Source: an uncultured Bacilli bacterium (GTDB lineage Bacteria; Bacillota_I; Bacilli_A; RF39; UBA660). Taken from it: a DNA stretch of 64,000 nucleotides. A program made the position numbers and the translations under genes. The stretch covers positions 282,955 to 346,954 of the forward strand of contig OZ006994.1 in NCBI GenBank assembly GCA_963931305.1. Reading direction: 5' to 3'. Below the pieces are notes generated by a model. That model saw only the letters and a list, made by a program, of their open reading frames with translations. It was not told the origin of the DNA and searched no databases. This document shows, one piece after another, positions 1 through 64,000 of this stretch; position 1 is the first letter of the stretch; every line of letters starts with the position of its first letter.

Positions 1-35
1 ATGGCAATCGTATTTTACAAATCACCGGTGGATTA

Positions 36-3000
36 GTGAATTATAGCGTTTTTGGTGGTAGTAATGGATATGACGGAGGAAGTAGTGATGGTACTTTATA
101 TGGCTCTTCATATGTTTATATCGGTGGAAATGCTGTCATTGGAAATGATAATTATGTAAATAATAATAGTACTCTTTGGGGTGCAGAAGCTGGATCTGTA
201 TTTGGTAGTGGTAATGGAAATACAAGATATGCAACGATTGGTTCAGTAGATCATTCTAATGTAGTAATTGCTGATCAAGCTGTTGTTAAGAAAAATGTAT
301 ATGGTAGTGGAAACTATGGAACAGCAGGTTATAGTTCAAGTAATAGTTCTACAACGCATATTGAACTACTAGGAGGAACTGTCAATGGATCTATTTTTGG
401 TAGTGGAAATCATAGTGGTTCTGGAAGAAGTGGAAGAGTAACTTCTACCATTTATATTCGATTAAACGGTAGTCATGTCTTAGATTCTATCTACGGAGGA
501 AGTAATCAAGAAGGAACTGTTTACGGAAGTAGTCAAATCACTTTAGAAAACGGAACGACAAAAGATACCTATGGTGGAGGACTTGGTCAAAATACATATA
601 TTAGTCAAAATGTAGATGTTATGGTGGGAACTGAAAATACTTCTAATTTAACTGTAACAGGTGCTGTTTATGGTGGAAGTGCTTTTGGTGTTGTAAATAG
701 TACCACTAAGAATTCAACTGTCAGTTCTTATCCAACCAATGTTGTTGTAAATGCTGGTGATATAGAAAAAGTATTTGGTGGTGGAAAAGGTGATAGTTCG
801 ATTACGCCTTATGTAGCTGGAAATGTGACCGTTACTACCAATGGAGGAGATATTCATTCTTTATTTGGTGGAAATGATGCAAGAGGAGAACCAAATGGAG
901 ATGTCACTGTTTATTTAAATGGGGGTATCATTGAAAATGCTTATGGGGGAGGAAATAATACCCTTGTTACCAATACTTTAGTCTATCAAAAGGGAGCAAC
1001 AGTTACTTCTTTATTTGGTGGTAGTAATCAAAGTGGTAATGTCAATCGTTCACAGATTTATATAGATGGAGGTTATACTGCAAATTTATATGGAGGTAAC
1101 AATGTTGGTGGAAGAACTACTACGACTGAGATAGAAATGACTTCTGGTGAAGTTTCTACTATGTATGGTGGCGGTAAATTAACAGATACCAATACCAGTC
1201 AAATTACTGTATCAAATGGTGTTGTCTCTAACATTTATGGTGGAGGAGAACAAGCTAATATGGTAGATGATACCAATATCCATATTACTGGTGGTACCAT
1301 TCAATCTATTTATGGAGGTTCTAATATTTTAGGAAATGTTCCTACCTCTTATTTAACAATTGATGGAGGTAATATTGATAATGTATATGGAGGAAATAAT
1401 CAAGGAGGAATTACTTCAACTACTAATATTGATTTAAATCAAGGAACCATTGGAACTGTATATGGAGGAGGAAATAAGACCTCTACAACCACATCTCATG
1501 TTGATTTAAATGGATCCAATGTAACTGCTATTTACGGTGGAGGAAACCAAGCTGGAGTAACTACAACAAATGTTAACTTAATTACTGGTACTTCAGATTA
1601 TGTTTTTGGGGGTAGTAATACAAGTGGTAGTGTAGATACGACATATATTTCTGCAACCAATCCAACGAATTTATCAGTGAATAACGTTTATGGAGGAAAC
1701 AATCAAGGTGGATTAACCCATGAGACTTTTATTACCTTAAATGGAGGAAGTTATATTAATCTCTATGGTGGGGGAAATATGGCTCCTACAGATAATACCC
1801 ATGTCACAGTGGATGGTATTGCTATGAATGGTGAATTCTTTGGTGGAGGAAACCAAGCAGAAATTAACTATGATACAAATGTTAAATTTCAAAACTCTAG
1901 TATCGAAGGAGATCTATTTGGAGGCGGAAACCTCGGAGCTGTCTTTGGTAATACCAACGTCTTTATCAGTAATTCACATATCATTAGTAGTATTTATGCA
2001 GGTGGTAATGGAGCAACCGCAATTGTTCATGGTACTACCAAGTTAGATGTCGAAAATAATACCATCGTAGATAAACATGTATTTGGTGGAGGTAACGCTG
2101 CGAATACAGGAATTGAAGGACAAAATAATTCTGTTAGTAAAGTAAATATTGCTGGAGCAACCATCCATGGAAATATTTATGGTGGTGCTAATACAGCAGT
2201 ATTATATGGAATCGTAGAATTAAATATAGGAGAAGTAGATAATACTTTAGTTAAAACACCAATTCGTATTGATGGTACGGTATTTGGTGGAGGAGAAGCA
2301 AATGCTAGTGGAGATCCTAACTACGATTACTCATTTATTAGTGTTACGAAAGGAATACAAATTAAAATTAATGGAAATGGTTATGATGAATTTTATATTC
2401 ATGGTTCTATTTTTGGAAGTGGAAATGCATCTAGTACCGAAGGTTATAGTTATATAGATATTTCTAATTATGGAACTTTTGAAAACTATCAAGAAAATAT
2501 TTCCATTCAAAGAGCAGATATTGTTACATTAAAAAATTCAGCTATTAAATTAGAAGGTACAACCGACCGTACTAATGAATTCTCAACTACTAAGTTTAGT
2601 ATTAGTCGTGTCAAAAAATTAAAAATCGCCAATAATAGTGTTTTATTCTTAGAAAATGGAACAAACTTGTTAGAAAAATGGAATAGTTTAAAAATTGATG
2701 GTGATACCGAAGAAAAAGCAACTGTTACCATTCAAGATGACGGTACAGTTACCAGAAATGTAAACAATCGTGTTTATATGTTAGAAGGAAAAAATATGAA
2801 TATTGCGACCAATGAAGCTGTTACAAGTTATGGAGAAGTAAGTGGTATGACCTTCTTTGGTATGTATCAATTAGATCGTAATAATCGTGTTTTAACCGCT
2901 TTCTATGATAATAAATACGATGCCAATGATACGGTCGCATCAGGAGAATTTTATGCTTTTACATCTGGTAGTTATGTCTTGGGATTACATAATACCAATC

Positions 3001-5027
3001 ACGATATTACAAAAGATGGATTCTATAGTAACTATGAAAATGAAGAAAAAGAAAATACCATCGAAGTAAAATATATTGAACCAACTCCTAGTGATGCTAG
3101 TTATTACATGTGGGTCATTGGAGAAACAGTTACAACTTATGAACTTACTTTAACCGCTTCTAAGTATGCAACCCTAGGAACTTATGAATTACCTCTCGTT
3201 ACCTCTGTTGGAGCAAATACGCAGTTTGAAATTCTAGGATTTAATTATCAAAATCTAGAAGAAGGATTTGAACTAGTAGATCCTGATACCATTGAACGTG
3301 TCAATACAGAAGGAAAAGCAGATGATGTTATGGGACTTCGTATGGAAGCTTCTAATAGTGGTTTTGTAACAAAAGGATATACAGATTTTCAAACCAACAA
3401 TGACACACCAGTTGTCGGGGTTCAAAACTATAAAGCCGAGAACTCTAGTGCGGTACCAAGTTTTATCTTTTATTTATATCATTCTAAGAATTTAACGATG
3501 CAACGTGAATTGGGAACAGTTGTTATTTCTCTTTTGGAAATTAAACCGATTGATGAATTGAATAATGAAGTAACCAGAGTAAATATTAATGTTACTTTAA
3601 ATTCAGCACTTTATGCCAATAATGAGTATGAAGGAGCTATGACTTCTGGAGAAAAATATGATTTATTTGCCTCTACACAGACAAATATTACAAATCAATC
3701 AACGTTGAGTGCTTATTATTCGCTTTATATGGAGACAGATAAGCCATATTACCAACAAGATTATCAACATGCATTAGTATCTAGTTATGTATTTCCAGAG
3801 AAAACAAAAATTACCATGATTGACTTAACAAATGAACCTACTTATTATTATCATGTTATTTCTGAAGAGGATGTTGTAAATGCCAATTTAGAATATCAAC
3901 AATACGGTGAGAGTTCTTATTATTTAAAAGATTTTATAAAAATGGGATCAACGAGTGCTGATAATAATTATCACGAATGGGAAAATATGCAGAAGTATTA
4001 TGATTCTGATTTAGGAATGATTCAAGAAGAGTTTATTTTCATTGTTGATTTTGGAGATACAAATATTACAGGTAATCAAGTAGGGAACTCTTTATTAATC
4101 GAACTTCGTAATGGTGGAAACCAGACTTTAATTGGTGTATTAGGAATTCAACATGCCAATTTAACTTATAATTTATACGATGAACAACAAGCTAAGATTG
4201 ATATTGAAGGAACACTTTCTACTACCGAAGTATATGCTGGAGAGAGTACTGATTTAAATTTAACAACGAACTTTATTCAACCTACGGTGAGTGGATCGAC
4301 TGTTATGGATACAACTTATTTTGATAAGAAGTTAGGAATTCATATTACGATTTATGATGCTAATGGAAATCAATTAAATAATAGTAGTTTACTAGGTTTA
4401 AATTATGAAGTAGATGGTATTACTTATTATCCTCGTATGGATGGAAGTGTTCGTATACCACTTGCTGATAAAGTAGCGAATGTATTTAGTAAAATTAAAA
4501 TTCATACCAATGCTGCAAATTTAGTAAGTGGTACTTATACATTAAAAGTAGAATCGTTTGGTTCTCCGGATGGTATTTATTTTGGAACGACTTCTTCTGA
4601 TCAGTTGGAAATTCCATTTCAATTAATTAATAGTCAATATGGATTAGATGTTTCATTAGACGATACTCAGTTTATGATAGATAAAGATACAGGATTTACA
4701 ATCGATGAGAATAATGCATTAGTATTCCATATGAAATATACATCAAGTTTAGAAAATCCGAATATTAGAGTGCAATTATATCGTAGAAATTATGATGATA
4801 TCTATACAACAAAGTATACGAGTGTTGATTTATTGGATTATGTAACCAATCAAATGGAAGAGACACAAGAATTCGAATATATGTTTGAAGAAAATCCAAC
4901 TGGAAATATGGATAAATTCCTCTATTTAAAAGACCAGTTGACAAGTGGTACTTATAAATTTGTATTTAGACTTTATGATAATCAAACTTTTATTGGAGAT
5001 TCGATAGAATATGTTATAATAAAATAG
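36..5027 (+). CDS. Giant secreted/surface protein, 5'-partial at the window edge. The N-terminal ~800 aa are ~20-22-residue repeats centred on (V/I/L)(Y/F)GG(G/S)N, right-handed beta-helix-like. The C-terminal ~850 aa is non-repetitive.
   Basis: The open frame runs from position 3 with no upstream stop, so the true start lies outside the window. Dozens of GG(S/G)N repeat units are visible by eye. It lies upstream of the SipW cluster. Confidence 0.6.
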   Translation: MNYSVFGGSNGYDGGSSDGTLYGSSYVYIGGNAVIGNDNYVNNNSTLWGAEAGSVFGSGNGNTRYATIGSVDHSNVVIADQAVVKKNVYGSGNYGTAGYSSSNSSTTHIELLGGTVNGSIFGSGNHSGSGRSGRVTSTIYIRLNGSHVLDSIYGGSNQEGTVYGSSQITLENGTTKDTYGGGLGQNTYISQNVDVMVGTENTSNLTVTGAVYGGSAFGVVNSTTKNSTVSSYPTNVVVNAGDIEKVFGGGKGDSSITPYVAGNVTVTTNGGDIHSLFGGNDARGEPNGDVTVYLNGGIIENAYGGGNNTLVTNTLVYQKGATVTSLFGGSNQSGNVNRSQIYIDGGYTANLYGGNNVGGRTTTTEIEMTSGEVSTMYGGGKLTDTNTSQITVSNGVVSNIYGGGEQANMVDDTNIHITGGTIQSIYGGSNILGNVPTSYLTIDGGNIDNVYGGNNQGGITSTTNIDLNQGTIGTVYGGGNKTSTTTSHVDLNGSNVTAIYGGGNQAGVTTTNVNLITGTSDYVFGGSNTSGSVDTTYISATNPTNLSVNNVYGGNNQGGLTHETFITLNGGSYINLYGGGNMAPTDNTHVTVDGIAMNGEFFGGGNQAEINYDTNVKFQNSSIEGDLFGGGNLGAVFGNTNVFISNSHIISSIYAGGNGATAIVHGTTKLDVENNTIVDKHVFGGGNAANTGIEGQNNSVSKVNIAGATIHGNIYGGANTAVLYGIVELNIGEVDNTLVKTPIRIDGTVFGGGEANASGDPNYDYSFISVTKGIQIKINGNGYDEFYIHGSIFGSGNASSTEGYSYIDISNYGTFENYQENISIQRADIVTLKNSAIKLEGTTDRTNEFSTTKFSISRVKKLKIANNSVLFLENGTNLLEKWNSLKIDGDTEEKATVTIQDDGTVTRNVNNRVYMLEGKNMNIATNEAVTSYGEVSGMTFFGMYQLDRNNRVLTAFYDNKYDANDTVASGEFYAFTSGSYVLGLHNTNHDITKDGFYSNYENEEKENTIEVKYIEPTPSDASYYMWVIGETVTTYELTLTASKYATLGTYELPLVTSVGANTQFEILGFNYQNLEEGFELVDPDTIERVNTEGKADDVMGLRMEASNSGFVTKGYTDFQTNNDTPVVGVQNYKAENSSAVPSFIFYLYHSKNLTMQRELGTVVISLLEIKPIDELNNEVTRVNINVTLNSALYANNEYEGAMTSGEKYDLFASTQTNITNQSTLSAYYSLYMETDKPYYQQDYQHALVSSYVFPEKTKITMIDLTNEPTYYYHVISEEDVVNANLEYQQYGESSYYLKDFIKMGSTSADNNYHEWENMQKYYDSDLGMIQEEFIFIVDFGDTNITGNQVGNSLLIELRNGGNQTLIGVLGIQHANLTYNLYDEQQAKIDIEGTLSTTEVYAGESTDLNLTTNFIQPTVSGSTVMDTTYFDKKLGIHITIYDANGNQLNNSSLLGLNYEVDGITYYPRMDGSVRIPLADKVANVFSKIKIHTNAANLVSGTYTLKVESFGSPDGIYFGTTSSDQLEIPFQLINSQYGLDVSLDDTQFMIDKDTGFTIDENNALVFHMKYTSSLENPNIRVQLYRRNYDDIYTTKYTSVDLLDYVTNQMEETQEFEYMFEENPTGNMDKFLYLKDQLTSGTYKFVFRLYDNQTFIGDSIEYVIIK

Positions 5028-5037
5028 GAGGGTTTGT

Positions 5038-5163
5038 ATGAATGTAGAACAAGTAAAAACAAGTGAATTATTGGAATGTTATCAATTAATTCAGAATTAT
5101 TTAAAACAATTAGAAACAGAGAAAAAAGAAGTGGAGAAAGATTTAAATGAAGGAACAAATTGA
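5038..5163 (+). CDS. Small hypothetical protein (41 aa, MNVEQVKTSELLECYQ...), translationally coupled to the next gene.
   Basis: A strong RBS (TAGGAGGG) lies 7 nt upstream of the ATG. The stop overlaps the start of the 5147 ORF. It is not in the ORF track because it is under 60 aa. Confidence 0.3.
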   Translation: MNVEQVKTSELLECYQLIQNYLKQLETEKKEVEKDLNEGTN

Positions 5164-6700
5164 AAAAGAGATTTCATTAAGTCAAGAAGTATTTCAAAGC
5201 CTTCCTACGAATAATATTAAGAATCGTAAAAAGTTTTTGACGGAAATTGAAAAAGAAATTGCTCATTATCAAGAACAATTAAACACAATTTATCAAGAAC
5301 TTGAAAACAGACAAAAACCATATATTGGTTTACAAGAAGATCAATATCCAGAGTATGATGATGCATTATTACAATTGACAAAGGCTTTACAGTATACGAA
5401 TAACTTAAGTACTGCTTATGAAAAATTAAAATTAGATAAAAGTATTTATCATTTAAATCATTATCAAGCAAGTGATTTAAAAGAAAATAATAAAACATTA
5501 AAACGTATTGTCGATGTATTTAAGAAAGCAGGTATTCCATTACAAAGTAAAGATTTTACATATACAAAATTTGTTACAGAGTATATGGAATCCTTCTTCT
5601 CTTATCAATATTATTTAGATAGTCGAGATTTAGAGAAAGTATTTGAAAACTTATATTGGAAAGATCCATATTTAATTTTAGAAATTGAATTAAATATTCG
5701 TCATCTATATTTAAAAAATCAAGTTAAGTTTGAGAAATATATTAAAAATTTAACTCGTCAATTATTAACACAATTTGAAAAAGGTGAGAAAAATATCATT
5801 GATGATTATGCTTACTTAAGGCATAAGTTAGAACAACTACAATTAGAAAATCGTAATAATTTATTGTATCATTTTGTGAATGATGATTATCATGTAGAAG
5901 ATTATACAGAAGAGAAGATTCATTCACTGATAAAAAAATATTTTATTTCTTATCAAGAAGGTCAAAATTTAGATGAGATATATGAAAATACGTTAAAGTT
6001 ATTACATTCGTTAGAAGAATATCGTAATTATCGTATTTGTGAACCATTTATTGAAAAAATGAAGAAATTGTATCATGAACCATTAGAAAAAAATATAATA
6101 TCAAAACATGAGAAAAAGATTCGTGAATTAGAAAAGAAGTTATTTAAATTAAATAAGAAGTCTACAAATTCTTTGAAAAAGACAAAAGTAGATGAATTAG
6201 AACCTAAAATTAATCAAGTGATTCAGGAAATTCATGAACAATATACAGAAATTGATAAAGTTATGTTTCAATATGTATTAAAGGAACATATTCGTGATAA
6301 TTCTACAATTTTTAAAGCATTATTGTTACTGAGTCAATATTATTGGTTTATAGCAGATTTATGTCGAGAGCAAGATGCAAATAGTGATTATGAGACAATT
6401 GATAATAACTATCAACAATTATTATCTTTTGTGTTAAATCCTGATAATACGATGATTAATAATATTACTATGGTAGGAGATATCGATATTTCTGATATGG
6501 TTATTTCTAATTATCAATTGTTGGGAATACAAATTACAAAAGATATGTTAGAAGATAATAATTTAACGTTGTGTATGGAAGATTTAAAAAAGATTTTAAT
6601 CTATCATCAATTACAAAAATTTGATATTTCAATTTCATCTTTGATGGATATGAAAAAAATTCAGAAAATTATGGAAGCTAATAATTCCATGTCTAAATAA
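5147..6700 (+). CDS. Hypothetical coiled-coil-rich protein (517 aa)
   Basis: Long ORF, same strand as its neighbours, heptad-like K/E/L-rich composition. No motif recognised. Confidence 0.45.
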   Translation: MKEQIEKEISLSQEVFQSLPTNNIKNRKKFLTEIEKEIAHYQEQLNTIYQELENRQKPYIGLQEDQYPEYDDALLQLTKALQYTNNLSTAYEKLKLDKSIYHLNHYQASDLKENNKTLKRIVDVFKKAGIPLQSKDFTYTKFVTEYMESFFSYQYYLDSRDLEKVFENLYWKDPYLILEIELNIRHLYLKNQVKFEKYIKNLTRQLLTQFEKGEKNIIDDYAYLRHKLEQLQLENRNNLLYHFVNDDYHVEDYTEEKIHSLIKKYFISYQEGQNLDEIYENTLKLLHSLEEYRNYRICEPFIEKMKKLYHEPLEKNIISKHEKKIRELEKKLFKLNKKSTNSLKKTKVDELEPKINQVIQEIHEQYTEIDKVMFQYVLKEHIRDNSTIFKALLLLSQYYWFIADLCREQDANSDYETIDNNYQQLLSFVLNPDNTMINNITMVGDIDISDMVISNYQLLGIQITKDMLEDNNLTLCMEDLKKILIYHQLQKFDISISSLMDMKKIQKIMEANNSMSK

Positions 6701-6740
6701 ATGAATTTATGGTAGAATGTATATAAAGGAGTAGAAAAAA

Positions 6741-7274
6741 ATGAAGAAAGTTTTAAAGTGTATTTTAGGAATCATAGGAATATGTTATTTTGCAGTTGTA
6801 ATTGTAGTAACTGCTTGTTTACTTTGTTATAATCAATATAAAGTAACAGAAATGTTTGGTTATACATTTGTTATGATAGATGATAATTCTGATATGTATA
6901 ACAATGGTGATTTAGTGTTATTTCAGGAAAATGAATTAAATGATATTCGTCGTAATGATACGATTTTCTTTTATGAAGTAACCAATGGAGTTGCAAGTAT
7001 TCGTTATGGAACGGTAACTGAAATAATGCCAGTTACAAATGAAGAAAAGACATTTACTATAAATAATAATCATGATATTTCTAGTGAAAGTTTAATTGGA
7101 AAGACAGATACTGCCAAAGTAGTTCCAAAACTAGGACAAGTATTAACGGTATTAGAATCAAGATTTGGCTTTTTAATTCTTGTGATTTTACCAACATTAA
7201 TTCTATTCTTATATGAGTTATATCGTGTGATTGTAGAGATTAAAACGCCAATTGATGATGAAGAAGACGAATGA
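6741..7274 (+). CDS. SipW-like (ER/archaeal-type signal peptidase I) paralog lacking the catalytic Ser and His; a predicted pseudo-peptidase
   Basis: Same architecture as the true SipW at 7864: N-terminal TM, the ...GDL(V/I)... core, a C-terminal TM. Where SipW has SNSMAP it has D-N-S-D-M. Where SipW has VTHRV it has VASIRY. Confidence 0.5.
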   Translation: MKKVLKCILGIIGICYFAVVIVVTACLLCYNQYKVTEMFGYTFVMIDDNSDMYNNGDLVLFQENELNDIRRNDTIFFYEVTNGVASIRYGTVTEIMPVTNEEKTFTINNNHDISSESLIGKTDTAKVVPKLGQVLTVLESRFGFLILVILPTLILFLYELYRVIVEIKTPIDDEEDE

Positions 7275-7843
7275 AAAAGATACTAATTACGATCAGTATC
7301 GTCTTTTTCGTTTTTACTGTACTGCAAATTGGAAATAGTTTTGGTGTATTTGAAACAAAGATTGAAAATGAAAGTGAGTTAGAGATTGCAAAATGGAATA
7401 TCTATGTTAATGATTATGATTTAAATGGTAATCAACAAACATTTTATGTCGATGAGATTACTTATCAAGATCAAAAAGGAAATTCTGTAGATTACTTTGC
7501 CCCTGGAGTAACAGGATCATTTCTAATTGTGATTGATCCTAAAAATACAGAAACCGCATTTACTTATTCGCTTTCTATCGATTTGAGTCAAAATGATTAT
7601 GAACAAATACAAGTAGATGAAATAAAAGGATTGAATGGGCTGCAATTGACAGAACAAAATGGTGTATATAGTCATTTAGTTACGTTACCATCTATTGAAA
7701 GTGGAATAAAAGATACGATTCAAGTAACTTTTCATTGGGAGATGGATGAGAAATATAATGACAGTGATTCTTCTTTAGGACAAGATCCAGATAGTCAATT
7801 TAAAATACCAATTTCCATTCAGTTTGAACAATATATGAATTAG
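7271..7843 (+). CDS. Secreted protein with SipW-cognate-type signal peptide (...QIGNSFGVFETK...)
   Basis: N-terminal hydrophobic segment followed by an (A/G)xF(E/S/T) motif, as in TasA/CalY-class substrates. Overlaps its neighbours by 4 nt, so it is in an operon. Confidence 0.5.
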   Translation: MKKILITISIVFFVFTVLQIGNSFGVFETKIENESELEIAKWNIYVNDYDLNGNQQTFYVDEITYQDQKGNSVDYFAPGVTGSFLIVIDPKNTETAFTYSLSIDLSQNDYEQIQVDEIKGLNGLQLTEQNGVYSHLVTLPSIESGIKDTIQVTFHWEMDEKYNDSDSSLGQDPDSQFKIPISIQFEQYMN

Positions 7844-7863
7844 AATAAAAGGGTGGTGATCTG

Positions 7864-8436
7864 ATGCAACAAGAGATAATTTATAAAATTGCTAAAATAC
7901 TTGGAAATGTATTGTTTGCTATTTTAGGGTTAATTTTAATGATTTGTTTGTATTCTTTTGTTAGTGTAAAAATATTTTCTCATAAATATGTGAATTTATT
8001 TTCTTATACTTTCTTTCAGATTGCCAGTAATAGTATGGCTCCTGCCATTACTACTAATGATTTAATTGTTGTTCATTTAAATGATGATATTAAAGAAAAT
8101 GATATTGTTACATTTGAAGATGGAGATTCATTTGTGACACACCGTGTGATATCAGTAACAGATCAAGGATATATTACCAAGGGAGATGCAAATAATAGTG
8201 AAGATCAAGCAATTTTAAAAGAACAAGTAGTAGGGAAAGTCGTGCAGATTCTTCCTAATTTTGGAGTATGGTTTAAAGTAATTACAACTCCTAAGATTGT
8301 AATACTTGTGTGTATTACACTATTATGTTTTTCTCTTGCTTTTTCTTATACTGGTAAAAAGTATTTATCGAAAAATGATGATTTTGGTATCTACTATTCT
8401 GGAATTCAAATGAAAAAGGAGCATTCAGATGATTGA
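7864..8436 (+). CDS. sipW: Signal peptidase I, SipW (ER/archaeal) type
   Basis: N-terminal TM. SNSMAP box (catalytic Ser), THRV box (His), KGDANNSED box. C-terminal TM. Sits between genes whose products carry cognate signal peptides. Confidence 0.75.
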   Translation: MQQEIIYKIAKILGNVLFAILGLILMICLYSFVSVKIFSHKYVNLFSYTFFQIASNSMAPAITTNDLIVVHLNDDIKENDIVTFEDGDSFVTHRVISVTDQGYITKGDANNSEDQAILKEQVVGKVVQILPNFGVWFKVITTPKIVILVCITLLCFSLAFSYTGKKYLSKNDDFGIYYSGIQMKKEHSDD

Positions 8437-8983
8437 TAAAAAGAAATTTTTATATTTTAATCGTATTACGATTGCAGTGATAGGTATTTTTCTTTTGTTA
8501 TCTATTACTCAGTTTGCTTTTTCTAGATTTTATACAGATAGTCATGGAGAAGCAATTAGTGAAATTGCCTTTTATACGATTCATCCTGGTAGTCAAACAC
8601 AGAGTTTAAAAATGTTTGATATCAAACCAGATGGAAAAGATTATATTTATGATATTCAAGTTTCTAATACCAAAGATGGGAATGTAAGTGAGGTAGATTT
8701 AGAGTATCAACTTTCATTACGAACAACGACGAATATACCCGTTGAGTATAAGATTTATTTAAATGGTAGTGTTGATAATAGTTTAAATCAACGAGAAATA
8801 ATACAAGATGAAGATGGTATGTATTTCTTTTTGTTTCACGCAAATACGAATTATTTTGATAAAAATATAGAAAAGACAGATGTTTATCGTTTAATTGTTA
8901 ATTTTCCAAAAGAGTATAATCAAGAAGAATATCAAGATTTAATTGATAGTGTAGAAGTAACGATTGATGCCAAACAAGTGTAA
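8429..8983 (+). CDS. Membrane-anchored/secreted protein with SipW-cognate-like N-terminus (…ITQFAFSRFYTDSHGEA…)
   Basis: ATGA overlap with sipW. N-terminal TM followed by an AFSRFYTD motif. Confidence 0.45.
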   Translation: MIDKKKFLYFNRITIAVIGIFLLLSITQFAFSRFYTDSHGEAISEIAFYTIHPGSQTQSLKMFDIKPDGKDYIYDIQVSNTKDGNVSEVDLEYQLSLRTTTNIPVEYKIYLNGSVDNSLNQREIIQDEDGMYFFLFHANTNYFDKNIEKTDVYRLIVNFPKEYNQEEYQDLIDSVEVTIDAKQV

Positions 8984-9080
8984 ATTTAAAAAAAATGTCG
9001 AAAATGTATTGCGATATAAAATCAAGATATGATAAAATGTGTATAGTAAAAGATATAGTAGAATAGGTAGGGATTTTTTT

Positions 9081-10109
9081 ATGGCAAAAACAAAAAAACA
9101 AAAAAAAGCTCAGATGAAGAAAAGAAGATTGTTATTATCTCTTCTTCTATTAGTCGGAACAGGTGTATTCCTTGGTACTGCCACTTATGCATGGTTTACT
9201 GCGAATCAAACAGTTGCTGTAAATCCAATTGATGTAAATGTTGCAGCTCAAAGTGGTTTACAAATTTCAGCAGATGGAAAGAATTGGAAATCAATTTTAA
9301 CTACGACAGATATTACAAGTGCTAGTGGTACTTATGCAGCAGCTAAAAACCAACTTCCAACACAGTTGGCACCAGTATCAACAGCAGGTGTTATGAATGC
9401 GGATGGAAAGATGGAAATGTTTTTAGGATCTGTCACTTCTAATGAAGATAGTGGTAACTTTATTTTATCAGCATCAAAAGAAACAGATGCAAATGGAACA
9501 ACAGGAAATTATGTTGTATATGATATGTTCTTACGTACTGAAGCTGCTGGACCAGTTTATTTGACAACAAATTCAGGAATTTCATTTGCTGATGATCAAG
9601 ATAATGGTATTAAAAATGCGACACGTGTTGCCTTTGCAGTATTAGGTAATACGAGAAGTGATGATACAATTTCAAAAATTCAAGGATTAAATAGTGGTGC
9701 TGCATCACCAGTTACTATTTGGGAACCAAATTTTGATGATCATACTTCATATGGTGTGGCAAATGCGCGTGATACTTATGGAAATGATACTTTAACGGCT
9801 GGTCCTGGAAACGCTGCGGTTGCTTATGATGGTATTAAAGCAGCATTTGGTACAGATCAAAATATTACACTTGGTAATGCAAACGCTACATCTGCTGCTG
9901 CTTATTTCCAAAAAGTTACTCCAACAATTCAAACTGAGGTAGGTTTTTCAGAATATAAGCAATTAGTAACTTTAAGTGCCGGAGTTACTAAGATTAGAGT
10001 ATACTTCTGGATTGAAGGTCAAGATGTAGACTGTGAAAACAATGCATCTGGTGGAAATATTTCATTTGATTTACAAATTAGTAGAAATGATTCTGCTGCA
10101 GGAGCATAA
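9081..10109 (+). CDS. TasA/camelysin (CalY, peptidase M73)-family secreted protein
   Basis: N-terminus MAKTKKQKK…LLLLVGTGVFLGTATYAWFTANQT matches the TasA/CalY signal-peptide region (GGGT(F/W)A(F/A)F(S/N)D). Ala/Gly/Thr-rich mature part. The start was moved to the ATG at 9081; the track ORF starts at 9039. Confidence 0.6.
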   Translation: MAKTKKQKKAQMKKRRLLLSLLLLVGTGVFLGTATYAWFTANQTVAVNPIDVNVAAQSGLQISADGKNWKSILTTTDITSASGTYAAAKNQLPTQLAPVSTAGVMNADGKMEMFLGSVTSNEDSGNFILSASKETDANGTTGNYVVYDMFLRTEAAGPVYLTTNSGISFADDQDNGIKNATRVAFAVLGNTRSDDTISKIQGLNSGAASPVTIWEPNFDDHTSYGVANARDTYGNDTLTAGPGNAAVAYDGIKAAFGTDQNITLGNANATSAAAYFQKVTPTIQTEVGFSEYKQLVTLSAGVTKIRVYFWIEGQDVDCENNASGGNISFDLQISRNDSAAGA

Positions 10110-10137
10110 AAGAATGAATTTTCATTCTTTTTTTTTT
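10110..10137 (+). terminator. Rho-independent terminator after the TasA-like gene
   Basis: AAGAATGAA-tttt-CATTCT hairpin followed by T9. Confidence 0.6.
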
Positions 10138-10190
10138 CATATTCCTATTTTGAATACATATAGTTAATTGAAAGAGAAAGTAGGGATTGA

Positions 10191-11390
10191 ATGGAAAAGA
10201 CAGATATTATTAAAAGTATCAGCAACCGTACAGGTGGTGATATTTACTTAGGAGTAGTAGGGGCAGTACGTACAGGAAAGTCTACTTTTATCAAAAAAGT
10301 GATTGAAACTTTAGTTGTCCCTAACATCGAAGATGAATATGAAAAGAAAAGAGCACTCGATGAGATTCCACAAAGTGCTCAAGGTAAGACAATTATGACA
10401 ACAGAGCCAAAGTTTGTACCGAGTCAAGCAGCTACCATTCATATTGATGAAGTAGAAGCTAAAATTAGACTTGTTGACTGTGTAGGGTATGTCATTCCGA
10501 ATGCCAAAGGTTATGAGGATGAGAATGGTCCTAGAATGGTAAAAACACCATGGTATGATGAACAAATACCATTTGTGGAAGCCGCAGAAATTGGAACAGA
10601 AAAAGTAATTAAAGATCATTCTACAATTGGGATTGTTGTAACAACTGATGGTTCGATTGGAGAATTAACTAGAAATGATTATATAGAAGCAGAAGAAAGA
10701 GTTGTCTCTGAATTAAAAGAAATGGGAAAACCTTTTATTATTATTTTAAACTCTACCCATCCAATGTTACCAGAAACAGAGCGATTGAGTGAAAAACTAA
10801 CAGAAACTTATGAAGTACCTGTACTTCCAATTAGCGTAGAAAATATGACAGAACGAGATATTTATAACATTCTAAGAGAAGCTCTTTATGAATTTCCAGT
10901 CGCAGAAGTAAATATTAATATGCCAGAATGGATTGGATGTTTATCTAAAGATCATTGGTTAAAGAAAATATATGTAGAAAAGATTAGAGAAAGTGTGATT
11001 GACATTGATAAATTAAAAGATGTTGATCAAATTATTACACCATTTCAAGATTGTGAGTATATCTCTCGTGCATACTTATCAGATGTTAATACTGAAACTG
11101 GTGTGATTACTCTTACATTAGATTGCCCGAATGATTTATATGGCACTGTATTAAAAGAAATTATCGGTGTAGATATTACATCAAAATCAGCTCTTTTATC
11201 ACTCTTCCAAGAATATCAAGTAGCAAAAAAAGAATACGATCAAGTAAAAGATGCACTTGCAATGGTAAAACAAACTGGTTATGGAGTTGCGACACCAACA
11301 CTGCAAGATATGAAATTATCAACCCCAGAAATTATTAAACAAGGAAGTCGTTATGGTGTAAAATTAAAAGCAGTAGCTCCCTCAATTCAC
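10191..11390 (+). CDS. spoIVA: Stage IV sporulation protein A, 5' segment (codons 1-400), interrupted by an inserted element. The ORF reads through into the element and ends at 11477 with unrelated residues.
   Basis: MEKTDIIKSISNRTGGDIYLGVVGAVRTGKSTFIKK… (Walker A) and near-colinear similarity to B. subtilis SpoIVA up to …GSRYGVKLKAVAPSIH. Similarity is then lost exactly where SpoIVA continues MIKVDVES. Confidence 0.9.
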
Positions 11391-11499
11391 ATAATATGTA
11401 CAAAAAGGAAGCGTACTCATTTGAGAGACTGCTTCCTTTTCAAAGATATAAGAAACATACTATTACCTACTATGTAGATGTAGATATTTCTTTCATTAA

Positions 11500-11562
11500 C
11501 TATAATCAATTATAACACACTTTCGACTAACTTACACACTTTTTGACTAGGTGTGTGTTTTA
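11500..11562 (+). promoter_or_regulatory. Operator-like repeats upstream of the XRE regulator gene: ACACACTTTCGACTAA … ACACACTTTTTGACTAGGTGTGTGT
   Basis: Direct repeat of ACACACTTT(c/tt)GACTA. The second copy forms a palindrome ACACAC-n-GTGTGT. A TATAAT-like element follows. Confidence 0.35.
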
Positions 11563-11605
11563 TACTATCACTTATATAATTTTTATATAAGGTGGTGGTA
11601 CTACT

Positions 11606-11896
11606 TTGACTTTAAGAAAAGATATAAAAGATATTTTCAAACAAAATTTGAGATACTATCGTTTAAAAAATAAACTAACTCAAGAAGATTTAGCTGTAAA
11701 GTCTGATTTAACTGATAAATATATATCTGATTTAGAAAGAGGAATATTCTCACCAAGTTTAGAAAAATTAGATATGTTAGCAGAAGCTCTTAATATTGAT
11801 ACATATTTATTATTAAAAGATGACCACTCTGAAGAGAAACTACCTAATAGATTAGATATAATTACAAAAACAAGAAAATCGAAAAGAAAGTATTAA
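11606..11896 (+). CDS. XRE-family helix-turn-helix transcriptional regulator
   Basis: …LTQEDLAVKSDLTDKYISDLERG… HTH_3 pattern. RBS AAGGTGGTGG. First gene inside the element. Confidence 0.7.
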   Translation: MTLRKDIKDIFKQNLRYYRLKNKLTQEDLAVKSDLTDKYISDLERGIFSPSLEKLDMLAEALNIDTYLLLKDDHSEEKLPNRLDIITKTRKSKRKY

Positions 11897-12115
11897 CATT
11901 ATCACAATATCATAAAACTTAATATACCTTTGATAATGAGAGTAACATTTTATTAAAAAGTGTTACTTTCTTTCTTTTATTACCCATTTAAAACGTGGTT
12001 AATGTTTTATTAAAGTAATATAAATTATTAACTTTAAAGAAAAAGTGTCCCAAAATGAACGTGAGATACTTTAGAATTGATGTTTTAATAATACTTATAC
12101 TAGTGGTTACTTTAA

Positions 12116-12877
12116 ATGTTAAAACTAATTATAATAGACCCTATATTTCAAGGTAAGGTTGATAGTATGACTATATTTAGAACAGTTAAAGATAATAATT
12201 ATACAGTAATCAGTAATACATATTTAAAAGATGAGAATTTAAGTTTTGGTGCTATTGGACTAATGACAGTATTATTATCTTGTAAAGATGATACAAAGTT
12301 TAGTGTCAGTTTAATCAGTAAAATAAGTCATAAGAGTAATAAAGTGATAACAAAGTATCTTAATGAATTAAAAAGAAACAAGTATATCTATGTAAAAAAG
12401 AAAAACACAAGAGATGGTTTTAAGTATGAGTATTCAATATATGAGTGTAAGGACTTTAACCCTTATTTTCTTAATATTAGCCCAGATACCCAAAACCCAA
12501 CATGGGAAAGCCCACCTATGGAGACGGGTAATACTATAATAAATACTATTAATAAACAAGATAAAATAGATAAAACAAAATTGAACTTGTGTTTTTTAAC
12601 TGAAAGTATTATTGACTCTGACTTTATTAAAGAAAATGATATTAATTTATTAAGTTATAACAACTTTCTATCTAAACTATTAGAAGAAAATAATAATCGA
12701 CTAGTTATTCAAGTTGTAAGGTATGTTGTAAAGAGAATTAAAGATAATGATTATTTAGATGAGAAGTCTAATCCTATTGAAAATCTACTTACTTATTTTA
12801 AGTCATCAGTTATTAATAATTTAGAGTCTATGAAAGTTCGAGCTGATGACTCTCTCTTTGATGACTGGGAAGAATAA
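12116..12877 (+). CDS. Replication initiator / phage replisome-organiser-like winged-helix protein. True start possibly the ATG at 12167.
   Basis: N-terminal wHTH-like segment (…FGAIGLMTVLLS…SLISKISHKSNKVITKYLNELKRNKYIY…) resembling the RepA_N / phage_rep_org_N class. Weak memory-based call. Confidence 0.35.
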   Translation: MLKLIIIDPIFQGKVDSMTIFRTVKDNNYTVISNTYLKDENLSFGAIGLMTVLLSCKDDTKFSVSLISKISHKSNKVITKYLNELKRNKYIYVKKKNTRDGFKYEYSIYECKDFNPYFLNISPDTQNPTWESPPMETGNTIINTINKQDKIDKTKLNLCFLTESIIDSDFIKENDINLLSYNNFLSKLLEENNNRLVIQVVRYVVKRIKDNDYLDEKSNPIENLLTYFKSSVINNLESMKVRADDSLFDDWEE

Positions 12878-13245
12878 CCTCTACTGATAGTAATAATTAA
12901 GAAGAACTTGATAATAAATATAGAATATTTATATATCAATTTTCTTTTTAAGTTACTATCATCTCTTTGTATTTTGGAGTATCGCAGATTAACGAAAGAT
13001 TAAAACTAATAAAATTATATAAGGAATAGTAAAACTAATCCCAGAAGTACTCCAAAATAAACGTAGGATGACTTATGGTAATAGTCTTACTTTACCAATG
13101 ATAAAAGAAAGTGTATTTAATCAACCTCACTAATGGAATTAGAGTTTTTAAATATTATTAGAATAATAATATTTAAGAAAAATTGGTAGTTTACAAACTA
13201 TAAAAACTTGATAATATAACCACTAATAAGAAAGGTGGTGTATTT

Positions 13246-13497
13246 ATGAACGATAAGTCAAATATAATCTTACGAATAGAAAAATTATCTAAACTATCAA
13301 ATGAATTAAAAGATACTGAAGTTTGTAAGGTTATAAAGAAGATATTAGACTTAATTAATGATATTTATATTTTAATTCCACAAAAAAGAATTAATAGGTG
13401 TAAATATTGTAGCGAACTCACAGATAGTCAAGACCCAAATATACTATGTCCTAATTGTATAGAAACATTCGGACATAGTTTTTTTAGTGAATTATAG
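13246..13497 (+). CDS. Small zinc-ribbon protein (CKYC…CPNC)
   Basis: Two CxxC pairs. RBS AAAGGTGGTG. Confidence 0.4.
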   Translation: MNDKSNIILRIEKLSKLSNELKDTEVCKVIKKILDLINDIYILIPQKRINRCKYCSELTDSQDPNILCPNCIETFGHSFFSEL

Positions 13498-13512
13498 AAA
13501 GGAAAATTAAAT

Positions 13513-13800
13513 ATGTTAAATCAAATAATATTTGTAGGAATACTAAAAGAAATGATTATTAAAGATGATTATTACATTATAAAATTAGAAGTACCAAGAC
13601 GTATAAAAGAAAATGATACTAAACGTAGTGATATTATTACTTTAAAAAAATATGGAATTAATCAACTTATGGAAGAACAAATGGAAATAGACGGTATTGT
13701 TGGTGTTAAAGGACATATTGAAACAGATGATAATGAAATAATGACAAACGTAATAGACAAACTTACATTTCTATCATCAAAGAAAAGGAGTAATAAATAA
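13513..13800 (+). CDS. Small OB-fold, SSB-like protein (tentative)
   Basis: Resembles an SSB OB fold: N-terminal IIFVGILKE, a KLEVPRR segment, a GIVGVKGHIE hairpin. Low confidence. Confidence 0.3.
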   Translation: MLNQIIFVGILKEMIIKDDYYIIKLEVPRRIKENDTKRSDIITLKKYGINQLMEEQMEIDGIVGVKGHIETDDNEIMTNVIDKLTFLSSKKRSNK

Positions 13801-14480
13801 TGGGTGTACTTGATATACATTATAAATACGACTATAAAGGTCGCTTACTTTATATGTTGTTACTAAACTATTATAGAAAGTATTACTCTGACAATAAATT
13901 TAATGGTAAAGTAGTTGTCGCTTGTTCTACTACATCAAGACTTATGAAAGACTATGATATTTTTTATAATACTATCAATTTATTAACAGTTAGTGATATT
14001 ATTAAATTAAATAACTTTACTTACTTCTATGATAAACAACTAAAATTACTCTTTAAAAGGTTAAGAGAAAAAAACGTTAGTTATGATAAATTAATCAAAG
14101 GAATTAAAGAAGAATATACTAAAGATAAATCTTTATATTATGATGACCTCTGTGATAACCACCACAACTTACCTAGTGATAAAAATGTTATATTTGTTGA
14201 AGTAAATAATTTAGTTCAAATATATAGTAAATACTTAATTAGAGATATATTTATTCCAGAGAAACAATATGTATCACAACTAGAGAGACAACATGGTGGT
14301 TTATACTTTGTTTTAAGTGAATATGTAGAAGAATTTATTAAGATGATTAATATATTAAAAGCTCACATTAATATACAAGATGATTTTCTTAAATTAAATC
14401 TATTTATTGATACTGATAAAGGTATAGATATAATTGACAAAGTTAACAGTAGAACAAGAGATGAAGAAGATGAGGAATAA
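13800..14480 (+). CDS. Hypothetical protein (226 aa) with acidic C-terminal tail
   Basis: ATGA-type overlap with the upstream gene. No motif recognised. Confidence 0.45.
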   Translation: MGVLDIHYKYDYKGRLLYMLLLNYYRKYYSDNKFNGKVVVACSTTSRLMKDYDIFYNTINLLTVSDIIKLNNFTYFYDKQLKLLFKRLREKNVSYDKLIKGIKEEYTKDKSLYYDDLCDNHHNLPSDKNVIFVEVNNLVQIYSKYLIRDIFIPEKQYVSQLERQHGGLYFVLSEYVEEFIKMINILKAHINIQDDFLKLNLFIDTDKGIDIIDKVNSRTRDEEDEE

Positions 14481-14481
14481 T

Positions 14482-14898
14482 ATGTTCGCAGATGAATTAA
14501 TTAATAAATTTTTAGATAGTGAAACTTATAAAGAATATGACAAGATTTACAAAGATAAAAACTATGTTGACCCACAACTATTAAAACAATTATTACTAGA
14601 ACACCACGACTTATATGAATTATTTTTAAAAGCGAATATCATTTTATATAAGTATGAGACCAAAGGATTAAAGAAAAGTTTTAACGACTGTTATTATCAT
14701 AATGAAAAGAGATTATTTTTAGAAGATGTATATAATGTTTTACTATATTACTACTCTCACTACTCTAGGTGTCAGACTGTTTTAAAAAAGATGATACAAT
14801 TAAAACTTGTACCAATGAGTGAAAGAAAAATATTAAAACTTATTCTTAATAGAGATATAAGTAAAGAGCTTATTCCACTTAACTTGACACAACTATAA
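14482..14898 (+). CDS. Hypothetical protein (138 aa). Start moved to the ATG at 14482, which has a GAGGAA RBS.
   Basis: The track ORF start at 14434 lies inside the upstream gene. The ATG just after that gene's stop has a good RBS. Confidence 0.4.
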   Translation: MFADELINKFLDSETYKEYDKIYKDKNYVDPQLLKQLLLEHHDLYELFLKANIILYKYETKGLKKSFNDCYYHNEKRLFLEDVYNVLLYYYSHYSRCQTVLKKMIQLKLVPMSERKILKLILNRDISKELIPLNLTQL

Positions 14899-14989
14899 TA
14901 TTAACAGTTTGAGAAAATGAAATTTTATGCTATACTATTGATAGAGTAAAGTAGAAGTCATACAGTTGGTAAATTGTGAGAGGTGTAGT

Positions 14990-16081
14990 ATGGAAAATGT
15001 AATAATGATAGTCCTAATAACAGTAATTTTAATAGGAACATCAATATTTCTTGAAAAGATTTTTAACAAACCAAGAGAAAAGTATAATTGGGATAAGCCA
15101 CCAAAGTTTTACTTTTATATCAGTATGTTTATACCTATTGTTGGTTTTATTATGTGGTGTGTATTTGTTAATCATAAACCTAATTCGGCAAAGTCAGCCG
15201 GAAGTGGTGCATTATGTAATATACTTTTATCAATTATAATTGTATTAAGTGCTTGGTTAATTAATTATTCTGTTTCGTTCGTAAACAATAATATTTTAGT
15301 TGAAGAATATACCAATACATACAATATTCATTTAAATACAGAAATGTCTGATAATTTAGATAAATATGATTTTGAAATGACAGTTACTTATACTGGAAAT
15401 AAAGAATATTTAGATAGATTTAAAGAAATGTATGAAGATGAAATATTCCCAAATAATCAATTAAATATAGATTTTGATGACATAGAAGAAACAAATAACA
15501 ACACCTATGATTTAATTCCATATATTGAAAATTATATTGATGAATTTTTTAATAACTATATAACTATGTATAAAAGTGCAGACGCTTATTCATCATTAGA
15601 ATATATAAAATATAAAATTAAAGAAAAAGAAATCATTGTTAAAGAATTAGTATTAGATGATGAAGAAATTTTGTTAAATTATGCAGTAGATAGTTTTAAC
15701 GATTATAATGGAGTAAAATTAAAAGTCGGAGATAAAGTGGATGTTTATTTTATAGATGAAGAAAATAAAGTGTTTTTTAAAATTATAAATAATAGTACAC
15801 TATTGAGTATTAAAAATGCTAGTGGAGAAAACATAACTAGTGGAATACCATCTATGTTTATCTTAACTGTAAAAGACAGTTACATAATAGATTTCATAAA
15901 TGCTTTCACATATAATTCATCAAGTAATAGATTTAGAACAGTTATTATTAAGCATGGCTCTACATTTTCATTAAATAATTATGAAGAATTAGAAAGTATT
16001 GATGATTATAATGATATGAGATTAAATAGTAATGAAGTTCCAACTGAAACTTTCGGTATAATTGGAGAGGTGCAAGAATGA
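14990..16081 (+). CDS. Membrane protein (363 aa): N-terminal 3 TM carrying the conserved FIPIVGFIMWC-VN-KP--AK-AG module, plus a soluble C-terminal domain
   Basis: Start moved to ATG 14990, which has a GAGAGGTG RBS. The module is shared with the C-terminus of the next gene. Confidence 0.5.
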   Translation: MENVIMIVLITVILIGTSIFLEKIFNKPREKYNWDKPPKFYFYISMFIPIVGFIMWCVFVNHKPNSAKSAGSGALCNILLSIIIVLSAWLINYSVSFVNNNILVEEYTNTYNIHLNTEMSDNLDKYDFEMTVTYTGNKEYLDRFKEMYEDEIFPNNQLNIDFDDIEETNNNTYDLIPYIENYIDEFFNNYITMYKSADAYSSLEYIKYKIKEKEIIVKELVLDDEEILLNYAVDSFNDYNGVKLKVGDKVDVYFIDEENKVFFKIINNSTLLSIKNASGENITSGIPSMFILTVKDSYIIDFINAFTYNSSSNRFRTVIIKHGSTFSLNNYEELESIDDYNDMRLNSNEVPTETFGIIGEVQE

Positions 16082-16569
16082 GTGATGCTTTATTTGAAGA
16101 AATAAATGATTTTAATGAAATAATTGTCAAACAAGACTTTATTAAAATAACAAAAAGTAATGATACTAAAGTTTATTATTTTAGTAAAATAGATTATAGC
16201 AGAAGCTTTAAAACAAATCTTAATGGCGACTATGTTGAAGTTAATATTTATGTTGATAATCAAGATGTCCTATTCATGATAAGAAAAGAAAATTTCTTGA
16301 AATTTAAAGAGATAATTACACCAATAAAAAGAGGTTATGAAAATACAGACTTTACTATTAATGAACAACATGAGTTATATAACCCAAGAGAAGATGACAA
16401 CCCTTCTCCTATTTATGTTATTGTTGGCTTCTTTATTCCAATATGTGGTTTTATTATGTGGTGTATATTAGTTAATACAAAACCAAAAACAGCTAAAATG
16501 GCTGGAATAGCTGGTATAATTGGTTTTATCATTAATTTTATAATATTTATTTATATCTTAACGAATTAA
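16078..16569 (+). CDS. Membrane protein (163 aa): soluble N-terminal domain plus a C-terminal paralogous FIPICGFIMWCILVNTKPKTAKMAG TM module
   Basis: ATGA overlap with the upstream gene. The ~45-aa module is duplicated in the two adjacent genes. Confidence 0.5.
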   Translation: MSDALFEEINDFNEIIVKQDFIKITKSNDTKVYYFSKIDYSRSFKTNLNGDYVEVNIYVDNQDVLFMIRKENFLKFKEIITPIKRGYENTDFTINEQHELYNPREDDNPSPIYVIVGFFIPICGFIMWCILVNTKPKTAKMAGIAGIIGFIINFIIFIYILTN

Positions 16570-16584
16570 AAGGAGTTAATAGTA

Positions 16585-17511
16585 ATGGAAGTATTAAAAA
16601 CTAAACGAGGAGTAATAATTATTATAGGCTTTATTATTGCAGTTATATGTCTTACCATAGGTATGATTTTGTTATTTAATCAAGATAACATAGTGGAAGA
16701 AGTAAAAGAACAAAATAATAATATTAAAGATGAAATTAAAGATGAAGATGATAAAAAAACAGAAGTTGATGATAATAATTCACAGAAAAACAATACAGAA
16801 GATAATAATAATAATAACTTAAACACAGATGAACAACAACAAACCCAAGAAGATAATAAAACTAATAATAATGATAATAATAGTAGCACTAGTACTAATA
16901 ACAATAGTAATAATTCTAGTAATACTCAAAAAACGACTACTAAAAATATAAATGTTGATGAGACTATTAGTTATAGTACTCAAGAGGTACAAGAAGTTAA
17001 TTTGCCAAGAGGTCAAAGACAGACTTCACAAGTAGGTAAAAATGGTATTAAAAGAATTACTTATAAAGTTACTTATAATTCAAATGGTACAGAAATATCA
17101 AGAACTAAAGTGTCAGAAAGTGTTATATCACAACCTATAAATCAAATAATAAAAATTGGAGTTAGCGATTTTAACTTAAATACATCAAAGTTAGAAAATG
17201 AAGTGTATAGTATGGATGCCTGTACTTCAAATCAGTTAGTAAATAATGGTGGTTATTACTGTACTGAAAGTAAAAAATTTAGTGGTATTTTTATAAATGG
17301 TACACTATATATAACTGGGATTTATAATCAAACTAGTATTAGTAACATAAGACCATTAATAGCTTTAAAGCCATCACTTTCTGGTGATATATACAATGGA
17401 AATTATAACGGAGCAAATTATTATTTCTTGATATCAAGCGGTAATTATGTTAATAGAGCTTTAACTCAAAGCGACTGTGATAAATATGGTTTGGCTTGTG
17501 GTAGATGGTAA
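16585..17511 (+). CDS. Membrane-anchored G5-domain protein with an N/D/T/Q-rich low-complexity linker and a Cys-containing C-terminal domain
   Basis: RBS AAGGAG. N-terminal TM. The G5 domain is the segment NVDETISYSTQEVQEVNLPRGQRQTSQVGKNGIKRITYKVTYNSNGTEISR…IKIGV. Four or more Cys in the C-terminal ~100 aa. Confidence 0.5.
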   Translation: MEVLKTKRGVIIIIGFIIAVICLTIGMILLFNQDNIVEEVKEQNNNIKDEIKDEDDKKTEVDDNNSQKNNTEDNNNNNLNTDEQQQTQEDNKTNNNDNNSSTSTNNNSNNSSNTQKTTTKNINVDETISYSTQEVQEVNLPRGQRQTSQVGKNGIKRITYKVTYNSNGTEISRTKVSESVISQPINQIIKIGVSDFNLNTSKLENEVYSMDACTSNQLVNNGGYYCTESKKFSGIFINGTLYITGIYNQTSISNIRPLIALKPSLSGDIYNGNYNGANYYFLISSGNYVNRALTQSDCDKYGLACGRW

Positions 17512-17556
17512 GGTACTAATATAGTACCTTTTCTTAATACATATAAAGAAAGAGAG

Positions 17557-18006
17557 ATGATAAAATATATGGAGACATTAAAAAACAAGAATTTAATTTT
17601 AGTAAATGGAAAAGCTGGAAGTGGTAAATCTACTTTTTTAGTAGATATATCTAATTCTATAAAAGACAAAACAATGTGTTTCATAGATTTAGAAGGTTCT
17701 ACTATTAGTAGATTAAAATTAAGTGATAACATAGATGTATATCTCAAACGTATAGATGACTTCTCAATAATAGATAAAATAGTTAATGATTATGATATTA
17801 TTATAATAGATTATCTTCAATTACTATCACGTTCATTAAATAAAAAATCCACTACCTTACTCGAGCAATTAAAAGAGTTAGCTGTTAATTTAAATAAAGT
17901 TATTATAGTAAGTTATTGTGAAAGTTCATATACTATTGATAAAAGTATAGATAAATGTAAAGAATATGCAGATTTAATTATAACTATAGAAAAGGCTGAA
18001 CAATGA
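17557..18006 (+). CDS. Mini RecA-fold ATPase resembling the DnaB helicase C-terminal domain (149 aa)
   Basis: Walker A NGKAGSGKSTF. IIIIDYLQLL matches the DnaB (V/I)IDYLQL(M/I) motif. Too short to be a full helicase. Confidence 0.45.
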   Translation: MIKYMETLKNKNLILVNGKAGSGKSTFLVDISNSIKDKTMCFIDLEGSTISRLKLSDNIDVYLKRIDDFSIIDKIVNDYDIIIIDYLQLLSRSLNKKSTTLLEQLKELAVNLNKVIIVSYCESSYTIDKSIDKCKEYADLIITIEKAEQ

Positions 18007-18224
18007 ACTATATAGAATTATATTGTAAAACAGTAATACAACCATTAGAGAAGATGAGAAATCAAATTTTAGATAAATATTACTCATCCATTTTCTTTAA
18101 GTCAAAATATAAATTACTATTAGATAAAATTGATGAAGAGTTAATGAATAAGTACAATAAGTTTAATGATATGATAGAAGAAGAAACAAAATTTCAAGAA
18201 TTATTAAAAGACAGTGTTAAGTAG
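18003..18224 (+). CDS. Small hypothetical protein (73 aa)
   Basis: ATGA overlap with the upstream ATPase gene. Confidence 0.35.
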   Translation: MNYIELYCKTVIQPLEKMRNQILDKYYSSIFFKSKYKLLLDKIDEELMNKYNKFNDMIEEETKFQELLKDSVK

Positions 18225-18311
18225 CACTGTTTTATTTTTACACTCTTTTTATATATGATAATGAACGACTTTTTATCAAAGTACATAAAAGTTAACGAAA
18301 GGACTGATACT

Positions 18312-18596
18312 ATGGTTACAGAACTAATACGATTAAAAGATGTGGCTAACAGACTTAATTTATCAACAGCGACACTTCGTAAGTATATACATAATGGAAA
18401 GCTAAAGGCTATAAAAGTTGGTGGTAATTATATGGTTAATACTAATGATTATGATGAGTTTGTCTTTAACTTATATGTTGAAAGTTTAGGATTAAATCCA
18501 ACTAAAGTAAAAGAATATTTAGAAAACGAAGCAAAGGAAGAATTAGAGCAAGAGTTAAATAAACTGATGAAACAAGTTGGTCTAATAAAAGATTAA
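18312..18596 (+). CDS. xis: Excisionase-family (MerR-like) HTH DNA-binding protein, candidate Xis
   Basis: LIRLKDVANRLNLSTATLRKYIHNGKLKAIKVGGNYMV is an excisionase-family HTH signature. Sits immediately upstream of the tyrosine integrase. Start moved to ATG 18312. Confidence 0.55.
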   Translation: MVTELIRLKDVANRLNLSTATLRKYIHNGKLKAIKVGGNYMVNTNDYDEFVFNLYVESLGLNPTKVKEYLENEAKEELEQELNKLMKQVGLIKD

Positions 18597-18652
18597 TTGT
18601 ACTTTGTTAAAACTCTGTATTAAAATATTAATTATTTAGAAATGAGGTAATT

Positions 18653-19615
18653 ATGAGTAATATTATTAGCATTGATAGTAAAGAGTTAATTAATATCAAT
18701 TCAAATCAAGATATAATAGACAAATGGTTAAAGTTTGCCGACGTTAGTAATAACACTAAACAAGCATATAAAAAAGGAGTTTATACTTTTATAGAGTTTA
18801 TTACTAATAAAAATATAAACACTATTACTAGAGAAATAGTATTAGATTTTAAAAATGAAATTATGTCTAAAAATTCTAATGCAACAGCTTATAACTATTT
18901 AAGTGGGTTAAAAAGTTTTTACAAATTTTTAGACTATGAAAATATTACACAAGATATAACTAGAAATATAAAATTACCAAAAATACCAAAAGGACATAAA
19001 AAAGACTCTCTAACTATTGAACAATTAAGGAGTCTTTTATCGTCTTTATCTAATGATACATTACTAAACTCAAGAGATTATTGTATTATTAATCTCATGA
19101 TAAGAACAGGTTTGCGTTCATGTGAAGTATTAGAAGCCAATGTTGGTGATATACAAACAAAAGATGGAAAGAAAATCTTATACATTAAAGGAAAAGGTCA
19201 TACTGAAAAAGATGATTTTGTCGTATTAGAATATGATATGCTTAACATAATTGATAATTACTTAAATAAAAGAAAAAATGTAATTGATAAATCTCCTCTA
19301 TTTATTAGTCTTAACCATAACACTTATGGCGAAAGATTAAAACCTTCTAGTTTTAGAAAAATAATTAAAAACAGGTTAAGGGATGCTGGTATAGATAGTC
19401 CTAGAATATCAGCACACTCTTTAAGACATACAGCAGTAACTTTTTCATTATTAGGTGGAGCCTCTATTCAAGAAGCAAAAGACATGGCTAGACATACAGA
19501 CGTAAATACAACATTAAATTATGCTCATAATCTTACAAGATTAAATGAAAGTCCAGAGTCTAAAATCGAACACTTCTTAAGAGAAAATATAACGCCAAAT
19601 GACTTTAAAAATTAA
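18653..19615 (+). CDS. int: Tyrosine recombinase / phage-type integrase
   Basis: N-terminal SAM-like domain. Catalytic-domain motifs …LMIRTGLRSCEVLEANVGD…, HSLRHTAVTFSLLGG, and …NYAH… with the Tyr nearby. RBS GAGGT. Confidence 0.8.
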   Translation: MSNIISIDSKELININSNQDIIDKWLKFADVSNNTKQAYKKGVYTFIEFITNKNINTITREIVLDFKNEIMSKNSNATAYNYLSGLKSFYKFLDYENITQDITRNIKLPKIPKGHKKDSLTIEQLRSLLSSLSNDTLLNSRDYCIINLMIRTGLRSCEVLEANVGDIQTKDGKKILYIKGKGHTEKDDFVVLEYDMLNIIDNYLNKRKNVIDKSPLFISLNHNTYGERLKPSSFRKIIKNRLRDAGIDSPRISAHSLRHTAVTFSLLGGASIQEAKDMARHTDVNTTLNYAHNLTRLNESPESKIEHFLRENITPNDFKN

Positions 19616-19618
19616 TGT

Positions 19619-19650
19619 TTGGTATCTATAATTATTATTACAGATACCAA
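19619..19650. repeat. Perfect 9-bp inverted repeat TTGGTATCT-n13-AGATACCAA immediately 3' of int, between convergent genes
   Basis: Seen directly. Not followed by a T-run in either orientation, so it is not a canonical terminator. Candidate att/arm-type or end-of-module site. Confidence 0.4.
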
Positions 19651-19656
19651 AAAAGA

Positions 19657-20757
19657 TTAAATAAGTTTATACTTTTTACAAAGTTCAAATAACATTTTTT
19701 CATCTTTTTTAGATGAGTCTTTGAAATGTGTTTTTACAGCAGTTGTTTCATCAACTAGTTGGTTTAATTCTTTATTATTTAATTTACGTAATCGACCAAC
19801 TAAATCTCTACAATTATCATTCAAAGTCTTACGTTTAAGTCTTTCATTAAAATTAGGGTCCTCGTCAAAACAACTTTCACAAAGATTTTTAATAGTGCTT
19901 GATGTAGGTTGTAAACATCTACAACAAATCTTAAAGCTGTCAGAATTCCAGTAAATACAATTTAGAAAATAATAAGTTAAAGACTGAACTAGATTATTTG
20001 TTTCAATATAACCACCGTTAGTATTAGATATAATTGGTGTAGCATAATTTTTATAAGCAGATATATATAGACTAAATTCTTCCTTTAGACTTTCAACATA
20101 ATAATTAAATTCATCTATGTATTTCTTTTTATCTTGAATAGTATCAAAACCCATGAGTTTATTTAATTTCTTTTTGTTTAAATCATCTAAATCAGTATCT
20201 AAAATTTTCTTTAACTCTGTTAATAAATAAACTGTAATAGAAGTAAAAATTAAGTCTTTTACCCTAACACATAATGGTAAATCAGTTTGATTACCCTCTT
20301 CAATAGTATCTTTTTCTAAATTTTCAAAATATGGAAGACCATTTTGTTTACAGAAATTTATAATAACATTAGTAATATTTTTATCTTGGAATAAACTATC
20401 ATAGTCATTAATAAAAATAACATGATTTGTATTAGGTTCAAGGTCTTCATGTAAATCAAATTCATTCTTATATATTACATCATTTCTATTTTTACCATTA
20501 AAAGACACTGGCATTATTCTAATTTTTTCTCTTTTCTTTATAAAGATACGACTAAAGTATTTTATATTTTCAATATTTAAATATAAAGTTTTCCCAAAAT
20601 CAATAAATTCTTTATACAAATTTTCTAAACTTTCACTCTCTGTTAAAAAAACGTCTTTACCAGTAGCTTCTATCACATAGTAATTAAATAGCTTTTTAAC
20701 ACTATAATTTTCAAATCTATATAATGTTCTTTTTAATTTAAGTCCCATTTTTATCAA
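19657..20757 (-). CDS. Hypothetical protein (366 aa) with C-terminal Cys-rich (CCRC…CESC) zinc-binding-like region
   Basis: The only minus-strand gene in the element. Convergent with int and divergent from the downstream block. Confidence 0.45.
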   Translation of the reverse strand: MIKMGLKLKRTLYRFENYSVKKLFNYYVIEATGKDVFLTESESLENLYKEFIDFGKTLYLNIENIKYFSRIFIKKREKIRIMPVSFNGKNRNDVIYKNEFDLHEDLEPNTNHVIFINDYDSLFQDKNITNVIINFCKQNGLPYFENLEKDTIEEGNQTDLPLCVRVKDLIFTSITVYLLTELKKILDTDLDDLNKKKLNKLMGFDTIQDKKKYIDEFNYYVESLKEEFSLYISAYKNYATPIISNTNGGYIETNNLVQSLTYYFLNCIYWNSDSFKICCRCLQPTSSTIKNLCESCFDEDPNFNERLKRKTLNDNCRDLVGRLRKLNNKELNQLVDETTAVKTHFKDSSKKDEKMLFELCKKYKLI

Positions 20758-20959
20758 TTCTCCTTTACAAAATATTAATTTTCATTCCCACTTTTTTCCG
20801 ACCCATAGACATTGAAGTTAAGATGAGATAAGTTGTTGTTGTCGCGACAAAAATGTGTGCTTTATTATAACACACATTAGAAAATTAACAAGACTTGAAG
20901 ACTTGTTATAAAAATTAAAGAAGTGGTAATCCACAAAAAAAAAGAAAGGAAAAAATATT

Positions 20960-21454
20960 ATGCATGAAAATATTGAAGAGACGTTAAACTGGACGTCTGA
21001 AAATAATCCAGTTAATAATGGAATAAACCTCGAAGAGGAATTCCAAAAAAGCAGTGAAAAGGAAGCTACTGCTTTACAAAAAAAGTTCCTAAATGCCTGT
21101 GGCGATATTAGTGAGGAATTTAAACCTGCCACATTTAAGGAATGTCAATTCAAAATTGGCACCAAAAATGGTACGCCATATCTAACGATGGTGTACCAAT
21201 ACAAAAATGTTGACAAGATTATTGAAGATAATTTTTATCTCTCCAATAATGCTTATCAACACAATTTAGAACGTTTAGATAGCGTTCTACACATTATGGG
21301 AGGAAAACTAGAGTTAACCAATACGGTTAACGAAAATGTACTAAAAGATTACATAAATAAATTTAAAGGAGCTGAAGTCTTAATAAGCCAGTTCCGAAAC
21401 AAAGATGGGCATAAACTATGTAATGTAGCAAGCCTACCAAAGGAGGTGGAATAA
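20960..21454 (+). CDS. Hypothetical protein (164 aa)
   Basis: RBS GAAAGGAAAA. No motif recognised. Confidence 0.4.
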   Translation: MHENIEETLNWTSENNPVNNGINLEEEFQKSSEKEATALQKKFLNACGDISEEFKPATFKECQFKIGTKNGTPYLTMVYQYKNVDKIIEDNFYLSNNAYQHNLERLDSVLHIMGGKLELTNTVNENVLKDYINKFKGAEVLISQFRNKDGHKLCNVASLPKEVE

Positions 21455-21455
21455 T

Positions 21456-21956
21456 ATGGCTATCTATAATGGCAAGCATAAAGAAAGCTCTATTGAGGAA
21501 GCACGAGTTTCTTTCATAGAGCTTCAAAATGCTGCTAAACAAAGTCAAAGAAAGCCTAAATTTGTTCCTATAACAAATCAATGGTATGACGGAGTTTTAA
21601 GTGAAATAGTACTAACAAAATCCGTTACTAAAGGTTATCCATGTATTGCGATAACTTTTAGCATACCAAGAGAGAGAAAGCCTGAAGATAAAGAAACGAA
21701 ATATGATAAGATTATCATTAATCATATTCTTTCTAATTTAGCAGGGCCTAAATCTTTAAGAGAGATAAAACGACTATTGTCTATTTTAGGAGTTTCAAAC
21801 CAAGAATTAAATACTATCAGTAATATAGAAACTGAATATAAATTTGTTGAGTATCTTCAAAAATTTGTAGGAACACCTATACGTATTAAATCAACATCAG
21901 ATAGTAGTACCAAATCATACGATATTGAAAGACGAGACGTAAATAATGGAAAATAA
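21456..21956 (+). CDS. Hypothetical protein (166 aa)
   Basis: Tightly packed with its neighbours. No motif recognised. Confidence 0.4.
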   Translation: MAIYNGKHKESSIEEARVSFIELQNAAKQSQRKPKFVPITNQWYDGVLSEIVLTKSVTKGYPCIAITFSIPRERKPEDKETKYDKIIINHILSNLAGPKSLREIKRLLSILGVSNQELNTISNIETEYKFVEYLQKFVGTPIRIKSTSDSSTKSYDIERRDVNNGK

Positions 21957-23829
21957 TTTAAAATATGTCGTATTACAAAAAAGGTCAAAAAAGCCAACCG
22001 CCAATTCTAACGGTGGTTGGCTATTAACTGAAGACCCAACAGCTTATGATGATGTTGGTTTGTATTTAAATAACATAAAAGATGTTGTAGTAGTTGATTT
22101 TGATTCTCTAAAAGAAAATAATGAGTATGAAGATAAAATTATTAGAGTAATACAAAAGAAATATCCAAGCAGTCTTGTTGTAAAAACAGATAAAGGGTAT
22201 CACTTGTATTATAAAACAAAGAGAAAAATTAAAAATCAAACAAAAACTATGGTTTGTTTAGGTATAAAAGTAGACTTTAAAGTTGGAAATTCATACACTG
22301 TTATTAAAAGAAACGGCAAGTTTAGACAATATAATGGAGATTTTGACTTCACAAAGTTAAACGAATTACCAGATATTTTATTACCTCTTCCTACTAAAGA
22401 AGCAAAAATACAAGCTGGAATAACCGAAGGGGCTAGAAATGATAGTTTGTTTAAGCATTTATGTAGAATAAGAAAATTTTATGATGATGTTAATTTATCT
22501 GAAATAGCCCACTTTATAAACCAATATTTATATAATCCACCAATGGAAACACAAGAAGTTGAAGGTATAGTTGCTTCATCTTTAAAACAAAATATTGAAA
22601 CATTTGAAGATGATAAATCAGCTAAGTTTTATGAAGCGATAGAAAATGTAATAGAAGAATATAAAGTTCATCTAGCTAATAACAACCTATATTTTCTATA
22701 TAATGGACATTATGAAAATGATGACTTTAAACTTCTAAAACTAGTTTATAATTATTGTAGTTTTTCTATATCCAATAGTGAAAACGTTATATTTCAATTA
22801 AAAATGAAAGCTACACCATGGGACGAGAAAAACATAATCGCTATCAAAAATGGCATTATAGAAAATGGCGTGTATAAAAATATAAGTGATGTCTTTACAC
22901 CTTTTTATATTGATGTTACATACGACCCTAATGCCTACTCTAAAGTACTTGATGATTTTATACAATTCATTACTAATAATCAAGATAGTAAAGAAAAAAA
23001 TGATTTAAGAATTGTTTTAGAAGAAATGTTCGGTCATTGTCTAATGTTTGATGACTTTCCACATAAAATATTTTTACTTGTTGGAAAAGGAAATAACGGT
23101 AAAAGTGTCTTACTTAACTTTATATGTAATTTCTTTCAAAATATGTACTCAAGTGTACCTATTAACTATATAGATAAAGATAATTATGTCGCTAGGATAG
23201 TTAATAAATTAGTTAATATCTCTGATGATGTAGATTATAACTATTTAGTAAGTAGTCAAAATATTAAAAAAATCGCTTCAGGAGACCACGTATCAGCAAG
23301 AGAGTTATACGGTAAAAGTTTCGACTTTAAAAGTACTTGTACTCAAATATACTCTATGAACGAACTAATAAAGTTCAAAGATAAATCTTATGGTATGGAA
23401 AGGCGTCTTTGTATTATTCCATTTAAAAATGAAGTAAAAGATGTTGACCCACATATGTTAAAGAAATTACTTAATGATGAAGCTAAATCTTACTTTCTAA
23501 ACCTAGCTTTAGAAGGAATAAAAAGAATAAAAGAAAATAACTGTCAATTAAGTAAATCTACAATAATAGAAAAAACTATAAAAAGATATATCAATGAAAG
23601 TGATACTGTCGAAATGTTCTTTAATTATGGCGATGTAGGTGATATAAACGAACGTCAATTTTCAATAATATACGAAGCATATAAAAGTTTCTGTATTGAT
23701 AATGAGTATATTCCATGTACAAAAAATGGTTTCAGTAGAAGACTACATAAAAAGGGTTACACTAGTGTACCAAGAAAAATTGATAATAAATCTGTGAGAA
23801 TGATTATAAGGGAAGATAAAGATGAATGA
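21946..23829 (+). CDS. Bifunctional Prim-Pol primase with PriCT-1 and a P4/D5-type SF3 helicase domain (replicative primase-helicase)
   Basis: N-terminal Prim-Pol features (VVDFD, GYHLYY). PriCT_1-like EGARNDSLFKHLCRI. C-terminal Walker A LLVGKGNNGKSVL and Walker B-like ISDDVDY of the phage/plasmid primase P4 family. Confidence 0.7.
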   Translation: MENNLKYVVLQKRSKKPTANSNGGWLLTEDPTAYDDVGLYLNNIKDVVVVDFDSLKENNEYEDKIIRVIQKKYPSSLVVKTDKGYHLYYKTKRKIKNQTKTMVCLGIKVDFKVGNSYTVIKRNGKFRQYNGDFDFTKLNELPDILLPLPTKEAKIQAGITEGARNDSLFKHLCRIRKFYDDVNLSEIAHFINQYLYNPPMETQEVEGIVASSLKQNIETFEDDKSAKFYEAIENVIEEYKVHLANNNLYFLYNGHYENDDFKLLKLVYNYCSFSISNSENVIFQLKMKATPWDEKNIIAIKNGIIENGVYKNISDVFTPFYIDVTYDPNAYSKVLDDFIQFITNNQDSKEKNDLRIVLEEMFGHCLMFDDFPHKIFLLVGKGNNGKSVLLNFICNFFQNMYSSVPINYIDKDNYVARIVNKLVNISDDVDYNYLVSSQNIKKIASGDHVSARELYGKSFDFKSTCTQIYSMNELIKFKDKSYGMERRLCIIPFKNEVKDVDPHMLKKLLNDEAKSYFLNLALEGIKRIKENNCQLSKSTIIEKTIKRYINESDTVEMFFNYGDVGDINERQFSIIYEAYKSFCIDNEYIPCTKNGFSRRLHKKGYTSVPRKIDNKSVRMIIREDKDE

Positions 23830-24322
23830 GTTTTACAATAAAAAGTTTTTTGACCTATTAGAAGAAATAAAAAGAGATTATCAATTAGTATATGCTAAAC
23901 AACTACTGGACTTACAAGAACGCATGCAAGAAGCTGGTCCTATAAAAGATAGACGCCTTGAACTGTTATATAAATTTCCAGTAGAAAGAGAAATAATAAA
24001 AGAAATTATAATGGAAAGATTACGAAGAGCTCAAGGCGAGCTAATTTTACCCGAAGATGAACTCACAGAAGAACAAAAAGTTTTAAGTGAAAAAAGAAGT
24101 CTAATAAAAAGTTATATGGTTGAAAATTTAATACCAGATATTTTGTTTGATGAGTTTTATGAAAATTATTTAAAAAAGTATGAGGGAGTTGAAGAAAAAT
24201 ACTTAATGTCTAAAAGCGAAGTAAAAAAAGAATTACAAAGTGTAGGGTTTGGGGTAAAAGTAGAATATGACTTAAACGACGAGCCTAAAAAATATATAGT
24301 ATTTAGGTTTTATAATTGGTAG
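23822..24322 (+). CDS. Hypothetical protein (166 aa)
   Basis: ATGA overlap with the primase gene. Confidence 0.4.
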   Translation: MNEFYNKKFFDLLEEIKRDYQLVYAKQLLDLQERMQEAGPIKDRRLELLYKFPVEREIIKEIIMERLRRAQGELILPEDELTEEQKVLSEKRSLIKSYMVENLIPDILFDEFYENYLKKYEGVEEKYLMSKSEVKKELQSVGFGVKVEYDLNDEPKKYIVFRFYNW

Positions 24323-24852
24323 TAACGTAGTATTAATGCGAGAAACCTTTACAAAGCTATTCAAAATTAAATACGTAATAAAAATATTGAACAGCTAAGT
24401 TATAAAACGCGTAACTTACAGTTTACGAAGTCATCAATGCTATATATAATATACCCTAAATTTAACGATTTAAAGCTAATATAAGGCGAAGTCGGTTTAT
24501 AAGTATATCAATACCTACAACTAGTAAAAAACGCTACCATAAGCTCTGTGGCACGTTCTATAAAATATAGGAACGAAAATGATATTAACTCTTTCACTTT
24601 AAAATAGAGTTAAGAAAGCACTTGATGTTAAAAACGTACAAATTCAAGGTAAATGGTACTGGACTTTAGGAAACGAAATAAATAACCAAGCCCTAAATGA
24701 AATACTTATAATCTAACAAACTAATATGTACTTTACTTAAAAATTGTTTTATTATATACCCCATAAAAAAGAATAGGAAAATATTTTGTCATAAATAAAT
24801 AATGATATTTTCCTATCTTTCTTAATAAAGTTTTACTAGGAGGAATTGATTT

Positions 24853-25026
24853 ATGGAAAATAATGTTAAAAGTATCATAGATAAAATAAGTAAATTCAAA
24901 TTACAACTTATCATCAATAAAAATCTTTTTTCTAGTAATGTTATTAGTAGTAGTATCTATGAACAGATGGAGTCATCACTATTAGAAAAAATAGAAACAT
25001 TAAATAAGGAATTATCACTTATTTAA
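24853..25026 (+). CDS. Small coiled-coil protein (57 aa, MENNVKSIIDKISKFKLQ…), translationally coupled (TAATG) to the serine recombinase. Candidate recombination directionality factor.
   Basis: RBS AGGAGG 7 nt upstream. The stop overlaps the recombinase ATG. Under 60 aa, so absent from the ORF track. Confidence 0.4.
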   Translation: MENNVKSIIDKISKFKLQLIINKNLFSSNVISSSIYEQMESSLLEKIETLNKELSLI

Positions 25027-26681
25027 TGCTAACATTATTTGAAATCAGAAATGCCCTAGCTGATGGTATATCTATATTTGATTTACATTTAAAAGTTACT
25101 TATTATGCTAGGGTATCTACTGATAAATACGACCAGTTAAACTCTTTGGAAAATCAAATAACCTACTACGAACATTTTATTAGAGAAAATACAAATTGGA
25201 CTTTTGTTGATGGTTATGTTGATGAGGGAATTACTGGTACTTCAACAGCTAAACGTGATGATTTTAAACGTATGATTAGAGACGCTAAAAATAAAAAATT
25301 TAATTTAATTATAACTAAAGAAATATCAAGGTTCGCAAGAGATACTTTAGATAGTATAAAGTATACAAGAAAACTATTAGAGTATGGTGTTGGTGTTTTA
25401 TTCCAATACGACCATATAAACACTTTTAATCCTGACTCTGAATTGAGATTAACTATTATGGCTTCTATCGCACAAGAGGAAGTTAGAAAACTATCTGAAA
25501 GAGTAAAGTTTGGTTTCCAAAGGTCTATTGAAAAAGGAAATGTTTTAGGTAACAATGCTATATGGGGTTATAAAAAAGATAATTGTAAGTTAGTTATTGT
25601 AGAGGAAGAAGCAGAAATTATTAGAAGAATATTTGATATGTATGTTAATGAACATATTGGTATGCGAACTATCGGACATAAATTAGCTGATTTAGGTTAT
25701 TACAATAGTAATGGAAAACCTTTCACTCAAAATACAATTAAAAATATTCTTACTAATCCTAAATATAAAGGTTATTACTGTGGAAATAAGACAAGAGTTA
25801 TTGACTATCACTCTAAACAAAGAGTAAATATTGAAAAAGATGACTGGAAGCTTTACGAAGATAATGAGAGTGTTCCACCTATTGTAAGTGCTTCTATATG
25901 GGAAAAAGCCCAAAAGATTATTGAAGCTAGAAGTAAAAAGCTATCTAAAGATAAAACAGTATATCAAAATAGGTACCCGTTTAGTGGAAAAATTTATTGT
26001 ATGGAGCATAATACGACATATAGAAGAAAAGTAAATACAAGTAGTGGTATAAAAAAGAAAAAGGTAGTTACTTGGAGATGTAGCGAGTTTTTAAAACATA
26101 ATACTAAAGGTTGTGATGGTCCTATTCTTTATGATAATGAATTAAGAGAAATTGTTGGTAAAACAATATTAAGTTACGTGTCTAATATTAATGTCATTGA
26201 TGATTTAATGAAAGAGTACAAAGAACTTCAAAGTAATATGGATTTTAAAGATGAGATAGAAGTAAAACAGAAGAAAATAGAAATGTTAGAAAAGAAGAAA
26301 AGTAAAATACTTGACCTAATTCTAAAAGACTTAATTAATGAAGATGATTTTAAACTACAAGTAGAGAAAATAGTTAACGAAATTCATAAACTTGAAGATG
26401 AAATAACTATTTTAGAAGAAAAAAGTAATCATTTATTAGAAGATGAGAGATATTTAGAAAGTGTCAAGAAAAAAGCGAAAGAACTACTTGAGTATGAGAA
26501 AGCCGATATTGATAGTTTGATTTATGAATTTTTAGAGAAGATAGAAGTCTATAAGATGAAAGACAAAGATTTTATAAAGTTAAGAATTATACTTAATACT
26601 GGAGATAATTACAGTATTTCTTTTAAAAATAAAACGCATCCTTCTTGTTCGTATTATACATATGATTCGTGTCGATGTTGA
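25026..26681 (+). CDS. Large serine recombinase: resolvase catalytic domain, recombinase domain, zinc ribbon, coiled coil. SpoIVCA/CisA-like.
   Basis: YYARVSTDKYDQLNSLENQ carries the catalytic Ser. Resolvase motifs …DEGITGTS…R… follow. Cys cluster CMEHN…WRCSEF…CDG. C-terminal coiled coil. The 3' end reads across the spoIVA junction. Confidence 0.85.
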   Translation: MLTLFEIRNALADGISIFDLHLKVTYYARVSTDKYDQLNSLENQITYYEHFIRENTNWTFVDGYVDEGITGTSTAKRDDFKRMIRDAKNKKFNLIITKEISRFARDTLDSIKYTRKLLEYGVGVLFQYDHINTFNPDSELRLTIMASIAQEEVRKLSERVKFGFQRSIEKGNVLGNNAIWGYKKDNCKLVIVEEEAEIIRRIFDMYVNEHIGMRTIGHKLADLGYYNSNGKPFTQNTIKNILTNPKYKGYYCGNKTRVIDYHSKQRVNIEKDDWKLYEDNESVPPIVSASIWEKAQKIIEARSKKLSKDKTVYQNRYPFSGKIYCMEHNTTYRRKVNTSSGIKKKKVVTWRCSEFLKHNTKGCDGPILYDNELREIVGKTILSYVSNINVIDDLMKEYKELQSNMDFKDEIEVKQKKIEMLEKKKSKILDLILKDLINEDDFKLQVEKIVNEIHKLEDEITILEEKSNHLLEDERYLESVKKKAKELLEYEKADIDSLIYEFLEKIEVYKMKDKDFIKLRIILNTGDNYSISFKNKTHPSCSYYTYDSCRC

Positions 26682-26937
26682 ATCTACCTTTGAACCAATT
26701 ATCGGATCAGAATTACAAAGTAAAGAATTAATTCAATATCTTATGAAAGATCATGATAATGACCCAGCAAGTATTTGGAAAAGTGAAATATTTGGACGTA
26801 GTTTAGATGTTATTGTCAAAGAAGGAATTCAAGCTAAAATCTCACTATTGCCTGATAATGTACGCTTTAAATTACAAACAACACTCTCTAAATTAGTCAA
26901 TAAAGGTTCTGGTAATTTATTTGCTATTGTACTTTAG
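26662..26937 (+). CDS. spoIVA: Stage IV sporulation protein A, 3' segment (codons 401-491)
   Basis: MIRVDVESTFEPIIGSELQSKELIQYLM…SLDVIVKEGIQAKISLLPDNVRFKL…GSGNLFAIVL matches the SpoIVA C-terminus …MIKVDVESEFAPIIG…REGIQAKLSLMPENARYKL…GSGGLIAIIL. Confidence 0.9.
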   Translation: MIRVDVESTFEPIIGSELQSKELIQYLMKDHDNDPASIWKSEIFGRSLDVIVKEGIQAKISLLPDNVRFKLQTTLSKLVNKGSGNLFAIVL

Positions 26938-26951
26938 AATAAAACAATAAA

Positions 26952-26980
26952 AAATCACCATACTAAAAGTGGTGATTTTT
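26952..26980 (+). terminator. Rho-independent terminator after the spoIVA 3' segment
   Basis: AAATCACCA-tactaaaag-TGGTGATTT hairpin followed by a T-run. Confidence 0.55.
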
Positions 26981-27487
26981 ATGTATTATTTAAATACATT
27001 TTTATTATATTCTATATTAGGATTTCTTTTAGAAACAGTTCGTTCTTTTTTAGTAAATAGTAAATTTACTAGTGGTATTTTATATGGCCCATGGACACCT
27101 ATTTATGGCATTGGAATTGTTATTGTAATTCTTATTTCCAATTATTTATTTTCTCATCTTCATTTATCTAGATGGATAGAAACATTTATTACTTTTGTGA
27201 TCATTACTCTTATTTTAACATTATTAGAATGGCTAGGTGGAATTCTTATTGAAAAAATATTTCATACTGTTTTTTGGGATTATAGTAAAGAAACATTTTC
27301 TATTGGAAAGTATATTTCTCTTAGTAAGAGTTTGATGTGGGGTGTAGGATCTATTATCTTTATTTATGTATTAAAACCATTATTAGAAGGAGTTATAAAA
27401 CATATTCCTATACCAGTTACTATCATTCTTACTTTACTTATGTTATCTGATTTCATACTTACCTTTGTAAATAAGAGCAAAATTTAA
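26981..27487 (+). CDS. Polytopic membrane protein (GPWTPIYGIG motif). The track ORF start at GTG 26969 lies inside the terminator hairpin.
   Basis: Four or more hydrophobic helices. Possibly the ABC_trans_CmpB/DUF-type family; uncertain. Confidence 0.4.
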   Translation: MYYLNTFLLYSILGFLLETVRSFLVNSKFTSGILYGPWTPIYGIGIVIVILISNYLFSHLHLSRWIETFITFVIITLILTLLEWLGGILIEKIFHTVFWDYSKETFSIGKYISLSKSLMWGVGSIIFIYVLKPLLEGVIKHIPIPVTIILTLLMLSDFILTFVNKSKI

Positions 27488-27541
27488 AGTATTTTATTTT
27501 TGATGACACAAAAAAAGGGAATATTCCCTTCATACAATTGA

Positions 27542-28684
27542 TTAATTGGTATAACGTAATGTTTCGTTGGAAATATTAAAGATAATACCAACCATAATCA
27601 TATAACTAAGAAGACTAGAACCACCATAACTAATAAATGGAAGTGTAATTCCAGTAATTGGCATTAACCCAATTGTCATTCCAATGTTTTGAAATTGTTG
27701 ATATATTAGCATTCCTACAATTCCTCCAATGACATATTTATTAATATTAGAAGTATTTTTAATAGCAATCATAATTAGCTTTACATTAAAGAAAATAAGT
27801 AATGAGATGAGTGCAAGGGAACCGATAAATCCAAAGTTACTACCAAATACCGCAAAGATAAAATCAGTCTGTGGCTCAGGAAAATAGACAGGAGTATTGT
27901 TAAAACCATGACCAAATAATCCAGCACTACCAATCGCACTAATTCCATTTTCTAATTGATATCCACTCTTATTAGACCAATCTAGTAATCGATCTACACG
28001 TAAGAAGAAACTTGTTCCAAATATTTTCACAAATAAATCTTGATTGATAAAATAAATACCTAGAATGATAGCAATTACAAATGCACAAATACTAAATAAA
28101 AGAGCAAACCAACGATAGCGTATTCCTGATATAAAAAGCATCACGACAGTAATTAATAAATAGATTAATACAACCCCTGTATCTGGCTGTAAGAAGGTTA
28201 AAAGACTAGGAATCCCTACCACAATACCCACTTTTATTAAGAACTTAAACTCTTCCATAATACTAGGATTATCAAAATTCTCATTAAATTTTTGAATCAT
28301 AGAACCAAGTGTCATAATTAAAACAATCTTCATAAATTCACTTGGTTGAATGGTACCTAAATTCCATGGAAGGGTATACCAACATTTCGCATCATTAATC
28401 GATGTTCCAAAAAAGAATAAACCAAATAACGATAATACCCCAATTCCGTATAAGATCCATATATTCCGATATATAAAATCATTTCCAATAAACATAATAA
28501 AGTAAGCAAGAGCAAATCCGATGACATACCATATCACTTGTTTTAAAGCTAAATTCTGCATATCAGCACCTAATAAACTCTGAGCACTATATATTGTAAT
28601 CACACTGATAATGGCAAACAATATCATTGGAATTAACACACCTTTATCTACTTTATACTTTGAAATGTTTTTCATAAACATCAC
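27542..28684 (-). CDS. SEDS-family peptidoglycan glycosyltransferase (FtsW/RodA/SpoVE family)
   Basis: ~10 TM helices. Conserved SEDS C-terminal block …PEPQTDFIFAV…GFIGS… and …GLMPITGITLPFISYGGSSLL…. Confidence 0.8.
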   Translation of the reverse strand: MMFMKNISKYKVDKGVLIPMILFAIISVITIYSAQSLLGADMQNLALKQVIWYVIGFALAYFIMFIGNDFIYRNIWILYGIGVLSLFGLFFFGTSINDAKCWYTLPWNLGTIQPSEFMKIVLIMTLGSMIQKFNENFDNPSIMEEFKFLIKVGIVVGIPSLLTFLQPDTGVVLIYLLITVVMLFISGIRYRWFALLFSICAFVIAIILGIYFINQDLFVKIFGTSFFLRVDRLLDWSNKSGYQLENGISAIGSAGLFGHGFNNTPVYFPEPQTDFIFAVFGSNFGFIGSLALISLLIFFNVKLIMIAIKNTSNINKYVIGGIVGMLIYQQFQNIGMTIGLMPITGITLPFISYGGSSLLSYMIMVGIIFNISNETLRYTN

Positions 28685-28803
28685 CTTATTTCATATTACA
28701 CTAATTTTTCTTTTGTTACAACAAAACTGTTTCAATATGACAAAAAATATCGATTTCATTGCAATTTCTCTTTGATATGTAGTATAATGAATTCGGTGAT
28801 AGA

Positions 28804-29121
28804 ATGGAAAATTGGATACAATATTTGATTATTTTAATTATATTAATTATTATTGGAATTGCGATTACGCGTTCTAAGAAAAAAGACTTTAAAATGGAAG
28901 TAAATAAACTAGTAAATTACTTAGGAGGAAAAGACAATATTATCGATTATGAATTTCACAAATCTCGTTTTATTGTCAACGTGAAAGATGTAGATAAAGT
29001 CAATAAAGAAGGAATTCAAAAACTAGGAGCGCAAGGAATTGTAGAGATTGAAAACCAATTAAAAATTATCTTAGGACCTGATACAACGCATATTAAAAAA
29101 TATATTGATGCATTAAAGTGA
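28804..29121 (+). CDS. TM-anchored PTS-EIIB-like domain protein lacking the phosphorylatable Cys
   Basis: LVNYLGGKDNIIDYEFHKSRFIVNVKD resembles the glucose-family EIIB …ALGGKENI…HCATRLRFVLKD, with Cys replaced by Lys/Ser. Confidence 0.35.
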   Translation: MENWIQYLIILIILIIIGIAITRSKKKDFKMEVNKLVNYLGGKDNIIDYEFHKSRFIVNVKDVDKVNKEGIQKLGAQGIVEIENQLKIILGPDTTHIKKYIDALK

Positions 29122-29204
29122 TAAAATATCACTTTTTTTGTGCTTTTTCGACAAGATTCGACAAATATCATTGATATCCTATAAATGATAGGAAGGGGAT
29201 TTGT

Positions 29205-30443
29205 ATGAATCTATTTGAAGGATTAGTATTAAACTTTATATTTATTATTTTTCCAATGTTACTATATTTATTTTATTTAGTACAAATTAGTAATACCAAA
29301 CAGAAAGATCATGATTTATTTTTAGATTTTGCTTTCATTTCATCTCTTTACTTATGTATTCGTTATGGAATGATATTATTTCCAATTCCAACGATGTTTT
29401 TTATTACCATTCCTCTTTTTCTAGCATTTCAAAAGCATCGTAGTATATGTGCCATTATATATAGTTTTATTTTATTATCGATTCAAGTTTCTTATTATCA
29501 AAAATCAGTATATCTTTTCATGGGAATCAATCTTCTTTATTTTCTTTTTTATGGGTGTTATCACTATAAAAAACTACGTCGTAAGGATATGATGCTATAT
29601 TTTTTATTGTGTAATGTTTTTAATACTTTATTTCTTATGATATATACCAATAAATTATCAGAAGTAATTGGCATTCAATTACCTATCTTAATCGGTGCAA
29701 CATTTATTATTACTTATTTAGCGTGTCGTTTTATTGATAAAGAAAATGAAATCGTCAATTTCCATATTTCTTTAAAAGAAATAGAAAAACAAAAACAGGT
29801 TCAAAATACAATTTTTAAAATTACTCATGAAATTAAAAATCCGATTGCTGTTTGTAAAGGATATTTAGATATGTTTGATATCAATAATCAAGAACATAGT
29901 AAGAAATATATTCCTATTTTAAAAGAAGAAATAGAAAGAACATTAATCTTAATCCAAGATTTTTTAGCTACCAGTCATGTTAAAATTAATCCTGAAGAAA
30001 TGGATATGAATTTATTATTAGAAGAAGTCATTCATAACTTTAAACCAATCTTAAAACAGAAAAAAATAGTATTAGAATCTTTCATAGATGATAAAGAATA
30101 TTATATGATGGGAGATTATTATAGACTCAATCAAGTACTCATTAATCTATTAAAAAATGCGATAGAGGCAATGAAAGAAAAAGGGAAACTACATATTCAT
30201 ACAGAAGTAGAACATCAACAATTAATGATTTATATTAAAGATAATGGGGAAGGTATTTCTGATGAGAATTTAAAAAAGATTGTCGAACCATTTTTTACAA
30301 CAAAAGAAAATGGAACAGGATTAGGTGTCGGTTTATCGATTGATATTGTAAAAAAACATCATGGTTCCATCCAATATTATTCTAAACAAGGAATTGGAAC
30401 AACGGTTGTACTAACATTTCCTTTACTTTCTATTTCTGAATAA
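29205..30443 (+). CDS. Sensor histidine kinase: multi-TM sensor, HisKA, HATPase_c. Orphan, with no adjacent response regulator.
   Basis: Six N-terminal TM helices. H-box ITHEIKNPIAV. N-box LINLLKNAIEA. G-boxes DNGEGI and GTGLGL. Confidence 0.8.
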   Translation: MNLFEGLVLNFIFIIFPMLLYLFYLVQISNTKQKDHDLFLDFAFISSLYLCIRYGMILFPIPTMFFITIPLFLAFQKHRSICAIIYSFILLSIQVSYYQKSVYLFMGINLLYFLFYGCYHYKKLRRKDMMLYFLLCNVFNTLFLMIYTNKLSEVIGIQLPILIGATFIITYLACRFIDKENEIVNFHISLKEIEKQKQVQNTIFKITHEIKNPIAVCKGYLDMFDINNQEHSKKYIPILKEEIERTLILIQDFLATSHVKINPEEMDMNLLLEEVIHNFKPILKQKKIVLESFIDDKEYYMMGDYYRLNQVLINLLKNAIEAMKEKGKLHIHTEVEHQQLMIYIKDNGEGISDENLKKIVEPFFTTKENGTGLGVGLSIDIVKKHHGSIQYYSKQGIGTTVVLTFPLLSISE

Positions 30444-30511
30444 TTGTCAAGTGCTTAGGAATTAAATTTACAGGACTTTAGAATTCCTGTATAATAACAA
30501 TAGGTGATACT

Positions 30512-31570
30512 ATGAATCAGAGATTAAAAATTATGGCTGTATCTGGTACTTTATATGAAAGAGGAGTACAGATGGGAAAAGCTTTCCGTAAAACAATTCA
30601 ATCCGAAATAGAAGCAATTTCAGAATTATGGAAAGATGAAGATATTTGTGATCGCTTTTTAATTGTAAAAAAGAAATTAGAAGAAAAATATGCTGATTTA
30701 CTAGAAGAAGTATATGGAAGAGCAGATGGTGCGGAAGTAAAAAGAGATGATTATCTTTTATATCTTTGTAAAGAAATATATACTTATCATGATTCTTGTA
30801 CTGATATTATTGTAAAAAATCATAATCATGAAATCGTAGGTGGACATAACGAAGATGGAAATTATCACTTAGACAATACTGCTTTAGTAAAATATCAAAC
30901 AGATTATGGGTACCTATGTGACTTTTTTTCCACGGATACATTAGCAGGTGGTAATTTCTGTTGGAATAGTCATGGTATGATTTTTACAGGAAACTCTATT
31001 TATGTAAAACATATGAATCATATTGGTATTCCTGTTTGGTTTATTTTAAGAAGAGTTGTAGATGCTAGAAATATGGAAGAAGTACTAGCTTTATTCGATA
31101 ATCAAGATGCTGCAAGTGGTTATAATTTAAATATTACTGATACAAATGCCAAACGTTCTGTTTCGATTGAATATCGTTTAGATATTCGTTCCGTGATTGA
31201 AATTAATGAGAAATTTGCACATTCTAATCACTTTACAACAGAAGTAGGATTACCAATTTCTAAAAAAGGTTCTAACTCGAAATTTCGCCTACAAAAATCA
31301 TTAGAGTTCTTAAATAAATATTCATTAAACTATCGTCGTATCGATGAAAAAGATATTTTAAATATATTACAATATCGTGGTAAAACCCCAAAAACTTCTA
31401 TTCTAGATACAAAATATCCAGATATAACAGCAGCAACATTTTTATATAATACCAAAAGACAGATTGCTATTTACTGTTATTTAGATCATTATAAATATCG
31501 TATTAGTTATGATATGAGTAATTTATTCTCTGATGAATGTGAAAGTAGTATGGAATTATTTTCTATTTAA
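30512..31570 (+). CDS. Peptidase C45 / acyl-CoA:6-APA acyltransferase-family Ntn hydrolase (tentative)
   Basis: …HDSCTDIIVKNHNHEIVGGHNED… is a Cys-nucleophile Ntn-like pattern. Weak call. Confidence 0.35.
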   Translation: MNQRLKIMAVSGTLYERGVQMGKAFRKTIQSEIEAISELWKDEDICDRFLIVKKKLEEKYADLLEEVYGRADGAEVKRDDYLLYLCKEIYTYHDSCTDIIVKNHNHEIVGGHNEDGNYHLDNTALVKYQTDYGYLCDFFSTDTLAGGNFCWNSHGMIFTGNSIYVKHMNHIGIPVWFILRRVVDARNMEEVLALFDNQDAASGYNLNITDTNAKRSVSIEYRLDIRSVIEINEKFAHSNHFTTEVGLPISKKGSNSKFRLQKSLEFLNKYSLNYRRIDEKDILNILQYRGKTPKTSILDTKYPDITAATFLYNTKRQIAIYCYLDHYKYRISYDMSNLFSDECESSMELFSI

Positions 31571-31633
31571 TATGGATTTGCTTTTTCTTGAAATTGTGAT
31601 AAAATACAGTTCTTGAAAAAGGGGAGCGTATAA

Positions 31634-32140
31634 ATGAAAGTAATTTTTCTAGATTTTGATGGCGTCATTAATTCTTATCAAAGTGAGTTAGTAGATCCAG
31701 AATGTGTTGGTGTTTTATCTGCTATTATTGAAGAAACAAATGCAAAAGTAGTAGCTACATCAGCAAGTCGTTATGCTTTTTTAGAAGGTAAAGTTACTTA
31801 TTTAGAAAGTGATTTTTACCGTGACTATGTAAAGCGATTACAAACATATGGAATTCAAATAGATGATATATTACCATGTATCCATAAAAATAAAGAAATA
31901 GAAATTCAAACTTATTTACAACAACACCCTAATATTTCTGAATACTTAGTATTAGATGATGACTATTTTTATGTATCTTTATTAGGACATGAAATATATA
32001 TTGATTTTGAAAGAGGGTTATCTATTTTTGATTTTCAACCCGCTGTTGATATATTAAATGGTAAACTTCTATATTATAATCAAAATAAAATTGAAATAGA
32101 TACTGAAAAAAGAATGATCTTACGAAAATATTTAAAATAA
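31634..32140 (+). CDS. HAD-superfamily phosphatase-like protein
   Basis: N-terminal motif I IFLDFDGVI. Short HAD-like fold. Confidence 0.45.
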   Translation: MKVIFLDFDGVINSYQSELVDPECVGVLSAIIEETNAKVVATSASRYAFLEGKVTYLESDFYRDYVKRLQTYGIQIDDILPCIHKNKEIEIQTYLQQHPNISEYLVLDDDYFYVSLLGHEIYIDFERGLSIFDFQPAVDILNGKLLYYNQNKIEIDTEKRMILRKYLK

Positions 32141-32174
32141 AAGAACTTATGATTGTTTCATAAGTTCTTTTTTA
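32139..32174. terminator. Bidirectional rho-independent terminator between convergent genes
   Basis: AAGAACTTATGA-ttgt-TTCATAAGTTCTT with T-runs on both sides. Confidence 0.6.
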
Positions 32175-33862
32175 TTTCTTTTAATATCCATAATAACTGG
32201 TAAAATAATTGGTTTACGTCCTGTTTCTTCATAAATATATTCACTTAAACGCGCTGTAATTTCACCTTTTACTTCTGTATAATTTAAGTGATTTTTACAT
32301 TTATTCAAAATAGCTTTTTTCGATATATCTTCTAATTTTTTTAATAATTCCATATTATCATTCACTAGAACAAAACCACGTGTTGTAATATTTACTTTAC
32401 CAAGTAATTGATTGGTATTGGAATCAATATTTGCAATCACAACAACAATTCCATCATTGGCCATAATCTTACGATCTTTAATGACAGCATTACCAACATC
32501 ACCAATACGATTTCCATCAATATAAACATCTCCAGCTTGAATATTACCAGCTCTTGTAATTTTTCCTTTATACATAGAAAGAACATCTCCATTTCCACAT
32601 ACAAAGGTATTTTCTCTTGGTATACCACAAAGTACACCTGTATCCGCATGACGCTTTAACATACGATAATCACCATGGAATGGCATAAAATATTTTGGTT
32701 TTATTAAACGTAACATTAACTTTTGTTCTTCTTGACTAGCATGTCCAGATGTATGAATGGTACTAAGAGAGGTATTGGTAAATACTTCCACCCCTTTTAA
32801 ATATAATTTATTAACCGTTCTAGCAATACTTAAAGCATTTCCAGGAATTGGACTAGATGAGAATACAACTGTATCATTTGGTTTTAATTTAATTTGACGG
32901 TGTGTCCCATTGGCAATACGAGAAAGTGCTGCTAATGGTTCTCCTTGTGATCCAGTACAAAGTAAACATACTTTTTGATCTGGCATACGATTTGCTTCTT
33001 CAGCAGTAATAAAAATATCTTTATTTTTAATATATCCACCTTGAATAGATATTTCTATATTTGTTTCCATACTACGTCCAAACGTAACAATTTTTCTACC
33101 ATTTCTCTGACAAGTATCTACAATATGTTTTAAACGATAAATATTACTTGCAAATGTCGCAATAATAATTCTTCCCTTATGTTTATATCTTGTAAATATT
33201 TCACTTAAAGCATTATCTACGGTTGACTCACTGGCACTCATACCTTCATTTAAAGCATTGGTAGAATCACTCATTAAAAGAGTAACTCCTCTTTCACCAA
33301 TTCGTGCCATTTTATGTAAATTCGCCATAGGTCCAATTGGTGTTAAATCAAATTTAAAGTCTCCTGTTGTCACAATCGTTCCATTTGGAGTTGTGATACA
33401 AATACCGTGTGAATCAGGAATCGAGTGAGTTGTTCTAAAAAACTCAACTGTAAAGTGTTTAAATTTTACTTTTGTATCTTCCATATAGGTATATAGTGTT
33501 TTATATTGAATATTTCTTTCTTGTAATTTTTTTTGAATTAAACCAATTGCTTGATTTGGAGCATATATGGCAGGAATATTTACTGTTTGCAATAAAAAAG
33601 GAATTCCTCCAATATGATCTTCATGTCCGTGCGTAATAAATAAAGCTTTAATTTTCTTTTCATTTTTCTTTAAAAAAGTAAAGTCTGGGATAACATAATC
33701 AATTCCCATTAATTCTCCACCAGGAAAAGTAATACCAGCATCCGTAATAATAATTTCATCTTTATGCATGAAACAATACATATTTTTTCCGACTTCGCCT
33801 AATCCTCCCAGTGCAAAGATTTTCGTATCTTCACCTTTCATATCATTTTTTAAAAATTTCAT
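32147..33862 (-). CDS. rnj: Ribonuclease J (metallo-beta-lactamase / beta-CASP RNase)
   Basis: THGHEDHIGG motif, beta-CASP region and C-terminal domain. Start moved to the internal ATG MKFLKND, which has an AAAGGAG RBS. The track ORF extends to 33940. Confidence 0.85.
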   Translation of the reverse strand: MKFLKNDMKGEDTKIFALGGLGEVGKNMYCFMHKDEIIITDAGITFPGGELMGIDYVIPDFTFLKKNEKKIKALFITHGHEDHIGGIPFLLQTVNIPAIYAPNQAIGLIQKKLQERNIQYKTLYTYMEDTKVKFKHFTVEFFRTTHSIPDSHGICITTPNGTIVTTGDFKFDLTPIGPMANLHKMARIGERGVTLLMSDSTNALNEGMSASESTVDNALSEIFTRYKHKGRIIIATFASNIYRLKHIVDTCQRNGRKIVTFGRSMETNIEISIQGGYIKNKDIFITAEEANRMPDQKVCLLCTGSQGEPLAALSRIANGTHRQIKLKPNDTVVFSSSPIPGNALSIARTVNKLYLKGVEVFTNTSLSTIHTSGHASQEEQKLMLRLIKPKYFMPFHGDYRMLKRHADTGVLCGIPRENTFVCGNGDVLSMYKGKITRAGNIQAGDVYIDGNRIGDVGNAVIKDRKIMANDGIVVVIANIDSNTNQLLGKVNITTRGFVLVNDNMELLKKLEDISKKAILNKCKNHLNYTEVKGEITARLSEYIYEETGRKPIILPVIMDIKRNKKELMKQS

Positions 33863-33998
33863 TTGATCTCCTTTCTTTTTAGATTCCCGACCTATAAAAT
33901 AAAAAAATTTTTTCACACGTTTCAAATTTAACGATATCATTATAAACTTTTTTTTTGCTTTTGTCTAGTCAGTGTGTTAAGATGATAGTGGTGATGGT

Positions 33999-34592
33999 AT
34001 GAACTTAAGTACTTTAAAAAGAGAAGTTGTTTATTTAGTAGAAGATGAATTACAAAAAAAGGGAATTCTTTCTTATGATGGATATCAAGATGATATTAGA
34101 GAACTTTTAACTTTCTTCTTAGATCAGAGAGTAGATTATAATGAAATTCCTAAAATGATTATAGAGATGTTTTTAAACCCTCCAGAAGTTTATTTTATCA
34201 AGCAAGATGGAACATATGACTCTTATAAATTATCAGCTACAGAACTCCATCAACAAGCGATTTTCGCTTATAGTTTTCAATATTTATCTATCCATCCAGA
34301 AGATCAAGAATTAGAAAAAGTTTTTCACACCGCATCCGTAAATGATATGATGAGATGTCTTTATGAAAGAGGTATCACCATTATGAGAGTTTTTCACAAT
34401 GCAATTGTAGGAGAAAGCTTTGCAGTTACAACACCAATTCCTGAAACAGAAGAAAAAGTAAAAGAAACTTATGAGAAATTAAAAGAAAAATTAATTGCTG
34501 AGAAAAACGGAAACATAAAATTTGAAACATGTTCTTTAGAAAACTTTGATTATAATTTTGTTGAAGATATGGCAAATAATCATAAAAAATAA
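33999..34592 (+). CDS. Hypothetical protein (197 aa)
   Basis: No motif recognised. Confidence 0.4.
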   Translation: MNLSTLKREVVYLVEDELQKKGILSYDGYQDDIRELLTFFLDQRVDYNEIPKMIIEMFLNPPEVYFIKQDGTYDSYKLSATELHQQAIFAYSFQYLSIHPEDQELEKVFHTASVNDMMRCLYERGITIMRVFHNAIVGESFAVTTPIPETEEKVKETYEKLKEKLIAEKNGNIKFETCSLENFDYNFVEDMANNHKK

Positions 34593-34646
34593 GTGAAATT
34601 CTAGTAATTTCACTTATTTTCGTGTAAAATGAAAATAGGTGATAAC

Positions 34647-35648
34647 ATGGGATTATTTGACAAATTTAAACGTATTTTAAAAGTAAATACAGAAGAAGAA
34701 AAAAAAGAATTACAAAGTTATGATCAAGGTTTAGAAAAAACAACCAAAGAAATGCGTAGTAAATTAGCACAATTAAGCAGAAGACATAAACAAATTGATG
34801 ATGCTTATTTTGAAGAATTAGAAGATATTTTAATTACAGCCGATATTGGAGTTCATACGGTGATGAGCTTTATGGATCGTTTAAAAAAACGTGTTAAAGA
34901 AGAAGCAATTCAAGATGTAGATGATTTAAGAGAAATTATTGTAGATGAAATGTTTGTTATTTACGTAAATAATCAAATATTAGTCAATAAAATCAATTAT
35001 AATCAAGACGGTTTAACGGTATTGTTATTTGTTGGTGTGAATGGAGTAGGAAAAACTACAACCATTGGTAAACTTGCAAATAAGTTAAGAAAAGAAGGAA
35101 AGAAAGTTTTATTAATTGCTGGGGATACCTTTCGCGCTGGAGCAACAGAACAATTAGTAGAATGGGCCAATCGTACTCATACAGATGTTGTATGGAAAGA
35201 AAATAGAGATCCCTCTAGTGTCATTTACGATGGCCTAGAAAAAGCAGTTAATGAAAAATACGATATCGCATTAATTGATACCGCAGGTCGTTTACAAAAT
35301 AAAGATGGATTAATGAAAGAATTAGAAAAAATGAATCGTGTCATCGGTAAAATTGTACCAAATGCCCCACATGAAACATTACTAGTCATCGATGCGACAA
35401 CTGGTCAAAATGGAATTCAACAAGCAAAAAGCTTTAAAGAAATTACTAATATCACAGGGATTGTTTTAACAAAATTAGATGGTACTGCCAAAGGTGGAAT
35501 CGTTTTAGCAATTAAAGATGAAGTAGATATTCCTGTTAAATATGTAGGTCTTGGTGAAAAAGAAGAAGATCTTAGAGTCTTTGATATTGAAAAATATATT
35601 TATGGATTATTTAAAGGGTTTGTAGGTGATGAAGATGATGAAAAGTAG
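34647..35648 (+). CDS. ftsY: Signal recognition particle receptor FtsY
   Basis: NG domain: GVNGVGKTTTIGKLA, DTAGR, TKLDGTAKGG. Start set to MGLFDKFK, which has an AGGTGA RBS. Confidence 0.85.
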   Translation: MGLFDKFKRILKVNTEEEKKELQSYDQGLEKTTKEMRSKLAQLSRRHKQIDDAYFEELEDILITADIGVHTVMSFMDRLKKRVKEEAIQDVDDLREIIVDEMFVIYVNNQILVNKINYNQDGLTVLLFVGVNGVGKTTTIGKLANKLRKEGKKVLLIAGDTFRAGATEQLVEWANRTHTDVVWKENRDPSSVIYDGLEKAVNEKYDIALIDTAGRLQNKDGLMKELEKMNRVIGKIVPNAPHETLLVIDATTGQNGIQQAKSFKEITNITGIVLTKLDGTAKGGIVLAIKDEVDIPVKYVGLGEKEEDLRVFDIEKYIYGLFKGFVGDEDDEK

Positions 35649-35922
35649 TTTAGAAGAAACAAAAATTCCTGGTCTTTATACATGGCAACAAAAAATGGGA
35701 CTATTTACACAATTTATTTCATTTGTTATTTTCTTAATCTGTTTTATTTTAAATATTATAGGTAAATTAGATACTGCTTGGTTATTTCTAATTTTAGTTG
35801 TATTATTACTCTCTATGGCTTATAATAATTATAGTATCTTTCAGCGTAAATACTTTACCATATGTTATCTGGTTGGAGCTATTTTATGTTTAGGATTATT
35901 TGGAGGTATGTTACTTGGATAA
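35626..35922 (+). CDS. Small 2-3 TM membrane protein (98 aa) between ftsY and ylxM
   Basis: Hydrophobic ORF overlapping the ftsY 3' end. Could be real or spurious. Confidence 0.3.
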   Translation: MMKMMKSSLEETKIPGLYTWQQKMGLFTQFISFVIFLICFILNIIGKLDTAWLFLILVVLLLSMAYNNYSIFQRKYFTICYLVGAILCLGLFGGMLLG

Positions 35923-36205
35923 GAGAAGTAATATAATTATTTTATATGATTACTACAAAGAATTACTAACTGAAAAACAACAAATATACTTTGAAGGATA
36001 TTATTTTGAAAATGAATCATTACAAGAACTCAGTGAAGAATATGATGTAAGTCGTAATGCGATTCATAAACAAGTAAAAGAAACAGAAGAAAAATTACAA
36101 GAATATGAAAATAAACTTGGTTTATATCATAAAAGAATAAAAATATTAAAATTAATTGAAAACTTAGATGAGAAAACAAAAGAACAAATAGAAACACTAA
36201 TATAA
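35900..36205 (+). CDS. ylxM: UPF0122 / YlxM family putative DNA-binding protein (sigma-70 region-4-like)
   Basis: …LYDYYKELLTEKQQIYFEGYYFENESLQELSEEYDVSRNAIHKQVKETEEKL… is the YlxM pattern. TTG start at 35900, or TTG at 35915 with a GGAGG RBS. Confidence 0.7.
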   Translation: MEVCYLDKRSNIIILYDYYKELLTEKQQIYFEGYYFENESLQELSEEYDVSRNAIHKQVKETEEKLQEYENKLGLYHKRIKILKLIENLDEKTKEQIETLI

Positions 36206-36223
36206 AAGGGGAAGGGTGATACT

Positions 36224-37978
36224 ATGTTTGATCATATTAGTTATATTAACAATAATACTGCCGAAGTAAAATTGAAAGAAGGCGTTCCTCTTCAAGGGAA
36301 TATCATGAATATGCATGTTATGTTTGAAGATGAAGATAAAAAAATATTAGGAGAAGTAGAAGATATCACAAAAGATAGTGTTAAAGTAAACTTTTTAGGA
36401 GAAATTGTAAATAATAAATTTGTTGGAGGAGTTTTACGTAAACCAAAATTAACAGCTACGATTCGTGTTATTACGTCTGATGAAGTCAAAATGATTGTTG
36501 GAGTACCAGCACCTGGCAAATTTTTAATCGGTTATTCACCACTTTATGATGATCAACCAATCTATGTAGATATTAATGATTTATTTAGTAACCATCTTGC
36601 GATTTTCGGTAATACAGGTAGTGGTAAATCATGTGGTGTAGCGCGTATTTTACAAAACGTATTTCAAAATAATTTATTACAACCATATCGTGCTAACTTC
36701 TTTATTTTTGATGCATATGGAGAATATCACAATGCATTTTCTAACTTAAACCAAGTAAATCCAAATTATTTCTTTAAATTTTATACAACCAATGAACGTC
36801 AAACCGATGGAGAATTACTTCGTATTCCACTTTGGTTATTAGATGTTGATGATTGGGCGTTATTACTTCGTGCTACAAACCATTCACAAATTCCAATTAT
36901 CGAAAGAATGTTAAAATTAACACGTATTTTTTCAGAAGATGACGAACAAGCATTAAAATATAAAAATCATTTAATTGCTAAAGCAATTATGACAATCCTT
37001 TATACGAATCAAACTGCAACCAGCAAAAGAAACGATATTTTTACAATTCTAGAAACTTGTTCAACACCACAATTTAACTTAGAAGCACCAGTTCAAGGAA
37101 TTGGTTATACGAGAAAATTTAGAGAGTGTTTTATTATTGATTCCCAAGGGTCATTTGTTGAAAGTGTTTTAGTTACAAAATATATTTCAGATTTTATCGA
37201 TGAAGAATTAGATAAATATGAAACAACAAAACTTAGCTATTTTACTTTAGAAGATGTAGAAAAAGCACTAAACTTTACACTGATTAGTGAAGGACTTTTA
37301 AACAATGATCAGACATATAGTGATGCAGTTACATTAAAAGTAAAATTACATGCGATTGTAATCAGTGAGAATGCGAAATTCTTATCTTATCCAAAATTCA
37401 TTACGATGAATGAATATATCGCATCTTTAGTAGCAGTTGGAAATCACAAAGCACAAATTATTAACTTTAATATGGAAGATATCGATGATTGGTTCGCAAA
37501 AGTGATTACGAAAGTATATACAAAAATGTTATTTGATTTTACAAAGAACTTACCAAAACGTGCTTCATTACCATTCCATGTCTTCTTAGAAGAAGCACAC
37601 CGTTATGTACAAAACGATTCTGATAAAGACTTAATTGGATATAATATCTTTGAACGTGTTGCGAAAGAAGGACGTAAATATGGTCTTATCTTTAATTTAA
37701 TCAGTCAAAGACCAGTAGAAATATCAGAAACCGTTATCTCACAATGTACGAACTTTATCATCTTTAAAATGAACCATCCTCGTGATCTAGACTATATTAA
37801 AAAGATGTTACCAAATATTAGTGCTGAAATTGTTGAAAAACAAAAAAGTTTACAACCAGGTACTTGTGTCGCATTTGGTAAAGCATTCCGTGTTCCAATG
37901 ATTATCCGTATGGAAATGCCAAATCCAGAACCATCTAGTAGTAACTGTGATGTCATCGATACATGGAGTGTTCATTAA
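36224..37978 (+). CDS. HerA/DUF87-family (FtsK-HerA superfamily) ATPase with N-terminal barrel domain
   Basis: Walker A HLAIFGNTGSGKS. Walker B FHVFLEEAHRY. C-terminal LISQRPVEISETVISQCTNFIIFKMNHPRDLDYI is typical of HerA. Confidence 0.7.
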   Translation: MFDHISYINNNTAEVKLKEGVPLQGNIMNMHVMFEDEDKKILGEVEDITKDSVKVNFLGEIVNNKFVGGVLRKPKLTATIRVITSDEVKMIVGVPAPGKFLIGYSPLYDDQPIYVDINDLFSNHLAIFGNTGSGKSCGVARILQNVFQNNLLQPYRANFFIFDAYGEYHNAFSNLNQVNPNYFFKFYTTNERQTDGELLRIPLWLLDVDDWALLLRATNHSQIPIIERMLKLTRIFSEDDEQALKYKNHLIAKAIMTILYTNQTATSKRNDIFTILETCSTPQFNLEAPVQGIGYTRKFRECFIIDSQGSFVESVLVTKYISDFIDEELDKYETTKLSYFTLEDVEKALNFTLISEGLLNNDQTYSDAVTLKVKLHAIVISENAKFLSYPKFITMNEYIASLVAVGNHKAQIINFNMEDIDDWFAKVITKVYTKMLFDFTKNLPKRASLPFHVFLEEAHRYVQNDSDKDLIGYNIFERVAKEGRKYGLIFNLISQRPVEISETVISQCTNFIIFKMNHPRDLDYIKKMLPNISAEIVEKQKSLQPGTCVAFGKAFRVPMIIRMEMPNPEPSSSNCDVIDTWSVH

Positions 37979-38024
37979 AAATCATCTAAAAGATGATTTT
38001 TTCTATAATTAGAAAGGACAATAT

Positions 38025-38618
38025 ATGATAGAATTTCATGTCAAACCATATAAACAACATAGAAATAATTGTGCAATCGCATGTATGTTAATGATTTTGG
38101 AATATTATCAAATCATTTCCAAAGCAAACTATTTCTATGAGAAAGAATATGAAAAAAGATATCATTCCAGACATATGGATGGAACTCCGTTTTCCGCAAT
38201 CGCTTATCATCTTTCTAAAAACCATCTAAAAGTAAAATTAATCCATTCAGAGCAATCATATTTTACAAATCAAACACATTTTTTGTTAGATTATGTATTT
38301 CAAAACACCATGCAAGAATATCAAAGTTATTTAAATGGAGTCATAGAAATGGGTGGAGAAGTAAAAACAGGAGTAGATTTGACTGTATCATTTTTAAAAG
38401 AACAATTACAAAATGGATATCTAATTATTTCAGCAGGAATGGTAGGAAAAGTATTACACGCCATTTTAATATGTGGATATGAATTAGATAAATTTACTGT
38501 TTGTGATCCTCTTTGTAAGAGACAACAATCTCTCACATGTGAAGAACTGGAAACGTTTATGAGTACTCCTATTGGAAAATGGTGTATTCTTGTTAAAAGT
38601 AATTTATCACATGGATAA
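38025..38618 (+). CDS. Peptidase C39-like (papain-fold) cysteine peptidase domain protein
   Basis: Q…NNCAIACMLMIL matches the C39 Q/C-box (Q-x-DCG-A-L-MI) with the catalytic Cys. HAILICGY carries the His. Confidence 0.55.
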   Translation: MIEFHVKPYKQHRNNCAIACMLMILEYYQIISKANYFYEKEYEKRYHSRHMDGTPFSAIAYHLSKNHLKVKLIHSEQSYFTNQTHFLLDYVFQNTMQEYQSYLNGVIEMGGEVKTGVDLTVSFLKEQLQNGYLIISAGMVGKVLHAILICGYELDKFTVCDPLCKRQQSLTCEELETFMSTPIGKWCILVKSNLSHG

Positions 38619-38746
38619 ATATTCAGAATTATCAGAAATTAATATGTATTTGAAAGAGTAAAGGTATGTACAATCACGATTTTATTCACTTTTAATTTCA
38701 AGGATGATATGCTATAATGAGAATGAAAATAGAGGAGGTTATATTT

Positions 38747-39979
38747 ATGGGTTTTATTAAAGCATTTTCAGGTGCACTTGGTGGATCTTTTGCTGATCAA
38801 TGGAAAGATTATTATATGCCAAGAAATGATGTTCCAGGAACAGCGGCTATTTTTGAAGCTGTACCACAAGGAACAAATGCCGGCCGTGGAGAAAATACAA
38901 AAGGATCTAATAATATTATTACCAATGGTAGTAAAATTATTGTTCCAGAAGGAACTGCATTAATTACAGTGCAAGATGGAGCAATTACAGGTCTTATTAC
39001 AGAAGTGGGAGGATATACATATACATCAGATGATCCAAACTCACAATCATTATTTGTAGGAAATGGGATTTTATCATCTACATTTGGACAATCTTGGGAA
39101 CGTTTTAAATTTGGTGGACAACCTGGTTCACAACAATTAGCGTTTTATGTGAATTTAAAAGAGATTCCAAACAATCGTTTTGGAACACAATCAGAAATTT
39201 ATTGGAATGATGCATATTTAAATGCACAAGTAGGAGCAGTTACAAGAGGAACTTATACTTTAAAAATTGTAGATCCAGTTTTATTTGTAAAGAACTTTGT
39301 TCCAGTTAGTTATTTACAACCAAATGCCCCTGTATTTGATTTTGCAGATATGGATAACGACGCAGCTACACAATTATTTAATGAAGTAGTAAGTAGTTTA
39401 TCTGCTGCCTTTTCAAATTATACAAATGATCCTAATAAAGGAAATCGTATTACTAAAATTCAAGGAGATCAAATTGGATTTGCCCAATCTTTATCACAGG
39501 CAGTAGAAGATGGATATCATTGGAAAACAGATCGTGGATTAGAAATTATAAAAGTAGCAATTCAAGCCATTGAATATGATGAAGATACAAAAGCATTATT
39601 AAGTGATGTAAAAAAAGCAGATGCATTATCTGGAAATCGTGGCAACGCATTTATGCAACAAGCTATGGCTCGTGGTTTTCAAGCAGCAGGTGAAAATCCG
39701 AATGGAGGAGCAGCAGGTATGGCATTTATGGGAATGGGTATGAATGCCGTAGGTGGTGCTATGAATGGTGTACAACAACAAGCAACCGCAACTCCTAATC
39801 CATTTATGGGAGCAGGTGTACAACAACCACAACAACCAACTCCAAATAGTAGTCAACCAACACAACCACAACAAGAAGATCCATATCAGAAGTTGACAGA
39901 AATGAAGAAACTATTGGATGCTGGAGTGATTACTCAAGCTGACTTTGATGCTGCTAAGAAAAATTTATTAGGTATTTAA
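38747..39979 (+). CDS. SPFH/Band-7-like ('virion core protein'-type) domain protein with a Gly/Met/Gln-rich linker and a C-terminal SHOCT domain (YdjI-like architecture)
   Basis: N-terminus MGFIKAFSGALGGSFADQWKDYY…. C-terminal DPYQKLTEMKKLLDAGVITQADFDAAKKNLLGI is a SHOCT motif. Start set to ATG 38747, which has a GAGGAGG RBS. Confidence 0.55.
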   Translation: MGFIKAFSGALGGSFADQWKDYYMPRNDVPGTAAIFEAVPQGTNAGRGENTKGSNNIITNGSKIIVPEGTALITVQDGAITGLITEVGGYTYTSDDPNSQSLFVGNGILSSTFGQSWERFKFGGQPGSQQLAFYVNLKEIPNNRFGTQSEIYWNDAYLNAQVGAVTRGTYTLKIVDPVLFVKNFVPVSYLQPNAPVFDFADMDNDAATQLFNEVVSSLSAAFSNYTNDPNKGNRITKIQGDQIGFAQSLSQAVEDGYHWKTDRGLEIIKVAIQAIEYDEDTKALLSDVKKADALSGNRGNAFMQQAMARGFQAAGENPNGGAAGMAFMGMGMNAVGGAMNGVQQQATATPNPFMGAGVQQPQQPTPNSSQPTQPQQEDPYQKLTEMKKLLDAGVITQADFDAAKKNLLGI

Positions 39980-39980
39980 C

Positions 39981-41396
39981 ATGAATGAAACAAATAAAGA
40001 AATGACCCCACAACAATCAAATCAAGAACAGGTGGGAAATGGTCAAGTAAAATGTCCAAAATGTGGAGCTACTGATATCTCTTTAAATGTCAAAAATGGA
40101 AAATTAAGATGTAACTATTGTCGTCATGAATTTGAATCTCAAAAAGTAGAACAAGAACAAGACATCAGTCAATTATCTGGTCAATCTATGACACAAGGAG
40201 TTCAAAATATTAATCAAGAAGCAAGTAATATGGTTACTTTAAAATGCTCTAGCTGTGGAGCGGAAGTTGTAATAGATACAAGTGAAACATTACATGCTAG
40301 ATGTCATTGGTGCCGTAATACTTTATCTATCAATGATCAAATTCCAAATGGTGCAGTACCTGATATCGTATTACCATTTCATATTACAAAAGAAGAAGCA
40401 GAACAATCAATTCGTACATTTGTAAACAAAAGAAAATTCTTTGCTCATCCAATCTTTAAAAAAGAATTTACAACAGAAAATATCATGGGTGTGTATTTTC
40501 CATATATGGTTGTAGATGTGAATTCTCATGCGAATTTTATAGGCGAAGGAGAACATTTAATACGTAGTTATACAGTTGGTGATGATGAACATAGAGAAAC
40601 ACGTTATGATGCAGATGTTTTCCATGTAGAACGAGAATTTGATTTAACAATTGATAATCTAACAGTAGAATCAAATAAAGACCGTTTAGATCATACAACA
40701 AAACAAAAAACCAATAATATCATAAATGCGATTATGCCTTTTGATATTGAAAATAGTGTAAAGTTTCAAGCTAACTTTTTAAAAGGATTTACATCTGAAA
40801 AACGTGATGTCAATGTCGATGATCTTCGTAATTTAGTTGCTCTTCAATCACGCGATATTGCTCGTTTTGCTGCCAATGATTCTTTACAACAATATGATCG
40901 TGGTGTATGTTGGCAGACTCAAGATTTACAAATCTTAGGTCAAAGTTGGCAAGCAGCCTATTTACCTGTTTGGTTATATAGTTATCAACAGAAAAAAGGA
41001 AATAAAAGTGTCATTCATTATGTTGCAGTAAATGCTAGAACGAAAGAAACAATGGGAAGTGTTCCTATTTATATAGGAAAATTATTACTTGTATCATTTA
41101 TCATTGAATTACTTTGCTTCCTTATTATGTTTTATGTAGAATTTGATGGTGAAGTACTATTAGTATTACCAGGAATTATTTATTATTTTGTTATGTATGC
41201 AAGATATCGTAATCAAGGTGCTCGTCATCACTATGAATTAGAAACAAAGAAAGATGTAAAAAACTTAAGAAAAGTAGATCAATTTTTAAAACGACGTACA
41301 GGATTAAGCAATTCCCATATTCGTGGTCAAAACAATGAAAATGTCCAAGGAACTTCTATAGATGGTGGAATTGAAACTGATTTTTCTAGCAAATAA
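39981..41396 (+). CDS. Double zinc-ribbon protein with central domain and two C-terminal TM helices (YdjG/YdjH-like)
   Basis: CPKCG…CNYC and CSSCG…CHWC. TM helices …LLLVSFIIELLCFLIMF… and …LLVLPGIIYYFVMY…. Confidence 0.5.
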   Translation: MNETNKEMTPQQSNQEQVGNGQVKCPKCGATDISLNVKNGKLRCNYCRHEFESQKVEQEQDISQLSGQSMTQGVQNINQEASNMVTLKCSSCGAEVVIDTSETLHARCHWCRNTLSINDQIPNGAVPDIVLPFHITKEEAEQSIRTFVNKRKFFAHPIFKKEFTTENIMGVYFPYMVVDVNSHANFIGEGEHLIRSYTVGDDEHRETRYDADVFHVEREFDLTIDNLTVESNKDRLDHTTKQKTNNIINAIMPFDIENSVKFQANFLKGFTSEKRDVNVDDLRNLVALQSRDIARFAANDSLQQYDRGVCWQTQDLQILGQSWQAAYLPVWLYSYQQKKGNKSVIHYVAVNARTKETMGSVPIYIGKLLLVSFIIELLCFLIMFYVEFDGEVLLVLPGIIYYFVMYARYRNQGARHHYELETKKDVKNLRKVDQFLKRRTGLSNSHIRGQNNENVQGTSIDGGIETDFSSK

Positions 41397-41474
41397 ATAG
41401 ATTACATAGAAAAAGAAAGGAACTTTTCCTTTCTTTTTTCTAATTGATATTATATAATAAAAAAGGTGATAAAA

Positions 41475-42782
41475 ATGTTTGAAAGTTTAGGAGATCGTTT
41501 ACAAACAGCGATACATAAAATAAAAGGATATGGAAAAATTACAGAGCAAAATATTGATGAAATCGCTCGTGAGATTCGTCTTGCCTTATTAGAAGCAGAC
41601 GTAAACTATCAAGTAGTAAAAGAATTTATAAAAAATGTTAAAGAAAAAGCACTAGGAGAAGAAGTACAAAAAAGTTTAAAACCTAGTGAATTGTTTGTAA
41701 AAATTGTAAAAGATGAATTAGTAGAACTATTAGGTGGAGACAAAGTTGATTTAAACATGCAAGGAAATCCTGCTACATTAATGTTAGTAGGACTTCAAGG
41801 TAGTGGTAAAACGACAACCATTGGAAAACTTGCGAATTTACTTCGTAAAAAATACAAGAAAAAGCCATTATTAGTCGCTTGTGATGTTTATAGACCTGCA
41901 GCCATTGATCAATTAAAACAATTAGGAAAAGAATTAAATATTGAAGTATATTCTGAAGGAAAAGGAAATCCTGTAGAAATATCTAAAAACGCAATTCAAT
42001 ACGCCAAAGAAAATCACTTTGATTATGTTTTAATCGACACAGCTGGACGTTTACATATCGATGAAGAATTAATGAATGAACTTGAAAATATTGAACAGGA
42101 AGTTCATCCCCATGAAGTATTATTAGTCATCGATAGTATGATGGGTCAAGATGCAATTAACGTAATTACAACCTTCCATGAAAGATTAAAGCTCACGGGA
42201 GCGATTCTTACAAAACTAGATGGAGATACTAGAGGTGGTGTTGCTCTTTCTATTCGTCATTTAACACATGTACCAATTAAATTTGTTGGTGTGAGTGAAA
42301 AAATGGATGGATTAGAAGAATTTTATCCAGATCGTATGGCAAGTCGTATTTTAGGTATGGGAGATATCATGAGTATGTTAGAAAAGGCAGAAAGTGTAAT
42401 CGATGAAGAAGAAGCAATGAATGCAGCGAAAAAGATGGGAAAAGGAACCTTTGATTTAGAAGATTTCTTATCTACCATGAGACAAATAAAGAAATTAGGA
42501 CCACTAGAAAATCTATTAAAAATGTTACCAGGAGCCTCTAAAATGGGATTAAAGAATGTAAAAGTAGATCCGAAAGATATGGCCCATTTAGAAGCAATTA
42601 TTCTATCTATGACGCCATATGAAAGAAGACACCCAGAAATATTAAAAGCAAGTCGTAAGAAAAGAATCGCAAATGGTAGTGGTAGAAGTGTAGAAGAAGT
42701 AAATCGATTAGTCAATCAATTTGAACAAATGAAAAAAATGATGAAGCAAATGAAAAACGGAAACATGAAAATGCCTTTTTAA
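41475..42782 (+). CDS. ffh: Signal recognition particle protein Ffh
   Basis: N domain MFESLGDRLQTAIHKIKG. G domain GLQGSGKTTTIGKLA, DTAGR, TKLDGDTRGG. Met-rich M domain. Confidence 0.9.
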   Translation: MFESLGDRLQTAIHKIKGYGKITEQNIDEIAREIRLALLEADVNYQVVKEFIKNVKEKALGEEVQKSLKPSELFVKIVKDELVELLGGDKVDLNMQGNPATLMLVGLQGSGKTTTIGKLANLLRKKYKKKPLLVACDVYRPAAIDQLKQLGKELNIEVYSEGKGNPVEISKNAIQYAKENHFDYVLIDTAGRLHIDEELMNELENIEQEVHPHEVLLVIDSMMGQDAINVITTFHERLKLTGAILTKLDGDTRGGVALSIRHLTHVPIKFVGVSEKMDGLEEFYPDRMASRILGMGDIMSMLEKAESVIDEEEAMNAAKKMGKGTFDLEDFLSTMRQIKKLGPLENLLKMLPGASKMGLKNVKVDPKDMAHLEAIILSMTPYERRHPEILKASRKKRIANGSGRSVEEVNRLVNQFEQMKKMMKQMKNGNMKMPF

Positions 42783-42791
42783 GGAGATTGT

Positions 42792-44036
42792 ATGAAAACA
42801 AAAAGTACTGAAAAAATTCATTTTATTAAAAATAAAAAAAATTATACCAATTTAATTGAATTATGGTTTCCAATTGACGCACGAGATGAAAATATCGCAA
42901 TCCGTGCCATTTTACCAAGATTATTACTTTATACGAGCGAAAAATATCCTGTTGAATATTTAATTGAACGAGAATATATGCGTAATTACATGTTGAAAAC
43001 TTCTTCTGGATTGGAAAAAGTAGGAGATCAACTATTATATTCTTTCCGTTTAGTAATTCCTCAAAAGAAAAATATAAATGACTTTCATATGAAAAAAGCC
43101 ATTCAGTTTTTCTTAAATACCATTTACCATCCTAATATTGATACCAATGGTTTTGTAAAATTTGAAGAGGAAAGAAATTATGTAAGAAAAAGAATAGAAC
43201 AAATTCGTAAATCGAAAATTGATTCTACAATTGAAGAAGTTTTAAAAATATTAGATGAAGATGGTAGTTTAATTAATTCTTTATATCATCATCAAGATCA
43301 ATTAGAAACATTAAAAAATAAGGACGTATATCATTATTATCAAAAGATGGTAAACACTAGACCTTTTATTTTCTTATATGGAAATGAAGAATTATTAGAA
43401 GCTTGTCACTTATTAGAAGAATTTTATAAAGAATTTACCCCAACTCATATATCTTTTAAAAAAGTAAATCATTTTTTAACATTACATCCATCTGTCAAAA
43501 CAATCGAAAAAGAAAAACCATATCGTGAATCTATTTTATGTATGGCATATAAAGTGAGAAATATGAAAGAAGAAGATCGTATTCTTTTAAGGTTGTTAAT
43601 TCATATATTAGATTCTAATGTATCACGTATCTTAAATGAAAAGTTAAGAAATCAAGAAAAATTAGTTTATTGGGCAACAGCTTCTTCTTATTCTAAATAT
43701 GGATTTTTAGGAATTGGCTGTGGGATTTATAAAGATAATTTACAAATTACAATCAATAAAACAGAAGAAATGTTTCAGGAATTAAATAATTATGAGACAA
43801 TTTCGAAAGCATTATCTCTATTAAAAGAACGTGATGAATGTGAATTACTTCGTATCAAGGATGATGCTTATTATGAATATGATCAATATGTTATCAAATA
43901 TTTTGGCGTAAAAGAAACACATGCTGAACTTACAAAACGTTTTCAACAAATCACACCAGAGCAAGTAATCGCATTCTTACCTCGATTAAAGTTAGATTTG
44001 ATTTACTTTGCAAAGGGGGTAAAAGATGCAGACTAA
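42792..44036 (+). CDS. M16 (pitrilysin)-family protein lacking the HxxEH motif (non-catalytic partner)
   Basis: M16-like length and arrangement. Paired with an HxxEH-containing partner. No zinc motif seen. Confidence 0.45.
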   Translation: MKTKSTEKIHFIKNKKNYTNLIELWFPIDARDENIAIRAILPRLLLYTSEKYPVEYLIEREYMRNYMLKTSSGLEKVGDQLLYSFRLVIPQKKNINDFHMKKAIQFFLNTIYHPNIDTNGFVKFEEERNYVRKRIEQIRKSKIDSTIEEVLKILDEDGSLINSLYHHQDQLETLKNKDVYHYYQKMVNTRPFIFLYGNEELLEACHLLEEFYKEFTPTHISFKKVNHFLTLHPSVKTIEKEKPYRESILCMAYKVRNMKEEDRILLRLLIHILDSNVSRILNEKLRNQEKLVYWATASSYSKYGFLGIGCGIYKDNLQITINKTEEMFQELNNYETISKALSLLKERDECELLRIKDDAYYEYDQYVIKYFGVKETHAELTKRFQQITPEQVIAFLPRLKLDLIYFAKGVKDAD

Positions 44037-45312
44037 GATTAAAACCTATCAATTAGAAAATGGACTGACGATTTATTTCTATCCAGATCATACTAAACAT
44101 TCTGTGATGGTTCACTTGATTGTGAAATTTGGTGGAAAAGATACAGATGTTATGATAGATGAAAATAATTATCATCTTCCTGATGGAATGGCCCATTTAT
44201 TGGAACACTATACCATTGAACAAAATCAATATGGTAATCTTGTATCTTTATTAACCAAGAAATTTATGGATACCAACGGTATTACCAATCGATTATGTAC
44301 ATGTTATTATTTTGATGCTGTAAAATATATTGATGAAGGGTTAGAACTTTTAATAAAAGGAATTCATCAACCAAATTTTTCAGAGAAAAATTTAGAAATT
44401 ACAAAACATGCGATTCGTGAAGAAATTAGGGGAACACAAGATTCCATTGATCGTCGAATCAATGTCTTAGAAATGGGACAATTATTCTGTAACCGTTCTT
44501 ATCGTAGTACCATAGGAACAATTTCTGATATTGATCATATTACCATTGAAGAAGTAGAAAAAATATATCATGCTTTTTATCAACCATCTAATGAAATCAT
44601 CGTAGTTGCTGGAAATTTTCAAGAAAAGAAAATGTTAGAAAAAATTAAAACACTATACCATGAACTTTCATTTGAAACACATACTATCAAAAGAATATTA
44701 AAAGAAGAACCAACTACCGTAAAAAATAAAAAAGCAGTTCTTAATTTTCCAATCGCACGACCAATTTATGAATTATCTTTTAAAGTTCCAATTTGTCATT
44801 TAACAGAGGAACAAAAAATGAAGTTAGATTGGTATATCGCAATTTTCTTTGAAATGAACTTTAGTATCTTATCACCACTGGTAAAAAAATTAAAAGATAG
44901 AAAAGTGATTGATAAAAATTTAGTTCTTTCTTCTAATTTCTATGATGATTATTTGATTGTAAAAATAGGAGCTTATACATATCAAAAAGAAAAACTTCAA
45001 AAAGAGATTTTAGAAACTTTGAAACATCCACGATTAGATGATGAAGTATTTGATTTAGCCATCCGTGAAAAGAAATTAAAAGTATCACTACGACCAGAGA
45101 AATTAATTGATGTAATAGATCCATTTATAGATAATTTAGTGTATTTTAATTGTCCTCAGTTAGATAGTGTTGCTTATTTAGATACTTTGTCTATTCAAGA
45201 ATATCAAGAAATGATTCATAAACTTGACTTTTCTAACTATTGTACAGTAGAAGTCATTGATAAAGATATGGATAAAAATCAAGAAGCACAACAAGAATTC
45301 ATAGCAAATTGA
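44026..45312 (+). CDS. M16-family zinc metallopeptidase (insulinase-like)
   Basis: GMAHLLEH is the inverted zinc-binding motif HxxEH. 11-nt overlap with its partner gene. Confidence 0.65.
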   Translation: MQTKIKTYQLENGLTIYFYPDHTKHSVMVHLIVKFGGKDTDVMIDENNYHLPDGMAHLLEHYTIEQNQYGNLVSLLTKKFMDTNGITNRLCTCYYFDAVKYIDEGLELLIKGIHQPNFSEKNLEITKHAIREEIRGTQDSIDRRINVLEMGQLFCNRSYRSTIGTISDIDHITIEEVEKIYHAFYQPSNEIIVVAGNFQEKKMLEKIKTLYHELSFETHTIKRILKEEPTTVKNKKAVLNFPIARPIYELSFKVPICHLTEEQKMKLDWYIAIFFEMNFSILSPLVKKLKDRKVIDKNLVLSSNFYDDYLIVKIGAYTYQKEKLQKEILETLKHPRLDDEVFDLAIREKKLKVSLRPEKLIDVIDPFIDNLVYFNCPQLDSVAYLDTLSIQEYQEMIHKLDFSNYCTVEVIDKDMDKNQEAQQEFIAN

Positions 45313-45360
45313 TACCTGTTTTGGTATCTTTTTGTTATAATAATAAAATAGGAGGTACTT

Positions 45361-46170
45361 ATGGAAGTTGTAAAAGAAAAAAGTGATATTTCAAAGTTAG
45401 TAGAGAATCAAATTTATGGTGATATTGAACTAAAGAATGCTCAAATTGAATGGAAAGGTAAAGGAAACATTATATATTGTGTTGGTAAAATTCAATTAGA
45501 AAATTGTAAAATTCGTTTTACGGGTAATCATTCATTAATATATTTTGATGAGAATTTATATCCATTTTCGATTGATATTCGTGTTGGAAATGATTCTGTA
45601 TTTTATTTAGGTAAGGATTGTTATCTAAATAAAACTTCACATATGTATGCAACAGAAAGAAAAAATATATTAATTGGAAATCAATGTTTACTTTCCTTTG
45701 AGTGCTATTTTAGAACAGCTGATCCACATTTAATTTACGATACAAAAACAAAACAGAGATTAAACTTCAGTAAAAGTATTTTAATTGGAGATCATGTATG
45801 GATTGGTCAAAATGCATTACTTTTAAAAAATACAGTAATTGGTTCGGGAGCTATTATTGGTGGTCATTCCGTTGTGAGTGGGAAAAAGATTTCATCTAAC
45901 ACGATATATGCTGGAAATCCGGCAAAAAAAATCAAAAACGGTGTTTTTTATAAAAGCCCTATGTCAACACATGATTTTGATTTAGAACAAGAAAAAAATA
46001 GTGAAGTGTTTGATAATGATGATTATTGTTATGAACAAGATGAACATACCATTGATTTAGAACAAATTGATAAACAATTACAAAAGTTTCATACGGTTTC
46101 TCAAAAAATTGAATATATTCAAAAAGAATTAACAAATTATCAATATAAAAATCGTTTTTTTATAGAATAA
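45361..46170 (+). CDS. Hexapeptide-repeat (LbH) acetyltransferase
   Basis: IGDHVWIGQNALLLKNTVIGSGAIIGGHSVV hexapeptide repeats. Confidence 0.65.
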   Translation: MEVVKEKSDISKLVENQIYGDIELKNAQIEWKGKGNIIYCVGKIQLENCKIRFTGNHSLIYFDENLYPFSIDIRVGNDSVFYLGKDCYLNKTSHMYATERKNILIGNQCLLSFECYFRTADPHLIYDTKTKQRLNFSKSILIGDHVWIGQNALLLKNTVIGSGAIIGGHSVVSGKKISSNTIYAGNPAKKIKNGVFYKSPMSTHDFDLEQEKNSEVFDNDDYCYEQDEHTIDLEQIDKQLQKFHTVSQKIEYIQKELTNYQYKNRFFIE

Positions 46171-46262
46171 CACATCTATTGTGTTTTTCTTTTTTCTCAT
46201 GACAAATTCCTTATACAAATTTATTTATTTCTCATATGATAAATTAGATAAGGGGGATTGAA

Positions 46263-46541
46263 ATGTTTAGAAATCAATGCTGTGGACGAAATCAAATGAT
46301 GGGCATAGGGCAACCAATGATGCCTATGGGAGGTAATCAATGTGGATGTCCAATTGTAGAACCAACTATTACAAAATGTGTAGAAAAAGAATTCTGTCAC
46401 GAAGTACCACACGTATGCCCAATTCATACACACGTCATTAATCGTCATATTTACAAACATACTTATTCACCACAATTCACTTGTTCAGAAGAAAACCAAG
46501 TAGTAAATGTAGATTGTGGGAAATGTAGTCAATTTATGTAA
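46263..46541 (+). CDS. Spore coat protein CotD-family (Cys/His-rich)
   Basis: …CGCPIVEPTITKCVEKEFCHEVPHVCPIHTHVINRHIYKHTYSP… matches the CotD Cys/His pattern. Confidence 0.6.
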   Translation: MFRNQCCGRNQMMGIGQPMMPMGGNQCGCPIVEPTITKCVEKEFCHEVPHVCPIHTHVINRHIYKHTYSPQFTCSEENQVVNVDCGKCSQFM

Positions 46542-46563
46542 AAGGAGGTTCCCTCCTTTTTTA
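46542..46563 (+). terminator. Rho-independent terminator after the cotD-like gene
   Basis: AAGGAGG-ttc-CCTCCTT followed by T6. Confidence 0.6.
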
Positions 46564-46635
46564 TTTATAAAAAATGTGAATTCTATTGACAATGGTATAA
46601 ACAATGTATATACTATAAATAAAGGAGCTGATGTT

Positions 46636-46878
46636 ATGGAAACAAGAATTTGTAAGTGGGGGAATTCGGATGGAATTAGAATTCCTAGTAGCATTTTAAA
46701 AGCGTTAAACATTAAAACAAATGACATTTTAAATATTGAACAACAAGACGATAAAATCATTATTACTGTTCCAAAGAAAAAGAAAATATCACTGAAAGAT
46801 AGATTTGCAACCTATCAAGGAGAAAACTTAGCTAAAGATTTTTCCTGGGATGAAAATATTGGAAAGGAAATATGGTAA
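46636..46878 (+). CDS. mazE: MazE/PemI-type (AbrB/SpoVT fold) antitoxin
   Basis: METRICKWGNSDGIRIPSSILKALNIKTNDILNIEQQDDKIIITVPKKK. Start set to ATG 46636, which has an AAAGGAG RBS. Confidence 0.7.
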   Translation: METRICKWGNSDGIRIPSSILKALNIKTNDILNIEQQDDKIIITVPKKKKISLKDRFATYQGENLAKDFSWDENIGKEIW

Positions 46879-47213
46879 TGAGATATATTCCTAAGCAAGG
46901 CGATGTTGTTTTTGTAGATTTAAATCCAATTAAGGGACATGAACAATCAGGGTTTAGACCTGCAGTGGTTATTAGTAATAATGTATTTAATGAGAATACA
47001 AAAATGGTTATGGTTTGTCCCATTACATCCAATTGTAAAGTGTTTCCGACTCATTATTGTTTAGAAGATACAAAATCTATACAAGGTTCAGTTTTATGTG
47101 AACATGTGAGAAGTATAGATTATGAAATGAGAAATTTAAAGTTTGTAGAAAGATTAAGTGATAATGATTTAATCAGTGTCATGACATTATTGAATGCTTG
47201 TATAGAAGAATAA
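46872..47213 (+). CDS. mazF: MazF/PemK-family mRNA interferase toxin
   Basis: IPKQGDVVFVDLNPIKGHEQSGFRPAVVISNNVFN…MVMVCPITS. 7-nt overlap with the antitoxin gene. Confidence 0.75.
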   Translation: MVMRYIPKQGDVVFVDLNPIKGHEQSGFRPAVVISNNVFNENTKMVMVCPITSNCKVFPTHYCLEDTKSIQGSVLCEHVRSIDYEMRNLKFVERLSDNDLISVMTLLNACIEE

Positions 47214-47512
47214 GCATATTCAATATATAGTCTTATGAAAAAAGAAAAGACAAAAAAGGAGGTATAGTCGAGTTTTTTCACTCGACGTATCATGAATCAA
47301 TATATTTGTATGAATCGTAGTTTTATCCTATCAAGAACATGTTCAATCTATTTTAGAAGAGAAAGAGAAACAAATCAAAGATTTTTTTCAGGTTCCTGAA
47401 GAGAAAAGTTTTTCTTTTCAAATTTATATTATAGTGGATTTAGATAAATATTGTTACTTTAACTATTGTAAATTCATGGAAATATTGCAATAATATAACA
47501 AAGAGGTGTGAT

Positions 47513-49096
47513 ATGAGTATTTTGACGAGTGCTAGTAGTTCATCCGTGTATAGGGGATATGAATACAATAAACAAAAAAGAGTGGAAAAAGTTCAACAAT
47601 TAAATGATTATGAATATGAGGGATATGTACAAGGAAGTTTAAAGACCTCTTATTATGTAAAAATTAATATAAAGCACCCCCGTAAGTCTTATTGTGATTG
47701 TCCTCATGCGAATGGAAATATTGTTTGTAAACATATGACTGCTTTATATTTTTCATTATTTCCAGAAGAAGTAGAAGATTATGAATGCTGGCTTAATAGT
47801 GATTACGAAGAAGACGATGAAGATGACTATTATGACTATTACGAGGATGAATATGAGGATAGAGAATCTGACGAATTTGAAAAGCCAATATTCTTTGATA
47901 ACGTTTTAGAAGAATATGTTGATGATTTAAGCAAAGATGAAATGAGAGATATTCTATTGACGGAATTTCATCATGATGAAGAGCGAACATACAACCTTTA
48001 TTTAAAAAAGAATTATCAGAAATATTTAGGAAAAAATCAAAGTGAGTTTTCTTTCTTAAATAAAATAAATACAAAATTGAATGAACGAACAGAATATTAT
48101 GATTATAACTATCAAGATTATAATCGTGAAATCCTAAGTTCTTATGAAAAAAGAAAGATTGCTGAATTATATAAAAATCCAGCATTACAGTTACAACTTG
48201 ATCAAATACTTGTAAATGAAAAATTAGCTGTTTATTCTGATTACCAATGGTTTGTGAAACGTTATAAAACTAGTAAAACGAAGGAAGAAATTAATAAATT
48301 TAATAATTTATTAGAACAATATTTAAATAGTTTAAAACATTATAGTATTAAAAATAATACGCCAAAAGCAAATGTTTTGATTGCAATATATTTATTAAAT
48401 GATTTTACAATAGATGAAAGTGCACAGTCTATACTAAAAAATGCAAAGTATTCAGAATATGTTGATTATGTGGTTGAAAAAAGTGATGATGTGTTGTTAT
48501 TATATGAAGTATTTATGAAATTAATTCAAAAAAATCATTTTATCAATAAAGAATATATCCCTACTGTATTACGTAGTTTCATAAGATTCATTGATATCAG
48601 TGATGATGCTGATATCTATATTAATTATTTCTTATATTGCTTCTTATGTTGGGGAGATTCTAATTATTTAGATTTATTAAGCCATTGTATTCAGAAAGAT
48701 CAAATACTTCATATGGTTGAAAGTAAAACAAAAAATATATTTTTATTAGCAAAACTTTATCGTTATTGTGGAAAAGTAGATAAGTTATGGAATTTATTAA
48801 TAAATAGTCATTATCAGTATTTGTTGTCAGAAAATATAGATGTATTAAGAGATAAATATAATGAACAATTATATAATCATTTTATAAACGAATTTTATGC
48901 AATTTTAAAAGAAGGTAAAAAAAGAGAAGTTTATCATAAAGCAAGTGTAAATATAGTGGCAATTTCAAAGTTAAATAATGGATTTGAGTATGTACAAAAA
49001 ATTATTGCAGATTTAAAAAAATCGTCTTATCAAAAATGTTCTGCATTATTCGATGAAATAAATGATGCTCTAACAAGAAGTAATAATATGATGTAA
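47513..49096 (+). CDS. SWIM zinc-finger domain protein (527 aa) with acidic D/E/Y-rich segment
   Basis: CDCPHANGNIVCKHMTALY is the CxC…CxH SWIM motif. Confidence 0.5.
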   Translation: MSILTSASSSSVYRGYEYNKQKRVEKVQQLNDYEYEGYVQGSLKTSYYVKINIKHPRKSYCDCPHANGNIVCKHMTALYFSLFPEEVEDYECWLNSDYEEDDEDDYYDYYEDEYEDRESDEFEKPIFFDNVLEEYVDDLSKDEMRDILLTEFHHDEERTYNLYLKKNYQKYLGKNQSEFSFLNKINTKLNERTEYYDYNYQDYNREILSSYEKRKIAELYKNPALQLQLDQILVNEKLAVYSDYQWFVKRYKTSKTKEEINKFNNLLEQYLNSLKHYSIKNNTPKANVLIAIYLLNDFTIDESAQSILKNAKYSEYVDYVVEKSDDVLLLYEVFMKLIQKNHFINKEYIPTVLRSFIRFIDISDDADIYINYFLYCFLCWGDSNYLDLLSHCIQKDQILHMVESKTKNIFLLAKLYRYCGKVDKLWNLLINSHYQYLLSENIDVLRDKYNEQLYNHFINEFYAILKEGKKREVYHKASVNIVAISKLNNGFEYVQKIIADLKKSSYQKCSALFDEINDALTRSNNMM

Positions 49097-49133
49097 GTGC
49101 TATTTTGTTATTTTTATATCAAGAGGTGGAAGT

Positions 49134-49472
49134 ATGAAACATAATATGAGATTAAATCATGATCCATTTGTTTTAATTGAAGAGGGAAGTAAAACAATTG
49201 AGTTAAGATTAAATGATGAGAAAAGAAGTAAAATAAAAGTAGGCGATACGATTGTATTTGAAGATAGAACAACAGGAAAAGAATTAAATGTTAAAGTCAT
49301 TGCGTTACATCCATATGATAGTTTTGAAACTTTATATCAACACTTTACTCCAATTGTGATGGGTTATCGTGAAGGAGAAGTAGTAGACCCAAAAGATATG
49401 GAATCATATTATTCTAAAGAAGAGCAAGATAAATATGGAGTATTAGGAATCGAAGTTCAAGTGATAAAATAA
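49134..49472 (+). CDS. ASCH (PUA-like) domain protein
   Basis: Short beta-barrel pattern …GSKTIELRLNDEKRSKIKVGDTIVFED…. Confidence 0.45.
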   Translation: MKHNMRLNHDPFVLIEEGSKTIELRLNDEKRSKIKVGDTIVFEDRTTGKELNVKVIALHPYDSFETLYQHFTPIVMGYREGEVVDPKDMESYYSKEEQDKYGVLGIEVQVIK

Positions 49473-49480
49473 AAGACCAA

Positions 49481-50623
49481 TTACTTTTGAATTGGTCCTT
49501 TTTTGTATTCATCTTCCCATAACTTTTTTTGTTCCTCTAAGGAAAGTGGTAATGCATAACAAGCTGTAATTCTCTGTTCTAATTTTAACATGTTACTATT
49601 TCCCTTGGAATAAGTTGTAATAAGAGGAATGTTTAAATTCTTCTTTATTTGATTTAAGTAATCTTTTCCTAGATTAGAAAAACCTAATACACGAATATAC
49701 TCTGGTTCTTTCATCATTTTTGCTTCTTCTTTTGTAAAATTACATAGAATATGTGTTAACATTCTTTGAATACGATTATAAGTATATCGTTTTGTTTTTA
49801 GCAATTGTATGAGTTCTTGATAATTATTTGCTTTCACAATTGCCTTTTTAATTCTTGTATTCATTCCTTCATCTACGGTTTGGAAAGTTTCTAAATGATC
49901 ATAGTGTGTCATAATTTGATATTTTAGATAAGGAAAGTATTGTTCATTGGTAAGAATTGGTGTTTTAACTTTTACTTTACTAGGAACATATTGTGTAATA
50001 TCTTGATTCTCTAATAATAACTTACGAATGCTTTCGGCACTTGTGATATGATTATCCGATAAATTGTGATAGTCATTGGTTCTTTGAATAGAAATTGGTG
50101 TTATGTTTGCTTGTTGTCTTTTTATCTCACGAATATAAGAAAGAGCTAAGGTATCGTTTGGTAAACGGATTTCTTTTCCAGTAATTGTTTTTAAAGCATT
50201 AGATAAAGCAGTTGGATAGTTTTTTCCAGAAGCCATTTCTTGTTTTACAAGTTGTTGATACTCTGGATGTTTTAATTGAATGTCTGCAAAAGAAGAAAAC
50301 ATTTCAAGATTATTGCTTTCACTTCCAAATATAATTTTATCTACTTGTAATGCTTTTAATAAGAAAATAGCTCCATAAGCAAAATAATCAGCACTTTGTG
50401 TGGCAAATGGAAAAGGAAGTTCTACTACGATATCAACATTGTAATCGAGTGCGATTTCTGTCTTTTGCCATTTATTTAAAATACTTACTTCACCACGTTC
50501 TAAGAAGTTTCCACCCAATATAATAATCAATGGTTCATGAGGATATAATTCTTTTGCTTTTTGTATTAAATATAGATGTCCATTGTGAAACGGATTAAAT
50601 TCTGCAACAATACCAACTGCCAT
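49481..50623 (-). CDS. tmcAL: tRNA(Met) cytidine acetate ligase TmcAL (YlbM / UPF0348 nucleotidyltransferase)
   Basis: MAVGIVAEFNPFHNGHLYLIQKAKEL… matches the YlbM N-terminus (HxGH-type nucleotidyltransferase). Confidence 0.7.
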   Translation of the reverse strand: MAVGIVAEFNPFHNGHLYLIQKAKELYPHEPLIIILGGNFLERGEVSILNKWQKTEIALDYNVDIVVELPFPFATQSADYFAYGAIFLLKALQVDKIIFGSESNNLEMFSSFADIQLKHPEYQQLVKQEMASGKNYPTALSNALKTITGKEIRLPNDTLALSYIREIKRQQANITPISIQRTNDYHNLSDNHITSAESIRKLLLENQDITQYVPSKVKVKTPILTNEQYFPYLKYQIMTHYDHLETFQTVDEGMNTRIKKAIVKANNYQELIQLLKTKRYTYNRIQRMLTHILCNFTKEEAKMMKEPEYIRVLGFSNLGKDYLNQIKKNLNIPLITTYSKGNSNMLKLEQRITACYALPLSLEEQKKLWEDEYKKGPIQK

Positions 50624-50713
50624 AAAATCACCATCATTACTATAGCATGAAAAGATTAATTTGTCATTTCTTATGTTTTTTGTTATAATCGTAACTTCAA
50701 AGGGGGATTTCGT

Positions 50714-51424
50714 ATGGAGGAAATTTTAAAACAATATCAAAATATAGAACAAGAAGAAAAAGAACAAATGGCTTCTAATTCTCAATATTGTTCTTATTTA
50801 TATGCACAGTATTTTGATCATTTTTTAAAGACAGGAGAAAAAGAAGATATTTCTTGGAAGACAAATGTTGCTGTTCAACAAACCATATTGGGAGATTCTT
50901 ATCCATTATATTTTTTACATCAATTAATTCATTTCAATGAAAATAAAGAAGAAGAATCGAGAGGGTTAATCCAATCAGGGATCAAAGATTTAAAGATTCA
51001 ATTTCCTACGATTCAATTTCAATATCGAAATCAGATGTATAAGATTGTTAATTTATTTTCTACAGCTCTTTCGCCTGAATTGAAAGAAAAATTATATCGT
51101 GATATTTATGAGAAACCGAGAAATTGTCATCAATTGGCAATCGAGATTGCGAAAGAGGTAAAAGGGCAGATCTATACTGGTTATTTACAATTTCCTACTA
51201 TGAATATGTTACATTCTTGGTGTGTGAAAGATGAGTTGGTGTATGATACAATGTATCATTTTATACTTACGCAAGAATTATATGAGACTATTTTTAATCC
51301 TGTTGATGTAATTGCGATTTCTTATGATTCTATTTGTAATGAGAAAATGAAGATAGAAGATATAGAAATGCCATATCCGGTATATTTATATTGTGATTAT
51401 AGAAAAAAGATGAAACAAAAGTGA
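50714..51424 (+). CDS. Hypothetical protein (236 aa)
   Basis: No motif recognised. Confidence 0.4.
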   Translation: MEEILKQYQNIEQEEKEQMASNSQYCSYLYAQYFDHFLKTGEKEDISWKTNVAVQQTILGDSYPLYFLHQLIHFNENKEEESRGLIQSGIKDLKIQFPTIQFQYRNQMYKIVNLFSTALSPELKEKLYRDIYEKPRNCHQLAIEIAKEVKGQIYTGYLQFPTMNMLHSWCVKDELVYDTMYHFILTQELYETIFNPVDVIAISYDSICNEKMKIEDIEMPYPVYLYCDYRKKMKQK

Positions 51425-51474
51425 TTTGCAATTTCTTTATCTTTTTAGTATAATGGAATGCGTGGTGGTAAAGT

Positions 51475-51960
51475 ATGAATATTGATTTTACAAAATTGAA
51501 AAGTCATATTGTATCGGAAATAACATTTGATGAAGAAGTACAGATTCCTGATGAATTGTTAAAACAATCTGATTTATTAGATTTAAAACAAGTGCATGTA
51601 ACAGGAAGACTTTATTTGGATGCAATGGATGAATTCGCATTAAGTATGAAAATAGATGGTATTATGGTATTACCTTGTGCGATTACTTTAAAGCCAGTGG
51701 ATGTTCCATTTGAGACTTCTGTTGATGATTCTTTAGAAAATTTATGTGAAGAAATGGATGAAACATTAAAAAATTCAGAAAATAGTATTGATATTTTACC
51801 AATTATATGGGAAAATATATTGTTAGAAATTCCCATGAGAGTTATAAGTGAAGGAGCAGAAGATTTATCACTACATGGTGATGGTTGGGAACTTATAACG
51901 GAGGATAAACCAAAACAAGAGATGAATCCTGAATTGGAAAAATTAAAAGATTTACTATAA
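51475..51960 (+). CDS. yceD: YceD/DUF177-family protein (23S rRNA accumulation protein)
   Basis: Acidic ~160-aa protein immediately upstream of rpmF (conserved synteny). Four Cys/His positions (C…C…H…). Confidence 0.6.
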   Translation: MNIDFTKLKSHIVSEITFDEEVQIPDELLKQSDLLDLKQVHVTGRLYLDAMDEFALSMKIDGIMVLPCAITLKPVDVPFETSVDDSLENLCEEMDETLKNSENSIDILPIIWENILLEIPMRVISEGAEDLSLHGDGWELITEDKPKQEMNPELEKLKDLL

Positions 51961-51977
51961 GAAAGAGGTGAATTTAA

Positions 51978-52187
51978 ATGAAATTAGAAATTCAATTGTT
52001 TGCAGTACCATTTAGAAAAACAAGTAAAACAAGAAAAAGAATGCGTCGTACGCATTATAAAATTTCTGCAAATGAAATGACAACATGTCCAAAATGTGGC
52101 GCTACAATTAAACCTCATAGAGTTTGTAAAAATTGTGGAACTTATAAAGGAAAAGAAGTTGTATCAATGGATAAAGAAGAAGCATAG
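51978..52187 (+). CDS. rpmF: 50S ribosomal protein L32
   Basis: …[21 protein letters not shown]…[34 protein letters not shown]. Confidence 0.85.
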
Positions 52188-52201
52188 GCTTCTTTTTTTT
52201 G
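52178..52201 (+). terminator. Rho-independent terminator overlapping the rpmF stop
   Basis: AGAAGC-atag-GCTTCT followed by T8. Confidence 0.6.
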
Positions 52202-52253
52202 ATTGAAAAATAATTATGTTTATGGTACGATATTTTTAGAATAGGTGATGCAT

Positions 52254-53063
52254 ATGAAAAGGGGTTTTCATAATCAAAAGGGATTTGCTGTATCTGGAAT
52301 TCTTTACCCATTATTTGTTATTTTTGTTGGACTATTATTGGGGTTAATGGGAACATATGTAAATCGTAAAATATTATTTGATAATATGAAACAAGATGTT
52401 TTAAGTGAAGTAAATTATGGTAAAAATATTTTAGAGGGTGGAATGCTTTTATATTATAAAGGTTCAGAAGAACCGATTGCAGTGGATGGTGTATTAAAAC
52501 TACCTGATATGAGTGGGAATGGAAATCATGGAGAGATGGTTAATTTTCAGTCTCATATGAGAAATGAAGGGGATAGAATTACATTTGATGGAGTGAATAA
52601 CTATGTGAAAGCTCCAAATGTTTTAAATGGTCGTTCTACTTTTACGATTGAATTACTTTATCTACCAAGGAAACAAGGGACAACACAGTATTATTTTGGG
52701 ATTGCTTCTAATCAATTTGGACTATCTACTTCGAATGGTAGTACGCATAATTTTTATTATAATAGTTCTAAAAATGTTTCTATTTCTGATGCTGGGCATG
52801 GTATCAATCAATTAACATATGTCGCATATGTAATAGATGGGACGAAATTAACTAGTTATTTAGATGGAAAGAAAGTGAAAGATTCTACTTTGAGTGGAGG
52901 TATGAATGTATCGGGTTCTAATTTAGGATTAGGTGGTACAGGTACTGGTTCTTCACTCGCACAAATGGATTGTTACTCTTTCCGTATTTATAATTATGCA
53001 TTAAATGATGATGAGATTTATCACAATTACCGTATTGATTATCGAGAAGTAACAAGAGGATAG
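52254..53063 (+). CDS. Membrane-anchored LamG/concanavalin-A-like jelly-roll domain protein
   Basis: N-terminal TM. …RITFDGVNNYVKAPNVLNGRSTFTIELLY…TSYLDGKKV…FRIYNYALNDDEI is a LamG-like pattern. Start set to ATG 52254, which has an AGGTGA RBS. Confidence 0.5.
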   Translation: MKRGFHNQKGFAVSGILYPLFVIFVGLLLGLMGTYVNRKILFDNMKQDVLSEVNYGKNILEGGMLLYYKGSEEPIAVDGVLKLPDMSGNGNHGEMVNFQSHMRNEGDRITFDGVNNYVKAPNVLNGRSTFTIELLYLPRKQGTTQYYFGIASNQFGLSTSNGSTHNFYYNSSKNVSISDAGHGINQLTYVAYVIDGTKLTSYLDGKKVKDSTLSGGMNVSGSNLGLGGTGTGSSLAQMDCYSFRIYNYALNDDEIYHNYRIDYREVTRG

Positions 53064-53346
53064 AGATTATTGTTTGTAAAAATAAAAAGTTGTGATATAC
53101 TATAACTAGTTTTTTATAAATGCATGGAAGAAGAGGAGTATAATATTTATTTTTTAAAGAGACTCTATGGTTGGTGGAAATAGGGAAAAATAATATTAGA
53201 AGGTAGCTTTGGAGCATTTTATTTGAAGATAAGTAGAATAAAACGTATATCCGCGTTAAGGATTCAAGATAGTCTTTACTATGAATTAAGGTGGTACCAC
53301 GTTCTTTCACGTCCTTATATTAGGGCGTTTTTTTTTGGAGGTGTTT

Positions 53347-54069
53347 ATGGAACAAGTCAAACAATTATTTGAAAATTATGTTCAAAACTTTGATTTGACC
53401 AATCCTGATATCAAGAGAAAATACAATCATTCTTATCGGGTGATGGAATTATCTAATGAACTTGCCAATTCTATACATCTTTCAAAAAGAGATTGTGAAT
53501 TAGCGATGCTGATTGGTTTATTACACGATATTGGGAGATTTGAACAATTAAAGAGAGTTCATTCTTATAATGACTTTCAATTTGAACATGCCGATTATGG
53601 CGCAACTTATTTACAAGATAGTTCATTTTTAGATCCGTTGTTACTTACAGAAGAAGAAAAACTGGTGATTGTGTCGGCAGTAAAATATCACAATAAGTAT
53701 GAGCTTCCGAATCATTTAGAAGAAAGAACTGAATTATTTTGTAAATTGATTCGCGATGCTGATAAATTAGATATTTTTTCTTTAACACTCCAACTGCCAA
53801 AAAAAGATTTAGGAAGATTGAATCCTGGAATTAAAAAGGAGTTCTTTTTAGGAAGGTCATGTCATATTCATCCAGAAATGAGTTCTTATGACTATGTGTT
53901 AGTTCGTTTAGGATTTCTTCACAATCTTTATTTTCTAAGAAGTTTTCAAATATTTTCAGAACGACATTATTTAGATATTTATTTTAAAATATTAGGTGAA
54001 AAAGAAGAATTGAAAGAATATTTTGATTACAGTAGGAATTATTTAGAACAAAAATTAAAGGAGAAATAA
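53347..54069 (+). CDS. HD-domain phosphohydrolase
   Basis: …YRVMEL…[10 protein letters not shown]…DADKLD is an HD motif. Start set to ATG 53347, which has a GGAGGTG RBS. Confidence 0.65.
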
Positions 54070-54073
54070 CAAT

Positions 54074-56620
54074 ATGTTAGATACAAAATATAATCATTTA
54101 GAAGTAGAAAAAGGAAAATATCAAACTTGGAAAGAAAAGGGTTATTTCACCAGTGGTGATTTATCTAAAAAACCATATGCGATTGTGATTCCACCACCAA
54201 ATGTAACTGGAAAATTACATTTAGGTCATGCTTGGAATACAACATTACAAGATATTTTAATCCGTTATAAGAGAATGGATGGCTATGATGCTTTATGGCT
54301 TCCAGGAATGGATCATGCTGGTATTGCAACGCAAGCAAAAGTAGATGCGAAATTACGTGAAGAGGGAATGAATCCTCGTAGTATGGATCGTGAAGCATGG
54401 TTAGAACATGCATGGAAGTGGAAAAAAGATTATGCGGAAAATATTCACGAACAATGGGCAAAACTAGGTCTTAGTTTAGATTATACAAAAGAACGTTTTA
54501 CGTTAGATGAAGGACTTAGTGATGCTGTTAAACATGTCTTTGTTACTTTATATAATAAAGGTCTTATCTATCGTGGCGAACGTATTATTAACTGGGATCC
54601 AAAAGCCATGACAGCTCTTTCTAATGAGGAAGTTATCTATAAAGATGTAGAGGGTGCTTTCTATCATATTAAATATATGATTGAAGATAGTGATGAATAT
54701 TTAGAAGTCGCAACGACACGTCCTGAAACATTGTTTGGAGATACTGCTGTAGCAGTCAATCCTGATGATGAAAGATATAAGAAGTATATTGGTAAACATG
54801 TTGTACTGCCAATTGTCAATAAATTAATTCCAATTGTTGCCGATGAACATGCAGATATGGAATTTGGAACCGGAGTTGTTAAGATAACACCAGCTCATGA
54901 CCCAAACGACTTCGAAGTTGGAAATCGTCATAATCTAGAACGTATTATCGTTATGAATCCAGATGCGACAATGAACGAACATGCTGGAAAATACTGTGGA
55001 ATGGATCGTTTTGCTTGCCGTGAAGCACTTGTAAAAGATTTAGAAGAAGCAGGACTATTAATTTCTATTGAAAAAATGACTCACTCTGTTGGACATAGTG
55101 AAAGAACCGATGTTATGGTAGAACCATATTTATCAAAACAATGGTTTGTAAAAATGCGTCCACTTGCTGATGCGGTATTAAAAAATCAGAAAAATAAAGA
55201 TACAAAAGTAAACTTTGTACCTGAGAGATTTGAAAAAATCATGAATCACTGGATGGAAATCACATACGATTGGTGTATCTCTCGTCAATTATGGTGGGGA
55301 CACCGTATTCCGGCTTGGTATAAAGGAGATGAAGTTTACGTTGGATATGAAGCTCCAAAAGAAGAAGGATGGGTACAAGATCCCGATGTACTAGACACAT
55401 GGTTCTCGAGTGCACTATGGCCATTTTCGACACTTGGATGGCCTGAGGATACTAATCTTTTAAAGAGATATTATCCAAATAATGTATTAGTGACAGGATA
55501 TGATATTATTCCATTCTGGGTAAATCGTATGACATTCCAAGGATTAGAATTTACTGGGCAAAGACCATTTAAAGATTGTTTGATTCATGGACTAATTCGT
55601 GATAAAGAGGGAAGAAAGATGAGTAAATCCCTTGGAAATGGTGTCGATCCGATGGATGTGATTGAGAAGTATGGTGCTGATGCATTACGTTATTTCTTAT
55701 CTACCGCAACTGCTCCTGGTATGGATTTACGTTATGATGAAGAAAAAGTTGCTTCTACTTGGAATTTTATTAATAAACTTTGGAATGCTTCTCGTTATGT
55801 ATTAATGAATTTAGGAGAGTTTAAAGAAGAAGATCAAACGATAGATGATTTAACAATCTCTGATAAATGGATTTTAACAAAGTTAGAACAGACAATTCAA
55901 ACAGTTCGTAAACATATGGATCAATATGAATTTCATGTAGTAGGAACAGAACTATATCGTTTTATTTGGGATGATTTTTGTGATTGGTACATTGAACTTA
56001 CGAAAGGTTCTATCAATAACACAACCAAAACAGTATTGGTAAAAGTTCTAACTTGTATTCTTAAGATGTTACACCCATTTATGCCATATGTAACAGAAGA
56101 AATTTATCAAATGCTTCCAATACATGAAGAATCTATTATGATAAGTCAATATCCAGTGTATGAGAAAGAATATGTGTTTGAAACCGAAACAAAAGATATG
56201 GAAGAAATGATTGATTTTATTACTCGTGTTAGAACTTATAAACTAGAACAAAAAGTACCAAAAGATGCGATGGTGTATTATGATGGAAAAGAAAAAGAAT
56301 TAGTATTTAAATTATTAAAAGTTCAAAATGAAACAACAGAATTAACAAGTGATATGGAAAAGACAATGATTCATAGTAATTATGATCAGTATAAAATCGC
56401 ATATCAATTTGATCAATCAAAAAATAAACAAGAATTAAAAGAAAAATTAGAAAAAGAGCTTTCTTCTTTAAATCAATCTATTGAAAGAAGAAAGAAATTA
56501 CTTTCTAATCAAGGATATGTAAGTCATGCTCCAGAACAAATTGTAAATAAAGAGAGAGAAAACTTACAATTAGAAGAAAAAAGAAAAGCAGAAATAGAAG
56601 ATAAGTTAGAAAATATATAA
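54074..56620 (+). CDS. valS: Valine--tRNA ligase
   Basis: [16 protein letters not shown] (HIGH). KMSKSLGN. Class I editing and anticodon-binding domain arrangement. C-terminal coiled coil. Confidence 0.9.
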
Positions 56621-56640
56621 CAGAGTCATCTCTGTTTTTC
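56621..56640 (+). terminator. Rho-independent terminator after valS
   Basis: CAGAG-tcat-CTCTG followed by T5. Confidence 0.55.
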
Positions 56641-56688
56641 TTTTACATAAAATACGTTTATCTTGTCATACTAATAAGGGTGAAATGT

Positions 56689-58164
56689 ATGAATCATAAA
56701 ACAATTTGGAAAGAAGGAATAAAACCATTATCCTTATCTCAAACAGAGAAGAAAGATGAGAAAGTAGATATTTTAATTATCGGTGGAGGAATTGCTGGAA
56801 TGACAGCACTTTACCAGTTATCAAATGTTAAGAAAAATATTTTACTGATTGATAAAGGGAGAATTGGCTTTGGTGTAACAGCAAACACGACAGGGAAAAT
56901 CACTTATTTACAAGATGAGATTTATGAGCAAATTGAAAAGATGTATGATTTTGAAACTACTCGTAAATATTTAAAATCACAACAAGAAATGTGTCAGAAA
57001 GTAAAAGAAATTGTGGAGACAGAGAAAATTGATTGTGATTTTATGGAAGTTGATTCCTATGTCTTTGGCAGTGATGAAAAACAAATTGAAAAAATAGAAT
57101 ATTTAGAAAACTTTTTAAAACGATGTGAAGTAGGGGTAGAAATATCAGATAAATTACCACTTTCTATTCCTTGTACACGTGCTTTAAAAGTGAAACATAC
57201 AGCTGTTTTTCATCCTGTGAAATATATTTATGGACTTGCGAATATTGCTCTTTCTCGCGGAATGAGAATTTACGAAGAGACGAGTGCTTATGATATTGAT
57301 CAAGATGGAGAGAATTATTATGTTCATACTTCTCATGGAGTGATTGAAGCAAAACAAGTACTTGTTTGTACGCATTATCCATTTTTTGTAAAACCAGCAT
57401 GGATTCCTTTTAAAACACATGTAGAGTCTTCTTATGTTGTTGCTTCTAATACAGATAAAGTATTTCCTTTTTCAGCCATTACAATGACGAAACCGATATG
57501 GTCTATTCGTTATCATAAGAATAAAGATAAGTATCTTATCTTTGCTTCTGAGAGTGATAAGATTACAAAATGTAAGGCAATAGATAAAAGTTATGAAGCA
57601 GTTGAAACACAGTTTTCTAAATTATTTCCTTATCATATTGAATATTTTTGGTCAACACATGATGTGATGCCTAATGATTATTTGCCATTGATTGGTTCTG
57701 TTTCTTTAGAGAATCCTAATTTGATGATTGCAACGGGATTTCAAAAGTGGGGAATGACGAATGGAACATTAGCTGGTATTTTATTAGCAGATTTAGTACT
57801 AGGAAAAGAAAATCAATATGTGGAATTATTGAAACCTTATCGTAAGTATTCTTTAAAACGTGTATTCAATACAATTGTAGATGGAACTGATAATTCTATT
57901 GCTATGTTAAAATCAGTGATAAAAGGACAAAGTGACCATGTGAAAATTAAGTATCAAGATGGGAAAAGAATTGGAATTTATACTGATAAAAATGGAGTGG
58001 AACATTGTGTTCATACATTATGTCCTCATATGAAATGTCATTTAATTTTCAATGAGAAAGAACTGAGTTGGGATTGTCCTTGTCATGGATCACGGTTTGA
58101 TATTGATGGGAATGTCTTAGAAGGACCTAGTGTATTTGATATTCATATTTCAAACAAAAAATAA
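56689..58164 (+). CDS. FAD-dependent oxidoreductase fused to a C-terminal Rieske [2Fe-2S] domain
   Basis: GGGIAGMTALYQLS dinucleotide-binding motif. C-terminal CPHMKCH…CPCHGSRF is the Rieske CxH…CxxH motif. Confidence 0.65.
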   Translation: MNHKTIWKEGIKPLSLSQTEKKDEKVDILIIGGGIAGMTALYQLSNVKKNILLIDKGRIGFGVTANTTGKITYLQDEIYEQIEKMYDFETTRKYLKSQQEMCQKVKEIVETEKIDCDFMEVDSYVFGSDEKQIEKIEYLENFLKRCEVGVEISDKLPLSIPCTRALKVKHTAVFHPVKYIYGLANIALSRGMRIYEETSAYDIDQDGENYYVHTSHGVIEAKQVLVCTHYPFFVKPAWIPFKTHVESSYVVASNTDKVFPFSAITMTKPIWSIRYHKNKDKYLIFASESDKITKCKAIDKSYEAVETQFSKLFPYHIEYFWSTHDVMPNDYLPLIGSVSLENPNLMIATGFQKWGMTNGTLAGILLADLVLGKENQYVELLKPYRKYSLKRVFNTIVDGTDNSIAMLKSVIKGQSDHVKIKYQDGKRIGIYTDKNGVEHCVHTLCPHMKCHLIFNEKELSWDCPCHGSRFDIDGNVLEGPSVFDIHISNKK

Positions 58165-58255
58165 CTTGTCAAACAATAGTAAAATAAAATGGCAAATATT
58201 GACTATCAATTTAGGTCATGGTATCATGATAGTGTAATAATAGAAGGAGGAAACT

Positions 58256-58705
58256 ATGAAAACAAATCAAAAAGGATTTACATTAATTGAATTATTAGCA
58301 GTAATCGTTATCTTAGCAGTTATCGCATTAATTGCAACGCCACTTATTATGGGAACAATTACAAAAGCTAAGAAAAATTCTGCTGTAGACTCTGCTTACG
58401 GATATATGAAAGCAGTAGAACAAGCTATTGGAGAGGCACAAGTAGATGATCCAACTGGAGCATTTGATATTTCTGGTGCTACAGTAATTGTATCTGGAAG
58501 TGGATCACAAGCAGGAAATCAAGTACAAATTAAATTTGATGGTTCAAGTTCAGTTGATAAGACATTATCTGTAAATTATAAGGGAAGTGAACCAGAAAAT
58601 GGTGGAACTTTAAAATATGATGCCAATGGACGTGTAACCGATGGAACTTTAAAGATTGGCGGATATACAGTTACCATTACAAATGATAAAGCCACAGTAA
58701 ACTAA
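58256..58705 (+). CDS. Type IV pilin / pseudopilin-like protein, copy 1 (prepilin GFTLIE N-terminus)
   Basis: MKTNQKGFTLIELLAVIVILAVIALIATPLIMG: class III signal peptide with Glu at +5. RBS AGGAGG. Confidence 0.75.
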   Translation: MKTNQKGFTLIELLAVIVILAVIALIATPLIMGTITKAKKNSAVDSAYGYMKAVEQAIGEAQVDDPTGAFDISGATVIVSGSGSQAGNQVQIKFDGSSSVDKTLSVNYKGSEPENGGTLKYDANGRVTDGTLKIGGYTVTITNDKATVN

Positions 58706-58722
58706 TTTAATAGGAGGAAAGT

Positions 58723-59148
58723 ATGAAGGAAAATAATAAAGGATTTACATTAATCGAATTATTAGCAGTAATCGTAATCTTAGCAGTTATCGCATTAATC
58801 GCAACACCATTAATTATGGGAACAATTACAAAAGCTAAGAAAAATTCTGCTGTAGACTCTGCTTATGGATACATGAAAGCAGTAGAACAAGCAATTGGAG
58901 AACATCAAGTAGATGATCCAACTGGAGCATTTGATGTTGCAGATAAAACATTTAAAACAAAGAATAATGGAACAACCATTACAACAGATTCTTATGCTGA
59001 TTTAGAAATTACCGTAAATTATAAAGGTAGTCAACCAACCGATGGTGGAACACTTACATATGATGCCAATGGACGTGTAACAAGTGGGACATTAGAAATT
59101 GGTGGATATACTGTAACAATTACAAATGATAAAGCAACTGTAAACTAA
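58723..59148 (+). CDS. Type IV pilin-like protein, copy 2
   Basis: N-terminal 60 aa nearly identical to copy 1. Variable middle. Conserved C-terminus …TLTYDANGRVTSGTLEIGGYTVTITNDKATVN. Confidence 0.75.
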   Translation: MKENNKGFTLIELLAVIVILAVIALIATPLIMGTITKAKKNSAVDSAYGYMKAVEQAIGEHQVDDPTGAFDVADKTFKTKNNGTTITTDSYADLEITVNYKGSQPTDGGTLTYDANGRVTSGTLEIGGYTVTITNDKATVN

Positions 59149-59170
59149 GAAGTGAAAGCTTCTTTTTTTC
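59147..59170 (+). terminator. Rho-independent terminator between pilin copies 2 and 3
   Basis: AAGAAG-tgaaag-CTTCTT followed by T5. Confidence 0.6.
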
Positions 59171-59181
59171 TTTCTATGTCA

Positions 59182-64000: not shown

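Follow-up and report, generated by a model that had tools for sequence, protein, structure and literature searches.

The tapA-sipW-tasA operon of Bacillus subtilis and the sipW-tasA-calY operon of B. cereus each encode a dedicated signal peptidase of the ER type, SipW, together with its secreted substrates, an accessory or minor protein and a major protein, and they work without a sortase. In Clostridium perfringens, the sipW-bsaABCRSD operon has a single SipW followed by the ~23-kDa BsaA, which is exported in a SipW-dependent manner and forms very stable, sortase-free polymers, as well as further small secreted proteins (BsaB, BsaC and BsaD) and a two-component regulator (PMC7395162). Loci of the TasA superfamily (AbpX, Tafi, AbpA) commonly hold major and minor subunits, a tip protein, a dedicated signal peptidase I (SPase I) of the TIGR02228 type and an "SPase I accessory" membrane protein, DUF5305, in which a beta-sandwich lies between two transmembrane (TM) segments (bioRxiv 10.64898/2026.01.04.697558).

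Signal peptidase relatives that have lost catalysis are also known, from the P-type lineage. SipA (LepA) of Streptococcus pyogenes (Ser/Lys, LepB-like) is a membrane protein of the SPase I fold, encoded inside a fibre operon, whose catalytic residues are missing (an acidic Asp takes the place of the Ser) while its peptide-binding cleft is retained; devoid of peptidase activity, it is essential for pilus polymerisation, where it works with sortases on LPXTG pilins (PMC4049620). SpsA of Staphylococcus aureus is an inactive SPase I paralog without either catalytic residue, located beside the active SpsB in a housekeeping secretion locus, outside any fibre or substrate operon (PMC12414704).

Here we describe a gene cluster from an uncultured gut bacterium of the Bacilli (GCA_963931305.1 OZ006994.1:282955-346954; the window, i.e. 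the whole stretch of DNA analysed, is 64,000 nt long) in which a SipW-type peptidase and its putative substrates are joined by a catalytically dead SipW paralog, hereafter pSipW. The features are as follows, in window coordinates.

1 to 5027, + strand: 3' part of a giant repeat protein, predicted to be secreted, beta-helix-like and GGxN-rich, truncated by the 5' end of the window.
5038 to 5163, + strand: conserved 41-aa ORF, no TM segment; runs into the start of the next gene in the ORF listing.
5147 to 6700, + strand: 517-aa protein with abundant heptad-like repeats and no TM segment in a Kyte-Doolittle scan.
6741 to 7274, + strand: pSipW, homologous to SipW and predicted to be catalytically dead; TM, beta core, TM, acidic tail.
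7271 to 7843, + strand: s190, predicted secreted beta-sandwich of ~165 aa, whose start overlaps the pSipW stop by 4 nt (ATGA); proposed minor subunit or anchor.
7864 to 8436, + strand: SipW, ER/archaeal-type signal peptidase I with Ser57, His93 and Asp108, assigned by a TIGR02228 match and alignment with SEC11A/C.
8429 to 8983, + strand: s184, predicted secreted distant paralog of s190, with an 8-nt overlap with the SipW stop; proposed minor subunit.
9009 to 9038, + strand: promoter-like site (TTGCGA, 18 nt, TG-TAAAAT), a consensus match only.
9081 to 10109, + strand: maj342, predicted secreted beta-sandwich of 342 aa with an invariant TYA↓WFTAN N-terminus (arrow, cleavage site) and C-terminal WIEGQDVDCENN; proposed major subunit.

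The ORF listing confirms the coordinates of pSipW (177 aa), s190 (190 aa), SipW (190 aa) and s184 (184 aa), and gives the last ORF as 9039-10109. For maj342 the start is most likely the ATG at 9081, since a 100%-identical database protein begins there, a longer ORF starting with GTG at 9039 being improbable.

This cluster for secreted surface proteins is widespread and conserved: the same block, in the order giant protein, 41 aa, 517 aa, pSipW, 190 aa, SipW, 184 aa, 342 aa, was found again in 59 loci recovered from species-representative genomes, all of them from uncultured bacteria, as MAGs or metagenome scaffolds, labelled mostly as Bacilli, "Tenericutes" or Clostridia. By gene order, a dedicated SipW is thus encoded together with putative substrates both in the window and in these 59 loci. 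The giant ORF is open from the first window position; its orthologs are 2325-2370 aa long, lie 5' of pSipW in most related loci that have sufficient upstream flank, match no Pfam family, and begin with a signal peptide ending AF(S/T)YG↓xxKT, so that the original prediction was right to include the upstream giant protein in the system. Its suggestion of a spore surface did not hold up: the sole basis is a neighbouring spoIVA gene, a neighbour shared with the closest genus (L008-L012) but lost elsewhere, e.g. in L001, where ABC transporters take that place. Homologous genes of 38-42 aa were called at the position of the 41-aa ORF in L001 and L006. The 517-aa protein is presumably cytoplasmic, keeps its position in closer loci at 24-75% identity, and gave only sub-threshold matches in Pfam and NCBIfam searches. 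The candidate promoter falls in the 97-nt gap that precedes maj342; such sites are not enriched in the region overall (42 found vs 38 expected), and it is therefore position alone that is suggestive.

With the Bacillus operons the cluster shares a dedicated ER-type SipW next to secreted proteins, a cleavage motif of the form T-W/F/Y-A↓x-F-x-D/S/T, independence from sortase (no sortase domain or LPXTG motif was found in the cluster proteins) and, as proposed here, the combination of minor and major proteins. Unlike those operons, it contains a pseudo-peptidase, a giant protein whose orthologs measure ~2300-2400 aa, two putatively cytoplasmic proteins and duplicated modules, and its substrates fall outside the Peptidase_M73/TasA family in every test that was run. 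The C. perfringens operon, whose BsaA can be likened to the proteins studied here by description only, differs in having one SipW, a two-component regulator, no dead paralog and no giant protein. The proposed inventory of parts is that of the AbpX, Tafi and AbpA loci, including an accessory membrane protein with TM segments on either side of a beta core; in contrast to those loci, the accessory protein here is itself an SPase paralog and the subunits are not detectably members of the TasA superfamily. Finally, by analogy pSipW matches SipA as an SPase I homolog devoid of catalytic residues within a putative fibre operon; but whereas SipA belongs to the P-type lineage, pSipW has its best matches among models of the ER/archaeal lineage (Ser/His, SipW/SEC11), has a second, C-terminal TM, is encoded next to its active paralog as SpsA is, and belongs to a cluster without sortase or LPXTG.

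The product of ORF 7864 can be identified from its sequence as a true ER/archaeal-type signal peptidase I. It exceeds the cut-offs of TIGR02228 (82.5 vs 51.85 bits) and of Pfam Peptidase_S24 (28.9 vs 23.3 bits), has TM segments at 5-23 and 133-151, and its Ser57 (SNSM), His93 (THRV) and Asp108 (KGDAN) align with SGSM, VHRV and KGDNN of human SEC11A/C, in agreement with the Ser and His that had been read in it before. It reaches only 65.9 bits with the Bacillus SipW equivalog NF046067 (cut-off 190), and is therefore an enzyme of the same type but no ortholog of B. subtilis SipW in the strict sense.

Several comparisons identify ORF 6741 as a real homolog of this type of enzyme, as originally proposed. 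Family-to-family hhalign of pSipW against SipW gave 97.4% (E 1.4e-11, 140 columns), BLASTP of ORF 6741 against ORF 7864 gave E 8e-7, and the NCBIfam SipW model matched residues 10-168 with E 9e-6 over model positions 6-170 of 189; the TM-core-TM topology (TM at 3-21 and 136-154) is also that of SipW. Such a relationship is at odds with 6741 being unrelated to SPase I. The protein stays below the curated cut-offs (25.5 vs 51.85 bits for TIGR02228, 25.4 vs 190 for NF046067), and a Pfam search with the window sequence found no Peptidase_S24 or S26 match. None of the 116 90%-identity clusters of database relatives carries a function name, two being named "hypothetical protein", and just one of them, a weak hit, has a Pfam domain.

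Catalytic columns were read from one alignment that combined 122 SipW sequences with 73 non-redundant pSipW sequences. At the position of the nucleophile, Ser stands in 117 of the 122 SipW sequences and in none of the 73 of pSipW, where Glu, Asp or a gap mostly replaces it; at that of the catalytic His, His stands in 118/122 and 0/73, respectively. The Leu/Met-x-Pro just after the lost Ser is kept, as are the structural hallmarks GDL, IGK and the C-terminal TM, and the invariant ectodomain residues are G56, D57, L58, F77, T104, I119, G120 and G132, with no other Ser, His or Lys conserved in the ectodomain across the family. The loss of catalytic Ser and His claimed for 6741 thus extends to all 73 orthologs, although the accompanying statement that it has no His calls for a small correction, the window protein having one, H111, outside the His box. 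A last, highly improbable reading, that pSipW is still a peptidase through shifted or unconventional residues such as S50 (in DNSDM), which BLASTP aligns with the SipW nucleophile Ser57, and H111, its one ectodomain His, has several points against it: in most orthologs S50 is lost to Leu, Glu, Asp or a gap, in distant ones H111 gives way to Tyr, Lys, Glu or Leu, and the invariant residues include no Ser/His or Ser/Lys pair.

The ratio dN/dS lies at 0.09-0.18 in pSipW and at 0.08-0.15 in SipW, figures that are approximate since dS is close to saturation (about 1). As pSipW thus shares the purifying selection seen in the active enzyme, it is a maintained pseudo-enzyme, not a decaying gene. At least one SipW with intact Ser and His is present in 63 of 66 pSipW loci; two exceptions are contigs too short to show one (L007, 1.2 kb, and L059, 2.1 kb), and in the third, L051 (9.8 kb, with 6.5 kb lying 3' of pSipW), no intact SipW was found. 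An s190-like gene lies directly 3' of pSipW in 59/66 loci, and four loci have a single ORF in which an intact SipW paralog is fused to its substrate-like protein of ~190 aa.

We then consider the secreted proteins. The s190 protein has a signal peptide with the motif SFG↓VFETK, an AF2 model with pLDDT 77 and a family of 1590 representatives at 50% identity; s184 has the motif AFS↓RFYTD. Their families align in hhalign at 95.2% (E 2.7e-8, 121 columns) and are thus paralogous, so the core of the cluster is a tandem duplication of a module made of a SipW-like peptidase and a secreted protein of ~190 aa. The maj342 family comprises at least 1921 90%-identity clusters, its window member was modelled with pLDDT 83 and pTM 0.81, and related loci have a second maj342 paralog 5' of the giant gene. 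Neither the s190/s184 paralogy nor the wide spread of the cluster had been noticed in the original prediction.

All secreted cluster proteins have, by sequence, a TasA-like cleavage motif, small-aromatic-small↓x-aromatic. A motif defined by hand, [AGSTC][FYW][AGST]x[FYWL]x[STNDAE], was present in 52/57 s190, 26/61 s184 and 32/32 maj342 members, where shuffled sequences used as a baseline lead one to expect 1-2; the strict form is thus found in only 26 of the 61 s184 members. It also matches T-W-A↓A-F-N-D of TasA, whose mature N-terminus, AFND, was verified against PDB 8aur. The three SipW-cognate N-termini noted earlier are therefore real and far above shuffle expectation. A profile for such signal peptides, TIGR04088, bears this out for the maj342 family (29/35 members, best E 1.3e-5; the window protein itself scores 15.2 bits, under the cut-off of 19), but not for the s190 family, in which no member matches, nor for s184, for which the single window protein was scanned.

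The further claim that the largest protein is TasA/CalY-like found no support in these searches. No Peptidase_M73 match (Pfam, E up to 10) was obtained for s190, s184, maj342 or 94 members of their families (35+29+30), TasA was not among the matches in PDB profile searches with the three families, and hhalign of these against the verified TasA gave 3.8%, 0.6% and 0.2%. Foldseek with confident AF2 models returned generic beta-sandwiches, with no TasA chain among the top 50 matches listed. In sequence, profile and structure searches, then, the secreted families have no detectable relationship to TasA, camelysin or any solved fibre subunit; the reading of the locus as a fibre system consequently follows from the logic of the locus and not from homology.

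On balance, we favour the explanation that the cluster specifies a surface fibre that is independent of sortase and dependent on SipW, with a non-catalytic SipW partner, and we think it somewhat probable that the window holds a compact form of a conserved, sortase-independent cluster for such a secreted structure. The giant repeat protein would be the tip or adhesin, the small paralogous beta-sandwiches s190 and s184 minor subunits or the base, and the abundant maj342 the main building block. These parts would be exported via TasA-type signal peptides, presumably cut by the dedicated SipW, and might polymerise as fibres by donor-strand exchange, hinted at only by post-signal N-terminal segments that AF2 modelled at low confidence, a feature also reported for the donor-strand segments of monomers in the TasA superfamily (bioRxiv 10.64898/2026.01.04.697558). 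Going by gene order and analogy, we infer that pSipW continues to bind a subunit at its signal-peptide/cleavage region but leaves it uncut, the likeliest client being its translationally coupled neighbour s190, and that it may bind SipW as well. Alone or as a heterodimer with SipW, it would be a membrane-bound holdase or assembly partner that positions or retains its client for ordered assembly. The original suggestion that the pseudo-peptidase serves as a chaperone or scaffold without catalysis is thus plausible, and it has a direct experimental precedent in S. pyogenes SipA, which does this for sortase pili (PMC4049620).

One may also consider that pSipW and SipW form a heteromeric signal-peptidase complex in which pSipW, as the non-catalytic subunit, tunes the specificity, stability or membrane thinning of SipW instead of chaperoning a fibre subunit, which we regard as possible if rather doubtful. 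In a bacterium, it would correspond to the accessory subunits of the signal peptidase complex of eukaryotes (SPC; PDB 7p2p, 7p2q), with which the cluster shares a SEC11-type active enzyme and the idea of non-catalytic membrane partners, or to the DUF5305 proteins of AbpX and Tafi loci. The company of active SipW in nearly all pSipW loci and the identical two-TM topology of both proteins fit this, as do weak DUF5305 matches (E 0.039 in the window protein; 3/19 family members), DUF5305 having the order TM, beta-sandwich, TM, cytoplasmic part and being at times fused to SPase I (bioRxiv 10.64898/2026.01.04.697558). Yet the DUF5305 (PF17231) score of 13.8 bits, against a gathering score of 29, is no better than the weak Peptidase_S24 matches, and membership of pSipW in that family was rejected; moreover, pSipW is coupled most tightly to s190, not to SipW, and the 66 loci contain no pSipW-SipW fusion, the lone chimera (P0069) being a swap. 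As far as we know, none of the accessory subunits of the SPC is a paralog of SEC11. This scenario overlaps with the favoured one, and the two can both hold.

An unlikely variant is that pSipW acts as an anti-peptidase, covering the cleavage region of s190 so that s190 remains uncleaved and membrane-anchored as the base of the fibre, a role proposed for TapA and AbpB in their own systems. No LPXTG, SLH or other wall anchor was found in the cluster, so some anchoring device would be needed, and both the translational coupling with s190 and the replacement of Ser mostly by Glu/Asp, with the next Leu/Met-x-Pro kept as in a preserved binding cleft, would suit such a function. This proposal is, however, purely inferential, and small residues at -3/-1 (S-F-G or T-Y-A) are found in 52/57 s190 members, a conserved pattern that speaks for cleavage, being needless if s190 were never cut.

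Very unlikely, in our view, is that 6741 is a decaying duplicate, or that the proteins are secreted independently (as adhesin, S-layer-like coat or toxin) and form no fibre. The searches yielded no characterised homolog for any secreted family, and S. aureus SpsA was long considered a possible pseudogene product (PMC12414704). Nevertheless, the reading frame is intact in the 59 species-representative loci, down to 28-35% identity, the fold-defining boxes are invariant and dN/dS is low, conservation data that already refute a pseudogene; and multi-subunit assemblies typically show what is seen here, a strict gene order, a shared dedicated signal motif and several small paralogous subunits in each locus.

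If our preferred reading of pSipW as the non-catalytic partner in a SipW-dependent fibre system is true, the dead-peptidase theme of SipA and SpsA would appear here in a SipW-type setting.

Five closely packed genes on the plus strand, running from 6741 to 10109 in the ORF listing, form the cluster considered here, with further genes on either side:

1 to 5027, giant repeat protein, secreted, upstream of pSipW and extending past the 5' end of the window
5038 to 5163, conserved 41-aa ORF without a TM segment, flanked by the giant gene and the 517-aa gene, overlapping the latter by 17 nt
5147 to 6700, 517-aa protein without a TM segment, upstream of pSipW
6741 to 7274, plus strand, pSipW, 177 aa
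7271 to 7843, plus strand, s190, 190 aa, overlapping the pSipW gene by 4 nt
7864 to 8436, plus strand, SipW, 190 aa
8429 to 8983, plus strand, s184, 184 aa, overlapping the SipW gene by 8 nt
9039/9081 to 10109, plus strand, maj342, 342 aa from 9081
from 10191, spoIVA, downstream of maj342

Homologs of the 41-aa ORF (38-42 aa) were called at the same position in two related loci from other genomes, L001 and L006. The true start of maj342 is probably the ATG at 9081, since a database protein 100% identical to it has 342 aa and begins MAKTKK, and since a promoter-like site ends at 9038; a sigma-70/terminator scan of the cluster was uninformative overall (42 sites vs 38 expected).

The product of ORF 7864 scores above the curated cut-off of TIGR02228, a model of archaeal/ER-type signal peptidase (SPase) I (82.5 bits vs 51.85), and when it is aligned with human SEC11A/C, the catalytic Ser, His and Asp boxes of the latter fall on its SNSM, THRV and KGDAN boxes, an alignment that makes Ser57, His93 and Asp108 its catalytic residues. 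For the product of ORF 6741, the Bacillus SipW model and TIGR02228 both give a nearly full-length match, at only 25 bits (E about 1e-5). This protein matches the SipW of ORF 7864 by BLASTP at E 8e-7, the two families match each other by hhalign with a probability of 97.4% (E 1.4e-11, 140 columns), and each protein has a hydrophobic segment at its N-terminus and another at its C-terminus, in matching positions. The homologs of pSipW comprised 116 database clusters and 59 loci from species-representative genomes; all SipW-like ORFs were extracted from the fetched loci, family alignments were compared, and 73 non-redundant pSipW and 122 SipW sequences were then considered in a joint alignment. 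Here the nucleophile column holds Ser in 117 of the 122 SipWs and the His column holds His in 118 of them, vs 0 of 73 pSipWs in either column. Among the pSipWs the nucleophile column is occupied by, for example, Glu (14 sequences) or Asp (11), or is a gap (30), and the adjacent Leu/Met-x-Pro is often retained. The invariant residues of pSipW (GDL, F77, IG 119-120, G132, ES 139-140 and P151) are structural boxes common with true SPases, and no catalytic dyad is found among them. Against six orthologs, dN/dS was 0.09-0.18 for pSipW and 0.08-0.15 for SipW, values that are approximate because dS is about 1, near saturation. The original prediction, that ORF 7864 encodes a true SipW and ORF 6741 a SipW paralog devoid of the catalytic Ser and His, is thus borne out, and these comparisons show pSipW to be a maintained non-catalytic SipW paralog. 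Identity of pSipW with DUF5305 was not accepted, the matches being too weak. One pSipW-family database protein of 178 aa (P0069, from a 3.3-kb ENA contig) has a true SipW in its N-terminal third (ASDSMAP) and is otherwise identical to another member, P0032; it is a recombinant or else a chimera that arose in assembly.

A tblastn search of the fetched loci with the window proteins, combined with gene calls, showed that in the closer loci the giant gene is followed by the small ORF, the 517-aa gene, pSipW, s190, SipW, s184 and maj342, and that the core from pSipW to s184 is still present where identity has fallen to about 30%. Every related locus stems from a MAG or a metagenome scaffold of an uncultured organism. 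Most of these records are labelled as uncultured Bacilli, "Tenericutes", Mycoplasmatota, Acholeplasmataceae, Clostridia, Clostridium sp. CAG:451, CAG:567 or CAG:780, with a few bins labelled Bacteroidaceae, Muribaculaceae, Sphaerochaetaceae or Lachnospiraceae; several source records are human or animal gut samples. At least one SipW with intact Ser and His accompanies pSipW in 63 of 66 loci, the exceptions being L007 and L059, on contigs of 1-2 kb, and L051, where no SipW was found on a 9.8-kb contig, 6.5 kb of which lies downstream of pSipW. An s190-like gene lies directly 3' of pSipW in 59/66 loci. Since the s190 family is distantly paralogous to the s184 family (hhalign 95.2%, E 2.7e-8, 121 columns), the core is a tandem duplication of a module made of a SipW-like gene and a gene for a secreted protein of about 190 aa, with one peptidase copy inactivated.

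Larger versions of the locus contain added modules, with a second pSipW-like gene, a third SipW in which Asp is replaced by Ile or Val, further small "YAWFIY"/"YAKY" proteins, a DUF2357 protein and a multi-TM protein. These and other variants seen in related loci are:

L006:13845-20172 and L004:12224-18191, extended locus forms with a conserved block that the window lacks, made up of a second pSipW-like gene, a signal-anchored protein of about 305 aa, a cytoplasmic protein of about 320 aa, a multi-TM protein of about 506 aa, the DUF2357 protein, the third SipW and a further small protein of the "YAWFIY" kind
L044:8140-8721, L049:7519-8067, L056:8559-9131 and L063:8438-8980, a further inactivated SipW paralog in larger locus versions
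L035:16778-18025, L040:17113-18366, L047:17137-18390 and L048:17005-18288, SipW-partner fusion ORFs of about 417 aa each

The further inactivated paralog is the second gene after the giant protein and is distinct from pSipW. It has lost its catalytic residues independently, Ser being changed to Thr, Ala or Leu and His to Cys, Arg or Ser. In other loci its orthologs have no Asp but retain both Ser and His. In the fusion ORFs, a Ser/His-intact SipW paralog is followed by a Lys/Glu-rich linker, a TM segment bearing an "AF/YAWFIY" motif and a secreted-protein domain of about 190 aa, and these ORFs look like fusions of enzyme and substrate; their presence in four loci lends support to the view that every peptidase-like gene is functionally paired, one to one, with its immediate 3' neighbour.

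All secreted proteins of the cluster have a common motif after the N-terminal signal peptide (arrow, putative junction): T-Y-A↓W-F-T-A-N in maj342, where it is invariant within the family, S-F-G↓V-F-E-T in s190, A-F-S↓R-F-Y-T in s184 and A-F-(S/T)-Y-G↓x-x-K-T in orthologs of the giant protein. When [AGSTC][FYW][AGST]x[FYWL]x[STNDAE] was sought in the first 70 residues, it was present in 52 of 57 s190, 26 of 61 s184 and all 32 maj342 sequences, with 1-2 expected from shuffles. The TasA junction, T-W-A↓A-F-N-D, conforms to this pattern; we take its signal part to be that of UniProt P54507, and the mature start AFND was confirmed against PDB 8aur. The model of the SipW-cognate signal, TIGR04088, matches 29 of 35 maj342-family members (best E 1.3e-5), the window maj342 falling under the cut-off (15.2 bits vs 19), and gave no match to s190 family members.

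The original prediction had also called the largest of the substrates TasA/CalY-like, for which no support was found: the three secreted proteins belong to the TasA/camelysin family by none of the tests applied. Pfam and NCBIfam searches were negative for TasA/camelysin, with single proteins as well as with 94 family members, sequence profile searches of the PDB did not find TasA, and hhalign of the secreted families against TasA (sequence verified against 8aur) gave at most 3.8%. The AF2 models of maj342 (pLDDT 83.3, pTM 0.81) and s190 (pLDDT 77.4) are confident overall and are beta-sandwiches in which the segment directly after the signal peptide is of low confidence. Foldseek searches of the PDB with these two models returned only generic sandwich matches, CBM6 for maj342 (E 0.05) and C-CPE, collagen-binding and pilin domains for s190 (E >= 0.003), and TasA was absent from the listed top 50 of both. 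The families are large, with at least 1921 clusters at 90% identity for maj342 and 1590 representatives at 50% identity for s190, and no Pfam or NCBIfam family was found for them. None of ten s190 cluster representatives looked up had a source name, and for one maj342 match the JGI label says no more than that the peptide has a signal of SipW-like type. Conservation in the maj342 family is highest in an acidic, invariant stretch, W-I-E-G-Q-D-V-D-C-E-N-N-A-S at about residues 310-323, which could be a candidate metal site, e.g. for Ca2+, as in AbpX and CanA fibres.

The spoIVA gene downstream is split in the window, residues 1-402 coming from 10191-11396, and residues 399-491, 100% identical to the intact ortholog of L010, from 26656-26934. 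Between them lies the following:

about 11397 to 26661, intervening element of about 15.3 kb separating the two gene parts
11606 to 11896, XRE-like repressor of the element
21946 to 23829, primase/helicase-like protein of the element, 627 aa
25026 to 26681, large serine recombinase of the element, 551 aa, abutting the spoIVA 3' fragment

This is an intervening element of the skin/SP-beta kind, lodged inside a mother-cell sporulation gene. It is polymorphic, since the same truncated spoIVA tail is found in L009, and L008 and L010 each have an unbroken spoIVA of 491 aa; no report of an element interrupting spoIVA was found in a literature search. Adjacency to spoIVA is limited to the nearest genus, where it is merely the next gene, and we therefore reject a spore-appendage or spore-coat reading, including the spore-surface fibre of the original prediction.

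The cluster thus combines an active, dedicated ER-type SPase, a conserved dead paralog of it, co-conserved secreted beta-sandwich proteins and a giant repeat protein, these secreted products bearing a cleavage motif of the TasA type. No LPXTG motif or sortase domain was found in the cluster proteins, and the secreted proteins and the giant protein may form a sortase-independent surface assembly. Dead SPase paralogs are known from the P-type lineage, the bacterial Ser/Lys, LepB-like one: SipA of the pili of S. pyogenes has the SPase fold and cleft, with Asp/Gly for Ser/Lys, is inactive as a peptidase and is essential for pilus polymerisation (PMC4049620), and SpsA of S. aureus is an inactive paralog adjoining SpsB (PMC12414704). 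pSipW falls outside the SipA family because it belongs to the other SPase lineage and its cluster is sortase-less. The parts list matches that of TasA-superfamily loci, which have a major subunit, minor subunits, a tip protein, an SPase I and an SPase accessory protein (bioRxiv 10.64898/2026.01.04.697558), and the proposed assembly resembles the SipW-dependent BsaA polymers of C. perfringens (PMC7395162). Functionally, the cluster resembles a SipW/TasA-type system to which a SipA-type solution has been added. The concept has precedents; of a dead paralog in the ER/archaeal SipW lineage we found no description in open-access text.

Because of the SipA and SpsA precedents, we propose that pSipW attaches to a subunit at its cleavage region and leaves it uncut. 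The most likely client of pSipW would be the coupled neighbour s190, which pSipW, perhaps joined with SipW in a heterodimer, would hold or present so that assembly proceeds in order; by analogy this is the best-supported mechanism. Alternatively, pSipW could be purely an accessory of the SPase complex, a part also listed for TasA-superfamily loci, or, less probably, an anti-cleavage anchor factor. Cryptic catalysis by a shifted dyad S50/H111 was rejected because neither residue is conserved among orthologs. A decaying pseudogene is rejected by dN/dS and conservation, and a non-fibre reading of the cluster is considered unlikely. Beyond the non-cutting holder, it is conceivable, if rather doubtful, that pSipW and SipW constitute a bacterial two-subunit signal-peptidase machine in which the dead paralog selects or holds the substrate, and that duplicated modules of SipW-like gene and subunit (five or six SipW-family genes per locus at most, some independently inactivated, some fused to substrates) program the order in which giant tip, minor and major subunits are released and joined into a new sortase-independent fibre, its subunit families unrelated in sequence to TasA.

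pSipW is conserved and under purifying selection. The secretion and assembly loci that contain it make up a large family, so far unannotated, and three large protein families (pSipW, s190/s184 and maj342) that have no Pfam or NCBIfam model could be curated. The pattern is clean, widespread and testable, the functional role being argued by analogy. Since enzyme, pseudo-enzyme and candidate clients are all adjacent, the locus offers a natural setting in which the action of a non-catalytic SPase can be studied cleanly, and it is a candidate for a new class of surface fibres or adhesins of little-known commensals. It suggests that an inactivated SPase has been recruited as an assembly factor independently in both SPase I lineages.

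Follow-up and report, generated by a model that had tools for sequence, protein, structure and literature searches.

Among the closest described systems, skin (B. subtilis SpoIVCA/Skr; C. difficile CD1231/CD1234) splits sigK, a sporulation gene of the mother cell, and carries a large serine recombinase at its edge; a small partner ORF lies directly upstream of, or overlaps, the recombinase gene, as skr does with spoIVCA (PMC6957869), the cargo is variable, and sizes of a few kb up to tens of kb are known (bioRxiv 10.1101/2022.02.25.481979). In spsM, SP-beta possesses a portable 'site-specific recombination unit' (attL, directionality factor, integrase and attR) that is exchangeable between unrelated elements and in which a sigma factor of the mother cell controls the directionality factor (PMC4191935, PMC5499854, PMC6957869). 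The gin element of B. cereus ATCC 10987 is not a prophage; it carries a serine recombinase and leaves gerE during sporulation, which rebuilds a short conserved coding region (PMC5595907). Sporulation genes split by recombinase-bearing elements have also been reported for yabG in C. botulinum (yin; PMC10747680) and, with skin-like elements, for cotJC and spoIIID (bioRxiv 10.1101/2022.02.25.481979).

The spoIVA locus of the window analysed here (the whole stretch of 64,000 nucleotides; Table 1) resembles these systems in its split sporulation gene, in the recombinase at the element's edge with a small ORF beside it (here a candidate directionality factor under a candidate promoter), and in its portable recombination unit and variable cargo. 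We consider it likely that its 15.3-kb non-phage mobile element belongs, as a spoIVA-intervening element, with skin, SP-beta and gin and is excised developmentally. Judged from its sequence, the locus combines a split mother-cell gene, a recombinase and att sites of its own, and halves that would rejoin in frame, three traits of a sporulation gene-intervening element. The spore-coat assembly gene spoIVA, not listed before among such targets, is probably restored by excision of DNA when spores form; in line with the original prediction, whose author was not aware of spoIVA as an established target, we found neither a case of such an insertion nor a paper naming spoIVA as a target in the searchable literature. 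The differences from the described systems are equally clear. In contrast to skin, the target is not a late regulator but a structural ATPase produced as soon as the sigma-E programme begins, the element lacks phage structural genes, and its recombinase ORF extends past the crossover point. gin has another target and another recombinase lineage, and its excision is experimental whereas the spoIVA element is known here from sequence. SP-beta, an active phage, can also excise by another route that stress induces, and nothing comparable was identified in the spoIVA element. Finally, yin and the cotJC and spoIIID elements are single-strain observations, while spoIVA insertion recurs at one codon.

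Table 1. Features of the split spoIVA locus, in window coordinates (L002 is the locus with the empty site).
Feature	Position	Strand	Details
Sigma-E-type promoter of spoIVA	10137..10164	+	TCATATT (10137-43), 13-nt spacer, CATATAGT (10157-64)
spoIVA 5' segment	10191..11389	+	codons 1-400; ATPase and middle domains
attL crossover dinucleotide CA	11388..11389	+	dyad centre of rebuilt attP; attL/attR/L002 comparison compatible
Intervening element	11390..26660	+	15,271 bp; BLASTN against L002 empty site
Conserved 88-bp left end	11391..11478	+	attP right arm (CATAATATGTACAAAAAGGAAG) and stable hairpin 11403-11440 (-19.9 kcal/mol, z = -3.4)
Xre/Cro-type HTH regulator, cargo	11606..11896	+	Pfam HTH_3 1.4e-14; PHROG transcriptional repressor
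DnaD-like replication initiator or helicase loader, cargo	12116..12877	+	PHROG 4707, 186, 428
Cargo ORFs without known function	13246..18224	+	include two paralogous membrane proteins and the two ORFs of the next rows; repeat family D1
G5-domain protein, cargo	16585-17511	+	
Small DnaB_C-like P-loop protein, cargo	17557-18006	+	
HTH_17 excisionase-like gene, cargo	18255-18596	+	
Tyrosine integrase, cargo	18653-19615	+	
Primase/helicase	21946..23829	+	Pfam Prim-Pol, PriCT_1, DUF5906, D5-like; PHROG 864 DNA primase 4.5e-100
Candidate sigma-E-like promoter, small ORF-recombinase operon	24803..24831	+	TGATATT, 14-nt spacer, AATAAAGT
57-aa ORF, candidate recombination directionality factor	24853..25026	+	stop overlaps recombinase start (TAATG)
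Large serine recombinase, 551 aa	25026..26681	+	Pfam Resolvase PF00239, Recombinase PF07508, Zn_ribbon_recom PF13408; PHROG 95 integrase 1.7e-118
attR crossover dinucleotide CA	26659..26660	+	dyad centre of rebuilt attP; attL/attR/L002 comparison compatible
spoIVA 3' segment	26661..26937	+	last base of codon 400, then codons 401-491 and stop; C-terminal domain
Terminator-like hairpin 3' of spoIVA	26950..26980	+	

The plus-strand ORF 10191..11477 is SpoIVA-like through ...VKLKAVAPSIH, codon 400 ending at 11390, and then continues inside the element for 28 unrelated codons, its stop being at 11475-77; the downstream ORF, 26662..26937, begins MIRVDVES. As had been proposed, joining 10191-11390 to 26662-26937, with the removal of 15,271 bp, gives 491 aa without a stop, and the product matches NCBIfam TIGR02836 (spore_IV_A equivalog) in a single gapless stretch over positions 1-491 of 492 with 727.6 bits, against a curated cutoff of 459.9 bits. 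SpoIVA retains the Walker A motif GAVRTGKST, and the three Pfam SpoIVA domains match intact relatives. The cut falls on the boundary between the middle and the C-terminal domains: the 428-aa 5' product matches Pfam SpoIVA_ATPase and SpoIVA_middle, and the 91-aa 3' products of relatives match SpoIVA_C. An element at this position implies that spoIVA is inactive in vegetative cells and in the spore germline. The identical split product was found on five independent contigs, the longest of 1.26 Mb, so the split is not an assembly artefact. A second intact spoIVA, which would have weakened the original prediction, was sought in the 64-kb window and none was found. The bipartite motif upstream of spoIVA also precedes this gene in loci L002, L003, L088, L036, L014 and L043, and it matches kmATATT-N14-CATACAnT, the known consensus for sigma-E; in B. 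subtilis and C. difficile, spoIVA is known to be expressed in the mother cell.

The uninterrupted gene carrying attB, expected in close relatives, was indeed present there. Most strains of the window's species have an intact spoIVA, dozens of intact 491-aa alleles share 97-99% identity, and L002 is a syntenic empty site with exactly the predicted in-frame sequence (BLASTN: L002 8..11199 = window 177..11389; L002 11195..12016 = window 26656..27477). The G+C content is about 0.23-0.28 in the element vs 0.28-0.35 in its flanks.

The rebuilt attP bears out the partial dyad symmetry claimed for the element-side site: 18 of 22 arm positions pair around the dinucleotide CA, and any other centre gives at most 11. 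This CA, part of the His-400 codon, is the exact dyad centre, and on this ground, independently of L002, we place the crossover there; the L002 empty site is compatible with CA but not decisive alone, because position 6 (C/T) is synonymous. The pentamer ACATA, originally noted as common to both junctions, does occur at both, but not as the crossover: its two copies lie 15,269 bp apart and not at the frame-restoring offset of 15,271, and recombination at this out-of-register repeat would yield ...CAC ATA TGA, a stop. In 15/15 loci the rebuilt attP dyad had the non-palindromic CA at its centre and paired at 12-21 of 22 arm positions; CTTCTGTTTGT / ACAAACAGAAG recurs as a conserved arm motif. Short sites with an imperfect dyad around a 2-bp non-palindromic crossover are characteristic of large serine recombinases, and the predicted att sites are of this type.

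The 551-aa large serine recombinase proved to end inside the right junction, as had been claimed, and has Resolvase, Recombinase and Zn_ribbon_recom domains: its ORF crosses attR, the last seven codons and the stop are host DNA, and it terminates 19 nt into the spoIVA 3' segment. The catalytic motif YARVST and residues Y27, R29, S31, C325, C352 and C363 are invariant in an alignment with 24 relatives. Directly upstream, the 57-aa ORF (dN/dS = 0.09, window vs L088) is a candidate for the directionality factor of this enzyme; it has no Pfam, PHROG or source name and no similarity to characterised directionality factors. With its family HMM, an ORF on the same strand was detected in 28 of 30 spoIVA elements of the junction type, and L050, L054, L075 and L013 had no match. 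In all matched elements the small ORF lies 5' of the recombinase gene, except in L014 and L015, where it is located just inside attL, and it is also present in relatives of the D-Ala-D-Ala carboxypeptidase type. The operon promoter motif was kept in 6/6 close relatives. The window -10 lacks the consensus C at its first base and its score of 17 of 20 was reached by 42% of shuffles, a point against developmental excision. Across 32 loci, sigma-E-like motifs 5' of the small ORF scored ≥18 in 44% vs 13% of shuffles, and ≥20 in 12.5% vs 0.4%.

Among 80 other genomes whose large serine recombinases are related to the window enzyme, 32 had fragments of spoIVA, and in 30 of these 32 the break fell at the SIH|MIR codon boundary with the recombinase adjoining. 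The carriers include Bacilli-like MAGs, Oscillospiraceae, Ruminiclostridium papyrosolvens C7, Pseudoflavonifractor isolates and Defluviitaleaceae; by sequence, dozens of Firmicutes from gut and soil have the same-codon split, in at least 30 species of several orders. The recombinases hitting this codon are as distant as 42% identity, and the nearest recombinase relatives, 40-47% identical to the window enzyme, belong to skin elements, which interrupt sigK at three breakpoints. Element sizes range from 2.8 to 15.3 kb, and only the att arms, the sigma-E-like promoter, the small ORF of about 57 aa and the recombinase are shared between elements. Like the SP-beta unit, this set is the only portion that the window element has in common with L088: the recombination unit (94% nt identity, from position 24780 of the window) and the 88-bp left end (93% to L088, and 80% to L008) are alike, whereas the cargo is unrelated and the hosts differ (75% aa identity in SpoIVA). 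The recombination unit has thus moved between species.

Excision, its timing during sporulation, its confinement to the mother cell and the retention of the element in the spore are inferred, with indirect evidence from the sigma-E-like promoter motifs and from the co-divergence of element and spoIVA in L010/L012. The element would act through a compact recombination unit, consisting of the 88-bp left arm, a sigma-E-like promoter, the 57-aa ORF translationally coupled to the recombinase gene, and the recombinase itself reaching across attR. The recombinase together with the small protein, as directionality factor, would recombine attL with attR at the central CA, the element leaving as a circle with a near-palindromic attP and the chromosome reading ...TCA ATT CAT ATG ATT CGT..., with spoIVA intact. 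The forespore chromosome would retain the element and so ensure its inheritance. A delay caused by excision might be costly, as SpoIVA acts very early, and this counts against the proposal.

An alternative would be a reversible switch, in which growing cells excise and re-integrate the element on cues unrelated to sigma-E (stress, or the element's own Xre-type repressor), so that these events set what fraction of cells can sporulate, much like active lysogeny or phase variation. For integration of attP into attB a large serine recombinase needs no partner, making re-integration mechanistically easy; the Xre repressor, the replication genes and the second integrase/excisionase pair could allow persistence as an episome, and the movement of the unit between species is in agreement with this idea. 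We nevertheless consider it unlikely, given that the minimal elements L088 and L008 (2.8-3.1 kb) keep the recombination unit without replication or repressor genes and that sigma-E-like promoters are enriched 5' of the small ORF. Moreover, the characterised relatives in sporulation genes all excise in the mother cell (PMC4191935, PMC5025042, PMC5595907).

A dead-end insertion, by which a site-specific element inactivated spoIVA in carriers that are non-sporulating or SpoIVA-independent and is not excised developmentally, seems quite improbable. In its favour, no excision product appeared in any collection searched: the exact rejoined SpoIVA protein was absent from a collection of 15 billion proteins, and viral contigs contained no attP-type junctions. 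A single metagenome match considered as an attP junction was rejected as an unrelated hairpin. The intact gene in most strains of the window's species indicates that the element is dispensable, and some named carriers, e.g. Pseudoflavonifractor capillosus, are described as non-sporulating. The host of the window belongs to an uncultured low-G+C lineage in which sporulation has not been observed, which counts against developmental excision. Against a dead end, both halves are intact in 11/11 complete loci, all of which rejoin to 491-492 aa without a stop, and the split alleles are under strong purifying selection (dN/dS 0.01-0.03), as strong as that on intact ones: dN/dS was 0.028 for the split window spoIVA vs intact alleles and 0.025 between intact alleles. 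In the split pair L010/L012, spoIVA (dS 0.41, dN/dS 0.013) and the recombinases (dS 0.44, dN/dS 0.07) have the same synonymous divergence, implying that the element co-diverged with a gene kept under selection while split. The recombinases in general are also under purifying selection (dN/dS 0.03-0.13), and the repeated choice of one codon by such divergent enzymes argues in the same direction.

That the gene works in two pieces, SpoIVA 1-400 with its 28-aa tail and the 91-aa C-terminal domain being translated apart and assembled in trans with no DNA rearrangement, is highly improbable. In its favour, the cut falls on a domain boundary, the 3' segment opens with an in-frame ATG (Met-401), and in most family members the recombinase TGA overlaps this ATG as ATGA, which would permit translational coupling; but Met-401 is preceded by a conserved att arm and no Shine-Dalgarno sequence, the window recombinase stops 19 nt past the ATG and precludes coupling, and the constant presence and conservation of a recombinase with matched att sites would be left unexplained.

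Returning to developmental excision of the element, a broader and rather unlikely extension is that the spoIVA recombination unit, beyond being a passenger that is tolerated, serves as a horizontally mobile developmental gate for many unrelated cargos, its sigma-E-driven excision licensing the first coat/cortex step and freeing a replication-competent mother-cell circle that is amplified and liberated at lysis. The window element does encode a primase-helicase and a DnaD-like initiator. If true, sporulation would be the dispersal stage of the element, which would account for transfer between species. A prophage or defective prophage was ruled out, as all 20 ORFs of the element were scanned against PHROG and revealed no capsid, tail, terminase or lysis genes and matched regulator, replication, integrase and excisionase families only. 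The primase/helicase is common to the window, L090 and L091 elements. The excisionase-like and tyrosine integrase genes (18255..19615) form a second recombination module within the cargo, and a small serine resolvase occupies the equivalent place in L090 and L091.

The spoIVA gene lies in two segments (table), which, joined as 10191-11390 plus 26662-26937, give a stop-free reading frame of 491 aa. Residues 1-491 of this product matched positions 1-492 of the 492 in NCBIfam TIGR02836, the equivalog model for stage IV sporulation protein A, in a single stretch with 727.6 bits (cutoff 459.9 bits), which bears out the original prediction of an in-frame split with gapless, full-length rejoining. 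A second spoIVA was sought in the window, and TBLASTN with SpoIVA returned just the two segments. An identical truncated product of 428 aa was found on five independent contigs (NCBI and ENA; the longest of 1,256,474 bp), implying that the split is real and stable and ruling out an assembly artefact. ENA ERZ21549410 is one example of a sample with the window allele. The split of spoIVA is confirmed, with its crossover corrected to a CA dinucleotide.

Features of the split spoIVA gene and of the element within it
Feature	Position	Strand	Remarks
spoIVA promoter	10137-10164		TCATATT-N13-CATATAGT; same motif in relatives
spoIVA 5' ORF	10191..11477	+	Colinear with SpoIVA to ...VKLKAVAPSIH; codon 400 ends at 11390, then 28 unrelated codons
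Hairpin just inside attL	11403-11440		-19.9 kcal/mol, z = -3.4
Direct repeat, 76 nt	15128-15203 / 16432-16507		74% identity
Motif upstream of small ORF	24803-24831		T[GC]ATA[TA]T-N14-AATA[AT][AG][GC]T
57-aa ORF	24853-25026		Within block common to the window and L088; stop overlaps recombinase start
Large serine recombinase, 551 aa	25026..26681	+	Resolvase, Recombinase and Zn_ribbon_recom domains
spoIVA 3' ORF	26662..26937	+	Starts MIRVDVESTFEPIIG...
attB, with the window's own flanking SNPs			GCTCCCTCAATTCATATGATTCGTGTC
attP, rebuilt			CCTTCTTGTTCGTATTATA-CA-CATAATATGTACAAAAAGG, dyad centred on CA; span CGTATTATACACATAATATGTAC

The ACATA repeat pointed out earlier is indeed present at both junctions, but it was rejected as the crossover: its copies are offset by 15,269, whereas the frame is restored at 15,271, and joining at 15,269 is out of frame and makes a TGA stop. 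Intact SpoIVA proteins of 491 aa and 97-99% identity are abundant in metagenomes, and the search of relatives for an uninterrupted spoIVA with attB also yielded a syntenic empty site, L002. This locus shares its upstream genes with the window and matches it by BLASTN in two parts (8..11199 with 177..11389, and 11195..12016 with 26656..27477), which together identify it as an empty site, of sequence ...CCATCAATTCA joined to TATGATCCGTGTC.... Relative to attB, attL first differs at 11390 (C for T) and attR at 26658 (A for T), and the sole core shared by attL and attR is CA (11388-89 and 26659-60). As position 6 is a synonymous site that may be polymorphic, the assignment was checked independently by the dyad centre of the rebuilt attP. 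That CA was the best centre in 15 of 15 loci with both ends available, with 12-21 of 22 arm positions complementary around it and at most 11 around any other centre; the partial dyad symmetry noted earlier for the element-side site was recovered in the window, with 18 of 22 positions paired. A 2-bp non-palindromic centre within an imperfect dyad is standard for large serine recombinase sites. Both arms are kept across the spoIVA elements, one as CTTCTGTTTGT...ATACA and the opposite one as ...ACAAACAGAAG. The stable hairpin next to attL, whose 5' stem overlaps the att arm, belongs to an 88-bp block conserved with loci L088 and L008, and could be a terminator or an additional protein-binding site.

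Relatives of the recombinase number in the thousands, and an alignment of 24 of them searched against one genome per species gave 80 loci, of which 32 contained spoIVA fragments. In 30 of these 32 the fragment abuts the recombinase or an att arm at one codon boundary, between ...S-I-H and M-I/M-R/K.... The carriers include uncultured Bacilli-like gut MAGs, Firmicutes bacterium CAG:822 and Defluviitaleaceae from termite guts; the Oscillospiraceae Oscillibacter, Dysosmobacter and Lawsonibacter; and Pseudoflavonifractor capillosus An827, P. intestinihominis CLA-AP-H29 and Ruminiclostridium papyrosolvens C7. The elements measure 2,805 (L088), 3,129, 5,067, about 6,100-7,100, 8,515, 9,398, 10,041 and 15,271 bp; that of R. 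papyrosolvens C7, on contig NZ_ATAY01000007.1, is about 6.3 kb long. Locus L091 holds two copies of the spoIVA 3' fragment (11658-11933 and 14173-14448; 97.8% identical) with two ORFs between them. An attR-like arm precedes each copy, and the arrangement resembles a second element, in tandem or decayed, or else a target fragment that was captured.

Other genes were found beside recombinase relatives in the same scan. SigK fragments occurred at three breakpoints, i.e. skin elements, and fragments of a D-Ala-D-Ala carboxypeptidase (serine-type, NCBIfam DacA/DacD-like) at two sites, the first in L041, L060 and L067 (broken between ...GGS and EENFV...) and the second in L074, L077 and L082. The recombinases at the carboxypeptidase sites are about 43-47% identical to that of the window and have the same small upstream ORF; if the enzyme is a sporulation (dacB-like) one, its gene would be one more interrupted sporulation gene that is missing from the lists. 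Two further genes with fragments beside such recombinases are unrelated to sporulation, namely the ferrous iron transporter FeoB (L068 and L073) and a CBASS-type patatin lipase, a cGAMP-activated phospholipase (L028). In a neighbour-joining tree the sigK recombinases formed a separate group, and those of spoIVA fell into Clostridia-type and Bacilli-type groups, that of the window in the latter.

As noted earlier, the recombinase ends inside the right junction, its stop lying 19 nt into the spoIVA 3' segment. In most family members this stop is the TGA within the host sequence A-TGA-T, which implies that the recombinase ORF always straddles the crossover and that its C-terminal tail must change upon excision. 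In the window the last seven residues (TYDSCRC; 26658-26681) are encoded by the host, and in the circle formed by excision the frame would continue through 37 codons or more of the left end (11390 onward); the ORF likewise crosses the crossover throughout the family. This may bear on the control of directionality. In the element of P0232, a 635-aa relative (NCBI, JGI; 50% identical to the window recombinase), the recombinase frame continues straight into the spoIVA 3' segment, giving a single ORF fused in frame to the SpoIVA middle and C domains. The recombinase is not invariably at the right edge: in L016 (904-2520 and 2504-3718) it is at the attL side and runs convergently to the spoIVA 5' segment, and in L042 it is 4.4 kb away from attR.

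A profile HMM built from 14 ORFs like the 57-aa ORF detected homologues, on the same strand, in 28 of the 30 spoIVA elements of the junction type; L013, L050, L054 and L075 gave no match to it. This small ORF is directly upstream of the recombinase in most elements, separated from it by cargo in L010 and L012, and placed just inside attL in L014 and L015, where it could be expressed by read-through from the spoIVA promoter. It is under purifying selection (dN/dS 0.09), had no name in Pfam, PHROG or the source annotation, and retrieved by homology only near-identical, nameless relatives. In position and size it is like Skr, the directionality factor of the B. subtilis skin element, which overlaps spoIVCA (PMC6957869), and by this analogy it is a candidate directionality factor.

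The promoter motif of the window spoIVA matches the consensus for sigma-E. The six members of the window clade all share, upstream of the small ORF, a motif whose -35 and spacing fit sigma-E and whose -10 is, in the window, without the initial C. A plain sigma-70 promoter scan scored real sequence no higher than shuffles. Among the 32 spoIVA-type elements, sigma-E-like scores of at least 18, 19 and 20 upstream of the small ORF were reached by 44%, 19% and 12.5% of real loci, vs 13%, 2.6% and 0.4% of shuffled controls; L009, L024, L036 and L037 match sigma-E in full, and L035 and L040 nearly so. This excess is suggestive of sigma-E control of the small ORF, but it is not proof.

We consider it probable, on sequence grounds, that developmental excision rebuilds spoIVA, and this earlier interpretation is supported by all the in-silico tests available. 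Two attP patterns had zero matches in viral contigs, and a family-level pattern found no attP junction in metagenome contigs; its one match (L087) was rejected as an excised circle, being a hairpin with no recombinase nearby. The exact rejoined SpoIVA protein was likewise absent from the protein collection searched. Such absences are expected if excision is limited to mother cells that then lyse. A reversible switch operating outside development is regarded as unlikely.

Wherever both halves were present, in 11 loci, joining them gave 491-492 aa without an internal stop. The split allele of the window showed dS 0.39-0.66 and dN/dS 0.028 against intact alleles, vs dS 0.45 and dN/dS 0.025 between intact ones. 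Between the split loci L010 and L012, whose elements align colinearly with 88-89% nt identity, dS was 0.41 for spoIVA (dN/dS 0.013) and 0.44 for the recombinase (dN/dS 0.07), implying that element and gene diverged together and that spoIVA was strongly selected while split. A dead insertion is very improbable, as the selection estimated for the split state is hard to reconcile with a pseudogene. A protein working in two pieces is scarcely credible. The host is of an uncultured low-G+C lineage, its closest named SpoIVA (83%) being from Candidatus Fimihabitans intestinipullorum, placed by NCBI in Mycoplasmatota incertae sedis (relatives P0074 and P0114); it is notable that a lineage with so small a genome has a spoIVA under selection.

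Sporulation genes known to be interrupted are sigK, spoVFB, spoVR, spsM, gerE and kamA (PMC4191935, PMC5595907, PMC6957869), yabG (PMC10747680), prkA (PMC7192596), and cotJC and spoIIID (bioRxiv 10.1101/2022.02.25.481979). The view that spoIVA is not an established target held within the full-text literature searched, which does not name it as a target and covers subscription journals thinly, so that an earlier mention is possible. Our results add spoIVA to the target genes of a known element class, at one codon and in many species; its elements carry a recombination unit that is defined and portable, and with it a candidate directionality factor. To our knowledge, no coat morphogenetic protein other than SpoIVA is conserved throughout the endospore formers. 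It acts at the outset of the mother-cell programme. If spoIVA is routinely rebuilt by excision, programmed rearrangement would extend beyond late regulators to the earliest structural step of spore assembly, and annotation and surveys of sporulation capacity would misclassify carriers as having spoIVA pseudogenes. The family would also be a source of natural large serine recombinases whose attB and attP are defined, together with a small candidate directionality factor, all testable as tools, and the cultured carriers (R. papyrosolvens C7 and the Pseudoflavonifractor strains) make the excision claim directly testable.

The recombinases of the window and L088 are 94.7% identical (dS 0.21) in hosts whose SpoIVA proteins are 75% identical (dS 1.35), which implies horizontal transfer. 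The two elements have just two stretches of DNA in common: 24780-26660 (94% nt) and, at the left end, the 88 bp of 11391-11478 (93%). The sole cargo of L088 is a Fic gene (5298-6038), with 79% identity to one in L003-L006 (7553-8296) that is located immediately downstream of an intact spoIVA and absent from the empty site L002. The cargo of L012 (5917-9878; R. papyrosolvens C7) comprises an agr-like cassette (AgrB gene, 44-aa peptide ORF and GHKL sensor kinase) along with a GH53 galactanase that bears a dockerin, so that quorum-sensing and cellulosome functions would be carried on an element that is presumably excised at sporulation. L090 and L091 carry methyltransferases, a small resolvase and a DUF5906 primase. 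The window cargo, of about 13 kb, encodes an Xre regulator, a DnaD-like initiator, membrane proteins, a G5 protein, an excisionase-like HTH protein, a tyrosine integrase and a primase-helicase; a prophage identity was rejected, capsid, tail, terminase and lysis genes all being absent. Rfam and tRNA scans of the window element gave a single weak chance match and no tRNA, and a repeat search found no repeats delimiting a nested element. The 76-nt direct repeat corresponds to a transmembrane segment that the proteins of two neighbouring cargo ORFs, 14966-16081 and 16078-16569, have in common.

Follow-up and report, generated by a model that had tools for sequence, protein, structure and literature searches.

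The spoIVA gene of the 64-kb window (the window being the whole stretch of DNA analysed) was found to be interrupted by a 15-kb insert, which contained a large serine recombinase at its right edge and a tyrosine recombinase in its interior. The locus raises the question of whether the insert is one element or a tyrosine-integrase element nested inside an older one. We consider it fairly probable that the insert is one modular integrative replicon, composed of an excision cassette and a backbone, in which the internal Xer-type recombinase resolves multimers and is not a nested integrase.

Limits of the insert

The two parts of spoIVA were located at the following positions.

10191–11389, + strand: 5' part of spoIVA (TIGR02836 spore_IV_A positions 1–401 of 492, E 3e-178), ending at the crossover CA
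26662–26937, + strand: 3' part of spoIVA (SpoIVA_C match; in-frame join)

The halves joined at the dinucleotide CA (11388–11389 and 26659–26660) gave an unbroken SpoIVA of 491 aa (...SIHMIRVDV...). The attP reconstructed about this CA was symmetric at 20 of 26 positions; the remaining in-frame candidates scored 9/26 and 4/26. Because the CA join gives an unbroken SpoIVA and a symmetric attP, the limits of 11391–26661 proposed in the earlier note are correct within 1–2 nt. No report of spoIVA as an interrupted gene was found in the searchable literature.

The spoIVA excision cassette

The spoIVA-specific cassette was about 2 kb long and contained a left end of about 90 bp and the region 24780–26661 (promoter region, 57-aa gene and large serine recombinase).

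11390–11478, no strand: left arm of the cassette (element side of attL), placed by comparison with the mini-element L004 and by attP symmetry
24323–24779, no strand: non-coding stretch between backbone and cassette (no ORF of at least 50 aa; no Rfam match)
24780–25026, + strand: conserved promoter region and 57-aa gene (24853–25026); L004 homology begins at 24780 and homologues precede the recombinase
25026–26681, + strand: large serine recombinase, spoIVA-specific (Resolvase, Recombinase and Zn_ribbon_recom domains; phrog_95 1.7e-118)

The left arm contained an imperfect inverted repeat (11394–11412/11431–11449). The mini-element L004, present inside spoIVA, contained only a Fic gene, the 57-aa gene and the recombinase, and is thus the cassette nearly alone. 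Its DNA homology to the window was restricted to 11306–11478 (85% identity, followed by divergence) and 24780–26949. In other genomes the cassette was found on unrelated cargo, with DNA identity of 92–94%; in L212 a 98%-identical recombinase was present beside a different helicase module, and the non-coding stretch was common to L212 only from 24571 onward. The 3' end of the recombinase gene overlaps attR, and all of the homologues with 70–98% identity adjoined a SpoIVA_C fragment. Homologues of the 57-aa gene (57–59 aa, 57–100% identical) were found directly upstream of the recombinase in L004, L006, L104, L212 and L213, and in L007 an unrelated 47-aa gene occupied this position before the serine recombinase. 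No recognisable domain was found in the 57-aa protein and no sporulation promoter could be assigned to its gene. From its position, the 57-aa protein is a candidate recombination directionality factor.

The replicative backbone

The backbone was 13.3 kb long (11479–24779). The left half contained the following features.

11511–11562, no strand: operator-like repeats upstream of the XRE gene (ACACACTTTCGACTA/ACACACTTTTTGACTA and inverted GTGTGT)
11606–11896, + strand: XRE-family repressor (HTH_3 1.4e-14; phrog_3 repressor 1e-13)
12116–12877, + strand: wHTH replication initiator/DnaD-like (phrog_4707 3e-14, phrog_186 1.4e-10)
13246–14898, + strand: four conserved genes of the backbone, encoding 83, 95 (SSB-like, weak), 226 and 154 aa, with syntenic homologues in L010, L104, L213 and L007
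14966–17511, + strand: variable cargo, comprising a pair of membrane proteins that have a repeated TM segment in common, and a G5-domain TM protein (9.7e-17)
17557–18224, + strand: mini P-loop ATPase (DnaB_C/AAA_24-like; DnaB_C 3.4e-8) and 73-aa backbone protein
18255–18596, + strand: HTH_17/excisionase-family DNA-binding protein (HTH_17 1.2e-8; TIGR01764 1e-8)

The operator repeats that had been claimed beside the XRE gene at the left end were present as ACACAC...GTGTGT and direct ACACACTTT..GACTA repeats, and the TTGACTAGGTGTGT part was kept upstream of the XRE gene of L010. The segment 11537–11899 was inverted relative to L010, and the XRE gene was also on the opposite strand in L006 and L007. 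Homologues of the initiator (50–51% identical) were found in L010 and L213, and those of the mini ATPase (17557–18006) and the 73-aa protein in L006, L007, L010, L104 and L213. The SSB-like assignment (13513–13800) was based solely on an end-to-end 32% match to a syntenic L007 protein with a Pfam SSB hit. The membrane cargo contained a direct repeat (15128–15203/16432–16507) and had partial homologues in L010 only. The HTH_17 gene was read in the earlier note as the xis of a xis-int pair, which is doubtful, as its homologues stand before a small serine resolvase in L006 and L213; judged from these sequences, it is a backbone gene not tied specifically to the tyrosine recombinase.

The right half contained two further features.

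19657–20757, − strand: 366-aa protein, Cys-rich in its C-terminal part and encoded convergently to the Xer-like gene
20960–24322, + strand: replication module, with 164-aa and 166-aa ORFs without assigned function, a primase-helicase (21946–23829) and another 166-aa ORF

The 366-aa protein had no match in Pfam, PHROG, PADLOC or NCBIfam, formed just 8 representative clusters among 1.84 billion proteins and had an AF2 pLDDT of 46. The primase-helicase matched phrog_864 (4.5e-100), PriCT_1, DUF5906 and TIGR01613 (P4-family primase C-terminus), and its Prim-Pol N-terminal domain was below the Pfam cut-off (E 0.003). The replication module was exchanged in L008 relative to L007. The genes listed in the earlier note, including those for replication, were recovered, with weaker matches for the Prim-Pol N-terminus and the SSB-like gene. 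No capsid, tail, lysis, terminase or other structural genes were found with Pfam and PHROGs, as the earlier note had stated for capsid, tail and terminase; this held even in a relaxed search of ten of the ORFs without any other match (PHROGs at E ≤ 0.5). No relaxase or transfer gene was detected in the element with Pfam and PHROG.

The Xer-like recombinase and its site

The internal recombinase and the site 3' of its gene were located as follows.

18653–19615, + strand: Xer-like tyrosine recombinase (Phage_integrase 8e-23 and SAM_1)
19621–19648, no strand: 28-bp dif/lox-like core site, GGTATCTATAA-TTATTA-TTACAGATACC, within a 34-bp near-palindrome (19618–19651)

The best NCBIfam matches of the recombinase were XerA, XerD and XerC, each below the cut-off. 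R155, K181, H255, R258, H281 and Y290 were invariant in 11 homologues (49–78% identical), and by sequence the enzyme is catalytically intact. Its closest annotated relatives were present on small non-mobilizable Firmicute plasmids (34–37% identity, E to 4e-51), and its best phage matches reached at most 31%. The gene was internal to the element in all relatives examined (L007, L010, L014–19, L100 and L103). In L006, L104 and L213, three sister spoIVA elements with backbone genes in common, the Xer position was occupied by a serine resolvase of 201–239 aa.

The inverted repeat reported immediately 3' of the recombinase gene is real: TTTGGTATCT/AGATACCAAA form part of the near-palindrome, of which the 64-kb window has a single copy where chance predicts none. 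Neither a second copy nor a half-site of the 28-bp site was found within the window. In six independent relatives (including L007, L010, L103, L019 and L100) the site was present 3–45 nt past the Xer stop, irrespective of the downstream gene. Its centre, the 12-mer TAATTATTATTA, was invariant down to 53% protein identity, remaining unchanged where flanking proteins were only 53–63% identical, and the arms varied on both sides. The conserved loop and co-varying arms could also fit a hairpin element.

Relatives and breakpoints

In other genomes the enzyme at the edge of the backbone was either a phage-type tyrosine integrase or another serine recombinase, which splits spoVD. The terminal enzyme of L010 was a phage-type tyrosine integrase, and L010 had in common with the window the XRE (72%), Rep (50%), Xer (63%) and 366-aa (53%) genes, those of 83, 95, 226, 154, 371 and 163 aa, the ATPase and the primase C-terminus. 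In L007 this backbone lay within spoVD, which it split (TIGR02214 positions 2–294 and 289–633), and was accompanied by a serine recombinase 40% identical to that of the window. Backbones bounded by tyrosine integrases adjoined tRNA genes where the ends could be mapped, and distant elements with an internal Xer gene had tRNA-like direct repeats outside the terminal tyrosine integrase and past the far end; the tRNA origin was judged from the look of the repeats, without a tRNA finder.

Homology breakpoints were found at the right edge of the 28-bp site. L012 and L010 differed at 1 of 1411 nt up to the site end, and all homology was lost within the next 23 nt. The DNA homology of the window to L007 in the Xer region was limited to 18637–19653, that is, the Xer gene and the site. 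The groupings were in conflict: the Xer protein of the window was closer to L007 (75% vs 63% for L010), whereas the 366-aa protein was closer to L010 (53% vs 36%). The composite nature suggested earlier was confirmed as a mosaic, and the proposal that a replicative element took up a sporulation-coupled excision module agrees with a cassette found on unrelated cargo and a backbone found with other terminal integrases.

Comparison with known systems

Elements that interrupt sporulation genes include skin in sigK (SpoIVCA), SP-beta in spsM (SprA/SprB), vfbin in spoVFB, gin in gerE and yin in yabG (PMC4191935, PMC5595907, PMC5025042, PMC10747680). The present insert resembles them in its large serine recombinase at the edge, split mother-cell sporulation gene, exact in-frame join and small gene directly upstream of the recombinase, the candidate directionality factor; L004 resembles the non-prophage gin type. 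It differs in its target (spoIVA), its cargo (a replicative backbone, not a prophage) and its second, internal recombinase with its own site, and in that its backbone is not confined to sporulation genes but is found elsewhere with tyrosine integrases.

Like Tn916-type ICE/IME, the insert has a tyrosine recombinase gene preceded by one for an excisionase-family HTH protein, but here the pair is not terminal, has no flanking att, and the HTH gene is kept where the recombinase is a serine resolvase. The plasmid pSMQ-316 of Streptococcus thermophilus (NC_010859.1), a non-integrated replicon, likewise contains a DnaB_C-type helicase, a tyrosine recombinase with an adjacent HTH gene, and Rep. The homology to recombinases of small Firmicute plasmids is distant, however, and no comparable palindrome was found beside the plasmid homologues examined.

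Single-recombinase Xer and replicon multimer-resolution systems include XerS/difSL, XerH/difH, Cre/loxP of P1 and ResD/rfsF of F. Like the insert, these have the gene for an Xer-type tyrosine recombinase directly beside one core site per replicon, in which inverted arms of about 11 bp flank an AT-rich centre of 6 bp. The present system differs in that it belongs to an integrative element and has a site unlike the host dif; the score of its recombinase is below all Xer equivalog cut-offs.

Alternative explanations

The nested composite of the earlier note, a Tn916/IME-like element spanning positions of about 11.5 to 19.65 kb, which would terminate on the right in xis-int and lie within an older skin-like serine-recombinase element, was rejected and is extremely unlikely. 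The order of HTH_17 and tyrosine recombinase, the palindrome right after the recombinase gene, the end of L007 homology at 19653 and the slightly lower GC left of 19.65 kb (24.5% vs 27.3%) agree with it; GC3, however, was almost uniform (0.164/0.181/0.182). The search for direct repeats flanking a sub-element ending at about 19650 found none, and the left boundary would need to fall exactly on the attL belonging to the serine recombinase. The site is unbroken and single-copy and not a split att, the module boundaries are near 11479 and 24780 and not at 19650, and L007 and L010, whose ends are made by other integrases, keep the Xer gene and its site in company with the genes on either side of 19650. 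The same site might instead be an unused attP of a second integration system, by which the circle could integrate elsewhere in the chromosome, for example at a dif-like sequence. The intact recombinase, its adjacent core site and the excisionase-family gene just upstream would suit this reading, which we consider quite improbable: every independent context examined shows the site unbroken and inside the element, with the ends made by a separate terminal integrase, the window holds neither a second copy nor a half-site, and a small serine resolvase substitutes in sister elements.

A PICI-like phage satellite, with an acquired spoIVA excision cassette and a backbone induced and packaged by a helper phage, is rather unlikely. 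The size (10–16 kb), the XRE repressor with a primase/replication module, the site-specific integration by interchangeable modules, the lack of virion genes and the phage-type primase-helicase, whose 33–38% relatives were mostly on viral contigs of 27–42 kb, are shared with satellites. Homologues of small terminase, capsid-size (capsid-redirecting) and packaging-interference genes were, however, not found with Pfam and PHROGs, there was no sign of a helper phage, and the viral contig collection contained no relatives except of the primase and the serine recombinase. With its internal Xer/dif-type module the element looks closer to a plasmid in lifestyle, and the gene order is unlike that of described PICIs. 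An inert remnant, in which a decayed skin-like prophage has kept a relic recombinase and the palindrome is a bidirectional terminator, is very unlikely. The palindrome does sit between convergent genes, many ORFs have no known function, and the primase is of phage type; yet the palindrome is followed by no T-run on either strand in the window, its centre is invariant beside diverged proteins, all catalytic residues are kept, structural-gene remnants are absent, and many genomes have the backbone genes intact and in synteny.

Proposed mechanism and significance

For the modular integrative replicon that we favour, by analogy with skin, SP-beta and similar elements, the cassette would cut the element out at CA in the sporulating mother cell and spoIVA would be restored. 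The backbone (XRE repressor, initiator, SSB-like protein, small ATPase, primase-helicase and membrane cargo) may let the excised circle replicate. The Xer-type recombinase would act on the single 28-bp site immediately 3' of its own gene and convert multimers of the circle to monomers; as a by-product, it could recombine co-resident related elements at this site. We propose that this recombination is why, in family members, the left half has a history different from that of the right half. On architecture and analogy, the site most likely has two uses, one in resolving multimers of the circle that would replicate after excision and one in module swapping, for which it would provide the crossover point.

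The element family was found in low-GC gut-type Firmicutes. Should excision be confined to the terminal mother cell, replicating the circle and resolving its multimers would be pointless there; the backbone would then need to matter elsewhere, for example in vegetative-cell induction or in transfer.

Limits and gene content of the element

The 15-kb element was found to split spoIVA, which encodes a universally conserved spore-coat morphogenetic ATPase. In a profile search, the ORF upstream of the element matched stage IV sporulation protein A (TIGR02836 positions 1-401 of 492, E 3e-178), and the ORF 26662-26937 corresponded to the SpoIVA C-terminal domain. Three in-frame dinucleotides shared by the two ends were candidates for the crossover. 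The best was CA at 11388-89 and 26659-60; the attP reconstructed about it was symmetric at 20/26 positions, compared with 9/26 and 4/26 for the other two, and joining at CA gave an uninterrupted SpoIVA frame of 491 aa (...SIHMIRVDV...). Since CA alone gave a symmetric attP, and the join there an uninterrupted SpoIVA, the limits proposed in the earlier note (11391-26661) were correct within 1-2 nt. With a split sporulation gene that is restored to a single ORF on exact joining, and a large serine recombinase at the edge with an attP symmetric around a dinucleotide, the element has, as judged from its sequence, the testable characters of a sporulation-gene intervening element. Metagenome assemblies contained an identical copy. 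An imperfect inverted repeat, ATATGTACAAAAAGGAAGC / GCTTCCTTTTCAAAGATAT, was found at 11394-11449, just inside attL, and was kept in the mini-element of a homologous locus (L004); it may belong to the arm bound by the recombinase, or terminate the truncated spoIVA transcript.

The genes identified in the element were as follows.

Genes of the element (family scan)
11606-11896, XRE repressor
12116-12877, winged-helix replication initiator or DnaD-like protein
16585-17511, membrane protein with G5 domain
17557-18006, small P-loop ATPase with DnaB_C similarity
18255-18596, excisionase-family HTH_17 protein
18653-19615, tyrosine recombinase (Xer-like)
21946-23829, primase-helicase (phrog_864, 4.5e-100; PriCT_1, DUF5906, P4-type primase C-terminus)
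25026-26681, large serine recombinase

Most of the genes listed in the earlier note were confirmed, except that the Prim-Pol N-terminal domain was sub-threshold (E 0.003) and that the SSB-like assignment of 13513-13800 was weak, its basis being a 32% end-to-end match to the syntenic protein of a relative with a Pfam SSB hit. The operator-like repeats upstream of XRE were present and were partly conserved in a relative, and the inverted repeat 3' of the tyrosine recombinase gene was real. Rfam and tRNA scans of the element gave nothing meaningful, and a PADLOC scan hit only the mini-ATPase, through generic P-loop similarity, and the G5 protein, through a weak match of low complexity. The 366-aa protein, encoded at 19657-20757 (-) convergently with the recombinase, belonged to a tiny family (8 representative clusters among 1.84 billion proteins); its AlphaFold model (pLDDT 46) was too poor for use, and its alignment found no relatives in the JGI metagenomes and viral contigs.

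The XRE gene together with 69 nt upstream (11537-11899) was inverted relative to the homologous locus L010; L006 and L007 likewise had XRE on the opposite strand. The repressor of these three loci was divergent from the Rep operon, whereas that of the window had the same direction; no inverted repeats indicating a switch were seen flanking 11537-11899. The replication module was separated from the excision cassette by a non-coding stretch of 457 bp (24323-24779), devoid of any Rfam match or clear iterons and common to the homologous locus L212 only from 24571, which could hold an origin or a regulatory RNA. A 76-nt repeat with 74% identity (15128-15203 and 16432-16507) occurred in adjacent membrane-protein genes of 371 and 163 aa, where it encoded one TM motif (...P-I-x-G-F-I-M-W-C...K-P...A-K...A-G); L010 contained homologues of both genes.

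The excision cassette

Comparison with homologous loci separated the ends of the element from its interior. In L004 and L005, with a serine recombinase 95% identical to that of the window, the spoIVA of another organism was split by a mini-element of only ~2.7 kb, containing a Fic gene, the same 57-aa gene that lies at 24853-25026 in the window, and the recombinase. The DNA homology between the window and L004 was limited to 11306-11478 and 24780-26949. In L212 (recombinase 98% identical), the neighbouring module was a different AAA_25 helicase gene, and homology began at 24571. L006, L104, and L213, with recombinases of 70-76% identity, shared many backbone genes with the window (Rep, the 83-, 95-, 226-, and 154-aa genes, XRE, the 73-aa gene, ATPase, HTH_17, and primase), and all ended with a 59-aa gene and a recombinase abutting SpoIVA_C. 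From these alignments, the element therefore consists of a portable spoIVA excision cassette (left part ~90 bp, right part ~1.9 kb) enclosing a cargo of 13.3 kb. The element is composite, as the earlier note had proposed, but its division is that of a cassette around a cargo and not the one suggested there, as seen from L004, L212, and the L006, L104, and L213 group.

A homologous 57-59-aa gene preceded the recombinase in all spoIVA elements, and an unrelated 47-aa gene occupied this position in L007. The 57-aa protein, a candidate recombination directionality factor, contained no recognisable domain. No sigma-E or sigma-K promoter could be assigned by eye upstream of its gene, the spacing being inconsistent between the window and L006.

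L104 contained two SpoIVA_C fragments (11658-11933 and 14173-14448), 2.2 kb apart, downstream of one spoIVA element and both 78% identical to that of the window; the second suggests a tandem or relic insertion minus its recombinase. In L213, a group II intron-type reverse transcriptase (7345-8592; RVT_1, faint GIIM) was found inside another spoIVA-intervening element, between a small resolvase and the excision cassette.

The Xer-like recombinase and its core site

The best NCBIfam matches of the tyrosine recombinase were XerA, XerD, and XerC, all below the cut-off (134.6 bits against 220 for XerA; 130 against 329.6 for XerD), and the protein is therefore called Xer-like and not a member of the XerC, XerD, XerS, or XerA equivalogs. 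It had the two-domain build of the Xer type (SAM_1 and Phage_integrase) with the full catalytic set, and the catalytic R, K, H, R, H, and Y residues were invariant in homologues down to 49% identity. Its closest annotated relatives were found on small non-mobilizable Firmicute plasmids, among them pSMQ-316, which combines its recombinase with a DnaB_C helicase, a neighbouring HTH gene, and a Rep protein; phage hits were weaker. No relatives were found among viral contigs, and among the matches listed in GTDB genomes the relatives were at most 38% identical and mostly from Bacteroidota, the patterns being too generic.

The gene was followed by the core site GGTATCTATAA-TTATTA-TTACAGATACC (19621-19648), in which inverted arms of 11 bp surround an AT-rich centre of 6 bp. 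Inverted arms in the 11-6-11 arrangement with an AT-rich centre are the layout of dif/lox-type core sites. One copy was present in the window, where zero were expected, and one in each related element. In six relatives the site started 3-45 nt after the recombinase stop, whatever gene came next. The central TAATTATTATTA was invariant even with recombinases only 53-55% identical, and the outer arms varied on both sides together (GGTATC/GATACC, AGTATC/GATACT, ACAC/GTGT); an inverted-arm core site adjoined the recombinase gene and was conserved with it. No T-run followed the palindrome on either strand in the window, which makes a plain terminator unlikely. The 26-nt site pattern had no match in the JGI metagenomes and viral contigs, and no comparable palindrome was found beside the plasmid-borne recombinase homologues.

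In a distant family (L014, Xer-like protein 49% identical), another palindrome, AATACCCTCAAA-tgataag-TTTGGGGGTATT, was found at 9965-9995, just upstream of the recombinase start, with 11/12 arm positions pairing; it could be the core site of that family, or the gene upstream may terminate there. The contig of an identical element from a second sample (L002, equal to window 19724-26928) ended 76 nt to the right of the core site, its other end lying 267 nt beyond attR, and strain heterogeneity may be involved. The break at 19724 was not retained as evidence of a junction, since it lay 76 nt from the site and the other contig end was not at att.

Distribution of the recombinase in related elements

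L007 and L008 (Xer-like protein 75% identical) contained the same arrangement inside an element splitting spoVD; the spoVD fragments of L007 at 358-1260 and 18052-19092 matched TIGR02214 positions 2-294 and 289-633. The terminal serine recombinase of L007 was only 40% identical to that of the window, and its primase 44%. In L010, which comes from a Firmicutes MAG (63%), the backbone followed the gene order of the window: XRE (72%), Rep, six ORFs of small or medium size, ATPase, Xer-like gene, convergent 366-aa gene (53%), and helicase. It ended with a 96-aa gene and a phage-type tyrosine integrase. L014-L019, L100, and L103 (49-60%) contained the Xer homologue mid-element, in elements of ~10-16 kb with a phage-type tyrosine integrase at the end; the ends of L014 and L019 were marked by direct repeats of 31 bp and 20 bp, respectively, which look tRNA-derived by appearance.

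In L006, L104, and L213, the Xer position was occupied by a serine resolvase of 201-239 aa, a non-orthologous replacement. This argues for a resolvase-type role of the Xer-like enzyme and against the pairing of an excisionase with an integrase that the earlier note had read from the gene order, as the HTH_17 gene preceded the small serine resolvase in L006 and L213.

Mosaicism between elements

The DNA homology between the window and L007 in this part of the element was confined to 18637-19653, that is, to the recombinase gene and the site. Over the 1411 positions that end with the site, L012 and L010 had a single difference; past the site they differed at +3 and +15, and they were unrelated from +23 on. 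The recombinase of the window was nearer to L007 (74.7%) than to L010 (63.5%), whereas the adjacent 366-aa gene was nearer to L010 (53.2%) than to L007 (36.2%). These breakpoints and the conflicting left and right similarities point indirectly to past recombination events located at the core site. L008 (5152-8857) and L007 (12313-15942) contained unrelated replication modules in elements 98% identical elsewhere, with a 600-aa protein and a 428-aa VapE/DUF5906 protein in L008 versus a 636-aa PriCT/DUF5906 primase in L007, a contrast that shows cassette replacement of replication genes. Such comparisons show that terminal integrases and replication modules have been exchanged in the family.

Nature of the element

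Two readings had been offered for the presence of two recombinases of different families, namely a tyrosine-integrase element (~11.5-19.65 kb) nested in an older one, and a PICI-like satellite with a captured excision module. A nested element would have its recombinase gene at its end, beside a recombined att, and would occur alone elsewhere. The gene was internal in the window, L007, L010, L014-19, L100, and L103, and its site was intact and single; the genes left and right of the site stayed together in relatives, and the unit found alone elsewhere was the serine-recombinase cassette. No direct repeats flanking a sub-element were found in 11000-27200. The composition varied little across the element (11391-19652, GC 24.5% and GC3 0.164; 19653-24779, 27.3% and 0.181; 24780-26661, 26.5% and 0.182; GC3 of host genes, 0.160). 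The nested reading was rejected because the recombinase is internal in the relatives, repeats of a sub-element are absent, and the composition is nearly uniform.

In favour of a satellite, the element contained an integrase, a repressor, and a primase/replication module without virion genes. Known satellites are defined by packaging genes, in contrast to the element, in which no packaging or capsid-redirecting genes (small terminase, capsid-size, interference) gave a Pfam or PHROG hit even at E<=0.5; several ORFs had no assignment, and genes of a novel type may be among them. Backbone relatives were absent from the viral contig collection, a weak negative, and the element could still be a satellite. 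The absence of virion and terminase genes noticed earlier held in Pfam and PHROG scans (E<=0.5 in PHROGs for ten of the ORFs without other hit), which gave no lysis homologue either, and a defective prophage was dismissed for lack of structural, lysis, and terminase remnants. On its sequence characters the element would be neither a nested Tn916/IME-like element nor a defective prophage. For the palindrome itself, an invertible switch was dropped since it needs two sites and only one is present, and a rolling-circle origin hairpin was dropped as the search of the element found neither an HUH nor a Rep_trans protein.

Proposed mechanism and significance

In skin, SP-beta, gin, and yin, precise excision is described as restoring a sporulation gene in the mother cell (PMC4191935, PMC5025042, PMC5595907, PMC10747680). 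By analogy, the serine recombinase and the 57-aa protein would excise the element in the mother cell and restore spoIVA. The excised circle would replicate by means of Rep, the SSB-like protein, the ATPase, and the primase-helicase under the control of XRE, and the Xer-like enzyme would resolve multimers at the core site and occasionally recombine two different co-resident elements, shuffling their halves. Replication in the terminal mother cell is a dead end and a weakness of this mechanism; a cycle of vegetative induction or of transfer is probably where the backbone functions have their place. The element resembles skin-type intervening elements at its ends, and plasmids with Cre/lox-type or Xer/dif-type resolution in its middle.

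The comparisons established the cassette structure, the att geometry, the conserved internal recombinase-plus-site cassette, and the mosaic breakpoints at the site. We propose, as a tentative and somewhat doubtful extension, that gut Firmicutes harbour a class of integrative replicons, so far undescribed, to which the element belongs. Its members would be neither phages, ICEs, nor known satellites, would consist of three exchangeable cassettes, and would have repeatedly taken up sporulation-gene cassettes. The first cassette would serve integration at the ends, by a tyrosine integrase at tRNA genes or by a serine recombinase for spoIVA or spoVD, the second would be a replication module, and the third a self-contained 1-kb recombinase plus site (Xer-like or small serine resolvase), whose roles would be multimer resolution and the site-specific swapping of halves among co-resident elements.

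In a limited search of the searchable literature, which is not proof of absence, neither spoIVA nor spoVD was found to have been reported as interrupted. If the proposal is true, both would be new examples of developmentally rearranged genes: spoIVA would join the genes interrupted by excisable elements, and the relative L007 adds spoVD, possibly a second target of such developmental excision that has gone unreported. Candidate orthogonal recombination tools are the serine recombinase together with its att sites and the Xer-like enzyme together with its 28-bp site. The excision cassette can move among cargos as different as a lone Fic gene and a 13-kb replicon, and a family of integrative replicons in which an internal recombinase-plus-site cassette marks the exchange points of halves would offer a mechanism, concrete and testable, by which small mobile elements become mosaic.

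Follow-up and report, generated by a model that had tools for sequence, protein, structure and literature searches.

The sporulation gene spoIVA is interrupted in the 64 kb window (the whole stretch of DNA that was analyzed) by a 15.3 kb element, which has a large serine recombinase gene at its junction. In silico excision of the element rejoins spoIVA as ...APSIHMIRVDVES... The element is a small Rep/primase replicon, integrative and replicative, without phage structural genes. Capsid, portal, terminase, endolysin, packaging or other transfer genes were not detectable in it, and it contains no relaxase, coupling protein, VirB4 or FtsK-like translocase; the neighboring small RecA/DnaB_C-like ATPase of the element is only 149 aa long. 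The skin-type intervening elements (sigK skin, SPbeta in spsM, vfbin and vrin) similarly split a mother-cell gene, and have a large serine recombinase at the junction (PMC4191935). The element studied here differs from them in being a small replicon of the above type, and in that its related copies occupy different sites and rely on different recombinases. In the literature examined, spoIVA is not named among the targets of skin-type elements.

Within this element, a promoter, two membrane protein genes (TM1 and TM2), a gene for a G5 domain protein and a terminator form a self-contained transcription unit, located in an exchangeable slot (Table 1). The ATG at 14990, which follows the Shine-Dalgarno sequence GAGAGGTG, is the best start of TM1. 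The stop codon of TM1 and the start codon of TM2 overlap as ATGA (16078-16081), with GGAGAGG upstream, in agreement with the translational coupling proposed by the first-pass annotation. The two genes are always adjacent and coupled.

Table 1. Features of the cassette and of the adjoining backbone (positions are those of the window).
Feature	Position	Strand	Basis
Two backbone ORFs, 226 aa and 138-154 aa	13800..14898	+	Conserved with backbone, outside cassette
Extended -10 promoter-like site, TTGAGA-16-TATACT with TG before	14909..14936	+	Sequence scan
TM1 gene, 363 aa	14990..16081	+	ORF; homologues; dN/dS
TM1 copy of module, aa 40-97: FYFYISMFIPIVGFIMWCVFV-NHKPNSAKSAGSG-ALCNILLSIIIVLSAWLINYSVSF	15107..15280	+	BLASTP, profile search
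TM1 C-terminal domain, aa 98-363, net charge -30	15281..16078	+	AF2, Foldseek
TM2 gene, 163 aa	16078..16569	+	ORF; coupled to TM1 by ATGA overlap
TM2 N-terminal PH-like domain, aa 1-88	16078..16341	+	AF2, Foldseek
TM2 copy of module, aa 112-163: IYVIVGFFIPICGFIMWCILV-NTKPKTAKMAG-IAGIIGFIINFIIFIYILTN	16411..16566	+	BLASTP
Third gene, 308 aa: signal-anchor TM, N/D/T/Q-rich linker, G5, C-terminal 4-Cys domain	16585..17511	+	ORF, Pfam
G5 domain, aa 120-193	16942..17163	+	Pfam PF07501, E=9.7e-17, 61.4 bits (cutoff 23)
4-Cys C-terminal domain (Cys 213, 226, 298, 305)	17164..17508	+	Homology to P0225-P0228
Terminator-like hairpin, AAGGTACTAATATAGTACCTT then TTCTT	17510..17530	+	Directly 3' of G5 stop codon

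The promoter-like site lies ~55 nt 5' of the TM1 start. The position of its -10 box (TGnTATACT/TATAAT) is kept in the related elements L001, L006, L003 and L002, and the site is 92% identical in L019, though a different gene lies downstream there. Because promoter-like sites overall in the region are no more numerous than expected by chance, the weight of this putative promoter rests on its conservation. It looks sigma-70-like, with an extended -10, and shows no evident sigma-E or sigma-K box. The element is enriched in terminator-like sites, having 11 of them where 2.2 would be expected, and L003 has an equivalent hairpin after its third gene.

Two ORFs 5' of this site (13800-14480 and 14434-14898), within the span given by the first-pass annotation, are backbone genes of the element and lie outside the cassette; they are conserved with the backbone (93-97% identity in L001, L006 and L019, and 28-47% in L002 and L003; dN/dS 0.05-0.17). 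Neither gave a family match. Rep, p226 and Int have dN/dS of 0.05-0.18.

TM1 and TM2 contain copies of a module of ~45 aa. In TM1 it follows one TM helix close to the N-terminus, and in TM2 it forms the C-terminal end. Comparison of the two copies by BLASTP gave 22/41 identities (E=1e-12), supporting the earlier proposal of a duplicated TM module at opposite ends of the two proteins. A search of the six frames of the window with an HMM of the module recovered these two copies only (next-best match E ~1), and the module is the most conserved stretch in the TM1 family. Whereas the first-pass annotation recognized no named family, our profile search returned at least 1,570 protein clusters, mostly small Firmicute proteins containing a zinc ribbon and the module. 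Among 143 close relatives, 76 match Pfam PLDc_N (PF13396), and 82 carry Zn_Ribbon_1; TM1 and TM2 themselves give no match to PF13396 even at E=0.1. By these profile matches, the module is a widespread membrane anchor bordering PLDc_N, usually fused to a zinc ribbon. TM1 and TM2 share the family consensus (WavLGFFIPlVGLILfLVWkntKPksAKsAGkGALiG) with the zinc ribbon/two-helix hairpin proteins of Firmicutes, but bear an RcpC-like and a PH-like domain, respectively, in place of the zinc ribbon. They also have in common the sub-signature GFI(M/I)WC..VN.KP, of which the part WC..VN.KP is shared by only 1 of 143 outside relatives. The earlier caution that the motif might be a common signature, unrelated between the two genes, is thus nearly borne out as to its commonness, but not as to unrelatedness, since the copies are homologous and share this rare sub-signature. 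In one protein, P0060, the module is fused to repeats of Ltp, the superinfection-exclusion protein of phage TP-J34. We know of no member of the PLDc_N or zinc ribbon-hairpin family with a known function. PLDc_N also combines with SHOCT in proteins of up to 173 aa (PMC3581485).

TM1 consists of one N-terminal TM helix, a basic loop (loop0), a PLDc_N-like hairpin and an acidic C-terminal domain (266 aa). Its homologues fall into 32 clusters, all unnamed. The dN/dS of 0.38-0.39 indicates that TM1 is a real gene, evolving faster than the backbone. The AF2 model of the C-terminal domain has a pLDDT of ~80-90 across most of the region, and its best Foldseek matches in the PDB were RcpC (9gzr_A/B, E=1.2e-4 and 5.4e-4, prob 1.0), with modest TM-scores of 0.34-0.36 over 132-142 aligned columns. 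No sequence or Pfam match of TM1 to RcpC or SAF was found. The modeled domain therefore resembles RcpC/CpaB of the Tad pilus alignment complex at the level of the fold only, this being its best and only significant structural match. Both proteins have an N-terminal membrane anchor; unlike Tad systems, the element lacks tad genes (ATPase, platform proteins, pilin). Longer relatives of TM1 (P0033, P0036, P0037 and P0041) end in 1-3 YbbR domains (PF07949, up to E=8.5e-20), none of which is detectable in the TM1 of the window. The YbbR domains of CdaR face outward, and the TM1 family is similar to CdaR in placing outward-facing domains after a TM anchor (PMC10636490). TM1 differs from CdaR in lacking a CdaA or GlmM partner, and in having a PLDc_N-like hairpin, not a single helix, as the anchor. 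Variants in the TM1 family with 2 and 4 extra N-terminal helices have K-rich N-termini, which suggests that loop0 is inside. The single-helix form and the net +3 charge of loop0 are consistent with this placement.

The AF2 model of the TM2 N-terminal domain (pLDDT ~90) contains seven strands and a C-terminal helix. Its best Foldseek matches in the PDB belong to the PH superfold, led by the bacterial PH structures 3b77, 3dcx and 3hsa (prob 0.99-1.0). The domain as modeled is a bacterial PH fold, like that of Exig_2160 (3b77) and DUF1696 (3dcx), and the Pfam bPH models did not match TM2. Bacterial PH domains are often tethered to the membrane, assemble into oligomeric rings, and are found together with SHOCT (PMC3581485). 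We found no description in the literature of a PH domain fused to a PLDc_N-like hairpin, as in TM2.

The third gene agrees with its earlier description as a membrane-anchored G5 protein with an N/D/T/Q-rich linker, as it has an N-terminal signal-anchor helix and a clear Pfam G5 match, and residues 32-118 are 64% N/D/T/Q. The protein ends in CDKYGLACGRW, and the chromosomal G5 proteins P0225-P0228 contain a homologous C-terminal domain, also with a C..YGL(A/S)CG.W end. No PDB sequence match was found for the 4-Cys domain. The gene is limited to one sub-branch of the relatives, and has a dN/dS of 0.63 (versus L006).

The first-pass annotation had raised the question of co-occurrence in other elements. 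The TM1-TM2 pair is present in all diverged relatives examined (L001-L011, L016 and L017), with the sole exception of L019, and the genes keep the constant order Rep ... TM1-TM2-(slot 3)-ATPase-HTH-recombinase. In L019, the backbone is 93-99% identical, and TM1 and TM2 are precisely replaced by a single PH-2TM-Zn-ribbon-SHOCT protein, and the flanking sequences are preserved as far as the first three codons and the next Shine-Dalgarno sequence. In L001, L002 and L003, the third slot is occupied by a Zn-ribbon protein that has a TM helix at its C-terminus, and L017 has no gene there. The contents of the slot are thus precisely swappable. The cassette is also found in elements at unrelated loci with other recombinases (L001, L003, L006 and L002), including non-sporulation sites (L001, L003 and L006). 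Evolution has been more rapid in TM1 and the G5 protein than in the backbone, with dN/dS <1 throughout. TM2 is 57-64% identical in diverged elements (dN/dS 0.14-0.19); in L002 and L003 it is 57-62% identical, compared with 42-50% for Rep, and ranks highest among the left-arm proteins after the HTH regulator. The exchange in L019, the swapped or absent third gene in other relatives, the raised dN/dS, and the separate promoter and terminator support the earlier view of an accessory cassette outside replication and integration. Simple cargo is a poor description, however, because even deeply diverged elements have kept the pair, and TM2 ranks among their most conserved proteins.

We tentatively propose, as the most likely of several explanations, that this exchangeable cassette alters the envelope against competing phages or elements, in exclusion or defence. 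A re-entrant course is probable for the module's first hydrophobic helix (IPxxG), and would place the PH domain of TM2 under the membrane, and the TM1 ectodomain and the G5 protein outside. TM1 and TM2 probably pair through the hairpins bearing the GFI(M/I)WC..VN.KP signature, to form a membrane-spanning complex; the rarity of this signature among outside relatives is counted in favor of pairing. The complex would be made in the integrated state, under the separate promoter of the cassette, and would most likely change the envelope so as to keep competing phages or related elements from entering or becoming established. We count in favor of this proposal the anatomy of the three proteins (the homologous, widespread module, the RcpC-like and PH folds, and the G5 domain), the inside placement of loop0, the separate expression unit (conserved -10 box, terminator and ATGA coupling), the swap in L019, the variable third slot, the dN/dS of TM1 (0.38) and of the G5 protein, the outward-facing parts (YbbR in TM1 relatives, and the four conserved Cys of the G5 protein), and the anchoring of Ltp repeats by the module in P0060. 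Counted against it are the dN/dS <1, the fold-level nature of the RcpC match, the chance-level total of promoter-like sites, and the location of the cassette among replication genes, not in the classic moron position by the repressor or integrase. PADLOC and PHROGs returned nothing for TM1 or TM2, and no homology to known exclusion or defence proteins was found. Superinfection exclusion or abortive infection, two of the roles suggested by the first-pass annotation, is plausible.

The retention of the pair in deeply diverged elements, and the conservation of TM2, also count against exclusion, and would suit a function in the life cycle of the element. The pair could be a core device of this kind, either a tether that holds the excised circle at the membrane for its replication or segregation, or a minimal machinery of transfer between cells, in which an outer RcpC-like ring and an inner PH platform would work with the RecA/DnaB_C-like ATPase. 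We consider this unlikely, though it has several points in its favor: the constant gene order, a TM2 better conserved than Rep, the description of RcpC as the ring-forming part of a trans-envelope machine, and the lack of other detectable transfer, capsid or packaging genes. It is difficult to reconcile with L019, which has nearly the same backbone without TM1 and TM2, and with the promoter and terminator that set the cassette apart from the ATPase operon. A transfer apparatus would further have to function without a relaxase, coupling protein, VirB4 or FtsK-like translocase, and with a very small ATPase, and the raised dN/dS of TM1 points to a partner that is external and variable, not fixed and internal.

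Rather more doubtful is an envelope sensor, in which the RcpC-like and G5 outer domains would detect wall or membrane damage or phage attachment, and signal through the hairpins to the sub-membrane PH domain, thereby controlling induction or excision of the element. PH, Zn-ribbon, 2TM and SHOCT are typical parts of membrane-proximal signaling and stress complexes (PMC11237479; PMC3581485), SHOCT co-occurs with each of PLDc_N, bacterial PH and the double zinc ribbon (PMC3581485), and the replacement protein of L019 consists of exactly such parts. That protein lacks an obvious ectodomain, however, the Zn-ribbon protein in the third slot is predicted to lie entirely in the cytoplasm, and the cassette has no fused or coupled transcription factor, kinase or protease.

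The insertion in spoIVA with a serine recombinase at the junction, as in skin, and the occurrence of G5 domains in sporulation-associated wall proteins such as YabE, could point to a spore-surface modifier or sporulation factor on an element excised during sporulation, as the first-pass annotation had suggested. This is very improbable, given the cassettes at unrelated, non-sporulation loci with other recombinases, the sigma-70-type extended -10 promoter, and the restriction of the G5 gene to one sub-branch. Least probable of all is a holin/lysis module, or a structural (envelope) module of a phage or plasmavirus, for which the several membrane proteins in a small element and a weak PHROG match of the G5 protein to an Rz-like spanin (E=0.005, on the low-complexity linker) might speak, and which is largely refuted by the missing lysis and capsid genes, the size of TM1 (far larger than a holin), the lack of similarity to plasmavirus L2, and the absence of matches in 50,697 phage genomes (megablast, tblastn), IMG/VR and BFVD structures, where the clear homology to phage structural or holin proteins envisaged as counter-evidence by the first-pass annotation was not found.

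The proposed envelope-altering cassette is comparable with the exclusion proteins of Firmicute prophages (Ltp of TP-J34, Sie2009) and with two-gene membrane defences of prophages, which are also membrane or surface proteins of an integrated element, with their own promoter, exchange between close relatives, and fast evolution. Unlike Ltp and Sie2009, to which it has no homology, it sits among replication genes, and its TM1-TM2 pair is retained over long evolutionary distances. If our proposal is correct, the cassette would represent a superinfection exclusion system or an envelope-level defence.

The window is part of an AT-rich Firmicute chromosome in which spoIVA is interrupted, with the gene for a large serine recombinase lying immediately upstream of the segment encoding SpoIVA_C. 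The left junction reads cac/AT/aatatgtaca, and the right junction tattatacat/AT/gattcg. Because of the split in spoIVA and the positions of the recombinase and the junctions, the intervening 15.3 kb is regarded as a mobile element, and the sequence is compatible with a predicted excision that would restore the spoIVA ORF ...APSIHMIRVDVES... (SIHMIRVDVES). As in skin-like elements, a mother-cell gene is split here, with a recombinase at the junction and a predicted restoration of the ORF; the main text of one survey (PMC4191935) makes no mention of spoIVA. The element encodes, in order, a Cro/CI-type HTH regulator, a DnaD-like Rep, a small zinc-finger ORF, an OB-fold/SSB-like ORF, two ORFs without assignment, three membrane proteins, a 149-aa RecA/DnaB_C-like ATPase, an HTH_17/excisionase-like protein, an internal tyrosine recombinase, a reverse-strand 366-aa ORF and a PriCT/DUF5906 primase. 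Capsid, portal, terminase, endolysin and relaxase genes were looked for in the element, and none was detected. An almost identical element is present in L001, a MAG labelled 'uncultured Tenericutes bacterium', and in the human-gut metagenome contigs L019 and L006-L011.

Features of the window discussed in the text, with their positions
Feature	Position	Strand	Remarks
Operon of unannotated secreted/anchored proteins	5147-10109		upstream of spoIVA
S24-type signal-peptidase-like gene	7864-8436		within the preceding operon
SpoIVA_ATPase and SpoIVA_middle	10191-11477
Mobile element (predicted extent)	~11390-26660		15.3 kb
Two backbone ORFs	13800-14898
TM1	14966/14990-16081	+	preferred start, ATG at 14990; Shine-Dalgarno GAGAGGTG upstream
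TM2	16078-16569	+	start overlaps TM1 stop as ATGA; GGAGAGG just 5'
G5 protein	16585-17511		PF07501; signal-anchor helix; N/D/T/Q linker; 4-Cys C-terminal domain
149-aa P-loop ATPase	17557-18006
Internal recombinase	18653-19615		tyrosine type
366-aa ORF	19657-20757	-
Large serine recombinase	25026-26681		immediately upstream of SpoIVA_C
SpoIVA_C	26662-26937
Band_7(SPFH)-SHOCT protein	38717-39979
471-aa multi-zinc-ribbon protein	39981-41396		C-terminal TM helices
MazE/MazF (PemK) pair	46516-47213		type II toxin-antitoxin
Four tandem type IV pilin genes	58256-60041		paralogous; N-terminal methylation motif

Several further observations concern the surroundings of the cassette. In PADLOC, the ATPase that follows it weakly matched Nhi (E=4e-10) and AbiO (E=1e-8); matches to DnaB_C and AAA_24 were also obtained. 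With a dN/dS of 0.36-0.41 its evolution is relatively fast, and its role may lie in replication or defence. The internal recombinase is either XerC/D-like (tyrosine type) or a small serine resolvase, depending on the relative (13539-14138 in L002, 7465-8070 in L017, 14647-15351 in L019), and because the two types alternate at the same position, a role in replicon multimer resolution is suggested, rather than that of a second integrase. The 366-aa ORF is conserved (53% identity in L003), with a C-terminal Cys cluster, CCRC...CESC, and no family match; unrelated reverse-strand ORFs of 398-438 aa take its place in L002, L006 and L017, and this position may be a second variable slot. Outside the element, the four pilin paralogs have nearly identical N- and C-terminal ends (…GGYTVTITNDKATVN). 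The operon upstream of spoIVA also encodes a 356-aa protein whose signal region is TasA/camelysin-like, and might serve to produce fibres or a biofilm matrix.

The first-pass annotation had drawn a cargo block over 13800-17511. This holds for the three membrane genes, TM1 (363 aa), TM2 (163 aa) and the G5 protein, which we refer to as the cassette; the remainder of the block consists of two unrelated ORFs of the element backbone. The coupling of TM1 and TM2 was borne out by their ATGA overlap, and the G5 assignment by a Pfam match to PF07501 at 61.4 bits (cutoff 23, aa 120-193), a match also precomputed for 44 homologs. The signal-anchor helix of the G5 protein is N-terminal, its linker is 64% N/D/T/Q, and its C-terminal domain has four cysteines. 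The combination of a G5 domain with a 4-Cys domain ending in C..YGLACG(R/S)W is found too in chromosomal proteins outside such elements.

A transmembrane module shared by TM1 and TM2 had also been proposed, and BLASTP between the two proteins returned a single significant segment (22/41 identities, E=1e-12), covering FIPI(V/C)GFIMWC..VN.KP..AK. In a six-frame translation of the 64-kb window, a module HMM found these two copies only, with the next-best match at E ~1. The module had been described as duplicated and unrecognised; it is instead a common anchor at the border of PLDc_N. A profile built from both families gave 1,570 matches at E<=1e-3 among 1.84 billion cluster representatives (32 at E<=1e-10), with the consensus WavLGFFIPlVGLILfLVWkntKPksAKsAGkGALiG. 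The matching proteins are mostly of 60-280 aa and typically begin with a zinc ribbon, which a low-complexity linker connects to the module. Among the best 143 outside relatives, 82 contain Zn_Ribbon_1 and 76 match PF13396 (PLDc_N) at E<=0.01 (best 4.9e-6); one of the relatives checked individually, P0048, scored 23.5 bits, above the PF13396 gathering threshold of 23.3 bits. TM1 and TM2 themselves did not match PF13396 in Pfam even at E<=0.1, below the gathering threshold. Membership in PLDc_N is thus transitive and borderline, because the relatives match PF13396 but the window proteins do not. Hydropathy and charge, AF2 helices and the architectures of the relatives fit the PLDc_N layout of two hydrophobic helices with a short basic loop, and the hairpin occurs alone or anchoring other domains, as PLDc_N does. 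PLDc_N is a known short membrane module, often combined with SHOCT, which also combines with bacterial PH domains and double zinc ribbons (PMC3581485). The module is a divergent PLDc_N-like anchor, common and of an already known kind.

TM1 and TM2 were considered as mutual closest relatives arising from a recent internal duplication, and this was rejected: they are 47.5% identical over 40 core aa, and outsiders reach 53% identity to TM1 and 65% to TM2. The two do share a sub-signature, GFI(M/I)WC..VN.KP, which is present in only 1 of the 143 outside relatives and hints that the two have co-adapted, or share an ancestor, within this lineage of elements. The same sub-signature occurs in a Zn-ribbon protein (P0042), and in P0060 the same anchor is fused to Ltp repeats. 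Ltp is known to act in superinfection exclusion; we know of no member of the hairpin family itself with a known role. Metagenome contigs also encode three apparent in-frame chimeras: the C-terminal 135-145 aa of TM1 are joined in P0031 to a GerMN-domain protein and in P0032 to an AAA_14/DUF4143 ATPase, and in P0039 the TM2 hairpin is joined to an unrelated 200-aa N-terminal region. These could be products of real domain shuffling or assembly artefacts.

The soluble domains were examined by structure prediction. Neither TM1 nor TM2 had a meaningful match in Pfam, PHROGs, NCBIfam or PADLOC, and sequence searches of the PDB, run with both proteins and with the C-terminal domain of the G5 protein, likewise yielded no real matches. 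In the alignment of the TM1 family, the hairpin is nearly invariant and the remainder has diverged. The AF2 model of TM1 has a mean pLDDT of 73 (~80-90 across most of the soluble domain), and this domain is very acidic, with a net charge of -30. In Foldseek against the PDB, the only significant matches were two RcpC chains (9gzr, E=1.2e-4 and 5.4e-4), aligned with a probability of 1.0, but with a TM-score of 0.34-0.36 and an rmsd of 11-12 over 132-142 columns. Against BFVD viral structures, the TM1 fold gave nothing below E=0.03. TM1 had no Pfam match to the RcpC/SAF families, RcpC was not among the results of the PDB profile search, and none of the tad/cpa genes looked for in the element (CpaF ATPase, TadB/C, Flp pilin) was found. 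The modeled likeness to RcpC, a Tad-pilus alignment protein, would thus be one of fold and not of family membership. The N-terminal domain of TM2 (aa 1-88, AF2 pLDDT ~90) has seven strands and a C-terminal helix, and its top Foldseek matches are PH-superfold domains, led by the bacterial PH proteins 3b77, 3dcx and 3hsa. The predicted seven-stranded sandwich capped by a C-terminal helix is that of the PH fold. No match to the Pfam bPH models was found at E<=0.1, and here too the model suggests a resemblance to bacterial PH (bPH) proteins in fold only, not membership in the family.

Some TM1 variants have two or four helices before the module, and because their N-termini are K-rich, the basic loop preceding the module (loop0) is placed inside; the single helix and the net +3 of loop0 in the window's TM1 are consistent with this. 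The loop within the module is also basic (+2 in TM1, +3 in TM2), and the 100-aa N-domain of TM2 lacks a signal peptide. YbbR and RcpC-type domains are normally located outside the membrane. Longer TM1 relatives carry one to three YbbR domains, which in CdaR face outward on the cell (PMC10636490). The points from charge, signal peptide and domain location would agree if helix 1, with its central IPxxG, were re-entrant and only helix 2 crossed the membrane. The PH domain of TM2 would then lie under the membrane, and the C-terminal domain of TM1 and the G5 protein outside.

Comparison of related elements shows that the cassette is both core and cargo. TM1 and TM2 are present, always adjacent, in every diverged relative examined (L002, L003-5, L017, and L016, whose contig ends 31 codons into the TM2-like gene), with identities of 57-64% for TM2, 42-50% for Rep and 31-45% for TM1. 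The cassette has an extended -10 box of its own, ~55 nt upstream of TM1 and conserved in all lineages, and both the window and L003 have a terminator hairpin downstream of the third gene. This gene encodes a G5 protein in the window and in L006-L011; in L001, L002 and L003 its product is instead a Zn-ribbon protein whose TM helix is C-terminal, and L017 lacks the gene. The backbone of L019 is 93-99% identical to that of the window, but a single 347-aa protein (11401-12444) takes the place of TM1 and TM2, with GRAM/PH-like N-terminal domains, two TM helices, a zinc ribbon and SHOCT (E=1e-8). One breakpoint directly follows the first three codons (MEN), which L019 retains along with the promoter and RBS, and the other lies immediately upstream of the G5 gene's Shine-Dalgarno sequence. 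Against close relatives, dN/dS was 0.38-0.39 for TM1, 0.63 for the G5 protein and 0.14-0.19 for TM2, compared with 0.16-0.18 for Rep, 0.05-0.13 for the 226-aa backbone protein p226 and 0.07 for the integrase. This is the behavior of an accessory slot, with outward-facing parts under diversifying pressure. A metagenome scan with the backbone protein, for a wider view of slot occupancy, gave only two loci. The accessory reading proposed from the sequence is thus supported by the replacement in L019 and by the variable third gene.

Elsewhere in the window, the host gene for the Band_7(SPFH)-SHOCT protein is followed directly by that for the multi-zinc-ribbon protein, and this pair belongs to the same sub-membrane module family as the cassette and its L019 substitute.

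Domain content, synteny, the swap, conservation of the promoter and the rates of evolution are all observed. As the reading that we favor, we tentatively propose that the cassette modifies the envelope and serves as a unit of exclusion or defence. It would be expressed while the element is integrated, and the conserved promoter-like site and the terminator are the features that point to expression. The PH domain of TM2 would lie under the membrane, with the RcpC-like domain of TM1 and the wall-binding G5 protein on the cell surface, and the PLDc_N-like hairpins would hold the proteins together in a complex. By modifying the envelope, this complex might confer an exclusion or defence phenotype. 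The Ltp repeats on the same anchor in P0060 are a detail in favor of this reading. Neither TM1 nor TM2 showed homology to known exclusion or defence proteins in PADLOC or PHROGs, and for the G5 protein PADLOC gave nothing beyond a low-complexity match.

The long-term retention of the TM1-TM2 pair would also be expected if it served the life cycle of the element, for example as a membrane tether or in transfer; the replacement of both genes in L019 weakens this explanation, which we consider doubtful. An envelope sensor controlling induction would match the theme of PH, Zn-ribbon and SHOCT domains in sub-membrane signaling complexes (PMC11237479), and appears rather improbable. The first-pass annotation had also suggested a spore-surface modifier; as elements inserted at sites unrelated to sporulation carry the same cassette, such a role is very unlikely. 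A holin or virion module is essentially excluded by searches of phage genomes, Acholeplasma virus L2, BFVD and IMG/VR: the phage structural or holin homology that would have spoken against an accessory module was looked for in Pfam, PHROGs, phage genomes and BFVD, and was not found. Holins are small proteins with 1-4 TM helices encoded beside an endolysin, unlike TM1, which at 363 aa has a large soluble domain in an element with no endolysin. Among 50,697 phage genomes, there was no match to the whole element by megablast or to TM1 by tblastn, and IMG/VR scans with TM2 and p226 gave no relatives. A plasmavirus-like or pleomorphic provirus was also considered and rejected, as all 19 element proteins, compared by tblastn with Acholeplasma virus L2, had chance-level matches only, BFVD gave nothing below E=0.03, and no capsid, portal or terminase was found.

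The PLDc_N-like anchor, divergent here, and the standard G5 domain are already known, and as an accessory membrane cassette of a mobile element the cassette is known in kind. In the databases searched, we found no description of the architectures hairpin plus RcpC-like domain or PH domain plus hairpin, of the obligate TM1-TM2 pairing, or of such a pair residing in a Rep/primase integrative element, in a slot open to exchange. If the cassette is merely an uncharacterized accessory membrane operon, the lasting result is that the 'novel motif' is a common PLDc_N-related anchor. More speculatively, and with a low probability in our estimate, TM1 and TM2 would form an undescribed two-protein envelope system, with PH inside, RcpC-like outside and re-entrant hairpins, carried and swapped by small replicative integrative elements of gut Firmicutes and excluding rival phages or elements. 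If true, this would be the first function for the very large 'zinc ribbon + PLDc_N-like hairpin' family. More than a thousand Firmicute protein clusters contain the hairpin module, and the slot is visibly exchanged between near-identical human-gut elements. The two-gene cassette, genetically tractable and with recognizable inside (PH) and outside (RcpC-like, G5) parts, is a practical entry point to the function of this anchor family, and may bring to light a new form of exclusion or defence acting at the envelope.
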